NCBI GenBank assembly: GCA_044225365.1
Contig: JBGAIQ010000057.1
Location: 1 to 34,851 of the forward strand
Origin: Planctomycetota bacterium
Lineage (GTDB): Bacteria > Planctomycetota > B15-G4 > JADJEK01
DNA length: 34,851 nt
Direction: 5' to 3'
This document shows, piece by piece, positions 1 through 34,851 of the stretch. Numbering within the stretch: the first letter of the stretch is position 1; each line of letters starts with the position of its first letter. The notes under the pieces were generated by a model. That model did no database searches. It saw only the letters and a list, made by a program, of their open reading frames with translations, and was not told where the DNA came from. The translations under genes were made by a program, and so were the position numbers.

Positions 1-321
1 CGCACGCAGCTCGCGACGTTCGAGGACGGACGAACGTACTTCTCGATCGCGCGCACGATCGAGAAACACCGCGGTGGATTCCGGGCGCCGCGCGTGCTCT
101 ACGCCATCGCGCTCTCGACCGCCGTCGAATCCGCGAGGGAAATGGTCTACGCCGACGGATTCGATCTCTCGAACAAGACCGCCGCCGTCCCGATCGGCAC
201 GACGTGTCGCCTCTGCACTCGCCTCGACTGCGAGGCCCGCGCGTTCCCGCCGATGCGGCAATCGTTGAAGATCGACGAGAACGTGCTCGGCCGCAATTTC
301 TACGCGCCGCTGAATCGTTGA
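1..321 (+). CDS. C-terminal end (5'-truncated by window) of a short-chain fatty acyl-CoA regulator family protein (ScfR/RamB/PrpR-like)
   Basis: Frame 1 is open from base 1: RTQLATFEDGRTYFSIART...VYADGFDL...PIGTTCRLCTRLDCEARAFPP. The PIG-x2-CRxC-x4-C-x2-RAFPP motif is typical of this family. Confidence 0.85.
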   Translation, partial: RTQLATFEDGRTYFSIARTIEKHRGGFRAPRVLYAIALSTAVESAREMVYADGFDLSNKTAAVPIGTTCRLCTRLDCEARAFPPMRQSLKIDENVLGRNFYAPLNR

Positions 322-444
322 GCGAGGAGGGCGCGGGCTCGCCGCCTTCGCGCGAGCGATCCTTTCTTTTTCCCTACGATTCTCGGTGACGCCGAAATCG
401 CGAACCGGATCGACCAGGGCATGAACCCCTGGAGGTATCTGGTC

Positions 445-2046
445 ATGGCGCGTCGCTTCCCAACATCCCTCGCCCTCTCCTGTTTCGCCCTCCCCATACT
501 TGCTGTGACCGCGCAGGCCGATGGCCCGGTCGTATTCCAGCAGCTCTTCCCGACGCCGAACCCGCCGGTCGCCCACACCTTGTCGGACGTCGCCATCGAT
601 GGCGCCACGATCCTCGTCGGCTACTGGACGGCGGACGACCTGGGGCCTTCCAAGGGGGCGGTCTACGTCCTCGAGCGGCAGATCAGCGGGAAGTGGGTGA
701 AGACCTCGATGCTCGTGCCGACCACGGGCCAGGTCTCCGATTTCGGTGAGCGCGTCGCCCTCGACGGGAACATCGCGGCGGTCGGTGCGCCGTCGGCGGG
801 CCAGGGCGGCGGCGTCGTGTGGATGTTCGAACGGACGAATGGCGTATGGGCGCAGACGGCCGAGATTCACCCACTCGGTCCCTTCGGGGCCAAGAAAGCG
901 GGCATCATCGCGCTCTCCGGCGACGATCTCATGATCGCTTCGCCGCAGCAGTACAACGGATCGAAATTCTGCGGCGGGATCTACTTCTACCACCGCACCG
1001 GGATCGGCTGGGGTCTGGCCCAGGGACCGATCTTTCCGAGTGATTACGCGACGGGCGGAACGTTCGCCCTCACCGCGGCGATCGATGGCAACGTCGCGGT
1101 CACGTCGGATCCAAACAGCGGTCGAGCCTACGTATTCGAGCGATCCGGGCCGGGTTCCCCGTGGGGGCAGGCCCAGGAGTTGATGCCGCCCAACGGATAC
1201 TCCGACACGTTTGGAGCCTCGGTCGCCGTCTCCGGCGATTGGATCGCGATCGGCGCTTCGACGGACGACCAGAAAGCGACGGACGCCGGATCCGTGCGCA
1301 TGTATCACCGGGCCAGTCTTGGATCCTGGATCGAGCAGCCGAAGTTGCTCGCCGCGGATGGCACGGCCGCCGATGAGTTCGGCGACGCGGTCGAGATGCA
1401 CGGCGGACGCCTTGTGGTGGGCGCCTATCGCGACACGTTCGGCAACAAGACGGACTCCGGCTCGGCGTACGTGTTCGATCGCCAGATGAACGGCTCCTGG
1501 CTGCAGACGGCCAAACTGATGCATCCGAATCCCGCGACCAACGAGAATGTCGGAGAGTACCTTGCCCTTGCCGCGGACGGCGGCATCGCGGTCGCGGTTC
1601 CCTCTGCCTCGGACCCCAATCTCGGTGGCGTGCTGCTGTTCGACGCCCAGACTTTGTCCGGCAAAGTGAGTTCGATCTCCCTGTCGTCCGGCGGCTCGCA
1701 AATCCTCGACGTCCAGGCGGGACTCGCCAACGCTGGCCGCACGTATCTCGTCGCAGGATCATTGAGCGGCACCTCGCCCGGCATGCCGCTGCCCGGCGGC
1801 TTCACCCTCCCGCTCCACTACGACGCGTACACCGCGTTCACCTTGTTCACTCCGAACAACCCCGTGCTGTCGAACTCCCTCGGCATCCTCGGCGTGAACG
1901 GCGGCAATCAGGCGACGTTCACGCTGCCCGCGGGGGTCGATCCGAGCCTCGCCGGCATCACCGTCACCCACGCCTTCCTCGTCCTCGATTCTGGATCGCA
2001 CGTGAAACTCGTGAGCAACCCGCTCGCGGTGCAGCTCGTGCCGTGA
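445..2046 (+). CDS. Secreted FG-GAP repeat (beta-propeller) protein with C-terminal beta-sandwich domain
   Basis: GGAGGT at 431-436 precedes ATG 445. Signal peptide ends at ..TAQA. Repeated FG.xVAxSG..xAVGA / GxxYVFER units. Confidence 0.85.
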   Translation: MARRFPTSLALSCFALPILAVTAQADGPVVFQQLFPTPNPPVAHTLSDVAIDGATILVGYWTADDLGPSKGAVYVLERQISGKWVKTSMLVPTTGQVSDFGERVALDGNIAAVGAPSAGQGGGVVWMFERTNGVWAQTAEIHPLGPFGAKKAGIIALSGDDLMIASPQQYNGSKFCGGIYFYHRTGIGWGLAQGPIFPSDYATGGTFALTAAIDGNVAVTSDPNSGRAYVFERSGPGSPWGQAQELMPPNGYSDTFGASVAVSGDWIAIGASTDDQKATDAGSVRMYHRASLGSWIEQPKLLAADGTAADEFGDAVEMHGGRLVVGAYRDTFGNKTDSGSAYVFDRQMNGSWLQTAKLMHPNPATNENVGEYLALAADGGIAVAVPSASDPNLGGVLLFDAQTLSGKVSSISLSSGGSQILDVQAGLANAGRTYLVAGSLSGTSPGMPLPGGFTLPLHYDAYTAFTLFTPNNPVLSNSLGILGVNGGNQATFTLPAGVDPSLAGITVTHAFLVLDSGSHVKLVSNPLAVQLVP

Positions 2047-2100
2047 GTGCGGTAGTCGAAGCGACTCGAGACAACGCAGTCGCACGGGGCTCGCGCGTCG

Positions 2101-5079
2101 TCACTTCCCGGAAGCAGAAACGTCGATCTCGGCCGTCGTTCCCGCAGCGAGCGTGATCGTGCCGGAGGCGAGGAGGGGCGGGTCGAGTTGCGCAAATTCA
2201 TATTTGCCGCTGTAGTGATCACCGAACAGCTCGTAGCGAAACGTGCCTGGGAGGACCTCGAAACTCTCCGAGCGATCTTTCCACTGGAGCCTCGTTGGGG
2301 CGAGGTCGATCCACTGATCGTGGATGCGCGAAATCTCGTCGGCTGCATCGACGGGCACGAGATGCAAGCTGGGGCGTCGGGACCATAACGAGTATTCGAG
2401 GCCGCGTAGGTGAATCGTGGCGGGCCGTGTTATCTCGAGATCGACGGTAATGATGCCGCCGTTACGTGCGTCGATCTGAACCTCACCGAGTGCGTCGGGC
2501 GCCTCGAACCGTAATCGGAGTTCGCTTGATGGAACAGACACGAGCTCGAAATCTGAGCGGCCCTCGAGCGCCATCGGCCATGGAGGTGTGATGTGTCCCA
2601 CGCCATCCGACGCGAGCGGAACGATCCATCCTTGCTTCAGGATCTCCGCGAACTCGGCCCCGTCGAAGCCGTGGGCGACGATCCGGCATTTCACCGTCGC
2701 GGGAATTGCAATTGGCAGGTCGAAGTGGAGCTTCGTGTCGCCGGGCTTGACGTCGAAGTCGAGCGATTGCGTCGACAAACCTTCTTCCGTGTCGACTTCG
2801 ATCGTCCAGGTCCCGACGCGTGCTCGGTCGATCTGAACTTGCCCTTTCCTACCGGTGGCGACGATGACCGCTTCGGAACTGATCCGTTTCGGAGTCTTGT
2901 CGTCACGGTTGCGTGGAAAGACTTGCGCGTGGCGGATGGTGTAGGGTTTACGGCTTTCTGAATCGAGCACGTCGATCGTTACGTTGGCGACGCCAATCGG
3001 CAGTCGTTCGCCAATGATACGTAGATCATGCTGATCTCCGGTGTCGCACTCGAACGTGACTCGTCCACTACGCCACAGAGAATCGCCGCCAGGCAAGTCG
3101 ACGACTAGCGTGCGGCCCCCCGCTACAGCATGTGCGTGGAAGCGGCCTTGCTCGTCGCTCGAAACTGAAAGTTGTGTACCGCTCGCGTCGAATAGACCCC
3201 GAATCGAGGCGTCAGGTATTGGCTGTCCATTCGCGTCGACGACGATTCCGCCTACAAGTTGTAGTGCGACCGATTTGCTATCGAGCGATTCCGTCGTGCC
3301 CCGCGCCGACAGGGTCACTCGTTGGCTCCGAAGTGCGGCTGCCGGGCCGTGATCGATTCGAACGGTCGTCCGCGACCGGTCGGATTCGACAACGATCAGA
3401 ACGTCCCAGTTACAAGGCAAGATGTTGAATCGAACGAGTCCTCGAGCATCCGACGTTCGTCGAAAGTCTGGGATGAGTCGAGGATCGGAAGCTGACAACT
3501 CAGTGAACTCCGAAGGAAAGTCCATGGTTGGCACCGCCGCGACCCGGACTCCCGAGATTGGTTTGCCTTGCTCGTCGAGTACCTCGATCTCGACAGGTGA
3601 GTTTGGGTAGAGACAGACGCTCGCTTTGCTGGAGTCGATTCCCGCCGAACTGGTGATTCTCGTCGCACCGCTGTCACGATCAGAGAGAGCCAGTATCATA
3701 TGCATGTCGTCGCTATTACTTCGGACATGTTCGATCGTGAATTTTCCGTTCCTGTCGGTCGCTCCAACGGGCCGTGCGGCATCGAGGATGTGCGGCCACC
3801 GCGGCTTGGAGAAATGGTCAAATAGATAGATCCGTGCACCTGCGATCGGCAGTTGCGAAATATCGTGCGCATATCCGTGAACGGTCGCCCCTCGCTCGAG
3901 CCGCACGTCTCCAAGGTCGATGCCTTCCCGAAGCGCAATCGTCCGGCCCGGAAACGCGATCTGTCGGTATAACGGCGCGTAGTCGTGACTAATAACGCGG
4001 ACCTCGGGATTCGAATCGATGATCTCGCTCAGGACGTCGAATCGGCCATCCGAGTCGGTTCGGGGGGCGGAATCCGAGAGATTCAAGTCGCTGTCCAACG
4101 TGCGAATATCGACCGTCGCGCCGGCGACCGGAGTGAGTGTCGCTCCGTCGAGCACTCGTCCGCGATAGTGGATTCGGTGATCCGGCGCGGCGGGCGGAAC
4201 CGCATCGCGAGTGGTCGGCGTCGCGGTCTCGGCGGGCGGAATGGGATCGTTCGCGAGCTGCGGCGCTTCGGCGACCCGGCCCGCGGCATCGACATCATGC
4301 GAAGGGCTGCTCAACATGAGCTTTGCCGCGACGAACCAGCCCGCGAGGAGGACGAGAACACCGGCGACGAGTTTCTTCCACATCAGCCACGATCCGATCG
4401 CGAGAGGGGTGAGCGACGCCGATGAGACGAGCCCCGGCTTCTGGATGCGGGTGAGAAGGCGACCGCGAAGGCCCTGGATCGCTCGTCGTTCGAGTCGGCT
4501 TCGAACGAAGGCGGGAAACGCCGCGAGCAGCCCGTGCGGCAGGAGGCGGCGCACGCGATCGAGGGCGCGATGAAAATGGACCCGCAAGAGGACCGGCGTG
4601 CGGCCCCCGTGAATCGAGCCCTCGTCGACGGGTCGTCGCCGCGCGTCGAGGATCTCGCGATAGGGTGAGGGCAGGTCCGCGATCGCCATCGCGACGGCCG
4701 CGCGCTCTTCGAGATCGATCAGCGCCTCGAGTTGATTCGGCTCGACGGTGACGACGGGAACACCGACGCTCGTCGCTCGCGCAGCCCGTCGCGCGGCGTT
4801 CTTCGCGTGCATCGCCAGGATGCCGACGAGCCACGGCAGAAGGGGTCGCGCAGGATCGAACACTCGAGCGCGCTCGATCGCCGTCACGTACGTGGCCTGG
4901 ATCAAGTCTTCGGCGTCGCCGCGTCCCCGCGCGATCCGCCGCGCGACGCGCATCAGCAAGGGCGCCGTGGCGTCGTAGACGGCGGCGAAAGCGGACGTAT
5001 CGCCCGTCGCCGCAAAGCGCGAGAAGAGCGCTTCGATCGCGTCGGCGGGGAGGCTCGGGAGCTTCGGAACGTCGTCCAT
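2101..5079 (-). CDS. ECF sigma factor-TM-carboxypeptidase regulatory-like repeat fusion, copy 1 (992 aa)
   Basis: Sigma2 DAEDLIQATYVTA..FDP..PWLVGI; sigma4 LPSPYRE..FHRAL; MWKK plus hydrophobic helix; repeated GRVxD..G.P..GA.V..TD..GRF units. Confidence 0.9.
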   Translation of the reverse strand: MDDVPKLPSLPADAIEALFSRFAATGDTSAFAAVYDATAPLLMRVARRIARGRGDAEDLIQATYVTAIERARVFDPARPLLPWLVGILAMHAKNAARRAARATSVGVPVVTVEPNQLEALIDLEERAAVAMAIADLPSPYREILDARRRPVDEGSIHGGRTPVLLRVHFHRALDRVRRLLPHGLLAAFPAFVRSRLERRAIQGLRGRLLTRIQKPGLVSSASLTPLAIGSWLMWKKLVAGVLVLLAGWFVAAKLMLSSPSHDVDAAGRVAEAPQLANDPIPPAETATPTTRDAVPPAAPDHRIHYRGRVLDGATLTPVAGATVDIRTLDSDLNLSDSAPRTDSDGRFDVLSEIIDSNPEVRVISHDYAPLYRQIAFPGRTIALREGIDLGDVRLERGATVHGYAHDISQLPIAGARIYLFDHFSKPRWPHILDAARPVGATDRNGKFTIEHVRSNSDDMHMILALSDRDSGATRITSSAGIDSSKASVCLYPNSPVEIEVLDEQGKPISGVRVAAVPTMDFPSEFTELSASDPRLIPDFRRTSDARGLVRFNILPCNWDVLIVVESDRSRTTVRIDHGPAAALRSQRVTLSARGTTESLDSKSVALQLVGGIVVDANGQPIPDASIRGLFDASGTQLSVSSDEQGRFHAHAVAGGRTLVVDLPGGDSLWRSGRVTFECDTGDQHDLRIIGERLPIGVANVTIDVLDSESRKPYTIRHAQVFPRNRDDKTPKRISSEAVIVATGRKGQVQIDRARVGTWTIEVDTEEGLSTQSLDFDVKPGDTKLHFDLPIAIPATVKCRIVAHGFDGAEFAEILKQGWIVPLASDGVGHITPPWPMALEGRSDFELVSVPSSELRLRFEAPDALGEVQIDARNGGIITVDLEITRPATIHLRGLEYSLWSRRPSLHLVPVDAADEISRIHDQWIDLAPTRLQWKDRSESFEVLPGTFRYELFGDHYSGKYEFAQLDPPLLASGTITLAAGTTAEIDVSASGK

Positions 5080-5087
5080 CGCGTTCC

Positions 5088-5113
5088 ATTGTCGCGAGTC
5101 CGCGTCCGGTTAC
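5088..5113 (-). promoter_or_regulatory. Conserved ECF-type promoter-like motif GTAAC-N15-GACAAT
   Basis: Minus strand reads GTAACcggacgcggactcgcGACAAT, then 8 nt to ATG 5079. Same layout upstream of three paralogs. Confidence 0.7.
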
Positions 5114-5141
5114 GGCTCTCCTCGAAATTTCCGCGCGACGA

Positions 5142-8100
5142 TCACTTCGCGGCAGGCAGCTCGAGGTCGAACGTCTCGCCCGGAACGACCGTCAACGATC
5201 CGGTCGCCACGATGGGGAGCGGGTCCGAGCCTCCGGCACTGGAGTTCAGGAACCCGCGCAGGAGCTCGTAACGCCATTCGCCGGCCGCCAGCGCAAAGGC
5301 GTGCTCCTCGGCGACTCGATCGGGAAACACGATCGATCCCCAGGAATCGAGATGGGCGTCATGGACCGAGATGAAATGGATCGACAGCCCCGCATCCGAT
5401 TTCGTGGTGCCGGCGCGCAAGTGAACGGTGCCGAAGCGAGACGCGTGGATCTCGACTTCGAGTTCTCCTCCCGCCGTGGCGTCGACGAATCCGTCACCGA
5501 TGAGTTCCGGCGAAGAAAGATGGAATCGCACAGGCCGCGGCGGAACCTGGGTGAACCGGAATTCCGTCGCCCCACGAAGATCGAATCGAGTCGGCTCGAA
5601 GTCGTTCGTCTCGCCGCCGAGACCGTCCGCATCGCTGCCACGAATCCACGCGAAACGAAGCGCTCCGGCCAGGGACTGGGCGTCGAAACCGGAACCCACG
5701 ACGCGTCCGTGGACGATAGCCGGGCGTGATACTTCGACATCGAAGACGCGCTCCTCGTCGGTGGGGGCTATCTCGAAGTCCTTCACCACGGTGGGTCGCG
5801 CGTCGCATTTCACCTCGGCGCGCCAACGCCCCGCTCGCCATCGCTCGAGCGTGATCCTTCCCTTCTCGAGTCGTGGCGGCGGTCCGAACACCTGACCCGG
5901 AATGCGAACGAGCTTAGACTCGGGCGCCGAACGGTCCTGGATCGGGTAGACCCACGCGGAAACTAGATCGAGCGGTTCCCCGCTCGCCCCATCGAAGATC
6001 CTCAGTTGGACCCGAGCGAGGCCCGCGTCGACGCGTAGTGCGATCACGCGTACGTTGGTGGAGCCGCACTTCACGTCCGATTCGAGCTGAGACTGGACCC
6101 AGTTCCAACGCTCGCCGGGGAGGTTGATGATCAGTCTTCCTTCGCCCGCTGTCGCATGGGAGATTCGGAATCGACCGCTTTCATCCGTCCGAATCGCGTC
6201 GGCATAGAGCGTACGATCAGGAAGACGCATCGCTACCGACGCAGCGGATACGGGCGCCCCACGATCGTCGACGACGATTCCTTCGACCGGCGCCGCAGGC
6301 GTTGCGACGAGCACGACGTCCCGTGCATCGCGATCGACGGGTACGTCGACCGAGGTCGGAATTCGGGCGACCCCCGGCGCGCCGACGCAGAGCTGAGTGA
6401 TATCGCCCCCAACGACGTGTTCGAGTCGGAACGCGCCATCGGGCGCACTCGTGACTTCGTCCACTTTGGGACTGAGATCGGATTGATAGAGGTCGTACCG
6501 CTCGACTCGGACTCCGCCGATGCCGCGTCCAGCGGAATCGACGACTCGGCCGCTGACAGCGAACTCGCGAAGGCGAGGCATCACGAGGCGCCGATTCGTC
6601 GACTGCGTCGCCGACAGCCGAATCGCCGACGCGGTCGCGCGCAAGTGTCCTTCGCGGCCCGCGGAGAGAGCGCATTCCATTTCCAGTGGCAGAGCGGTGA
6701 ATCGCACGCGGCCTGCGGCGTCGGTGGCCTTGCAGAACTCACTTTCCGTCTCGCACGACCAGAGCATGGTGGGTCGGTCCGTTTCGCTCCGCCAGACGAA
6801 GGGTGGTTCGAGCGGACCTGCCGAGACGAATGTGCCCTCCAGGGGCGCGCCCGAATCGTCGACGAGTTCCACCTCGAGCGTGGCGGCTCGGAAGAGTCGG
6901 ATCTCGAGTCCTTCGACGTGGGCCTTTCCTACCGGGATATTCAGATCGCAGCCGCCGCAGCCTCGCGGGGATTCGGCGAAGAGCCGGAATCGGTAGAGGC
7001 CGCCTTCGCGCACGTGCTCGATCACGAACGTGCCGTCCGATTCGGTGACGCCGACTTCCCGGGAGATCGTCGGGTAGAACGCCCACTGCATGTCTCCTTC
7101 GTCGTGGAGGAACAGACGAGCCCCTTCGACGGAGCGACCCTCGGCGTCGAGGACTCTGCCATGCAATGTCGCCCCGGAGCCGATCGAAAGGTCGCCGAGA
7201 TCGACTCCGTCGCGTCGCGCCGCGGATTCCTCGGCGACGTCGAATTCGCGGCGGGCTTCCGCATGGTCCTTGGAGCGTGCGTAGAGCGTGCCGTGTCCGT
7301 CGAAACGCGGGCGCGCGATGAGGAAGCGACCATCGGGCTGCGTCAGGACGGCGTCCTTGGGGAGCGCTGAATTCGGGAATCGATGCGTCGAATCGACGAA
7401 GACCGTCGCCGCCGCGACCGGTGCTCCGCTCGTCGCATCGATGATCCGTCCGCGGAAGAGCACCGGCGGCTCCGACGCTACTGCGCTCGGCGACGGTTCG
7501 ATGCGGTTGCGTTCGATCGCCGTCGCCTCTGCGGTCGTCGCGATCGGCTCGCTCGCGTTCTGGTCCGTGAGAGCCGGAGAGGTCCTTCGATCCCTGGCTT
7601 CCGATAGGGAATCGGGGCGATCGCCGCGAAGGACCCACGCACCGGCGACGATCAGGAGGACGCATGCGGCCATCGCCGCGATCTTCTTTCCCATCAGGAT
7701 TCCCCCGACCATGGTGACGGAAGTGGGCGCGACGATTCGTGCGCCTGGTTCGAAGCGGGTGAGCAGGATGCGGCGTACGCCATCGATCGTGTGCCGATCG
7801 TGACGCGCATCGATGAGTCGCGGGATCACGCCGAACAAGCTCTGCGGCAGGAGACGGCGAAGGAGGCGAATCGCGCGATGGAAGCCAACCCGCAGATGAA
7901 CCGGCGTGATTCCCGTTTTGCGTGGCACGCTCGTTGATGCGTCGATGCGCGCTTCCAGGATTTCGCGGTAGGGCCTCGGCAGTTCGTCGATCGCGAGGGC
8001 AACGGCCGCGCGCTCCTCCAGTTCGATGAGCGAGGCGAGCTGAGTTGCATCCGAACTGTTCGAACTGTTCGGGCCGTTCGGCGAACGCGCGAGGCCGTAC

Positions 8101-8414
8101 ACGTCGGGTGCACGCCTCGCGGCACGCGCGGCGTTCTTCGCATGACCGGCGAGGATTCCGATGAGCCACGGAAGGAGCGCGCGAGTCGGATCGAAATCGA
8201 GGGCCCGCTCGATCGCCGTCACGAAGGTCGCCTGGATCAGGTCGTCGGCGTCGTTGCGCTGCCTCGCAATGCGGCGGGCGACGGCGAGAAGCGCGGGGGC
8301 CGTGCGGTCGTACACGAGAGCGAAGGACTCGCCGTCGCCTCGCATCGCGAAGCGGATCCAGAGGGATTCGACCGAGTCGGCGACCTCGTCACGACGCCTT
8401 AGGGAAGAGGGCAT
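5142..8414 (-). CDS. ECF sigma factor-TM-carboxypeptidase regulatory-like repeat fusion, copy 2 (~1090 aa)
   Basis: Same architecture (DADDLIQATFVTAIERA; MGKK plus TM). Start reset to ATG 8414 by alignment with paralogs and the upstream motif. Confidence 0.9.
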   Translation of the reverse strand: MPSSLRRRDEVADSVESLWIRFAMRGDGESFALVYDRTAPALLAVARRIARQRNDADDLIQATFVTAIERALDFDPTRALLPWLIGILAGHAKNAARAARRAPDVYGLARSPNGPNSSNSSDATQLASLIELEERAAVALAIDELPRPYREILEARIDASTSVPRKTGITPVHLRVGFHRAIRLLRRLLPQSLFGVIPRLIDARHDRHTIDGVRRILLTRFEPGARIVAPTSVTMVGGILMGKKIAAMAACVLLIVAGAWVLRGDRPDSLSEARDRRTSPALTDQNASEPIATTAEATAIERNRIEPSPSAVASEPPVLFRGRIIDATSGAPVAAATVFVDSTHRFPNSALPKDAVLTQPDGRFLIARPRFDGHGTLYARSKDHAEARREFDVAEESAARRDGVDLGDLSIGSGATLHGRVLDAEGRSVEGARLFLHDEGDMQWAFYPTISREVGVTESDGTFVIEHVREGGLYRFRLFAESPRGCGGCDLNIPVGKAHVEGLEIRLFRAATLEVELVDDSGAPLEGTFVSAGPLEPPFVWRSETDRPTMLWSCETESEFCKATDAAGRVRFTALPLEMECALSAGREGHLRATASAIRLSATQSTNRRLVMPRLREFAVSGRVVDSAGRGIGGVRVERYDLYQSDLSPKVDEVTSAPDGAFRLEHVVGGDITQLCVGAPGVARIPTSVDVPVDRDARDVVLVATPAAPVEGIVVDDRGAPVSAASVAMRLPDRTLYADAIRTDESGRFRISHATAGEGRLIINLPGERWNWVQSQLESDVKCGSTNVRVIALRVDAGLARVQLRIFDGASGEPLDLVSAWVYPIQDRSAPESKLVRIPGQVFGPPPRLEKGRITLERWRAGRWRAEVKCDARPTVVKDFEIAPTDEERVFDVEVSRPAIVHGRVVGSGFDAQSLAGALRFAWIRGSDADGLGGETNDFEPTRFDLRGATEFRFTQVPPRPVRFHLSSPELIGDGFVDATAGGELEVEIHASRFGTVHLRAGTTKSDAGLSIHFISVHDAHLDSWGSIVFPDRVAEEHAFALAAGEWRYELLRGFLNSSAGGSDPLPIVATGSLTVVPGETFDLELPAAK

Positions 8415-8421
8415 GTGGAGT

Positions 8422-8447
8422 ATTGTCACGACACGCGGGGGTGTTAC
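8422..8447 (-). promoter_or_regulatory. Conserved promoter-like motif GTAAC-N15-GACAAT
   Basis: GTAACacccccgcgtgtcgtGACAAT, then 7 nt to ATG 8414. Confidence 0.7.
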
Positions 8448-8522
8448 CGCGTGTCGCCTTTGGAATGCGATAATTCCTGAAAGCCCTCCGGGTCCGGCGG
8501 GCACTCCATTCCCGTGAGACCG

Positions 8523-11500
8523 ATGGATCCCAACCCGCGCCCCGATCCTCGCTCGTCCGAGAGGGCGGCGTCGTTCGACGTCGAGGCGCTCCTTCGCGAG
8601 CGGGCCTGGCTCGTGGGGCTCGCTCGCTCGCTCGGGAGCGACGACGCTACGGCCGAGGATCTCGTGCAGGAGGCGCTCGTCCAGACGATCGCGCGGCCGC
8701 CGCGCGCGCTCGGATCGCCAAGGGCGTTCCTCGCCACCGTCCTGCGCCGCGTTGCACTCAAGATCGGTCGCGGGGAATCGCGACGGCGCGCACGCGAGGT
8801 CGCGAGCGCGCGGAGCGAGAGGCTGCCCGATTCGGGAACACTCGCCGCAGAAGTCGAAGCGCAGCGCGCGGTCGTCGAAGCGGTGCTCGCCCTCGATGAA
8901 CCGTATCGCCGCACGGTGATGCTCCGCTACTTCCGCGGCGTCGAGACGAAGACGATCGCGGCGGAAGAGGGCGTCGCCGCCGCGACGATCGATACGCGGC
9001 TCCACCGCGCGATCGGAAAACTGCGAGCACGCCTCGACAAGCGATTCGGCGATCGCGCGGCCTGGCGCGCGCCCCTGCTCCTCGCTGCCGCCGCGCTCGC
9101 CGTCGACAAGGCCGCCGTCGCGGGCACGATCGTGAAGAGCGCGGCAAGTGCATCGAAATGGTCGAGCCCCGCAGGGCTTGCAGGGAGTGGTGGGGTGAGT
9201 ACGTTCGGGAAGTCCCTCGTCGTCGGATTGGTTCTCGTCGTCGCGTCGGGTCTCGGCGTCCTGACGTGGCGTCGCGCTCACGACGAGAGCCGATCCACAC
9301 TCACGACCCTGGCCACCGACGATTCGACCGCGCGCTCCTTGGACCGTCGCGACGACGTCGCCGGTTCGAGCGCTCCTCGAGCGCCTTTTCCTGTCCCGGA
9401 GCGGGAGAGCGTGAAGTCGAATGACGGCGCGTCGACGCCCGCAGGGGATGCAGCGGACGGTGGCATCATCGACCTCGTCGATGCGGGCGGGAGGCCGATT
9501 TCGGGCGCGTCACTCGTGTTCCTCGATGCCCCACAAGACGCGGCCGCGATCCTGAAGACCGACGAATCGGGCCACGTCTCGTTCCCGCGCAACGCGCTCG
9601 GCTCCCGCCGACTCGTCGTGGCCGCGGCGAGTCGCGCTCCGCGAATCGTCGACTGCGTGTTGCGGCTCGGCGAGAACCGCATCGAGATCGACGGCGGCTT
9701 CGCCCTCGCCGGCCGCGTGCGTGTCAACGGGCACGAGCCACGGTCCCCGCTTCGGCTCTCGTTCGAGTACGCGGCGGGCTTTCCGGAGTTCGCTACGGAC
9801 TCGAGCGAGCTTCCTACCGGGATTGCGAACCTCCTGCAATCGTTGACGACAGAGACGGCAAGTGATGGATCGTTCGAGTTCGGGGGCCTCCCCTCCGATA
9901 CGCATGGGGAAGTGCGATTTGATCCTTGGGCTTACTACGTAAATGAGGATAGTAAACAGTCATTGGTCGTAGCGTCGCCAGCGCAAAACGTCGTGATAGA
10001 TCTCGATGAGTATCAGCGGATCAAGGGAATCGTTATCGACTCGCAGGGTCGTGGTGTCGCAGCCGCGTCTGTTGTGATTCAGGTCCTTGAGTCCGGGTTG
10101 AACGTTGTCACGATCCGACGTACTACTACCGACACAGGAGAATTCGATGCCCACCTCGGCTACCACCTCGATCGACATCGAAGGTACACAGGGCAAGTCG
10201 CAATCGAGGACCCGGAGCGCATTCGTCATCGGCAACTCGATTTCAGTATAGTCGAAGAAAGCGTTATTGATCTCGGCTCCATTGCGCTTGCGGATTCTGT
10301 TTACGTAGAATTCCAAGTGGTCGATGAAAACGGCAACCCATTATCCGGTGTGATCGGCTATCGCCGTCAGGGATTGGGTGCTCCAAGTAAGCCCACCGAC
10401 GAATCCGGTCTCGGTGGACTCACGATCGCTAAAAATACCGATGAAAGAGATCGGTGCTGGTTTGCAACGCCCGGCCGCGAGATCGTCGAATCGACACTTG
10501 CCGCCGGGCAAGTAACGCGCGTCATTATGCAGCGTGCTTCCGAGATAGAACTTTCTCTAGCGCGCAGGGACGGCGCAGATGTGGGGACTTGTTTTGCCGA
10601 GTTGGTCACGCTCGGCGAACGTCCCTTAGCAGATCCAAGCAAAGACCTGCCTCCGCCAGCACTGGAAGGGCAGTCCGAAGTGTTTCGAGGTGCCCATTGC
10701 ACACGGTGTTCGATGGAAGATGGAAATGCGTGTTTCGGATTCGAGGTCACCTCGGGGATCTCTTGGCTGCGCCGAATCCGCCCAAATGTTCGATTCGATC
10801 TTGTAATTCGAAGTACAGCAGATGTTGAGTTGTATCGAAGTCGAGATCTCATCCTTGATCCGGGAGAAACGCGCAAAGTCTTCGTTACGATCGATACCGT
10901 CGGGCGTGCGCTTTTCGTACATGTGCTGGACCCTTCAGGCAATCCTGTTTGCGATGCGGAAGTCGTTATCGAGCGAGGAATCGATGTTAGCTCGCCCAGG
11001 GGATTGACAGATACTTCCGGAACAGTCGCCTTCCTCGACGTCGCGGAGTCGATCGCAATTGTGAGCGTTCGTGCGCGCGGATATCCCGTATCGAAGAAGG
11101 CCATCGATGTCGCGACACTGAGCGGCCTGCCGCTCGAGATTCGACTGGAGGCGGGAAGAGGCGTGGAGCTCTCAATAGTAGACGTGAACGGCCGGGCGAT
11201 CGAGGACGGCGCGGCAGTGCGCGGCGGGATCGATTCTGAGGACGACCAGGAGTTCGTCGTACTCGACACACGGTCCCGCGAACTCGGCGGCGGCCGCTAC
11301 GCGTTCGATGAACTCCCGGCGACGGGGCGACTGCGGTTCGAGGTCACGCTCGGCGGAGTCGTCTATTCGCTCGTTCACGACTCACCCGCGCCGACGGCGA
11401 CGCTCGTCGTGCCCGCGCAGGGACGCGTGAGGTTGAGTTGGGACCTCGATCTGAAGACGAACTACCTGCCGTTCTACCGGTTCGTCCCGATCGGCGGCGG

Positions 11501-11705
11501 AGAGCCGATCGTGCTCGACGTCGGCTCGTTCGATCCGCGCGAAGCCCACGGCAGCGACGTGATCCCGGAGTTCCGTCCAGGGCGATATCGCGTCGAGATG
11601 AGCGTGAAGGAAGACGACGCGCCCGAGCGGCGGCTCGCGGTGTCCGTCGCAGAGATCGAGGTGATCGCGGGGAAGACCAGTGAGGTCGTCTTGGTGGCGC
11701 CCTGA
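8523..11705 (+). CDS. ECF sigma factor-TM-carboxypeptidase regulatory-like repeat fusion, copy 3 (different ECF subtype, intact sigma4)
   Basis: Sigma2 LLRERAWLVGLARSL..TAEDLVQEA; canonical sigma4 LDEPYRRTVMLRYFRG..TIAAEEGVAAATIDTRLHRA; TM SLVVGLVLVVASGLGVL; beta-sandwich repeats. Start ATG 8523 (GTG 8514 possible). Confidence 0.9.
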   Translation: MDPNPRPDPRSSERAASFDVEALLRERAWLVGLARSLGSDDATAEDLVQEALVQTIARPPRALGSPRAFLATVLRRVALKIGRGESRRRAREVASARSERLPDSGTLAAEVEAQRAVVEAVLALDEPYRRTVMLRYFRGVETKTIAAEEGVAAATIDTRLHRAIGKLRARLDKRFGDRAAWRAPLLLAAAALAVDKAAVAGTIVKSAASASKWSSPAGLAGSGGVSTFGKSLVVGLVLVVASGLGVLTWRRAHDESRSTLTTLATDDSTARSLDRRDDVAGSSAPRAPFPVPERESVKSNDGASTPAGDAADGGIIDLVDAGGRPISGASLVFLDAPQDAAAILKTDESGHVSFPRNALGSRRLVVAAASRAPRIVDCVLRLGENRIEIDGGFALAGRVRVNGHEPRSPLRLSFEYAAGFPEFATDSSELPTGIANLLQSLTTETASDGSFEFGGLPSDTHGEVRFDPWAYYVNEDSKQSLVVASPAQNVVIDLDEYQRIKGIVIDSQGRGVAAASVVIQVLESGLNVVTIRRTTTDTGEFDAHLGYHLDRHRRYTGQVAIEDPERIRHRQLDFSIVEESVIDLGSIALADSVYVEFQVVDENGNPLSGVIGYRRQGLGAPSKPTDESGLGGLTIAKNTDERDRCWFATPGREIVESTLAAGQVTRVIMQRASEIELSLARRDGADVGTCFAELVTLGERPLADPSKDLPPPALEGQSEVFRGAHCTRCSMEDGNACFGFEVTSGISWLRRIRPNVRFDLVIRSTADVELYRSRDLILDPGETRKVFVTIDTVGRALFVHVLDPSGNPVCDAEVVIERGIDVSSPRGLTDTSGTVAFLDVAESIAIVSVRARGYPVSKKAIDVATLSGLPLEIRLEAGRGVELSIVDVNGRAIEDGAAVRGGIDSEDDQEFVVLDTRSRELGGGRYAFDELPATGRLRFEVTLGGVVYSLVHDSPAPTATLVVPAQGRVRLSWDLDLKTNYLPFYRFVPIGGGEPIVLDVGSFDPREAHGSDVIPEFRPGRYRVEMSVKEDDAPERRLAVSVAEIEVIAGKTSEVVLVAP

Positions 11706-11731
11706 ACGAGGAGAGGCCTTGCGCTACGACA

Positions 11732-14700
11732 TCAACGAGGTGTCGGCAATGCGAGATCCACGGTATTTCCCGCGCGAACGACGATTCGACCGGATTGCGT
11801 GGTGTCGACGTCCGGCGAGGCGCCGCGCGACGCCCGCGTAAGAGTCCAATTCCAGATTCCGGGCGCGAGCGGAACGGCGTCGCTCGTTGACTTGCGCTCC
11901 GCCGTACCGAAGCCGATCCACTTCGCGCCGCCGCCCTCGCGCGTGAGTCGCACCTCGAGGGTGCCCGTCGGATACTGATCAGCGCCCAGCACGCGCAAGC
12001 TCCCCGGCGCCTGCGCGACGATCTCGAACACGTTCTCGCCCCCGGCGCGCACCTCGATGTCGCGTTGTCCGAGTAGCACCTCACTCTCGAAAGCGAGCAC
12101 GAGCGCGCCGAGCGGGACGCTCTCGAACGCGAATTCCGCCTTGCCGCGCAGCGGATTCCATGCGGGCTTCGCGTCGGGTTCATCGATTCCGTCGAGCCGC
12201 AGACAGCGCACGTTCCCGCTCGCGAGCGCGGCTTGCAGTGTCGCGGCATCGACGCCCTCGCCGGCGACGATCCGCCCACGGATGTTCGTGCCATGCTGCA
12301 TGACGACGCGCACTCGAACGAGCTTGTCGGTCGGCGCGACGTCGAAGTCGACGCAGGTGGAGGGATACCCGTCGCAATCGACACGCGCTCGCTTGGCGCC
12401 GGCCTGCACGGACGAGAATCGCGCAAAGCCCACTCCGCGCTCGTCGGCACTCGTCAACGATCGCGGCGAGCCCGGCAACGCGGGCCGATCACCGTAATAC
12501 GCGGCCTTCGCCTCGAGCGGAGTGTCCGTCGCGCCGTCGAGGATCTCGAGTTCGACCTTCGCCGCGGAGTCGCGAATTCGCTGTCCCACGACTCGCACCG
12601 AGGCATCGCCTCCATGGACGACGAGGTCGAGCGATCGCGCCACCCATGAATGCTCACCAGGGAGGTCGACCTGCATCGCCCACTCGCCCGCTGTCGCATT
12701 GGGAAATCGAAAGGACCCGTCGGATTCCGTGCGCGGGCGGTCCATCGCTACCCATTCGTCGGTGCGGGGGCGATGGAGGATCACGGACGCGTTCTCGACC
12801 GGCGCGCCGGAATCGTCGACGACGATTCCCGAGACCGGCGTCGCGCGCCTTGCGACGAGAACGACGCCATCGAGATCGCGATCCGCCGGCACGGTCACCT
12901 CGATCGGACGGGCCGAGATTCCCTCGGCTTCGAGGTGAAGGGCCGTCGCGACTTCGCCCTCGACTCCGTCCAAAAGGAATCGTCCTGTTGCGTCCGTCGT
13001 CGCCTCGCCTTCGTTCGCTTTCTCGAACACGCGCTGCGAGTAGCGATGAACCACGACGCCCGCGACGGGTTTGCCCTCTTCGTCCTCGACCCGGCCTCGA
13101 ATCGCGAAGAGTCGCAGCGTTCGCAGAACGGCTCTCTCATGGACAGGAGTCGTCGTCGATTCGACAGCGTCCACATACCACCGGAAGTAGCCATCCTTCG
13201 CGACCACGATCGCGTGCGGAAATCCCGCGGGCAACGCATGGAACTCCGCATGACCACGCGGGTCGGTCCGAACGCGAAACGTCGCGACGCGTTCGCGGCC
13301 GGGCGCGAGCCAGAGCGCACGCACGGGGCGATCGCCGCGCTTCAGCACTTCCTCGAGGCTCCAGTCGAACGCAACGTAGGGATCGCGAATCGGCAATGCA
13401 TCGACCGTCGCGCCTTCGACGGGCTTGCCCGTTTCGTCGACGACATCGACCTCGATCGTTCCCGGCGGGGCAAGCTGTATGTCCTCGTCGATGACGCGGC
13501 GCGCGTCCGCGAGCACGTCGAGCGACAACGCGCCGCAACCTCGGGACGAGATCGCATAGATCTGCCACTTGAAGCCGCCGCTCGGGACCACGTGCGGAAT
13601 CGAATAGGATCCGTCCGCATTCGACTCTCCAACCGGCCGAGCTTGGTCGAGGAAGAACTTCGGATACGACATGGGGTGGGCGTGGAGAAACATCTTCGCT
13701 CCCGCGACCGGAGCGCCGCTCGCGTCGGTCACGCGTCCACGAATCGTTGCGCCGCGCACGAGTTCGATATCACCGAGATTCGAGCCATCCCGGTCGATTC
13801 CCTTGCTCGGCGTATCGACCGATCGCCACCACACGGCGTAGTCGTCGCTCTCGATTCGCAACTGCATCGGAAAGTGAGCGTTCTCGATCGTGAAGCGCCC
13901 GCTCGAGTCCGAGCGGGCCGCGTCGGCGGGGATTGCGAAGGGATCGATGTCGGGCGCGCACGGAAAGCACGCGGCATTTGCGATGGGCGAACCGGTTTCG
14001 GCGTCGAGGATACGGCCGACGGCTCGCGGGCCGAGATGGAGTGCCACGGGCCGAGCGACGCCGTCGAGGGGGCTCGCGGCGATCGCGGCGCGGCTCGGTC
14101 CAGAATCGGGCGCCGTTCCGACCTCGACCTTCGGTTCGTCGAGTTGCACATTCGTCGGAGAAGTGAGCTCGGAACGGTTGCTGGTCCATGCGAAACGGAC
14201 AGCTAGGAGCAGAGCGACGACCACCCCCAAGGCGGCGAACTTCTTCAACGACGTGCCCACGACGAGGCCTCCGATCGAAACAGACGAGAGCGATGCCGCG
14301 GACTTCCCGAGCGGCGGGGCGGCGAGTCTTCCGACGACGCGCCGCCGTACGGCGGCTAGCGCGCGGCGATCGAGCGCCGACGCGAACAGGATTCCGAGGA
14401 GCGAGGGCGGCAGCAGGCGGCGAAGCCGTTGAACGGCGCGATGCAGCCGCATGCGCAACGCGCTCTCGCCGACGCCGGCGCGATCGCCGCGATCCCAGCG
14501 ATCCCAGCGATCCCAGCGATCCATGCTGGCGAGGCGCGACAGGACCTCGCGGCGATACGGGTCGGGCAGATCTCGGATCGCCCCCGCGACCGCGGCGCGA
14601 CGCTCCAAATCGACGAGACCTTCGAGCAGGTGCGGATCGCGCGCGATCTCGGGCGCGGGTCGGCCCTGCTCGCGCGCTTTGCGCCGGGCCGCGTTCTTCG

Positions 14701-14947
14701 CATGACCCGCGAGGATCCCGACGAGCCATGCCATCAACGAGCGGCTCGGGTCGAACGCGCTCGCGCGCTCGATTGCGGTCAGGAACGTCGCCTGGACGAG
14801 GTCGTCCGCATCCGCGCGCCGCTGCCCGATCCGCCGCGCCACGGCGAGCAGCGCCGGCGCCGCGCGATCGAACACCCTCGCGAACGCGGCGGCATCGCCG
14901 TGATCGCTGAATCGGGCGAAGAGCGACTCGAGACTCTCGGGTTCCAT
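11732..14947 (-). CDS. ECF sigma factor-TM-carboxypeptidase regulatory-like repeat fusion, copy 4 (1071 aa)
   Basis: DADDLVQATFLTAIERA..FDPSR; LKKF plus TM; repeated GRVxD units; closely parallels copies 1, 2 and 5. Confidence 0.9.
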   Translation of the reverse strand: MEPESLESLFARFSDHGDAAAFARVFDRAAPALLAVARRIGQRRADADDLVQATFLTAIERASAFDPSRSLMAWLVGILAGHAKNAARRKAREQGRPAPEIARDPHLLEGLVDLERRAAVAGAIRDLPDPYRREVLSRLASMDRWDRWDRWDRGDRAGVGESALRMRLHRAVQRLRRLLPPSLLGILFASALDRRALAAVRRRVVGRLAAPPLGKSAASLSSVSIGGLVVGTSLKKFAALGVVVALLLAVRFAWTSNRSELTSPTNVQLDEPKVEVGTAPDSGPSRAAIAASPLDGVARPVALHLGPRAVGRILDAETGSPIANAACFPCAPDIDPFAIPADAARSDSSGRFTIENAHFPMQLRIESDDYAVWWRSVDTPSKGIDRDGSNLGDIELVRGATIRGRVTDASGAPVAGAKMFLHAHPMSYPKFFLDQARPVGESNADGSYSIPHVVPSGGFKWQIYAISSRGCGALSLDVLADARRVIDEDIQLAPPGTIEVDVVDETGKPVEGATVDALPIRDPYVAFDWSLEEVLKRGDRPVRALWLAPGRERVATFRVRTDPRGHAEFHALPAGFPHAIVVAKDGYFRWYVDAVESTTTPVHERAVLRTLRLFAIRGRVEDEEGKPVAGVVVHRYSQRVFEKANEGEATTDATGRFLLDGVEGEVATALHLEAEGISARPIEVTVPADRDLDGVVLVARRATPVSGIVVDDSGAPVENASVILHRPRTDEWVAMDRPRTESDGSFRFPNATAGEWAMQVDLPGEHSWVARSLDLVVHGGDASVRVVGQRIRDSAAKVELEILDGATDTPLEAKAAYYGDRPALPGSPRSLTSADERGVGFARFSSVQAGAKRARVDCDGYPSTCVDFDVAPTDKLVRVRVVMQHGTNIRGRIVAGEGVDAATLQAALASGNVRCLRLDGIDEPDAKPAWNPLRGKAEFAFESVPLGALVLAFESEVLLGQRDIEVRAGGENVFEIVAQAPGSLRVLGADQYPTGTLEVRLTREGGGAKWIGFGTAERKSTSDAVPLAPGIWNWTLTRASRGASPDVDTTQSGRIVVRAGNTVDLALPTPR
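14480..14524. repeat. In-frame 9-bp tandem repeat (GCGATCCCA x3 plus two degenerate flanking units) encoding DRWDRWDRWDRGDR inside sigma4 of copy 4
   Basis: Read directly; exact units at 14489-14515. Confidence 0.9.
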
Positions 14948-14956
14948 CGAGAGTGC

Positions 14957-14982
14957 ATTGTCGCGAGTTCCCTCGGCGTCAC
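14957..14982 (-). promoter_or_regulatory. Conserved promoter-like motif GTGAC-N15-GACAAT
   Basis: GTGACgccgagggaactcgcGACAAT, then 9 nt to ATG 14947. Confidence 0.7.
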
Positions 14983-15010
14983 CGAGAAAACGCGGGGCGA
15001 TCGCGACGAT

Positions 15011-18000
15011 TCAATGCGGCGGCGCGGGCAACGCGATCTTCGACGTCTCCCCGGCGCGAACTTCGATTGTGCCCTCCGCGATCGAGGGCAATTGGAAGAG
15101 ATCGGATGGAGCCGCCGCACCAGGCTTCGCAAAGACGAGGCTCCAACGATAGGTTCCCGGCGCGAGCGTCGTGCTCGAGTCCCTCGCGTCTTGCCCGTTC
15201 GACCCGAGGAGGATCCAACCGTCGGCGGCGTCGTCGCAACTCAGGCGCACCAGGAGTCGGGACCGACCGAACGTCGCGGCGCCTTCCGTTTTCACGATTC
15301 CCGGACGGACCGCGTGGATCTCGACGACGCTCTCCTCGCCGGGCTGCGCCACGAGTCGGGTGCTGCCGATCAAGTTCTCGGCACTCATCTGCACGAAGAT
15401 CTCGCCGCTCGGGGCCTGGTCGAAGTGGAACTCCAGCGAACCGTTCAACTCGATGGATCCCGGCGCGAAGTCGCCGTTGTTGACGATCGCGGGGCGGTCC
15501 CTGCGGCCGCCCGTGATCGTCGCGTGGACCAACGCGGCGCGCAGTTCCTGGCGCGAGAGACCGGACGCCGTGATCGTTCCGCGCACGCGCGCAGCCGGCG
15601 CAACGAGGAGCTGGCATCGAACGAGCGTGTCGCTCGGCGCGACGTCGATGTCGAGGAATGCGACGGGGTGTCCCTCGCACCGCACGCGCAGGCGCCACGC
15701 TCCGGGCTTGCAATGCAGGATCCGTACGAGACCGCGCTCGCGTTCCGCATCCTCTCGACCCGTGCCGACATAGTCCTTCGAATCCGAGCGCGGACCGAAG
15801 AGGACTTCGATGGGATCGATCGGGAGACGAGAGACGGAATCGAGGAGCTCGACTTCGACCTGCGCGCGACCGGGCGTGTCGTGGACGACGACGAGCCGTA
15901 CGTTGCGGTCGCCGGCATCGACGTCGATCGCGGCGGTCTTGTCGACCCAGTCGCTGCGTGGCCCGGGAGCGCCGGCGGTCACGCTCCAACGGCCCGCCGT
16001 GACGTTCGAGATCGTGAAGTGGCCCTCGGCATCGGTGAACATCTTGTCTGCCGACAGATACGTTTCGCCGCGATGGGCCATCACTCCCGCATCCGGAATC
16101 GGTTTGCCGCTCTCGTCCACGACGACGCCCGCGATCGGGAGCGCCGCACTTGCCACGAGCACGAGATCGCAGAGATCATGGTCGTCCGGAACTCTCACGT
16201 GCAACGGCTGACGCGCGATGCCGGGTGCGCCGACGCAGAGATCCATCTCCTCCGCCGCTTTCATCGGGTCGAATCGAAATCGCCCCAATGCATCGCACGT
16301 CATCTCGTCGATCTTCGGTGACACGTCGCATTGATAGGTGCCGTAGCGCTCGATCATTGCACCGGGGAGCGGTCTACCGTCCGTATCAACGACCTTCCCG
16401 CCGATCGCGAACCTGTTCGCGGGAAGCAGTGTTGCCCGCAGTCGGGTCGGCTTGCCCGCTGAGAGTCGAACGACGTCCGCGAACCACGGAATGAAGTCGG
16501 TCTTGGAGGCATGCACCGCGCAGGGGAGGTCGGAGGGCAGCGCGAGGATCGTCGCATGGCCCGCGGCATCCGTCACTGCGCGCAACGGTGCGGGCAGATG
16601 CGGATCATTGGCGAGATGGAGGATGCGGGCTTCTTTCGAGTGATCGCCTGGAAACGCGGCGATCGCGAGATTGCCATAGACGAACGGCTCGACGATCGGC
16701 GCGGCGCCGATGGTGACGCCCTCGACCGGCTTGCCTACAGGATCGACGACCTCGATCTCGATCGGGCCCGACGGTGCGAGCCGCAATTCGACATCGAGCG
16801 GGTGCTCCGATCCGGGGACGACGTGGAGCAGTGCCGCAGCCGATCCTTGATTCGTGATCGCGAAGAGCCGCGAAGGGAACGCCCCGCTCGGCGGAACCTG
16901 CGCGAGTTCGAACGTGCCATCCGAAGCGGAGCGCCCGACGGAACGTGCGCGGCTTGGGAAGAACGACGACGTGTAGAGCGGTCCGTCGTAGACCAGGAGT
17001 GGAGCGTCGGGGAAGGGCTGACCCTTTTGATCGACGACGCGTCCGCGGACTGCGCCGCCACGAGGCAGACGCAGGTCGCCGACGTCGACGCCCTCGTGTC
17101 GCGCAATCGTGTCGCCGGGCCAGTCGATCCGCTGCGCGAGCGGGGCGTAATCGGCGGAGACGATGCAGGTGAAGTCGATGAGTCGGGGAACGTTCGAGAT
17201 CGTGAACCTGCCGTCCGAATCCGTTCTCACGCAGTTCGGAGGTAGCTCGAACGATCGAGGAGCGCTGCTCGAGACGAAGCACGCGGCGTTCGCGACCGGT
17301 GAGCCCGTCGCCGAATCGATCACCCGACCGCGAACCGTGAACCCCTGCGCATCGCCGATTGGAGGAAGCGCTGCATCCGTATGGGTCGCGGCCGTGATAT
17401 CGCGCGTCGAGGTAGTCGGTTCGTTCGTGGCTTCGCTCTGGGCTTCGTTCTGGGCGGGCGTCGCGATCACGGGGGCGATCGACGGGACATCGTCCCGCGA
17501 TTCCGAAGTCGCGACCTGTCGCGTGGCGATCGCAATCCAAGTCGCTGCGATCACGACGAGCACGACCGCAGCGGCGAACTTCTTCATCATGATGCCGGCT
17601 CCCAATCCTGTCGCCCCGAACGTGGCCGCGATTCCCTTCGAACCCAACGCCCGTTCGAGCACGCGAACTCGAATCTCTGCGAGGGAACGATCTCCGCGGA
17701 GCAGGATCCCTCCCGCGAACGACTCACGGGGGAGCAACTTCCGCAGGAGCGCGATCCCCCGATGGATCCGCGTGCGAAGCGTTCCCGCGTGCGCTTCGGC
17801 TTCATGATCCTTTGCGTTCCAGCGCGTCGCGACCGCGCTGCGGAACGGCTCGGGAAGCGCGTCGATGGCAGCGAGGACGGCGGTGCGTTCTTCGGCCCCG
17901 ATCATGGCTTCGAGCGGCGGGGGATCGTGAGCGATGGCGTCGTCTCGATCCGCGATCGGGGCGTTCGTGCGCCGCGCCTGGTTCTTCGCGTGATGGGCGA

Positions 18001-18235
18001 GGATGCCGATGAGCCAGGGCATGAGACGCATCTTCGAGTCGAATGTCGTCGCGCGCTCGATCGCCGTCACGAAAGTGGCCTGGACGAGGTCGTCGGCGTC
18101 GCCGCGAATTCTCGAGAGTCGCCATGCCACCGCGCGCAGCGGCGGGGCCGCGCGATCGAAGAGAGTCGCGAACGCGCCCGCGTCACCGTGATCGCGGTAA
18201 GCGACAAAGAGTGACTCGAGTGTTCGTTCGTCCAT
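15011..18235 (-). CDS. ECF sigma factor-TM-carboxypeptidase regulatory-like repeat fusion, copy 5 (~1074 aa)
   Basis: Start reset to MDERTLESLF (ATG 18235), which aligns with MEPESLESLF of copy 4. DADDLVQATFVTAIERA; MMKK plus TM. Confidence 0.9.
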   Translation of the reverse strand: MDERTLESLFVAYRDHGDAGAFATLFDRAAPPLRAVAWRLSRIRGDADDLVQATFVTAIERATTFDSKMRLMPWLIGILAHHAKNQARRTNAPIADRDDAIAHDPPPLEAMIGAEERTAVLAAIDALPEPFRSAVATRWNAKDHEAEAHAGTLRTRIHRGIALLRKLLPRESFAGGILLRGDRSLAEIRVRVLERALGSKGIAATFGATGLGAGIMMKKFAAAVVLVVIAATWIAIATRQVATSESRDDVPSIAPVIATPAQNEAQSEATNEPTTSTRDITAATHTDAALPPIGDAQGFTVRGRVIDSATGSPVANAACFVSSSAPRSFELPPNCVRTDSDGRFTISNVPRLIDFTCIVSADYAPLAQRIDWPGDTIARHEGVDVGDLRLPRGGAVRGRVVDQKGQPFPDAPLLVYDGPLYTSSFFPSRARSVGRSASDGTFELAQVPPSGAFPSRLFAITNQGSAAALLHVVPGSEHPLDVELRLAPSGPIEIEVVDPVGKPVEGVTIGAAPIVEPFVYGNLAIAAFPGDHSKEARILHLANDPHLPAPLRAVTDAAGHATILALPSDLPCAVHASKTDFIPWFADVVRLSAGKPTRLRATLLPANRFAIGGKVVDTDGRPLPGAMIERYGTYQCDVSPKIDEMTCDALGRFRFDPMKAAEEMDLCVGAPGIARQPLHVRVPDDHDLCDLVLVASAALPIAGVVVDESGKPIPDAGVMAHRGETYLSADKMFTDAEGHFTISNVTAGRWSVTAGAPGPRSDWVDKTAAIDVDAGDRNVRLVVVHDTPGRAQVEVELLDSVSRLPIDPIEVLFGPRSDSKDYVGTGREDAERERGLVRILHCKPGAWRLRVRCEGHPVAFLDIDVAPSDTLVRCQLLVAPAARVRGTITASGLSRQELRAALVHATITGGRRDRPAIVNNGDFAPGSIELNGSLEFHFDQAPSGEIFVQMSAENLIGSTRLVAQPGEESVVEIHAVRPGIVKTEGAATFGRSRLLVRLSCDDAADGWILLGSNGQDARDSSTTLAPGTYRWSLVFAKPGAAAPSDLFQLPSIAEGTIEVRAGETSKIALPAPPH

Positions 18236-18243
18236 CGCGAGGT

Positions 18244-18269
18244 ATTGTCGCGAATGCTCGGAGCGTTCC
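18244..18269 (-). promoter_or_regulatory. Conserved promoter-like motif GGAAC-N15-GACAAT
   Basis: GGAACgctccgagcattcgcGACAAT, then 8 nt to ATG 18235. Confidence 0.7.
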
Positions 18270-18290
18270 CACGATTCGAAGAAGATCGTC

Positions 18291-18455
18291 GCGGGCGGCG
18301 GCAGCTCGATGTCGGTGATCTCGCCCGCTTTCAAGTCCACGGCTCCGCAGCAGGCGACGGGCAGCCATCGCCAAGGGGTAGGGGCGTCGGTCTCAAAGGT
18401 GAAGCGGCCGGCGTAGCATTGAGATCGCATCAGTCCAAGTCGGACGTCGAGACGA
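18291..18455 (-). pseudogene. Remnant C-terminus of a sixth ECF-fusion paralog
   Basis: LDVRL..AGRFTFE..GAVDLKAGEITDIELPPPA resembles the paralog ends (GTIEVRAGETSKIALPAPPH; GSLTVVPGETFDLELPAAK) and sits at the usual ~55-63 nt tandem spacing. Confidence 0.55.
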
Positions 18456-18667
18456 GAATTCGCCCGCGCGCTTCCCGAAGGGCCGCATCCTCTTGGACTC
18501 CAGGCCCTGTGGGCGTTACGATTCCTGCGCTGAGTGGCGCCATTGAATCGAGGGATCGTCCTCTCTCGGTCTACGATCGGCCGTATCCGCTGCGAGTGCG
18601 CGAGCGCTCGTGGGGGCGGTTGCTCGAGAGGGGATGAGGACGATCGCACGTCGGAAGAGGATTCATC

Positions 18668-21220
18668 ATGAGAACGTCGCTCGCAATCTTCGTGTCGTTG
18701 TCGCTTCCCACCGCGTTCGCAGCGGATTGTCCCATCTTCCCCGGCCTGAAGTTCGCGGCCGGCCAACATCCGATCTCGGTCGCAATCGGCGATCTCAACG
18801 GCGACGGCAAGCCCGATCTCGCCGCGGCGAACAACGCGTCGAATGACCTCTCGATCCTGTTCGGCGATGGCGCGGGCGGATTCTCTCTCGCCGCCTCCCT
18901 GCCCGCGGGCAACGGTCCTTCCGCAGTCGAGATCGCCGATCTCGACAACGACGGGATTCGCGATCTCGTGGTGGCGAGCGGGCAGTCGAACAAGGTCCGG
19001 GTCTATCGCGGTCTCGGCGGCGGCGCCTTCGCCGCGGCGGTCGGATTCGTCGTGGGCTTGGGGCCGGTTTGGATTGCGGTCGGGGATCTGAACGGCGACG
19101 CGCAGCCGGATCTCGCGGTCGCGAATGGGACCGCGTCCAGTGTGTCCCTGCTCTTCGGCACGGGTGGGACGGGCGCCGCTGCCTTCGCGCCCGCGGTGAC
19201 GCTACCGATGGCGTATCAAACCAAGGCCGTCGCGATCGGAGATCTCAATGGCGACGCAAAGCCGGATCTCGCGATTGCGACCAATATTGACAAGGTGGTC
19301 GTCCGATACGGCAATGGGCTCGGCGATTTCACCCCGTCGGCAACCTTCGCTGCGGATTCGGGCGTCAACGCGCTGGTGATCGCGGACTTGAACGGTGACG
19401 GTGCGCGCGACATCGCGACGAGCTGCGGGACCGGCGCATCGGTCGCCGTCCTTATCAACGACGGCACGGGCAGTTTCTCTGCACCGCTCATTATCCATCT
19501 CTCCACTGGATTATTCGGCATGCCGCGATCGATCGTCGCCGGGGACTGGAACGGTGACGGAAAGATGGATCTCGCGGTTGCGGAGATCGCGCCGCGAGTC
19601 GCCCTTCTCATGGGGAACGGCGTGGGTGGTTTTGCTCCCCATGTCGATCTCATGGTGGGTCCCGCCTGCGCGGACCTCGCGGCCGGCGATCTCGACGCCG
19701 ATGGCGTCCTCGATCTCGTCGTTGCCGACGCACAGAGCATCGGCTCGAGCACGCCGTCACCGGGTAGCCTCTCCGTGTTGCGAGGCGACGGGCACGGTGG
19801 ATTCCTCGGAACCGTTACGATCCCGGCCATCAGCAATCCCTACGAGACAGCGGTCGATGATCTCAATGGCGACGGCAAACCGGATATCGCGGTCGCGGGG
19901 GAGAAAGGAGTCGCGATCCTCTTCGCGAACGGCTCGGGCGGCTTCTCGCCGCCTTCGTTGTACCAAGCGGGCGCAGTCCCTCGATCGATCGCCATCGGCG
20001 ACTGGAACGGCGACAAGAAGAAGGACGTCCTCATCGCGAACAGCGGGTCGAACGACATCACGATCTTGCAGGGAGATGGTGCGGGGTCGTTCACGCCCGG
20101 AGTCAGCCTCGCGGGGGGTACGGGTCCGTCGCACATCGCCGTCGCGGACGTGAACGGCGACGGCAAGCTCGACGTCGTGGTCGTGCGGACGGGGACTGCG
20201 TTGGTCGGCGTAATCCTGGGAAATGGACTCGGCGGGGTCATCTCCATCACCAACGTCGAGCCCGGCCAGGCGACGAGCTCGTACGTTGCAATCGGCGACG
20301 TCAATCACGATGCGAAGTTGGATCTCGTCGTCACGAATCCGAATTCCGATCGCGTGTCGATCATGCTCGGCAACGGCACGGGCGGATTCCAGACTCTTCA
20401 GAACTTCCCGACCGGGGGTAATCCAAGGGCCGTGGTGATCGGGGACTTCAATCGTGACGGGAATCAGGACCTCGCGATCGCCGCCGCTGTGTCGAACCAG
20501 ATCTCCGTCCTGATCGGCGACGGATCCGGGAATTTCGCGGGTCCCACGAACTTCGCGGCTGGCTTCACTCCGATCGCGATCGCGTGTGCGGACGCGAATG
20601 GTGACGGCAACCTCGACCTCGCCACGTCCACCCTCGATTCGCAGGACGTCTCCCTGTTGTTCGGCAACGGCGCGGGCGGATTCGCTCCGGCGATCCCCTT
20701 CGACGGCGGCGCCGGGCTCTCGATCCAGTTCGCGGATCTGAACGGCGACGGACGCCCCGAGGTCGTCGTTCCGCAATCCCTCGACTCGGTGGTCGGCTTC
20801 CTCCCGAATCTCGGTTGTCCGGGATCCTCGATCTTTGCCTATGGAACAGGATGCGCCGGCTCCGGCGGCTTCGTGCCCGTCCTCACGCTGTCGTGCTGTG
20901 CGAGTCCGGGGCAGCCCGTGACGCTGTCGCTCGAGAAGGGCGTTGGAGGCGCGAACGCGTTGCTGCTCTTCGGCCTCGCTCCGGCATCGGTCGCGTTGCC
21001 CGGTAAACCCGGTTGCAGTCTTCTCGTGGCGCCGCTGCTGCCGCTCGTCCTCAACCTACCGCTCTCGGGAGTAGGACCGGGCAATGGCTCGTTCTCGTAC
21101 GCAACAACGATCCCCGCGGGTGCGCCCGTCGCGACGTTCGCGATGCAGGCGTTCGTCCTCGACGCCGGTGCATCACACGGCTACGCCACGTCGGCCGGAC
21201 TCGTCGTTCACGTGGAGTGA
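18668..21220 (+). CDS. Secreted FG-GAP/VCBS repeat protein with C-terminal YGxGC beta-sandwich domain (850 aa)
   Basis: Signal peptide ..TAFA; many GDLNGDGKPDLAVAN repeats; GAGGA before the start. Confidence 0.92.
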   Translation: MRTSLAIFVSLSLPTAFAADCPIFPGLKFAAGQHPISVAIGDLNGDGKPDLAAANNASNDLSILFGDGAGGFSLAASLPAGNGPSAVEIADLDNDGIRDLVVASGQSNKVRVYRGLGGGAFAAAVGFVVGLGPVWIAVGDLNGDAQPDLAVANGTASSVSLLFGTGGTGAAAFAPAVTLPMAYQTKAVAIGDLNGDAKPDLAIATNIDKVVVRYGNGLGDFTPSATFAADSGVNALVIADLNGDGARDIATSCGTGASVAVLINDGTGSFSAPLIIHLSTGLFGMPRSIVAGDWNGDGKMDLAVAEIAPRVALLMGNGVGGFAPHVDLMVGPACADLAAGDLDADGVLDLVVADAQSIGSSTPSPGSLSVLRGDGHGGFLGTVTIPAISNPYETAVDDLNGDGKPDIAVAGEKGVAILFANGSGGFSPPSLYQAGAVPRSIAIGDWNGDKKKDVLIANSGSNDITILQGDGAGSFTPGVSLAGGTGPSHIAVADVNGDGKLDVVVVRTGTALVGVILGNGLGGVISITNVEPGQATSSYVAIGDVNHDAKLDLVVTNPNSDRVSIMLGNGTGGFQTLQNFPTGGNPRAVVIGDFNRDGNQDLAIAAAVSNQISVLIGDGSGNFAGPTNFAAGFTPIAIACADANGDGNLDLATSTLDSQDVSLLFGNGAGGFAPAIPFDGGAGLSIQFADLNGDGRPEVVVPQSLDSVVGFLPNLGCPGSSIFAYGTGCAGSGGFVPVLTLSCCASPGQPVTLSLEKGVGGANALLLFGLAPASVALPGKPGCSLLVAPLLPLVLNLPLSGVGPGNGSFSYATTIPAGAPVATFAMQAFVLDAGASHGYATSAGLVVHVE

Positions 21221-22125
21221 GATTGCGACACGACGAGCGTGCCCTCGCTCGCGGTGAGTTCTTGGAAGAGTGACTTCAAACGCGCCGTCACGGGCCGCGC
21301 GCCGCCGCTGCCGATCGGGCGGCCGTCGATCCGCTCGACGCTCACCAGTTCACCCATCGTTCCGGTGCAGAAGACTTCATCGGCGCGATAGAACTCGGCG
21401 AGCGAGAGATCGCAGACTTGATGCGCGATCGCGTGGCGCGCGCAGAGCGAGAGCACGGTCGCGCGCGTGATGCCTTCGGGGCACGCGACCGCGCGCGGCG
21501 TCGCGAGCAAGCCGTCCTTCACGAGGAACAGGTGCGTCGCGTTGGTCTCGGCGACGAATCCGCGCCCGTCGAGCATGACGGCGTCGTCCGCGCCGGCGTC
21601 ATTCGCTTCCATCTTGGCGAGGATCGAGTTGATGAGATTCGCGTGGTGGATCTTGGGATCGAGGACGTCGGGGCCTGGCCGGCGCACCGACGCCGTGACG
21701 AGGCGGACCGCCTTGTCGCCGTAGACCGGTGCCTTGTGCTCGGCGAGGACGATCAGCGTCGGCCCCGCGCGATTGAGCCGTGGATCCATCCCGGACGTGA
21801 CCTTCTCGCCGCGCGAGAGAGTGAGACGGATGTGCACGCCGTCGAACATCCGATTCGCGCGCAGCGTCCGCGAGATCTCGCGCGTGATCGCGTCGTCGCC
21901 GGGAATCGTCTCGAAGCCGATCGATTGCGCGGAGTGACGCAGGCGCGCGAGATGCTCCGTCAGTTTGAAGATGCGCCCGGAGTAGAGGCGTAGGCCCTCC
22001 CACACGGCGTCGCCGCCCTGGACCGCCGAATCGAACGGCGAGATGCCGGCGAACGGGCGGGCGATCAGGCGGCCGTTCACGTTGATGAGGAGATTCGCGT
22101 TCCGGGGATCGTATTTCTGCAGCAT
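21208..22125 (-). CDS. PLP-dependent aminotransferase class IV (branched-chain/D-amino acid aminotransferase-like)
   Basis: SPFDSAVQGGDAVWEGLR, HLARL, KIHHANL, ETNATHLF, EGITR, EVFCTGTMGE. Start reset to MLQKYDPRN. Confidence 0.92.
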   Translation of the reverse strand: MLQKYDPRNANLLINVNGRLIARPFAGISPFDSAVQGGDAVWEGLRLYSGRIFKLTEHLARLRHSAQSIGFETIPGDDAITREISRTLRANRMFDGVHIRLTLSRGEKVTSGMDPRLNRAGPTLIVLAEHKAPVYGDKAVRLVTASVRRPGPDVLDPKIHHANLINSILAKMEANDAGADDAVMLDGRGFVAETNATHLFLVKDGLLATPRAVACPEGITRATVLSLCARHAIAHQVCDLSLAEFYRADEVFCTGTMGELVSVERIDGRPIGSGGARPVTARLKSLFQELTASEGTLVVSQSHST

Positions 22126-22204
22126 CGGAAGTGACGTCGCGGGTTCGCAGTTTCGAGGTGGAGGCGAATCGTACTCGCTCGCTGCGGAACCCGCGTTCAC
22201 GACC

Positions 22205-24400
22205 TCATTGAAACGTGACGACCTTGGTATCCGTCGTGCGGAACTTCTGGGTGTACTTCGGTGGACCGCAGAGTGTGCCGATCGCATTCGCCGGCAGCAG
22301 GTCGAACGCCTGAAAGGCGATCGTCGCGCCGACGAGGGCGCTCGAGCAGGGAATCGAGACGTCGAGCGAGACGGGGAACAACGTCGTCGCGATCGGCGAT
22401 ACGCCGAGCGCGCAGCTTGCGAATTGGCCCGCGCAGAGCGGCACGGGAACGATCGGAAGTCCGAGCATCAGCAGGCCGGTCGGACCGGAGAAGCTGATGA
22501 GGCTGATGTTCATCGCGCCGCCGATCGTCGCGCCGGAGACGAACAACCCGGGCTCCGGACTCCCGCATCCCGTCTGGACGGTCGTGATACCGCCGCCGTT
22601 CAACGTCGTGATGAGCGCGCCTTCGACGTTGTCGTTCGTGATCGAAACGAGGTCGCGGGTGTAGGCGCCGAACACGAGGCCATCGATCGCGAACTCCGTC
22701 GTCGCGACGGCGGGCTCGAGATCGGGATCGGTGCTCACGACCGTCGTGCGGTCGAGGGGGAAGATCAAGTTCGGCGGCACGGGGTCGACGAGGAACGTGT
22801 CGAAGTGCGCGGTGCGGACGCCGAGATTCCCGGCGAGGTATCCGACCGTGAAGCGGCAACCTTCGCTCGCGACGACGGGCTCCGTCTGATCGATCGTCTC
22901 GTTCGTACCATCGAGGTCCTTGCTGAGCGGAATGAACGCGAAGGACTCGTTGATCGACCCGTCCGGCGCCACTTCGAGTTTCGAGGCTTGGATGTCGTTG
23001 AAGCCAGGATGCGCAGAATCCGCAGCCTGCCACACCAGGAGGAAGTCCTTGCCATCGCCGTCGAGATCGGGATGCGTCGGTGGCGATCCCGGTAAGAAGC
23101 CGGCCGCGTTGATGGTGTAGAAGGCGAGATCGGCGTCATGGATGCTGCTCACGAGGATGTCGTCGTTCTGCGCATGGTGCAGCATGTACGACACCATCCA
23201 GAATCCAGCGGCGCCCGCCGAGCGCGAGATGCGCGGACGATCGATCGGGCTGTTGTCGGTGTGCAGCACGATCAGCGAACCGATGCCGCCATTGGCGTCG
23301 ACCCGACGACCCACGGCTCGCCGCGGCTGGAGCGCAGGGTCCTCGTCCCACACGACGAAGAACTTGTTCGTCACGTTGTTGGGCGTCCCGCCGACGTCCG
23401 GATTCGCTTCGTTCGCGGTACCCGTGGAGATGTCGAACGCGGCCTGCTGCGACGTCGAGCCGGCGGCGCGCAGGCGGCCGCGGATCAGGTTGTCGACGAC
23501 GATGCCGCCATCCTTCAGCCACACGATCAGGAATTCGTTGCCGGCGCCGGCGACGGCGGGATCGATCGTGTCGTCGTTCGAGATGTCGACGGCCACTTCT
23601 TCGAGGAAGTTGCCGTCCTGGTCGTAGCGGCGCGAGACGATGTCGTGATCGCTCGCGCTCACGGTGTTCTCGTACACCACGAGCCATCGATCGAGTTCGA
23701 AGTCGACGTCGGGGTCTTGATCGTCGCCGCCGTCGTTGTCGACGAAGACGGTCTTGATCTTGGGGTCGATCGTGAGCGGGTAGGCGGCGAGGGCGAGCAC
23801 CGACGCGGGCACGCTCAATTCGATCGCGCCTGTGACGAAATTCGACTCGAGGTTCCAGCGCGCGCCCTTGGCATCGACGACCGTGACATCGCCGTAGATC
23901 ACGCTCCCGAGTCCTTCGCGACCGAACACGAGACCCGAGTCGCGACCGCGGTAGGGCAGATCGGCACCGGTCGCCATTCGGATTCGCAAGTCGCCTGCGC
24001 CCGGGAACGAATCGAGGACGAAGGACTGTTCGACGCCGTCGACTCCGAGATCGTAGGTCTCGTCGAGGAGGCCGCGGTCGTAGGTGATCCGATTCCGCTC
24101 GAGCGTCGCCTCGATGCCGCTCGTGTAGGGCAGAGGGTCGAGGCCGATCGTGACGTCCGTGAGTGTTAGATCGAGTACGTAATTGCGCGGCGCCCGCTCC
24201 CCGAACACGGGAACGAAGCTTCCGCCGTCCCGCCCGAAGCGCATCTTCCAATCCTTCCCCTTCGCCCAGACGACCCCGTCCGACCCCCGATCGGTCAGAA
24301 CGGAAGTCCGCGGCGCGGTGACGGCGACCCTCGACACCGTCTCCGCCGCGGTCGGTTCCGCGAATGCGCAGCAGGTGGTGAGGCAAGCAAGTACGAACAT
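22205..24400 (-). CDS. Large secreted protein: N-terminal domain ending YPLTIDP, acidic beta-propeller-like repeats, C-terminal beta-sandwich
   Basis: GGAGG before ATG 24400; hydrophobic N-terminus; repeated P.V....FLVVW units. Confidence 0.8.
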   Translation of the reverse strand: MFVLACLTTCCAFAEPTAAETVSRVAVTAPRTSVLTDRGSDGVVWAKGKDWKMRFGRDGGSFVPVFGERAPRNYVLDLTLTDVTIGLDPLPYTSGIEATLERNRITYDRGLLDETYDLGVDGVEQSFVLDSFPGAGDLRIRMATGADLPYRGRDSGLVFGREGLGSVIYGDVTVVDAKGARWNLESNFVTGAIELSVPASVLALAAYPLTIDPKIKTVFVDNDGGDDQDPDVDFELDRWLVVYENTVSASDHDIVSRRYDQDGNFLEEVAVDISNDDTIDPAVAGAGNEFLIVWLKDGGIVVDNLIRGRLRAAGSTSQQAAFDISTGTANEANPDVGGTPNNVTNKFFVVWDEDPALQPRRAVGRRVDANGGIGSLIVLHTDNSPIDRPRISRSAGAAGFWMVSYMLHHAQNDDILVSSIHDADLAFYTINAAGFLPGSPPTHPDLDGDGKDFLLVWQAADSAHPGFNDIQASKLEVAPDGSINESFAFIPLSKDLDGTNETIDQTEPVVASEGCRFTVGYLAGNLGVRTAHFDTFLVDPVPPNLIFPLDRTTVVSTDPDLEPAVATTEFAIDGLVFGAYTRDLVSITNDNVEGALITTLNGGGITTVQTGCGSPEPGLFVSGATIGGAMNISLISFSGPTGLLMLGLPIVPVPLCAGQFASCALGVSPIATTLFPVSLDVSIPCSSALVGATIAFQAFDLLPANAIGTLCGPPKYTQKFRTTDTKVVTFQ

Positions 24401-24554
24401 GGGTTCCTCCGTTGTGCCCAAGTGGGCTCATCGAAGGAGGACGCGATCTGCAGTCGCTTGCGACGGAGATTCCCCAGGAATTCGTCAGGGCGGTTTTGGG
24501 TGCTCGGTTCGAGTCGATTCTTACGCGAGCGACACGCGTCGCTCTCAGGGTCGA

Positions 24555-24856
24555 TCAAGGAGTTTCCTTCGCGAGCTGCGGCTCGAAGTCGGGGAGATCC
24601 TTCGAAAGCACCGTGGCGACGACGAGCCGACCGAGGACTTCGATGTTCCCGAATCGATCCAGTTTCCGCTCGATGGCCTTCGTTCCGTCGCCAAACTCGC
24701 GCGGAGGATTTGCAGCACGGCCGGTCCATGCGGATCGGCATCGTCTTCTCCTCGGCGATCTCTTTCACGGCGTTTCGGAACTCCAGTTTCAGATCGGGCG
24801 GCAGCGTCGTTCCAGAAGCCGTCGAAGTCGTGATCGGTCGTCGCGTCGCTCGTCAT
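24555..24856 (-). pseudogene. Collapsed, frameshifted Rpn/DUF4351-like gene remnant
   Basis: Segments in changing frames: MTSDATTDHDFDGFW / TLPPDLKLEFRNAVKEIAEEKTMP / AVLQILRA / FGDGTKAIERKLDRFGNIEVLGRLVVATVLSKDLPDFE. They resemble the N-terminus, linker and C-terminal helical domain of this family. Confidence 0.6.
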
Positions 24857-25108
24857 GGATCGTCCGGGATGTCTCCACGGACGTGACGCAGAAGAGGGAC
24901 GGAGGTGACGGAAGACTTGGTTGGAATCTGGGAATGGCGGAAGCGACCGTCTCGGAAGTGCGAGCGCGGCGCGTCTTCGAGAGCCAACGCTTCTTCCGGC
25001 GTGCGCGCTGGACAGCGTTGTCCCACCGACGACACGCCTCATCCGCCATGACGAGTCATCGCGCACGCCATTCGCGTGGGTGATCCCAACCGCAGCCGAG
25101 TCGAACCG

Positions 25109-25825
25109 CTATGCCGTCGCTGCCGCCAATTCCTCGTACAACGGTATGCACGCGTCGAGCGTGCGGAGCAGGCGATCGGGCACCTCCTCGTCGCGCTCGG
25201 CGTAGGCTTCGAACTCGGTCGAGGCCTCGACGGCCTTGTACCAGTGCTTCGCCCAGATGCCGTCGGTCGGGCGCCGGCCCTTCTCCCACTTCAACATCTT
25301 TTCGCTGAACGGGATTCCGAGCGCCGCGCAGAGCGAGGAGAGTGCGCGCCGCGGATCGACGAGCACGTCCTTCGAATCGACGACGGGCGGCGTCCTGCCG
25401 ATGCGGTCGCAGGTGCGTCGAAACAGTTCGACCTGTTGCGGCAGGCCCGTGTCCTCGAGTTGCGGTTCCTTCAGGACCTTTGCGAGCGAGATCAGCATCG
25501 GTTTCGGGTCGCGGATGAGGAAGGCGTGCGTGAGGCCGTCGAGCCAGTCCCGTTCGATTCTGGGCAACAAGTGATGCGTCATGTGCTTCTGGTACCAGAC
25601 GGACTTCCCTTCCGGGATCTCGCCGGTGAGCCACTTCGCGACCTTTCGCCAGTCGGATTCGTGATGCGCGATCACCTCGTCGCGGCCGGGATGGTCCTTC
25701 CCCGTCTCCTTCAGGAAGTGCGCGTAGAGGGGCTCATCGGTGACGTAGCAATCGTCACGACTCCCGAACGACCGCATCAATGCGGTCGAGATGTTGCGCG
25801 GGCCGGACCACATCGCGATGCGCAT
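25109..25825 (-). CDS. Sulfotransferase-like P-loop protein (family usually adjacent or fused to a class IV aminotransferase)
   Basis: MRIAMWSGPRNISTALMRSF, DEPLYA, YQKHMTHH, FLIRDP, DGIWAKHWY. Confidence 0.88.
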   Translation of the reverse strand: MRIAMWSGPRNISTALMRSFGSRDDCYVTDEPLYAHFLKETGKDHPGRDEVIAHHESDWRKVAKWLTGEIPEGKSVWYQKHMTHHLLPRIERDWLDGLTHAFLIRDPKPMLISLAKVLKEPQLEDTGLPQQVELFRRTCDRIGRTPPVVDSKDVLVDPRRALSSLCAALGIPFSEKMLKWEKGRRPTDGIWAKHWYKAVEASTEFEAYAERDEEVPDRLLRTLDACIPLYEELAAATA

Positions 25826-25955
25826 CGGCGTAGTTCCAAACGGGTCCAAAAGGATCGATTCGAGGCCTTTCCAGCGTACGGCGAACCGAAGCGAAGGGAA
25901 GTCGGATTCGCCTTGACGTCTCCCCCTCGGCAGAACGGTCGCTACACTCCCCGCG

Positions 25956-26792
25956 ATGCTGCCCACCCTCGGATGTTGTTCCTGGTCGCTGCGCCCCGAG
26001 TCGTCGAAGGATCTTTCGGGCAAGCTGAAGAAGCTCGCCGTGTCCCACGTCCAACTCGCACTCGAGCCGCTGCGCACCGGCGCTTGGAAGCTCGACGCGA
26101 CGCGAAAGGACCTCGAGAAGATCGACGTGAAGATCGCCTCGGGGATGATGTCGATGGCGGGAGAGGATTACTCGACGCTCGACACGATCCGCGAAACCGG
26201 AGGAGTTCGTCCGGATTCGACATGGGCCGCGAACCTCGCCGCCGCGCGCGAGAACGCGAAGATCGCGAAGAAGCTCGAGCTCACGCTCGTGACCTTCCAT
26301 GCCGGGTTCCTCCCGCACAACGCCGACGATCCCGAGCGCAACAAGCTGCTCGATCGCCTGCGCACGATGGTCGACGTCTTCGGGGAGCAAGGCGTTCACG
26401 TCGGATTCGAGTCGGGGCAAGAGACGGCGGGGACGCTGCTCGCGGTGATGCGGGATCTCGACCGTTCGATGGCGGGCGTCAACTTCGACCCCGCGAACAT
26501 GATCCTCTACGACATGGGCGAACCCGTCGCTGCGCTCGAGAAGCTCGCGCCCTACGTGCGCCAACTGCACTTCAAGGACGCGAAGCGCACGAAGAAGAAG
26601 GGCGAGTGGGGCAGCGAGGTTCAGGTCGGAACGGGCGAAGTGGATTGGAAGAAACTGCTCGCGGTCGTGAAACGGCGCGGGCTGCCGACGCAATTCATGT
26701 TCGAGCGCGAAGCCGGCGACGACCGCGTTGGAGACATCGGTCGCGGAATCGACTTCATCCAAGGATTGATTCACGATGACGGCGCCAAGTGA
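25956..26792 (+). CDS. Sugar phosphate isomerase/epimerase (xylose isomerase-like TIM barrel)
   Basis: FHAGF, FESGQE, NFDPANMILY, HFKDA, GTGEVDW, FERE. TACACT lies 7 nt before the ATG. Confidence 0.9.
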   Translation: MLPTLGCCSWSLRPESSKDLSGKLKKLAVSHVQLALEPLRTGAWKLDATRKDLEKIDVKIASGMMSMAGEDYSTLDTIRETGGVRPDSTWAANLAAARENAKIAKKLELTLVTFHAGFLPHNADDPERNKLLDRLRTMVDVFGEQGVHVGFESGQETAGTLLAVMRDLDRSMAGVNFDPANMILYDMGEPVAALEKLAPYVRQLHFKDAKRTKKKGEWGSEVQVGTGEVDWKKLLAVVKRRGLPTQFMFEREAGDDRVGDIGRGIDFIQGLIHDDGAK

Positions 26793-27798
26793 TCGAAAGC
26801 CCGGCGCGGGCTGCCGCGTCGGAGTGATCGGCCTCGGATTCATGGGGCAGACGCACCTCAAGGCGTTTCGTGCCGCGGATCGGGCCGGCTTCACGAATCG
26901 AATCGTCGCGGTCGCCGACAAGGACCCGTCACGGCGTCGCGGAGACTTCAGCGCCGCGGGCAACTTCGTGAAGGCCGAGGACGGGCCGCTCTTCGATCCG
27001 AGCACCACGCGCAGCTACGAAGATCCTTTGGCGATGTTCGCCGACGAAGAGATCGATCTCGTATCGATCTGCACGCACACCGATACTCACGTCGATCTTG
27101 CGATTCGCGCTCTCGACGCCAACAAACATGTCTTGCTCGAGAAGCCGGTGGCCGTCGGGAGTCGCGATGTCCAGCGACTCGTCGAACGGGCGCGACGCAG
27201 TGCTCGCCTCGTCATGCCGGCGATGTGCATGCGCTTCTGGCCGGCGTGGGAATGGCTGAAGAAGCGGGTCGAGGATCGCTCGCTCGGCGCCGTGAAGAGC
27301 GCCGTATTCCGCCGACTCGGCACGCGTCCGGCGTGGGGCGGTGGTTTCTATGCGGATCTCGAGAAGAGTGGCGGCGCGCTCGTCGACCTCCACATCCACG
27401 ACGCCGATTTCATCCTGCATTTGTTCGGGAAGCCGGACGCGGTCGTTGCCGCGGGCGATCTCGAACATCTCAGCGTGCTCTATCGCTATGCGAACGGCCC
27501 GCGCCACGTCGTCGCCGAAGGCGGATGGGACCATACTCCGGGGTTCCCGTTCCGGATGCGCTACACGGTGATCTTCGAGCAGGCGACGGCGGACTTCGAC
27601 ATCGGCCGCGATCCTCAGCTCCTGCTGTGCCGCGAGGGGAAGGCGGAAGCGGTGGCCTTGCCGGCGACCGACGGGTACGACGGCGAAGTGCGGCATCTCT
27701 TGCGCGCGATCGCGATCGGTGACAAGCAACTGCGCGCCACGCTCGACGATTCGCTCGCGCTCGCCCGACTTCTCGAACTCGAGCGCGCGGCGCTCTGA
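26776..27798 (+). CDS. Gfo/Idh/MocA family oxidoreductase
   Basis: GVIGLGFMG, HVLLEKP, SGGALVDLHIHD. Overlaps the upstream gene, so likely co-transcribed. Confidence 0.93.
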   Translation: MTAPSDRKPGAGCRVGVIGLGFMGQTHLKAFRAADRAGFTNRIVAVADKDPSRRRGDFSAAGNFVKAEDGPLFDPSTTRSYEDPLAMFADEEIDLVSICTHTDTHVDLAIRALDANKHVLLEKPVAVGSRDVQRLVERARRSARLVMPAMCMRFWPAWEWLKKRVEDRSLGAVKSAVFRRLGTRPAWGGGFYADLEKSGGALVDLHIHDADFILHLFGKPDAVVAAGDLEHLSVLYRYANGPRHVVAEGGWDHTPGFPFRMRYTVIFEQATADFDIGRDPQLLLCREGKAEAVALPATDGYDGEVRHLLRAIAIGDKQLRATLDDSLALARLLELERAAL

Positions 27799-27838
27799 AG
27801 AAGTCAGAGCGCCGCAGGGCGGGCGGAAGCGGTCGCGA

Positions 27839-29152
27839 TCAGAGCGTCGCGCTCAGGATCGTGACGTGCGCGGAGGTCGTGAGCGTACTGACGCCCGTCG
27901 ACGACAGGAGCATGGCCTGCAGCTCCACGCTCGCGCCCAGGATTCCGGGCGGAAGGAAGGGGACCGTCAGCGAAACTGCCAGCGTGCCGATCGGCGGGAT
28001 CGACCCGACGGAGAGCGGCCCGACCAGTGGGGAGGCGAGCAGGAATTCGCCGCGAAGGCTCGGGACGAAGACGCTCCCCATCGACGGGGAGAGCATCAGG
28101 TATGCGGCATCGCCCGCCTGACCGGCGAAGACGAACGGCGCGGTCTGACCTTCGCGGAGCAGACGCGGCGCACCAAAGCCCTTGCTCGTGCCCGGCAGCA
28201 CGCTGTTGGGACCGACGATGGCAGGGTACGCGCCGTCGCACCCGAAGAGGTTGCAGCCACCCGTGCCGCCGAGGAACTCACAATCGAGCGTGCGTACGGT
28301 GGTGCTCCCCGCGGAATACAGACCGGATCCGCCCCCGCCGGTGATGGGGACACCGAAGTAATCCCAGGCATCGCCGCCCTTCGTCTTGCCGTCGAAGACC
28401 ACGTTCGATGCGAAGAGCTCGGAGTGGAGGACTGCGCCCGCGGTCGTCGTGAGACGGCACCCGTCTCCCGCGTTGCCGCCGTAGTACCAGGCCGTTCCCC
28501 CGTCGCCGCCTTTCAGCGTCGAATCGTAGATCGTGACGTGCGAATCGATCGCGTCGAGCCCGTGCCCACCGACGCCGCCGGCGAGGGGTTCGCCGTCGCA
28601 CTGCGGGAACGCGAAGAGGTTCATCGCCTTTCCGCCGCGAAGGTCGCAAAGCAGGATCGCGACGTCGGCGCAGTTCTGAGTCCGCACGGCGGAGAATGCG
28701 TCCTTCTCGCCGATCACCGCGCAGTTGACGAGAGGCCCGCCGTCGAGGCCGCGGATCGTGCACGCCTCGACGCGAACATGGCCGGCGCAGTTCGCGATTT
28801 CGAGTGCACGGCCGTCGACCGGCGCGCCTCCCGCCTGGCCCTGCATCAGCAGCCGGACGAGCGCGACGTTCGATCCCGCGGGGACGTTCTTGATCGTGAC
28901 GACTCCCGTCGTCGCCACGTTCGCGCCCGAATCGGCCACCACGGTGACGCCGTGGCCATCGATCGTGAAAGCGGCGTACATGCCAGTCTTCACGAGCACG
29001 ACATCGCCGTTCGTGCTGGCATTGACCGCCGATTGGATCGTTGGAAATGCGCCGGGTCCGACGGTGAAGACCGCGCCATCTGCCGCCGCGGCAGCGAGCG
29101 TCATCACTCCGAGAATTCGAAACACGTGGGGGATCGCCCGATGATTCGCCAT
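27839..29152 (-). CDS. Secreted Gly-rich, probably beta-helix (pectin-lyase-like) protein with C-terminal beta-sandwich
   Basis: GAGGAG before ATG 29152; signal peptide; FPTIQSAVNA..GDVVLVKTG.Y N-cap; TACAAT upstream. Confidence 0.8.
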   Translation of the reverse strand: MANHRAIPHVFRILGVMTLAAAAADGAVFTVGPGAFPTIQSAVNASTNGDVVLVKTGMYAAFTIDGHGVTVVADSGANVATTGVVTIKNVPAGSNVALVRLLMQGQAGGAPVDGRALEIANCAGHVRVEACTIRGLDGGPLVNCAVIGEKDAFSAVRTQNCADVAILLCDLRGGKAMNLFAFPQCDGEPLAGGVGGHGLDAIDSHVTIYDSTLKGGDGGTAWYYGGNAGDGCRLTTTAGAVLHSELFASNVVFDGKTKGGDAWDYFGVPITGGGGSGLYSAGSTTVRTLDCEFLGGTGGCNLFGCDGAYPAIVGPNSVLPGTSKGFGAPRLLREGQTAPFVFAGQAGDAAYLMLSPSMGSVFVPSLRGEFLLASPLVGPLSVGSIPPIGTLAVSLTVPFLPPGILGASVELQAMLLSSTGVSTLTTSAHVTILSATL

Positions 29153-29292
29153 GTTCTCTCCTCTGTACTTTCCTTCCACGAAAGCGACGGGCGCATTGTA
29201 TCGCACGGCGCCTCTCCCGAATTCGCCCGGATCCGCCGCGATTTCGTTTCACCTGGCGAGCGCAGCCCCGCTGCGGCCCGACGACCGACTCG

Positions 29293-30459
29293 TCAAAGGG
29301 CTCGTCTCAGGAAGTCGCGACCGGTCTCGAGCTTCGTCGTGCCGTCGGGAGACACGAACAGGCATGCCGCCATCAAGGAACGCGAGATGCGATCGAGCGG
29401 GTGCCTCGGATCGGTCGCCCTCGCCCCGACGATTCGCAATGCTCCGTGGACGATCGTCGGAAGCACGGTGGAGACGACGTGACTCGCGGCCGCAGCGGCT
29501 GCGACCGCGCGCTCCACGATGAAGCCGTCTCCCTCGGTCTCGAGCGCGGTCGCGACCAGAGCCGCGGCTTCGGTCGTCGACAGCGTCGCGCTCCGCTCGT
29601 CGAGCACGAGTCCGCCGAGGAGCCCGATCGATGCGTCGCGATCGAAGCCGCGAGCCTCGGTGGACATCGCATGGATGAAGGCGCGAGCTTCCTCGAGCGT
29701 GCGCTGCGCGGCGCCGAGGCACGCCGCCGCGCCGAACACGTCGCGTAGCGCGCCGTGCAGTCTCAGGAGCCGCCGGCCATGTCCCGGCTCGAGCGAGGCG
29801 AGGATCGCGGAATCCTCGACCGGCAAGCGGCGCAGGAACACGTCGCGGGCCCGCGAATCGACGAGCGGCAAGGCTGCATCGTCGGGTCGCGGCGAGAACG
29901 CGATGTGCGGATTGCGCCGCATGCGGACCATGAAGACGACATGGCCATGGGTCGGATGCAGCCCGGGGATGAGGAGCAGATCCGCCGCGTCGGCGAGGAG
30001 GAGGGCACGGCACGAGCCATAGGCGCGCACGCATCCGCTCTCGTCCGTGAGTTTGACGTTGCGGTCGATCGAATGGTGCTCTCGCGAGAGGTGGGCATCA
30101 GCCACGAGCGCCCGGCGCTCGGAGATCTCGCGGGCGAGTTCGGCACGGGCTTCGATGAACGGCGAATCGCCGCGAGCGCCGTGCAGCACGGCGACGGTCG
30201 CAGCGAGGTGCGCAGCGATCCCGAGCGACAGCGGCAGATTCGCACCGCCGCACAGGAACAAGTCGTCGAACGCCGCTTCGAGCACTCTCCCGCTCGGCGC
30301 GGCCGACGTGGCGTAGGCGAGGAGGGGCAGCGACGGGACCGATCGGAGCGCGGCGAGGAGATCACCGGCTCGGCGCGCGGGATCGACGGATTCGAGCGAA
30401 TCGATCACCGCTCGGAGCGAGGCGTGGAAGTCCGGCAGTTCGTCGTGCCGCAGAATCAT
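29293..30459 (-). CDS. Divergent acyl-CoA dehydrogenase-fold protein
   Basis: GGAGA before ATG 30459. Remnant motifs: GSCRALLLADAAD, AAACLGAAQRTLEEA, ALRIVGA....HPLDRISR. Confidence 0.6.
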   Translation of the reverse strand: MILRHDELPDFHASLRAVIDSLESVDPARRAGDLLAALRSVPSLPLLAYATSAAPSGRVLEAAFDDLFLCGGANLPLSLGIAAHLAATVAVLHGARGDSPFIEARAELAREISERRALVADAHLSREHHSIDRNVKLTDESGCVRAYGSCRALLLADAADLLLIPGLHPTHGHVVFMVRMRRNPHIAFSPRPDDAALPLVDSRARDVFLRRLPVEDSAILASLEPGHGRRLLRLHGALRDVFGAAACLGAAQRTLEEARAFIHAMSTEARGFDRDASIGLLGGLVLDERSATLSTTEAAALVATALETEGDGFIVERAVAAAAAASHVVSTVLPTIVHGALRIVGARATDPRHPLDRISRSLMAACLFVSPDGTTKLETGRDFLRRAL

Positions 30460-30496
30460 GGTGTCTCCGAGCGGGATCTCACGCGAGTTGAAAAGC

Positions 30497-30513
30497 ACTT
30501 TGTATCACAAAGT
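30497..30513. promoter_or_regulatory. Palindromic operator ACTTTG-N5-CAAAGT
   Basis: AT-rich perfect 6-bp inverted repeat between the winged-helix gene and the ACAD-like gene. Confidence 0.7.
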
Positions 30514-30556
30514 TTAGAGCCAGGCAATTCGTGTCGTGTTTTCGAGGCTCTCGAAA

Positions 30557-30934
30557 TCAGCCGGAGCGGCGGACGCTCTTGATCAGGGATTCCATGTGCT
30601 CGAGGTAGCGCTCGAGCGTCTTCTTTCCCTTGGCCGTGATCTTGTATTCGCTACGCGGCATGCGTCCCACGAAGGACTTCGCGCACTGGATCAGCCCGCC
30701 TTCTTCGAGCTTGCGGGCATGGACCGAGAGATTGCCGTCCGTGATGTCGAGCATGTCCTTGAGCTCCGAGAAGCTCATGGACGAATTCACGGCGAGAGCT
30801 GAGACGATCGCAAGGCGAAGCCGCTCATGGATGAGCAGCGACTCCGGACTGTGTTCCGTCAGGCCCGCGATCTTCCGAAGTTGCGGGCTGCGCCTTTCGT
30901 CGCGTTCGTGTTGGGCAGCGGTCGCTTTTGCCAT
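30557..30934 (-). CDS. Winged-helix transcriptional regulator (HTH_34 / ArsR-MarR-like)
   Basis: LIHERLRLAIVSAL, FSELK, TDGNLSVHARKLEEGG, K.F.GR.P.S.Y.IT.KG. Confidence 0.92.
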   Translation of the reverse strand: MAKATAAQHERDERRSPQLRKIAGLTEHSPESLLIHERLRLAIVSALAVNSSMSFSELKDMLDITDGNLSVHARKLEEGGLIQCAKSFVGRMPRSEYKITAKGKKTLERYLEHMESLIKSVRRSG

Positions 30935-30935
30935 T

Positions 30936-31538
30936 TCATCCTCCGTAACGGCTTGTGATGACGATGCCGAAGATCACCTGAACGATGCCGAATCCCGCGA
31001 GCATGAGTCCACCGCCCCAGGACGAGGGCAAGAGGAGCGCCGCGGTGCCGAGTAGAAAGAAACACCCGCCCATGAGGACGACGGGTCGAATCGCGAAGGC
31101 TCCGCCGGTCAAGATCCCTACTCCATAGAGCAGGAGCCATATGCCGGGGAGCATGGAATGAAGGCCCGCATGCGCGAGGACGAACGTGAGTAGTCCAGCC
31201 GCAGCGAACGGAGGGAGGAGTGCGACGAGGAATCGACGCCCAGGTCCCGAGAGCAGCGCGATCCCCGCGCGGCGCGCTTTGACGATCATGCACACGACGC
31301 CATTGGTCGCTGCGACCGCGGCGCAGGCAACCCATATCGCGAGCCAGTGATCCGCATTCGCACGGATCGCATCGCTGCGAGTGACGAGGTAGGCCAGCCC
31401 TGCGAGCAGACCGTTGACCACGAGCCCGATCCCCGGAACCGCGGTGAACGCGGTGGCTCGCTCCATGGTCTTGCGGATGAAATCGAGATCGCTCTGCGCG
31501 CGCTGGTAAACCGATCCGATCCGAAGCGTCGGTTCCAT
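30936..31538 (-). CDS. Integral membrane protein (about 6 TM), usual upstream partner of HTH_34 regulators
   Basis: DLDFIRKTMERAT..FTAVPG N-terminus, multiple hydrophobic helices, stop 1 nt before the regulator start. Confidence 0.85.
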   Translation of the reverse strand: MEPTLRIGSVYQRAQSDLDFIRKTMERATAFTAVPGIGLVVNGLLAGLAYLVTRSDAIRANADHWLAIWVACAAVAATNGVVCMIVKARRAGIALLSGPGRRFLVALLPPFAAAGLLTFVLAHAGLHSMLPGIWLLLYGVGILTGGAFAIRPVVLMGGCFFLLGTAALLLPSSWGGGLMLAGFGIVQVIFGIVITSRYGG

Positions 31539-31577
31539 GAGCCGGAGGATATCGCCGATCGATCGAATCCGGCAAGG

Positions 31578-31594
31578 ACTTTACGGGGCAGAGC
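31578..31594. promoter_or_regulatory. Degenerate second operator copy ACTTTACGGGGCAGAGC
   Basis: Same 17-bp geometry, about 40 nt upstream of the membrane protein/regulator operon. Confidence 0.4.
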
Positions 31595-31637
31595 GCGCGA
31601 ATCGTGATTTCGGACCCGAAGGTCGGTTGCGACTTCG

Positions 31638-32597
31638 TTACAGCGCCAGGATGCGGTCCATTCGGGAGAGGATGTCCTTCAGTCGGTCGCCGTTCCCGCC
31701 CGGCACCTCCGCAGACGCCCAGCCTTGGTACCCGATCTCATCGAGCGCCGCCATGACGGCCGGCCAGTTGTTGTCCCCGTCGAGCATCTCGACGTCGAAA
31801 CCCTTCCACAGTCCCTCGTCGTTGCGCTTCTTGCGGCTGAATTCCTTGAAGTCGAGCTTCAGCACGCGCTGCTTCAGGATGCGCGCCCACTGCTCCGGCC
31901 ACGCGTAGTTGACGAGGTTGCCGATATCGAGGTGCCAGCCCACCATGTCGCTGCCGAATTCGTCGACGTAGCGAGCGGCCTCTAGGGGCGAGAGCAGGAA
32001 GTTGTTCCACACGTTCTCGAACGCGATCTTGACGCCGGTCTCCTTCGCGAGCGGGAGGACCTGGCGGACCTCGGCTTGGGAACGCGTGTAGGCCTCGTCG
32101 TACCCGATCTTCTCGTTCACGACGGCCGGTACGAGGAGAACGGTCGTCGCGCCGACGCGCTTTGCGTCCTTGAGGGCGGTCTCGAGGCCGGCACGACCTT
32201 TCGCACGGATCTCGGGATTCGGATCTCCGAGCGTGTGGTTCCAGTGGACGCTGTCGACGACGCTCGGGATCAGGACTCCCGTCGCATCGCGCGCGGCGAT
32301 GATCTCGTCGATGTCGAGATCGGTGGGGCTGTCGATTTCGGTTCCGTCGTAGCCGAGCTCCTTCAAGAGCTTGAACTTCTCGAGGATCGTGCCGCCCGCG
32401 ACCATGTTGAATTTCAGAGCGCGCTTGATGTTGCGCTTCGGCTTTGCGGTCGCGGCCTTGGCGGCGTCGTCCTGAGCGAACGAACTCGAAGCGAGCATCG
32501 TGACGGCTCCCATGGCGCTCGAGGCGAGCATCGTGCGGCGGGTCATTCCCGGGTTCGAATTCGGGGGCGAGGACGGAGACGAGGCAGGCTCACTCAT
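31638..32597 (-). CDS. Tat-exported sugar phosphate isomerase/epimerase (TIM barrel)
   Basis: MTRRTML twin-arginine signal ending SFA; VLLVPA, FENVWNNFLLSP, DIGN, KEFS, SAEV. Start may instead be 32546. Confidence 0.9.
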   Translation of the reverse strand: MSEPASSPSSPPNSNPGMTRRTMLASSAMGAVTMLASSSFAQDDAAKAATAKPKRNIKRALKFNMVAGGTILEKFKLLKELGYDGTEIDSPTDLDIDEIIAARDATGVLIPSVVDSVHWNHTLGDPNPEIRAKGRAGLETALKDAKRVGATTVLLVPAVVNEKIGYDEAYTRSQAEVRQVLPLAKETGVKIAFENVWNNFLLSPLEAARYVDEFGSDMVGWHLDIGNLVNYAWPEQWARILKQRVLKLDFKEFSRKKRNDEGLWKGFDVEMLDGDNNWPAVMAALDEIGYQGWASAEVPGGNGDRLKDILSRMDRILAL

Positions 32598-33726
32598 GGC
32601 GAACGATCCAACGGAACGGTGCGGGGCCGGGACATGGTAGCGAATCGATCTGCGGGTTCCGCGGGTCGACGCCTCGATCGCCATCCCGACTCGCGGTCGC
32701 GGTCGGCGTCAGCGCCGCCCGGATCGCTCGTTCGACGTCGGCTTCCCGCGCGACCGCGAGGTCTCGTGGAACGGGAACCTGCCCGGCCGTCGTTGGCGGC
32801 GGCGCGAGGGCGATGGACCGCGGGAGTTCGCAGTCGGTCGTCGACAGGTACACGATGCGTGAATCGCGTGAGCCATCGGGTGGTTCAGTCGCTCGAACGG
32901 GCAATCGCCCGGCGCCGAGGTCGGCGAGGACTCTGATTCCATCGGCATCCTCCGCCCGCAGGAAGACGATCGCAATGGCGTCGGTGGCGATCGGGTTCAC
33001 GTCGTTCGGGGGAGTGGGACGAAGACGCAGTTTCAAACGCGACGTCGCGGCCCCCTTCCACGTCGCGATCGGGGAAACGGACCAGATCTCGCGGGTGGGC
33101 AGTCGGTCTTCCGTTTCGATCCGCTCGGTGAAGCGGACGACTCCGACCCAATCTGCGCGTCGCACGAGTTCTTCGAGCGACAACGCATGGTGAGGAGGGG
33201 GGAAGAGCAGGTCCTTCAGGACCGCGAGATCGATTCGACGGATGGAGGGGGATGGCGGTTCGAAGGAGTCGTCGATCGGCAGTTCCGGGAGGAGCCTGAT
33301 TTCGTGGACGCTCACGTCGACCTCGCGGCGAGGACCCTGCGTTCGGATCGGAAATCGTCCTTGGCCCGAATTCGAGATGGGCCGAACGAAATGAAGGTCG
33401 GAGCTCCCGAGGAACAACAGGTCGGTTTCGCCGAGTTCGGCGTTCGAACTGTCGCACAGCCAGGTTGGCGACGCTCGGAAGACGACTGTCGAACCGCATC
33501 CGAACAACGAGTTCTTCCAACGTTCGACGACCGTCGCGGTCGCGAGCCGCTCGCCGGCGTCATTCGTTGCGATCGAATCGACGTGGGCGACGACGACGAT
33601 GTCGGAATCCGCTGCGAGGCGTCGCAGGGGGAGGTCCTCGATCGAGAGGAGAGATGCCGCCGCGTGGACTTCGAACGCGGCGGTCATCAGCACGAGCCAG
33701 GCGATCCAGATCGTTCTCGATTTCAT
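32590..33726 (-). CDS. Secreted hypothetical protein with two tandem homologous domains
   Basis: Signal peptide MKSRTIWIAW..VHA. Duplicated LRRLAADSDIVVVAHV..ERWK / LEELVRRADWVGVVRF..ATWKG and GQGRFPI / GAGRLPV. ATGA overlap with the upstream stop. Confidence 0.75.
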   Translation of the reverse strand: MKSRTIWIAWLVLMTAAFEVHAAASLLSIEDLPLRRLAADSDIVVVAHVDSIATNDAGERLATATVVERWKNSLFGCGSTVVFRASPTWLCDSSNAELGETDLLFLGSSDLHFVRPISNSGQGRFPIRTQGPRREVDVSVHEIRLLPELPIDDSFEPPSPSIRRIDLAVLKDLLFPPPHHALSLEELVRRADWVGVVRFTERIETEDRLPTREIWSVSPIATWKGAATSRLKLRLRPTPPNDVNPIATDAIAIVFLRAEDADGIRVLADLGAGRLPVRATEPPDGSRDSRIVYLSTTDCELPRSIALAPPPTTAGQVPVPRDLAVAREADVERAIRAALTPTATASRDGDRGVDPRNPQIDSLPCPGPAPFRWIVRHE

Positions 33727-34270
33727 CGTCGTTCCGCGTGAATGCCGGCGACGAACGTTGGGAGATCGGCTGCGGTCGCGGCGCGAGCGAGAAGGCGATC
33801 GAGGGACTCGAGCCGTTCGATCCGGGACACGTCGCGCGAGAGTTCGTCGGGCACGGCGCCGAAGCGCGCGATCAGGACGTCGATCACGGCGCGGATGCGA
33901 GCCTCTCGCTGTCCCCGGCGGACGCCTCTCTCGATCCCCTTCTCGATCCCCTTCTCGATCCCCTTCTCGATACCGATGCGAATGCCCTTCGCGATGAGTT
34001 CCTCGCCGAGGCTCCGAACGACTTTCTCTGCGCTCATGTCGATTTCCTCTCCGACGAGCCGCGCGAAGGCGTCGAGGTCGCTCTCCGGGCTCGCTACGAG
34101 TAGCGTGTATTGTATCAGCAGTTCGAATGGGCGGTCGCCGCCCGGGGTGCGCCGAACCCGCTGCAGGAGGTCGATTCGCCGGCCGAGGCGCGCGAGGAAG
34201 TCCTTCGCACGAGACCATCGCAGGAGGAACAACGCCGCACCCGCGAGGGGGTCGCGCTCGGCGACCCAAC
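33723..34270 (-). pseudogene. 5'-truncated Rpn-family (recombination-promoting nuclease/putative transposase) gene; C-terminal ORF 34037-33723 may still be translated
   Basis: LGEELIAKGIRIGIEKGIEKGIEKGIERG..LIARFGAVP..LDRLLARAATA. No PD-(D/E)xK N-terminal domain. GGAGAGGA precedes ATG 34037. Left-right junction position is approximate. Confidence 0.75.
33930..33972. repeat. 12-bp tandem repeat encoding GIEK
   Basis: (TCTCGATCCCCT)n read directly; typical Rpn linker. Confidence 0.85.
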
Positions 34271-34491
34271 GAAGTCGGTCGCGCGGCGATCGCGCTGCTG
34301 TGCGAGGAGTATGGGTCTCCGCTCTACGGATTCGCACGTGGGCTTGGAAGGAGTCCTGAGGACGCCGCGGATGCGGTGCAAGGCTTCGTCGGCGACCTGC
34401 TCGCCCGGGAGGGCTTCGCAGTCGCGGACCACATAGGGGACGATTCCGTTCCTTCCTTTGCGGGTCGGTGACTCGCCGCAGCCAACCCTGA
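34271..34491 (+). pseudogene. Frameshifted, truncated ECF sigma factor fragment (sigma2 only)
   Basis: RAAIALLCEEYGSPLYGFARGLGRSPEDAADAVQGFVGDLL..FAVAD, then after a frameshift RGRFRSFL. No start context and no sigma4. Confidence 0.75.
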
Positions 34492-34615
34492 GCGTTTCGC
34501 CGCGCTTCGGTTTGATCGCGACGCTGGCTCTCAGCGTCGCGGCGTGGCTCACCCTTCGGAAAGTCGTGATCGCGAATCGTCGATAGTTCAATGGCGAACT
34601 CGACGGGAGCATTGG

Positions 34616-34851
34616 GCCGGGCAGAGCCCGGCGGTCCAGTCCGATCCTCTCCGCGGACCGCCAGGCTCCCCCTGGCTCTTCGACTTCCGGACCGCCAGGC
34701 TCCGCCTGGCTCTTCGACTTCCGGACCGCCAGGCTCCCCCTGGCTCTTCGACTTCCGGACCGCCAGGCTCCCCCTGGCTCTTCGACTTCCGGACCGCCAG
34801 GCTCCGCCTGGCTCTTCGGCTTCTGGACCGCCAGGCTCCGCCTGGCTCTTC
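34616..34851. repeat. 34-bp REP-like tandem array (5 full units plus 1 partial, running off the window) and one inverted variant
   Basis: Unit GGACCGCCAGGCTCCSCCTGGCTCTTCGACTTCC starts at 34655, 34689, 34723, 34757, 34791 and 34825. Internal palindrome GCCAGG-N5-CCTGGC. Inverted variant at about 34616-34637. Confidence 0.9.

Follow-up and report, generated by a model that had tools for sequence, protein, structure and literature searches.

A conserved Shine-Dalgarno sequence and start codon ahead of the transmembrane helix probably give planctomycetal ECF sigma factor fusions a second, sigma-less product

Introduction

ClpB, IF2 and CheA are each produced in a long and a short form through internal in-frame starts, and the filamentous phage protein pXI begins just before a transmembrane (TM) segment. 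Internal start sites of Escherichia coli have been mapped by retapamulin ribosome profiling (bioRxiv 10.1101/520783), while gene I of the filamentous phages is described with two products, G1p/pI and G11p/pXI (PMC9228878).

Extracytoplasmic function (ECF) sigma factors may also be joined to further domains within one polypeptide. Sigma/anti-sigma hybrids include IutY of Pseudomonas putida (ECF243) and members of ECF48, ECF52 and ECF53 such as SCO4117, whose extensions are anti-sigma-like, with a zinc-finger domain in the case of ECF48/52/53; IutY is activated by regulated proteolysis involving Prc and RseP (PMC8999054). For Planctomycetes, Pinto and da Fonseca (2020, PMC7671368) propose that duplicated sigma factors pick up unrelated extensions at the C-terminus through fortuitous insertion. 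The available text of PMC7826278 (Casas-Pastor et al. 2021) and PMC8999054 handles an ECF sigma factor and its fused extension as a single polypeptide. In a literature search, no internal start was found to have been reported for a sigma-TM fusion; one candidate precedent, PMC9546586, concerns mCherry and was set aside.

Here we describe five neighboring planctomycetal genes which, like IutY and ECF48/52/53, join an ECF sigma domain via a TM segment to an extracytoplasmic part, and in which a candidate translation initiation region lies between the sigma domain and the TM helix.

Results

Architecture of the five fusion genes

The window, by which we mean the whole analyzed stretch of 34,851 nucleotides, belongs to a metagenome-assembled genome of an uncultured organism and carries the five fusion genes c1 to c5 (Table 1). 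In all five, hydropathy and continuity of the open reading frame indicate an N-terminal sigma domain that continues into a TM segment and then an extracytoplasmic part. Sigma-70 region 2 (PF04542) is above the cut-off in every gene (E 3e-8 to 2e-13), and region 4 (PF08281) passes in c3 only. Neither Sigma70_r1 nor Sigma70_r3 was matched in the five genes at E <= 0.01, in keeping with the absence of regions 1 and 3 from ECF (group 4) sigma factors. The c3 gene represents another ECF subfamily, with 21 paralogues in its own genome. No Pfam region-4 match was obtained for c1, c2, c4 and c5; in the AlphaFold2 (AF2) model of c4 (residues 1-320), a helical domain occupies residues 105-178, where region 4 is expected, and the region can be aligned with c3. 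The model places sigma2 at residues 1-93, the sigma4 helices at 105-178, a linker helix at 181-209 and the TM helix at 229-258, so that about 50 residues with a single helix separate sigma4 from the TM helix; residues 214-233 have pLDDT values below 50 and are predicted to be disordered. No Pfam family of anti-sigma domains (ASD, ZAS or FecR type) matched between sigma4 and the TM segment in the five genes. For c2 and c5, the true main start (ATG 8414 and ATG 18235, respectively) is not that of the longest open reading frame.

Table 1. Positions of the fusion genes, their transmembrane helices, candidate internal initiation sites and upstream boxes in the window
Feature	Position	Strand	Details
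c1 full-length ECF sigma/TM/CarboxypepD_reg fusion	2101..5079	-	992 aa; Sigma70_r2 E 1.7e-10, CarboxypepD_reg E 8.5e-23 (Pfam)
c1 internal site	GGA 4395-4393; ATG 4383	-	9 nt spacer; MWKKLVA; putative short isoform 2101..4383, 760 aa
c1 TM helix	4315..4371	-	best 19-residue hydropathy window
c1 box CGCGACAAT	5088..5096	-	8 nt upstream of main ATG
c2 full-length fusion	5142..8414	-	1090 aa; Sigma70_r2 E 6.6e-11, CarboxypepD_reg E 1.4e-32
c2 internal site	GGGGGA 7706-7701; ATG 7694	-	6 nt spacer; MGKKIAA; putative short isoform 5142..7694, 850 aa
c2 TM helix	7629..7685	-	best 19-residue hydropathy window
c2 box variant CGTGACAAT	8422-8430		upstream of main start
c3 full-length fusion, other ECF subfamily	8523..11705	+	1060 aa; Sigma70_r2 E 3e-8, Sigma70_r4_2 E 8.9e-8, CarboxypepD_reg E 2.9e-19
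c3 internal site	9183..11705; GGGAG 9183-9187; GTG 9195	+	7 nt spacer; putative short isoform 836 aa
c3 TM helix	9213..9269	+	best 19-residue hydropathy window
c4 full-length fusion	11732..14947	-	1071 aa; Sigma70_r2 E 2e-13, CarboxypepD_reg E 1.9e-39
c4 internal site	11732..14272; GGAGG 14272-14268; GTG 14260	-	7 nt spacer; putative short isoform 842 aa
c4 TM helix	14183..14239	-	best 19-residue hydropathy window and AF2 model
c4 box CGCGACAAT	14957-14965
c5 full-length fusion	15011..18235	-	1074 aa; Sigma70_r2 E 1.5e-9, CarboxypepD_reg E 8e-43
c5 internal site	15011..17603; GGGAG 17603-17599; ATG 17590	-	8 nt spacer; MMKKFAA; putative short isoform 859 aa
c5 TM helix	17522..17578	-	best 19-residue hydropathy window
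c5 box CGCGACAAT	18244-18252

Candidate initiation sites before the TM helix

A sequence-only reading of the locus had pointed to a purine run followed by an in-frame ATG or GTG just before the hydrophobic helix of each gene, and all five are present, preceding the best 19-residue hydrophobic window by 3-7 codons. The canonical GGAG/GAGG core occurs only in c3, c4 and c5; the c1 site, already described as weak, has GGA only and falls outside a strict Shine-Dalgarno (SD) core definition, as does the GGGGGA of c2. The expected resemblance to the n-region and h-region of a signal sequence was likewise seen in the five genes, where M/V-x(1-5)-K-K (K-S in c3) is followed by some 14-19 uncharged residues, as counted by eye, and homologues repeat this pattern of a positively charged n-region and a hydrophobic stretch. 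A scan of positions 2000-19000 for sigma-70-type promoters gave three sites where 1.9 were expected; each lies on the + strand, and no internal start has one upstream of it. Compared with other stretches of the same genes, the mRNA around the site is less structured (mean z +1.03, n = 40, P 1.3e-6, a value that, like the other P values given here, overstates independence because the homologues share kinship) and its local GC content is lower by 6.2 points; both could be by-products of the Lys and TM codons.

Pairing with the 16S rRNA at internal and main starts

The 16S rRNA tail of the organism ends in CACCUCCUUUCU and contains the CCUCC anti-SD sequence. SD sequences are used genome-wide, being found at 31% of 903 well-determined starts vs 8% of internal start-type codons. 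With the organism's own 16S tail, the internal sites of c1 to c5 form duplexes of -7.3, -8.8, -10.6, -10.9 and -7.8 kcal/mol, against -3.3, -3.8, -4.0, -0.3 and -0.3 kcal/mol at the corresponding main starts, which bears out the earlier remark that the latter lack a clear SD; among 1181 random internal start-type codons, 17.6% reach -7 kcal/mol or lower. A core SD precedes 16 of 73 main starts. The 40 homologous internal sites that pass the strict criterion defined below start with ATG (21), GTG (18) or TTG (1), and the distance from the 3' end of GGAG to the start is 8 nt in 28 of them, the genome's real starts peaking at 6-8 nt.

Upstream of the main starts of c1, c2, c4 and c5 lies a box (Table 1) that we interpret as a -10-like element. 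Because this element would stand directly upstream of the main start, the leader is possibly very short or absent. The motif G[TG][AG]AC-N13-16-CGACAAT has 15 matches genome-wide, three of them being genes of the window, and is too unspecific to call a regulon.

Synonymous resampling in homologues

The null model resampled synonymous codons according to each gene's own codon usage while the amino acids were held fixed, and a site was counted when an SD core lay 4-10 nt before an in-frame start-type codon adjoining the TM helix (strict criterion). SD plus start was found in 40 of 74 non-redundant homologues, where 7.97 were expected and the highest count reached in 200,000 simulations was 20. 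A later phylum-wide set, chosen by sigma-domain similarity only, contained 15 such sites in 38 sequences (2.85 expected), and the c3-type ECF subfamily of the same genome 14 in 21 (4.05 expected), giving an excess of about five-fold over the null in three separate sets; the site had been picked post hoc from the sequence, and the effect was replicated in the later set. The signal is confined in position: start-type codons from -12 to +2 codons of the TM helix carry an SD core in 46 of 99 cases, those elsewhere in the same reading frames in 237 of 2978 (Fisher P 3.5e-23). The SD and the start codon are accordingly under position-specific selection at the nucleotide level, with SD pairing stronger than at the main start.

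The remaining 34 of the 74 homologues lack the site under the strict criterion. In lineage G135 the fusion is present and the site is found in 0 of 12 sequences, so the short product is not required by the architecture. The G135 ectodomain is of another family, one that is highly repeated and has 159 matches in the G135 genome. Within clusters defined by ectodomain homology, which represent old fusions, the site is kept in 11 of 14 and 6 of 8 members at ectodomain identities of 25-85%, and at 4-fold sites the same codon is shared 1.15-1.18 times as often as codon usage predicts, which is near saturation.

Codon choice at the site

Elsewhere in the genome GGC is indeed the common glycine codon (GGC 52.8%, GGA 16.8%, GGG 16.2%), and in a Gly-Gly context it rises to 71.6%, with GGA at 9.1%. 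Homologues do not use GGC freely at the site: the motif glycine, aligned blind to codons (n = 53), is encoded by GGA in 32 sequences, GGG in 6, GGC in 11 and GGT in 4, compared with 16% GGA in the genes themselves (P 5e-13 for the excess). GGA accounts for 34/55 and 24/56 codons at the two SD columns and for 2-9 of 35-70 sequences (4-16%) at eight other conserved Gly columns. The residue after the motif glycine varies (G, V, A or S), and its codon begins with G in 40 of 53 sequences; SD sequences are found in other registers too, as GGG AGY, TCG GAG and GAA GGA GCG.

The start codon behaves in a similar manner. Of 87 sequences that have an SD core close to the TM helix, 72 carry an in-frame start-type codon 4-10 nt downstream, and the other 15 lack one at the right distance. 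Where no Met occurs at the eligible codons (43 sequences), GTG or TTG is present in 28 vs 13.2 expected. Non-start codons are not used freely here either, and the observation that the Met/Val position always holds a start-type codon in the five genes extends largely to homologues, whose Val is GTG in 9 of 11 cases, vs 4 of 37 for flanking Val.

Discussion

Alternative explanations

Part of this pattern would be expected if the SD-like sequence paired with the anti-SD of moving ribosomes and slowed elongation, timing sigma folding or TM targeting with no productive initiation. Internal SD-like sequences have been proposed to cause pauses tied to membrane-protein targeting, and GGAGG is conserved at the RNA level immediately before the TM helix. 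Yet a pause needs no start codon, and it accounts neither for the in-frame ATG, GTG or TTG that follows the SD core in most sequences, nor for the overuse of GTG and TTG in those lacking Met, nor for a spacing equal to that of the genome's real starts; moreover, the TM helix would still be unsynthesized when the ribosome reaches the site, so that a pause should not help its recognition. We therefore regard a pause as improbable. Still less credence is due to a motif acting at the protein level only, G-G-x-x-M/V-x-K-K, as a flexible hinge, protease site or helix cap whose resemblance to a start is coincidental. The glycine (G226) is invariant in a 17-sequence alignment, and the K-K before the TM helix fits the positive-inside rule. 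However, the five-fold excess persists although every test took the amino-acid sequence as given, GGA is raised four-fold above expectation only in the SD columns, the second residue is variable but the first base of its codon remains G, the SD recurs in other registers with other residues, and the segment is predicted to be disordered; the codon-level tests largely refute this reading. A programmed frameshift in the style of dnaX or prfB, in which the internal SD stimulates early termination and frees a soluble sigma factor, was rejected as the least credible of all. It draws on the +1 frame, where a stop follows after a median of 2 codons vs 42 in the background, but these near stops are probably mostly RTG-A overlaps (A follows the start in 16/40) together with T as the middle base of TM codons; the -1 frame runs for a median of 124 codons before a stop, no slippery X XXY YYZ heptamer was seen by eye in the site sequences, and the conserved in-frame start codon would be left unexplained.

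The site might also be a relic, left when a duplicated sigma module was inserted before the gene of an exported protein whose ribosome-binding site and start survive unused. Such an origin agrees with the fortuitous insertion proposed for planctomycetal extensions (PMC7671368) and with the many paralogues whose ectodomains have no detectable mutual similarity. In the same genome, a search with the C-terminal parts found weakly similar sigma-less reading frames of the signal-anchored CarboxypepD_reg type with N-terminal anchors, on contigs C7 and C75, a hint that ectodomain proteins of this kind can occur on their own. Against this, a search for the short form over lengths of 472-1504 aa gave 35 matches, among which there was no close homologue that is split or stands alone. 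The closest relative besides the window's own gene (P0002, 42% identity, 1084 aa) is fused and carries PF04542; generic proteins with CarboxypepD_reg repeats make up most of the weaker matches (E 7.7e-27 and above), a few of which also carry PF04542. Two apparent split-gene relatives were discarded, one (L016, genome G012) being a frameshifted copy in three frames and the other (L017) an ordinary short ECF. A rare GGA codon that serves no purpose should also have given way to GGC by drift, as at the control Gly columns. The sequence-only reading had offered a fossil of a sigma plus secreted-protein fusion as its second option; a pure fossil is disfavored, because whole-gene homologues keep the site while their 4-fold sites are close to saturation, and we judge it unlikely.

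A two-product model

The first option of the sequence-only reading, an internal start giving a sigma-less isoform, is favored by the comparative evidence. In our assessment, each of the five genes probably holds a working internal initiation region and gives rise to two proteins, and the same is likely of most relatives in Planctomycetota. The region would consist of an SD with the consensus GGAGG, usually formed by a GGA glycine codon and a codon starting with G, and of an in-frame ATG or GTG some 7-8 nt further downstream, within a low-confidence linker that has the sigma domain on one side and Lys-Lys and the TM helix on the other. The main start, with its poor anti-SD pairing, would yield the full fusion of sigma domain, TM helix and beta-sandwich ectodomain. 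Ribosomes initiating at the internal site would yield a protein of 760-859 aa lacking the sigma domain, which would begin with M/V-x-K-K and the TM helix, would have the same N-in topology and ectodomain as the full-length form and may be the more abundant of the two; the site could, however, be blocked by ribosomes already translating from the main start. The short form may tune release of the tethered sigma factor, by co-assembling with the full-length sensor or by competing with it for ligand or site-1 protease; alternatively, it may be an envelope protein supplied under the control of the sigma part. The sequence-only reading had suggested a decoy, an intragenic anti-sigma factor or a co-receptor as possible roles. 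For the full-length form, regulated proteolysis as in IutY would be the obvious model.

A wider scheme is conceivable, although we hold it to be doubtful: signaling by "one gene, two proteins" throughout the phylum, in which an SD-led start supplies excess sigma-less sensor and a weak, possibly leaderless start supplies the sigma form. The free sensor would then act as an intragenic anti-sigma factor or buffer, through shielding, co-assembly or competition for ligand or protease, and the ratio of the two starts would set the threshold of dozens of paralogous pathways.

Comparison with known systems

As in the E. coli genes with internal starts, an SD and an in-frame start lie inside a longer reading frame, and the second product would share the C-terminal part of the first. 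Unlike those cases, the predicted site lies at the sigma/TM junction of tethered ECF sigma factors and is conserved over a family of dozens of paralogues per genome and over the phylum. The likeness to phage pI and pXI is that an internal in-frame start would give a membrane protein without the cytoplasmic N-terminal domain but with the TM segment and the outer part. The phage proteins cooperate in one assembly, and the two forms here may likewise co-assemble; phage gene I encodes an assembly ATPase, whereas the genes described here encode a transcription factor. The extensions of IutY and ECF48/52/53 are anti-sigma-like (PMC8999054), in contrast to those of the five genes, which had no anti-sigma Pfam match, and an internal start is not mentioned for these hybrids in the available text of that source. 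The planctomycetal ECF sigma factors of PMC7671368 and PMC7826278 are of the same phylum and have many paralogues and long, fast-evolving C-terminal extensions; in the available text of both, the extension is treated as part of one protein, and neither a second product nor an internal ribosome-binding site is mentioned.

Implications

Each of the five neighboring genes thus probably makes a full sigma-sensor and a sigma-less sensor. If this holds for most planctomycetal sigma/TM/sensor genes, annotation would have to record two products per gene, a knock-out or tag placed in such a gene would hit two proteins together, and models of how one-component sigma systems are held and released would need revising. 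The family would also be a selection-backed, family-wide addition to the short list of functional in-frame internal starts in bacteria.

Organization of the ECF fusion genes

The window corresponds to contig C47 of a 6.53-Mb MAG with 65% GC, and five long ECF fusion genes, c1 to c5, span positions 2101 to 18235 (see table). Each encodes an N-terminal Sigma70_r2 domain, a single strongly hydrophobic 19-residue window about 220-245 residues from the N-terminus, and several CarboxypepD_reg beta-sandwich repeats; a Pfam domain search detected no anti-sigma family in c1-c5. The start codons of the full-length fusions, hereafter main starts, were placed by alignment with paralogues at ATG 8414 in c2 and ATG 18235 in c5, the longest ORFs overshooting both. 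The public call for c5 (P0001) has 1139 aa and begins about 65 codons 5' of the start backed by this alignment, so that c5 has probably been over-extended by automatic annotation. The AF2 model of c4 (residues 1-320) has a mean pLDDT of 73. Between its sigma2-sigma4 linker and its sigma4 helices, c4 has an insertion of a short tandem peptide repeat, MDRWDRWDRWDRGDR, which is not present in c1, c2 or c5 in the paralogue alignment. FG-GAP repeat proteins lie on both sides of the cluster, with matches to PF14312 (E 5.8e-39) and PF13517 (E 1.2e-98).

Coordinates of the fusion genes and associated features (window positions unless residues are indicated)
Feature	Position	Strand	Remark
c1	2101-5079	-	ECF fusion gene
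c2	5142-8414	-	ECF fusion gene
c3	8523-11705	+	ECF fusion gene
c4	11732-14947	-	ECF fusion gene
c5	15011-18235	-	ECF fusion gene
Box, c1	5088-5096	-	CGCGACAAT
Box, c2	8422-8430	-	CGTGACAAT
Box, c4	14957-14965	-	CGCGACAAT
Box, c5	18244-18252	-	CGCGACAAT
c4 repeat	14480-14524	-	residues about 141-155
c5 extension in P0001	18236-18430	-	
FG-GAP gene	421-2046	+	
FG-GAP gene	18668-21220	+	overlaps spurious upstream extension of c5 ORF
c4 model, sigma2	residues 1-93		
c4 model, helices where sigma4 belongs	residues 105-178		
c4 model, linker helix	residues 181-209		
c4 model, low-confidence stretch	residues 214-233		
c4 model, TM helix	residues 229-258		

Distribution of the family

The source genome encodes about 35 ECF/TM/long-ectodomain fusion genes of 550-1230 aa from two sigma subfamilies: 13 of the c1 type, four in the window and nine elsewhere, and 22 of the c3 type (c3 and 21 paralogues). 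Several sit in tandem clusters, as in the window, and contigs with fusion genes include C2, C23, C28, C29, C31, C33, C34, C35, C50, C53, C54, C59, C63, C76, C78, C82, C92, C98 and C99. All 11 other genomes from the same family have homologues; so do 18 of the 151 in a phylum-wide sample, the source genome among them. One homologue (L016, G012:C73:1-3807) is split over three reading frames, as a pseudogene or through an assembly error, and still has GGLLMTKK ahead of the TM helix. The source genome also contains two sigma-less ORFs, on C7 (39848-41893, -) and C75 (59308-60555, -), that have M-x-K plus a hydrophobic anchor at the N-terminus and beta-sandwich repeats of weak similarity; they resemble stand-alone counterparts of the short isoforms proposed below.

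Ribosome-binding signals at the proposed internal starts and the main starts

The sequence-only reading had proposed a hidden in-frame start shortly before the TM helix of every fusion, and all five sites were recovered where it had placed them. In c3, c4 and c5, GGGAG or GGAGG is followed after 7-8 nt by GTG or ATG; c2 has GGGGGA, a 6-nt spacer and ATG, and c1 only GGA, a 9-nt spacer and ATG. Pairing with the 16S tail of the same genome (…CACCUCCUUUCU) is stronger at the internal sites (-7.3 to -10.9 kcal/mol) than at the main starts (-0.3 to -4.0 kcal/mol at all five), in agreement with the earlier remark that the latter lack a clear Shine-Dalgarno sequence (SD). For reference, the median duplex energy is -4.4 kcal/mol at random internal start-type codons (n=1181, 17.6% reaching -7) and -5.7 kcal/mol at well-determined real starts (n=903). 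The genome does use the SD: among the 903 real starts, 31% have a core 4-mer at 3-11 nt 5' of the codon, vs 8% of internal ATG/GTG/TTG codons, and the spacing at real starts peaks at 6-8 nt. At the main start, 16 of 73 homologous genes have a core SD. Compared with windows elsewhere in the same genes, the 30 nt on either side of the internal site fold more weakly (mean z +1.03, n=40); their GC content is also 6 points lower, perhaps because of the Lys and TM codons.

Upstream of the main ATG, a CGCGACAAT box ends 8-9 nt away in c1, c4 and c5, and a CGTGACAAT box ends 7 nt away in c2. Many homologues have a related CGACAAT, CGTCAAT or CGACAAG box 8-12 nt 5' of the main start, frequently accompanied by a G[TG][AG]AC element some 14 nt 5' of the box. 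These boxes look like the -10 element of a putative ECF-type promoter abutting the start codon, an arrangement in which the mRNA would be leaderless or nearly so.

Synonymous-codon tests of the internal site

To count as a site, an SD core (GGAG, GAGG or AGGA) had to be followed after 4-10 nt by an in-frame start-type codon (ATG, GTG or TTG) whose position relative to the TM window was between codons -16 and +3. In the null model, codons were resampled according to the usage of each gene, with the amino acids kept fixed. The c1-type set comprised 78 fusion genes, or 74 once near-identical junctions were removed; from 160 loci of two contig collections (L049-L208), 29 were kept by requiring a TM score >1.5 together with an ORF that either exceeded 380 aa or continued past the locus boundary. 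Sites occur in 40 of the 74 c1-type genes vs 7.97 expected, the maximum in 200,000 simulations being 20, while 34 of the 74 homologues lack one under this strict definition. The same resampling gave 14 of 21 vs 4.05 expected for the c3-type paralogues. A set assembled afterwards, solely by sigma-domain similarity and from other families of the phylum, gave 15 of 38 vs 2.85 expected (41 loci initially, less one without a TM helix or too short and two duplicates of earlier loci). Within the same ORFs, an SD stands next to a start-type codon in 46 of 99 cases near the TM helix vs 237 of 2978 elsewhere.

In one planctomycetal lineage, G135, none of the 12 non-redundant loci has an internal SD or start; its 12 fusion genes encode the junction …L-G-K-L… with CTG GGC AAG. 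This genome has 14 matches to the same sigma subfamily (L217, L227, L232-L243). The ectodomain here is of another repeat family, which has 159 matches in this genome, many of them in ORFs too short to contain a sigma domain.

A codon-blind protein pattern (G, 2-7 residues, K or R, hydrophobic stretch) picked a junction Gly in 53 of the 74 genes. Its codons are GGA 32, GGG 6, GGC 11 and GGT 4, against a GGA expectation of 16%, which bears out across homologues the departure from GGC suspected from the window. GGA fills the two junction Gly columns in 34/55 and 24/56 sequences; in the same alignment, another eight columns of conserved Gly have GGA in 2-9 of 35-70 sequences. Over the whole genome, a Gly that precedes Gly is encoded by GGA in 9.1% of cases and by GGC in 71.6%. 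The residue that follows is G in 28 cases, A in 8, L in 6, S in 5 and V in 4, its codon beginning with G in 40 of 53, and some members carry the SD in another register through other residues (GGG AGY, TCG GAG, GAA GGA GCG). The suggested preference for start codons also held: Val four codons after the pattern Gly is GTG in nine genes and GTC in two, vs GTG in 4/37 at offsets -4 to -1 and +3. When the three sets were pooled (135 sequences, two duplicates included), 87 had an SD core near the TM helix, 72 of these with an in-frame start-type codon 4-10 nt 3' of it; 43 of the 87 have no Met at eligible codons, and GTG or TTG is used in 28 of them vs 13.2 expected. The start-anchored consensus places GGAGG at -12 to -8 (21 ATG, 18 GTG, 1 TTG). 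Comparison across homologues shows RNA-level selection on the SD and start codon exactly at the sigma/TM junction, and the reading of the site as an internal initiation signal is well supported on these comparative grounds.

Origin and maintenance of the site

Pinto and da Fonseca (PMC7671368) trace the ECF extensions of planctomycetes to duplicated sigma modules that came to lie in front of other genes. The internal site could then be the former start of the recipient gene, a mere relic. However, the site is kept in 11 of 14 genes with homologous ectodomains (ectodomain identity 29-85%) and in 6 of 8 genes of a second ectodomain cluster (25-35%) that includes c1, c2, c4 and c5. Since the ectodomains are mutually homologous, their fusions predate ectodomain divergence. 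At 4-fold sites, identical residues share the same codon just 1.15-1.18x as often as codon usage alone predicts. The site may well have originated through such a fusion; its retention, as judged from these alignments, appears to be due to selection.

Comparison with known systems and proposed function

In-frame internal starts are already known as a kind of bacterial site, with ClpB, IF2 and CheA among the examples. Others have been mapped in E. coli by retapamulin profiling (bioRxiv 10.1101/520783). Closest in logic to the proposed sigma-TM internal start is the phage G1p/G11p pair (PMC9228878). Full-text literature searches found no report of an internal start in sigma-TM fusions, and the available portions of ECF classification and review papers (PMC7826278, PMC8999054, PMC7671368) do not mention such a site. 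Regulated proteolysis has been shown for IutY, according to a review (PMC8999054). Unlike IutY-type sigma/anti-sigma hybrids, the full-length window fusions have no recognizable anti-sigma domain and are therefore not strict members of that class.

Under internal initiation, ribosomes would start at the internal site to give a protein of 760-859 aa, beginning M/V-x-K-K and continuing into the TM helix, with topology and ectodomain expected to be identical to those of the full-length form. Because the main start is weak, this short form would probably be the more abundant of the two. By analogy with IutY, the full-length form would presumably be released by regulated proteolysis. We favor a role in which the short form would modulate the tethered sigma, either by assembling with the full-length form or by competing for ligand or protease. 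As the second most likely possibility, the short form would be the actual envelope protein, with the sigma-bearing form serving as its sensor.

Follow-up and report, generated by a model that had tools for sequence, protein, structure and literature searches.

Five adjacent genes from a planctomycete genome encode proteins that, judged from their sequences, belong to a very large Planctomycetota family of ECF sigma receptors, each built as one polypeptide. The genes lie in the window, i.e., the whole stretch of 34,851 nucleotides that was analysed (contig JBGAIQ010000057.1 of assembly GCA_044225365.1). That fused, membrane-anchored ECFs may be freed from the membrane is an idea already in print, and the system is not categorically new; what is new here is a clade with a degenerate sigma4, together with a conserved promoter-like motif before its four window genes. 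We lean slightly towards a signal-dependent proteolytic release of the sigma domain, with the freed fragment reading G(T/G)nAC-N12-CGCGACAAT promoters.

The region 2101-18235 of the window consists of five long intact frames of 992-1090 aa each (Table 1), paralogs that can be aligned end to end and are separated, from g1 to g5, by gaps of 62, 99, 26 and 63 bp. The preliminary description, which spoke of about 16 kb made only of paralogs, was right in this respect. It had also called the genes a tandem battery of five; the five paralogs are indeed adjacent, but g3, on the plus strand, diverges from g2 and converges on g4, while g1, g2, g4 and g5 are on the minus strand, so the array is an arrangement of 4+1 and not of five co-oriented genes. 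Its former end at 18455 reflected an upstream extension of the g5 frame, and both homology and the promoter-like motif set the start at 18235. No gap exceeds 99 bp, and Pfam showed no anti-sigma family in any of the five proteins, in either flanking gene or in 18 other ORFs of 150 aa or more; both results agree with the claim that the array has no separate anti-sigma gene.

Table 1. Features of the sigma factor array (positions in the window; aa, residues of the encoded protein)
Feature	Position	Strand	Description	Basis
g1	2101..5079	-	992 aa; sigma2 aa 35-101, atypical sigma4, TM aa 238-256, beta-sandwich ectodomain	ORFs, Pfam, hydrophobicity
g2	5142..8414	-	1090 aa from ATG at 8414; architecture as g1; TM aa 244-262	ORFs, Pfam, hydrophobicity
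g3	8514..11705	+	1063 aa, GTG start; sigma2 aa 29-88, Sigma70_r4_2 aa 118-170, TM aa 234-252	
g4	11732..14947	-	1071 aa; sigma2 aa 26-92, atypical sigma4, TM aa 237-255, stalk ~aa 256-305, all-beta aa 309-1066	
g5	15011..18235	-	1074 aa from ATG at 18235; architecture as g1; TM aa 220-238	
g4 TM segment	14183..14239	-	aa 237-255	hydrophobicity, AlphaFold2
g4 extracytoplasmic part	11735..14032	-	aa 306-1071; ~eight beta-sandwich modules, three CarboxypepD_reg stretches detected	
(DRW)n repeat of g4	14480..14524	-	aa 142-156; 9-bp tandem repeat, 4.8 copies, in place of first sigma4 HTH helix	TRF
Motif before g1	5088..5114	-	CGTAAC-N12-CGCGACAAT; 8 nt ahead of ATG	
Motif before g2	8422..8448	-	GGTAAC-N12-CGTGACAAT; 7 nt ahead of ATG	
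Motif before g4	14957..14983	-	GGTGAC-N12-CGCGACAAT; 9 nt ahead of ATG	
Motif before g5	18244..18270	-	GGGAAC-N12-CGCGACAAT; 8 nt ahead of ATG	

All five proteins share one build, namely sigma2, a sigma4 region, a hydrophobic helix, a disordered stalk of ~50 aa rich in Pro, Ala and Ser, and about eight CarboxypepD_reg/Ig-like beta-sandwiches. Pfam found Sigma70_r2 (PF04542; over its cut-off, E 3e-8 to 2e-13) and CarboxypepD_reg (E 3e-19 to 8e-43) in every one of them, and in each a single Kyte-Doolittle peak exceeded 2.1, falling within about aa 220-262, with K or KK just before it; second hydrophobic peaks in g3 and g5 correspond to the juxtamembrane region or to beta-rich parts. In the AlphaFold2 model of g4 the sigma part is helical, a TM helix spans 235-252, residues 251-305 are disordered and 309-1066 are all-beta. 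Domain matches, hydrophobicity and model agree on a sigma domain, a TM segment and an ectodomain in one polypeptide, and the TM segment that had been expected after sigma4 is present as one strong hydrophobic segment in each protein. The outer beta-sandwich arrays described earlier are also there, but their length, counted with the stalk, is ~735-835 aa rather than ~750-800 aa. Sigma4 is separated from the membrane by about 50 aa of conserved helices, and two short juxtamembrane helices bear an R-x-L-x3-R-x2-V-L motif that is conserved across the family. In g4 the juxtamembrane helices have a pLDDT of 58-77 in one AlphaFold2 model and below 50 in the other, a confidence so low that auto-inhibition is conjecture. 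With the whole g4 model as query, a fold search gave only multi-Ig, pilin and macroglobulin arrays of a generic kind (TM scores below 0.3). Such matches give no clue to a ligand, and the earlier suggestion that each protein senses a different envelope or external ligand is speculative.

The sigma part of the five proteins is a genuine ECF fold, as had been proposed, and not an unrelated domain. Its best PDB sequence matches were CnrH, SigE and SigH, its top Foldseek matches were SigK, SigW and AlgU, and the modelled sigma2 alone matched solved region-2 structures with TM scores of 0.83-0.91 and an rmsd of 1.2-1.8 Å. The curated general ECF model TIGR02937 (cut-off 42.9 bits) was passed by g2 (44.6 bits), g3 (50.4) and g4 (53.7), with g1 (42.4) and g5 (37.3) just under the cut-off. 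Pfam reported no further sigma-70 region families (sigma1, sigma3) in the five proteins, and in the model sigma2 and sigma4 are joined by a linker of only ~12 aa, which runs from helix 71-93 to helix 105-125. No region of the proteins is more conserved than sigma2. The statement that sigma2 is highly similar while the outer domains diverge applies to the four minus-strand copies (53-65% identity in sigma2) but not to g3, whose sigma2 is 26-36% identical to theirs; the ectodomains are 27-38% identical. Over 102 sequences D49, Q52, W74 and R170 are invariant, and R165, L175, R176, L179 and P180 are each at least 90% conserved.

This architecture is far from confined to the locus. The genome holds 68 frames with a sigma domain, 37 of them with a tail of at least 400 aa, and CarboxypepD_reg was found in 30 of the 32 long-tailed fusions outside the window. 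All 11 genomes from the same family matched the query, and Sigma70_r2 was combined with CarboxypepD_reg in 49 of 63 sequence matches. The domain set of the window proteins recurs in ESM Atlas clusters of 56-2579 members, the nearest of which score 0.95-0.98 against these proteins, and among the best 150 representatives 130 are at least 700 aa long. Sigma70_r2 followed by a single TM helix and multiple CarboxypepD_reg modules, in a protein of ~800-1250 aa, is the pattern of this Planctomycetota family, and the window proteins show it. The survey of relatives therefore bears out a widespread family but not a battery special to this locus, the five-gene array being one of several clusters among the 37 fusion genes. 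At 77 loci in other genomes the maximum was three long fusions within ~20 kb, found once, compared with five adjacent genes here.

In a FastTree phylogeny (SH-like support only), g1, g2, g4 and g5 form a clade of seven with three relatives from outside the array, P0002, P0064 and P0065, and g1 pairs with P0064 (support 100) and not with g2. The array copies are 32-38% identical, with g3 a distant paralog at ~21%. This divergence and the grouping of g1 with P0064 indicate that the duplications are old, and it is doubtful that the array is expanding, as had been suggested.

The seven-member clade is also set apart by its sigma4. Among the five window proteins Sigma70_r4_2 (PF08281) was found in g3 alone, at 32.1 bits; neither Sigma70_r4 nor Sigma70_r4_2 matched g1, g2, g4 or g5 at E up to 0.01, or P0002, P0064 or P0065 at E up to 0.1. 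In g1, g2, g4 and g5 helices 1-2 and the recognition helix (LRxRxHRAxxxLRRLLP, kept throughout the clade) are present, and the positioning helix, i.e., the first HTH helix, is replaced by a hypervariable loop that differs among clade members in sequence and length. In g4 this loop is the DRW repeat, modelled with a pLDDT below 50 in one model and ~64 in the other, and it is polymorphic between strains, with one unit fewer (a 9-nt deletion at 14489) in contigs X3 and X4 of two other runs. With a variable, low-confidence loop in place of the positioning helix, and no match to either sigma4 family in four of the five proteins, normal -35 recognition by g1, g2, g4 and g5 is in doubt. The sigma2-sigma4-linker-TM-repeat build given in the preliminary description is therefore present in all five proteins, canonical in g3 but with a non-canonical sigma4 HTH in the other four.

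Ahead of these same four genes lies a promoter-like motif with the consensus G(T/G)nAC-N12-CGCGACAAT. Its position 7-9 nt before the starts implies that the transcripts of g1, g2, g4 and g5 may be near-leaderless and possibly self-regulated. Classical ECF promoters have a spacing of 16-17 nt, longer than the 14 nt from AAC to CGAC here. There are 23 genomic occurrences of the form CGnGACAAT-N6-10-ATG/GTG, and all of the six longest ORFs downstream of it are family members. ACN12SGCGACAAT gave 39 matches in 12 genomes compared with 5 for the reversed control, and 8 of the 38 matches examined stand 7-10 nt ahead of a family start, three of these 8 in two other genera. A looser -10-like element was found before 24 of 108 family genes and in 25 of 1080 interior control windows, and G at -20, C at -16 and G at -2 are conserved although these positions were not used for selection. 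The suggestion that the array converges on one promoter type gains some support from this shared motif and from the near-identical L3-loop regions (FDPxRxLxxWL) of g1, g2, g4 and g5, but the motif marks no clear wider regulon, and outside the family itself searches with its strict forms brought up no convincing target. The single regulon candidate was a cysteine-desulfurase-like ORF on contig C23 (L055).

A clade altered in this way might no longer initiate transcription, and its members might instead be decoys that titrate either the core polymerase or some partner of the canonical paralogs, or mere cytoplasmic anchors of an envelope protein. PhyR, in which a sigma-like domain binds NepR, offers a parallel. 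The lack of a sigma4 match in seven of seven clade members would fit such a loss, the more so since their neighbours P0066-P0069 score 1e-9 to 4e-9, and so would the variability of the replaced segment, its polymorphism in g4 and the canonical paralog g3 encoded divergently beside g2. We nevertheless find this reading unlikely, given that sigma2 and the recognition helix with the invariant R170 are conserved, that frames of ~1000 aa have stayed intact through the divergence of the clade, that the motif is kept before all four genes and that PhyR_sigma2 matches are far under the cut-off. The more specific proposal that g1, g2, g4, g5, P0002, P0064 and P0065, by dropping the positioning helix and keeping the recognition helix, have become either a new promoter-reading mode or pseudo-sigma decoys we hold to be quite unlikely, though ECF biology has no precedent for either. 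If the clade does initiate, its conserved near-leaderless promoters would be read mainly via sigma2 and the CGCGACAAT element, which is long and invariant and whose 12-nt spacer is unusually short, and this, if true, would be a mode of ECF promoter recognition not yet described. If it does not, its members would be membrane-anchored pseudo-sigma decoys tuning ~30 canonical paralogs.

Under the preferred reading, activation by proteolytic release on the model of IutY (below), each protein would span the inner membrane once, with its N-terminus inside and its C-terminus outside, a predicted topology that places the transthyretin/Ig-like beta-sandwich modules, about eight per protein, in the periplasm. 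The tether would keep the sigma domain off RNA polymerase until a signal at the ectodomain permits trimming of the stalk or ectodomain, after which an RseP-type site-2 protease would make an intramembrane cut. The freed fragment of ~25 kDa could then guide RNA polymerase to promoters of the above form, putatively those of its own gene and of its paralogs, giving near-leaderless mRNAs. Genes for M50 site-2 proteases are present in the genome; site-2 proteases and rhomboids also had matches in all 14 control genomes, so their presence here says little.

Membrane-bound regulators of the ToxR/CadC type suggest another possibility, in which the sigma factor acts while anchored: it would recruit RNA polymerase at the membrane, uncleaved, with the ectodomain modulating it by conformation or oligomerisation. 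Pfam on the window proteins, flanks and ORFs of at least 150 aa showed neither a protease gene nor a cleavage motif linked to the array, as this possibility would allow; the conserved helices that precede the membrane span could extend the reach of the sigma domain and relay the signal, and near-leaderless genes would suit coupled local expression. Action at the membrane nonetheless seems distinctly improbable, since a holoenzyme tethered ~50 aa or less from the membrane would have little steric freedom. For fused transmembrane ECFs the 2022 review lists proteolysis (PMC8999054), and no membrane-bound sigma that acts without release was found in the literature consulted.

An assembly artefact or decaying pseudogenes can be set aside as extremely improbable: although the organism is uncultured, its assembly, the source of the window, is in 103 contigs and one homolog in relatives has an in-frame stop, all five frames are intact, the longest exact word common to any two copies is 21 nt, the candidate joints have sides of just 20-22 nt and are flagged as unreliable by the tool itself, and contigs from runs of three other studies, short and of low depth, match pieces of the array at 95-99% identity, one of them (14790-15154) spanning the g5/g4 junction. 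Misassembly, which had been named as a possible objection, is accordingly unlikely.

Several described systems resemble these proteins in part. IutY of Pseudomonas putida (ECF243) is a sigma/anti-sigma hybrid freed by Prc and RseP (PMC5411451, PMC8999054), and is given in the 2022 review as the only experimentally characterised activation by proteolytic release (PMC8999054). As predicted for the window proteins, it is a single polypeptide that crosses the membrane once, with its ECF sigma domain in the cytoplasm and its regulatory part in the periplasm. However, its periplasmic part is described as a cell-surface-signalling anti-sigma domain that works with an outer-membrane receptor (PMC5411451, PMC8999054), whereas Pfam found no anti-sigma (FecR-type) family in the window proteins, whose ectodomains are 735-835 aa of beta-sandwiches, and no outer-membrane receptor family in them, the two flanking genes or the 18 further ORFs of the window. 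IutY is also called 'unique' in P. putida (PMC5411451), compared with 37 copies in this genome. ECF52 (SCO4117 of Streptomyces coelicolor), ECF48 and ECF53 are ECF sigmas joined via TM helices to an extracytoplasmic part, for which the review proposes proteolytic activation; as described there, they are actinobacterial, their extensions reach only up to ~400 aa and a zinc-finger (ZAS-like) anti-sigma domain lies between sigma4 and membrane (PMC8999054). The window proteins lack such a Pfam domain and have no Cys or His motif in the sigma4-TM segment. The ESM Atlas clusters of Planctomycetota proteins (Sigma70_r2, Sigma70_r4_2, CarboxypepD_reg) share domain set, length (~760-1200 aa) and phylum with the window proteins, but Sigma70_r4_2, present in 91-100% of their members, is absent from g1, g2, g4 and g5.

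A further comparison is with ECF57, which was reportedly first described by Jogler et al. 2012. The Supplementary Text of PMC7826278 describes it as a planctomycetal group with a membrane-spanning C-terminal extension and no anti-sigma factor, for which 'release from the membrane' is proposed. The phylum, the TM-bearing extension and the lack of an anti-sigma factor are points of likeness, and a carboxypeptidase regulatory-like protein is listed in the gene context of subgroup s3 (PMC7826278). By that description, which is the basis on which we set the window proteins apart, ECF57 has some two TM helices and extensions of the WD40 or homeodomain-like kind, its sigma2 and sigma4 each hold one Cys of a completely conserved pair, and it is said to lack a conserved promoter motif (PMC7826278); the window proteins g1-g5 have one TM segment and sigma regions free of cysteine, and the motif stands before g1, g2, g4 and g5. 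The background offered earlier, that planctomycetes encode ECFs with membrane-anchored extensions possibly released by proteolysis, is thus in print, for ECF57 as to the extension (PMC7826278) and for IutY as to proteolysis. For the CarboxypepD_reg sigma family no experimental work was found in the literature searched: searches for ECF sigma factors with carboxypeptidase regulatory domains returned only type IX secretion papers and similar, and the main text of PMC7671368 contains no instance of 'Carboxypep'.

If the proteins work as we infer, single-polypeptide transmembrane sigma factors would be a major means of signalling in this planctomycete lineage, with 37 fusions in this genome compared with one experimentally studied example anywhere, IutY. 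The locus offers experimental handles in its promoter-like motif and predicted near-leaderless transcript start. Canonical-sigma4 copies are also carried on contig C23 of the genome, and these and g3, set against the sigma4-degenerate g1, g2, g4 and g5, form a natural pair that bears on the need for the positioning helix.

Each of the five neighbouring genes (g1-g5) encodes a sigma domain, a single predicted membrane helix and a long beta-sandwich region, and this architecture, which had been proposed from inspection of the DNA, was recovered in all five proteins by Pfam, by hydrophobicity and, for g4, by AlphaFold2. Sigma70_r2 was found in 5/5 proteins (E 3e-8 to 2e-13), as were several stretches of CarboxypepD_reg per protein (E 3e-19 to 8e-43), with weaker Pfam matches to related beta-sandwich families. 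One strong hydrophobic segment per protein lies at about aa 220-262 (Kyte-Doolittle 2.1-2.5 over 19 aa), and the K or KK ahead of it would fit an N-in orientation. The full-length g4 model (23-row alignment, mean pLDDT 75) has a confident sigma2, a transmembrane helix at 235-252, disorder over 251-305 and, from 309 to 1066, an all-beta part which, in the model, may be read as about eight sandwiches; Foldseek on this model returned generic arrays only, e.g., contactins, pilins, alpha-2-macroglobulin MG domains and SdrD. A second model of g4 aa 1-262 (102-row alignment, pLDDT 80) best matched the solved ECF sigma factors SigK, SigW, AlgU, BldN, SigH and CnrH, with sigma2 alone giving TM scores of 0.83-0.91 (rmsd 1.2-1.8 A) against solved structures, and the families found by a PDB sequence search agree with these structural matches. 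The general ECF model of NCBIfam scored above its cut-off for g2, g3 and g4 and narrowly below for g1 and g5; by sigma2 and overall fold, all five are ECF-type.

The window is contig C47 in full, one of the 103 contigs of a 6.53-Mb assembly, and the genes occupy 2101-18235 of it, with intergenic gaps of 62, 99, 26 and 63 bp. Of the tandem battery of five in the preliminary description, the five adjacent paralogs stand, but they are not all co-oriented: g3, on the plus strand, points away from g2 and towards g4, making the array 4+1. The open frames of g2 and g5 extend upstream beyond the ATGs at 8414 and 18235, where paralog similarity starts and just 5' of which a conserved motif lies. The high G+C also gives rise to long spurious frames: on the minus strand, 5142-9281 and 15011-18769 prolong g2 and g5 upstream, and on the plus strand, 12650-14206 and 14429-16321 run antisense over g4 and g5; a database call for g5 (P0003, 1139 aa) likewise contains a spurious 65-aa N-terminal extension. 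The longest exact word shared by any two copies is 21 nt and their DNA identity is 67-75%, mainly within the sigma2 part. Pieces of the window were matched at 95-99% identity in runs of three other studies, and the g5/g4 junction is bridged by one contig from another study's run. Fusion genes resembling g3 and g4 are divergent with adjacent starts at two loci in other Planctomycetota (L077 and L085); at 2/77 loci, there are too few cases to call a g2/g3-type pairing conserved.

Features of the array and its borders
Feature	Positions	Strand	Description
FG-GAP/VCBS-type repeat gene	421-2046	+	Pfam FG-GAP_2 6e-39; hydrophobic N-terminus
g1	2101-5079	-	ORF, 992 aa
g2	5142-8414	-	ORF from ATG at 8414, 1090 aa
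g3	8514-11705	+	ORF, GTG start, 1063 aa
g4	11732-14947	-	ORF, 1071 aa
9-bp tandem repeat, 4.8 copies, coding DRW	14480-14522		within g4, substituted sigma4 segment
g5	15011-18235	-	ORF from ATG at 18235, 1074 aa
FG-GAP/VCBS-type repeat gene	18668-21220	+	Pfam FG-GAP_3 1e-98; hydrophobic N-terminus

That no separate anti-sigma gene accompanies the array was borne out, the gaps being too short for one and Pfam finding none in the flanking genes or in 18 further window ORFs of at least 150 aa, among which it matched just an aminotransferase, a GFO/IDH/MocA oxidoreductase and a xylose-isomerase-like TIM barrel. Genes of FG-GAP/VCBS type border the array on either side.

The five proteins are collinear end to end. 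A highly similar sigma2 with diverged outer domains, as previously described, holds for g1, g2, g4 and g5 (53-65% vs 27-38% identity, with 39-51% in the linker and sigma4) but not for g3, which shares 17-36% with the others throughout. The sigma4 of most family members reads LPxxYRxVLxxxLxxGxxxxEIAxxLGRxPGTVRxQLHRGLxxLRRxLP. Its GxxxxEIAxxLGRxPGT part, i.e., the positioning helix of the helix-turn-helix and the turn, is substituted in g1, g2, g4 and g5 by a hydrophilic segment of variable length and of different sequence in each copy, while the helices on either side, LPxPYRxxL before it and the recognition helix LRxRxHRAxxxLRRLLP after it, are kept. Neither r4 nor r4_2 was found by Pfam in g1, g2, g4 or g5, and a limit as loose as E <=0.1 gave none in the three outside proteins closest to them (P0002, P0064 and P0065); the relatives that follow (P0066-P0069) have sigma4 matches at E 1e-9 to 4e-9, and the canonical helix is present in all seven aligned best-matching loci (L034-L038, L040 and L042, from seven genomes, six of them of the same family). 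A FastTree phylogeny of 45 full-length proteins with SH-like support unites all seven degenerate proteins in a single clade (100), within which g1 pairs with P0064 (100) and g4 and g5 group with P0002 (96). This places a single sigma4 change ahead of the duplications, and the pairing of g1 with P0064 indicates that at least the g1/g2 split is older than the divergence from another organism. This sigma4-degenerate clade is a new point.

The substituted segment of g4 is modelled at a confidence below 50 with the 23-row alignment and about 64 with the deeper one. Its DRW repeat is one unit shorter in contigs from two independent runs, so its length is polymorphic between strains. Across 102 sequences including the degenerate clade, R170 is invariant and conservation reaches at least 90% at each of R165, L175, R176, L179 and P180, which argues that the recognition helix is still under constraint. 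The clade might serve as a decoy or in some non-sigma role, a reading for which the lost positioning helix speaks and against which the constrained recognition helix speaks, and which we consider unlikely.

Signal-dependent proteolytic release of the sigma domain would be the most likely mechanism for g1-g5, by analogy. According to a 2022 review (PMC8999054), no fused transmembrane ECF other than IutY of Pseudomonas putida has been characterised by experiment; in IutY, the periplasmic part is trimmed by Prc, after which RseP frees the sigma domain (PMC5411451, PMC8999054). For the planctomycetal ECF57, "release from the membrane" is proposed in the paper on ECF classification (PMC7826278). 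The first cleavage could plausibly fall within the disordered Pro/Ala/Ser-rich stalk. M50 proteases are encoded in the genome, but also in all control genomes, so their presence adds little. That the proteins instead act while tethered is improbable, somewhat more so than the decoy role. The periplasmic part is unlike that of IutY; Pfam finds no anti-sigma family in g1-g5, and the window has no accompanying receptor gene. Compared by described features, formal assignment needing the classification's own HMMs, g1-g5 are without the zinc-finger domain of ECF52/53 and without the Cys pair and two transmembrane helices given for ECF57 (PMC7826278). For planctomycetal ECFs that arose by duplication, Pinto and da Fonseca (PMC7671368) reported C-terminal extensions that are unrelated, whereas here the whole protein has been duplicated, extension included, and is still collinear. 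Overall, the earlier observation holds with corrections, and its interpretation is partly supported.

The array is not peculiar to this locus, as the genome has 37 long fusions and relatives occur in other Planctomycetota. A profile of the five sigma domains found 68 frames, 37 of which (the five window genes and 32 elsewhere) have at least 400 aa C-terminal to the sigma domain. Outside the window, a hydrophobic segment follows soon after the sigma domain in 28/32 (threshold 1.9), and CarboxypepD_reg and Sigma70_r4_2 are present in 30/32 and 29/32, respectively (Pfam, E <=1e-5). Further clusters lie on contigs C23 (three tandem and one), C76 (two), C33 (two) and C31 (two and one). Pfam Sigma70_r2 gave 107 matches at E <=0.001, which are matches and not copy numbers; eleven same-family genomes have 54-119 each, and sigma factors are highly abundant in this lineage. 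A g4 query matched 11/11 same-family genomes and 9/19 genomes of other families in the order. Sigma70_r2 and CarboxypepD_reg are combined in 49/63 database matches, all named organisms being Planctomycetota MAGs, as are nearly all titled matches in species-representative genomes; ESM Atlas clusters of 56-2579 members have the identical domain set, with Planctomycetota the commonest phylum. With g4 aa 1-300 there were 1883 representatives at E <=1e-10, and 130 of the best 150 are at least 700 aa long. The family is a known but unstudied design, and the scale of its expansion is a new point. Among 77 loci with a sigma match in species-representative genomes, a single long fusion lies within about 20 kb at 54, two at seven and three at one; five adjacent copies is the largest cluster encountered, in a comparison limited by contig ends.

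Directly 5' of g1, g2, g4 and g5 lies G(T/G)nAC-N12-CG(C/T)GACAAT, 7-9 nt from the ATG and with no Shine-Dalgarno-like sequence in that interval. It may be read as a bipartite promoter whose AAC box is ECF-like and which, from where it lies, would leave the mRNA a leader of no more than a few nucleotides. CGnGACAAT-N6-10-ATG/GTG occurs 23 times genome-wide, and the six that precede the longest ORFs (939-1090 aa) are those of g1, g2, g4, g5 and two C23 paralogs; the remaining two C23 family copies bear close variants. Since C23 copies with canonical sigma4 share the motif, it is older than the sigma4 change. Across 12 genomes of the same family, ACN12SGCGACAAT has 39 matches vs 5 for a reversed control, and a family start lies 7-10 nt downstream in 8/38 examined matches, three of the eight in two other genera. 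The looser GA(C/T)(A/G)A(A/T/G), 6-10 nt before a candidate start, was found in 24/108 long fusions (37 in this genome, 71 in other Planctomycetota) vs 25/1080 interior control windows, and those 24 are also conserved outside the selected positions (G at -20 in 20, C at -16 in 19, G at -2 in 22). This conserved, near-leaderless predicted promoter motif is a new point.

The 16-mer TTCTCGGTGACGCCGA has exactly two copies in the 6.5-Mb genome, one at 14976-14991 (-), overlapping the -35-like box of g4, and one at 380-395 (+), some 25 nt upstream of where the FG-GAP gene starts (ATG at 421), after which 16-mer copy there is no CGCGACAAT element at the same spacing. On C23, another copy of the bipartite motif, GGGAAC-N12-GGCGACAAT (2792-2814, locus L055), stands 7 nt before the ATG of an ORF, about 5 kb upstream of the family-gene cluster. 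The ORF, whose N-terminus looks cysteine desulfurase-like by sequence, is a possible regulon member. The upstream neighbour of the C23 cluster ends in a CGCGESF motif, which we take to be typical of IscA-type proteins.
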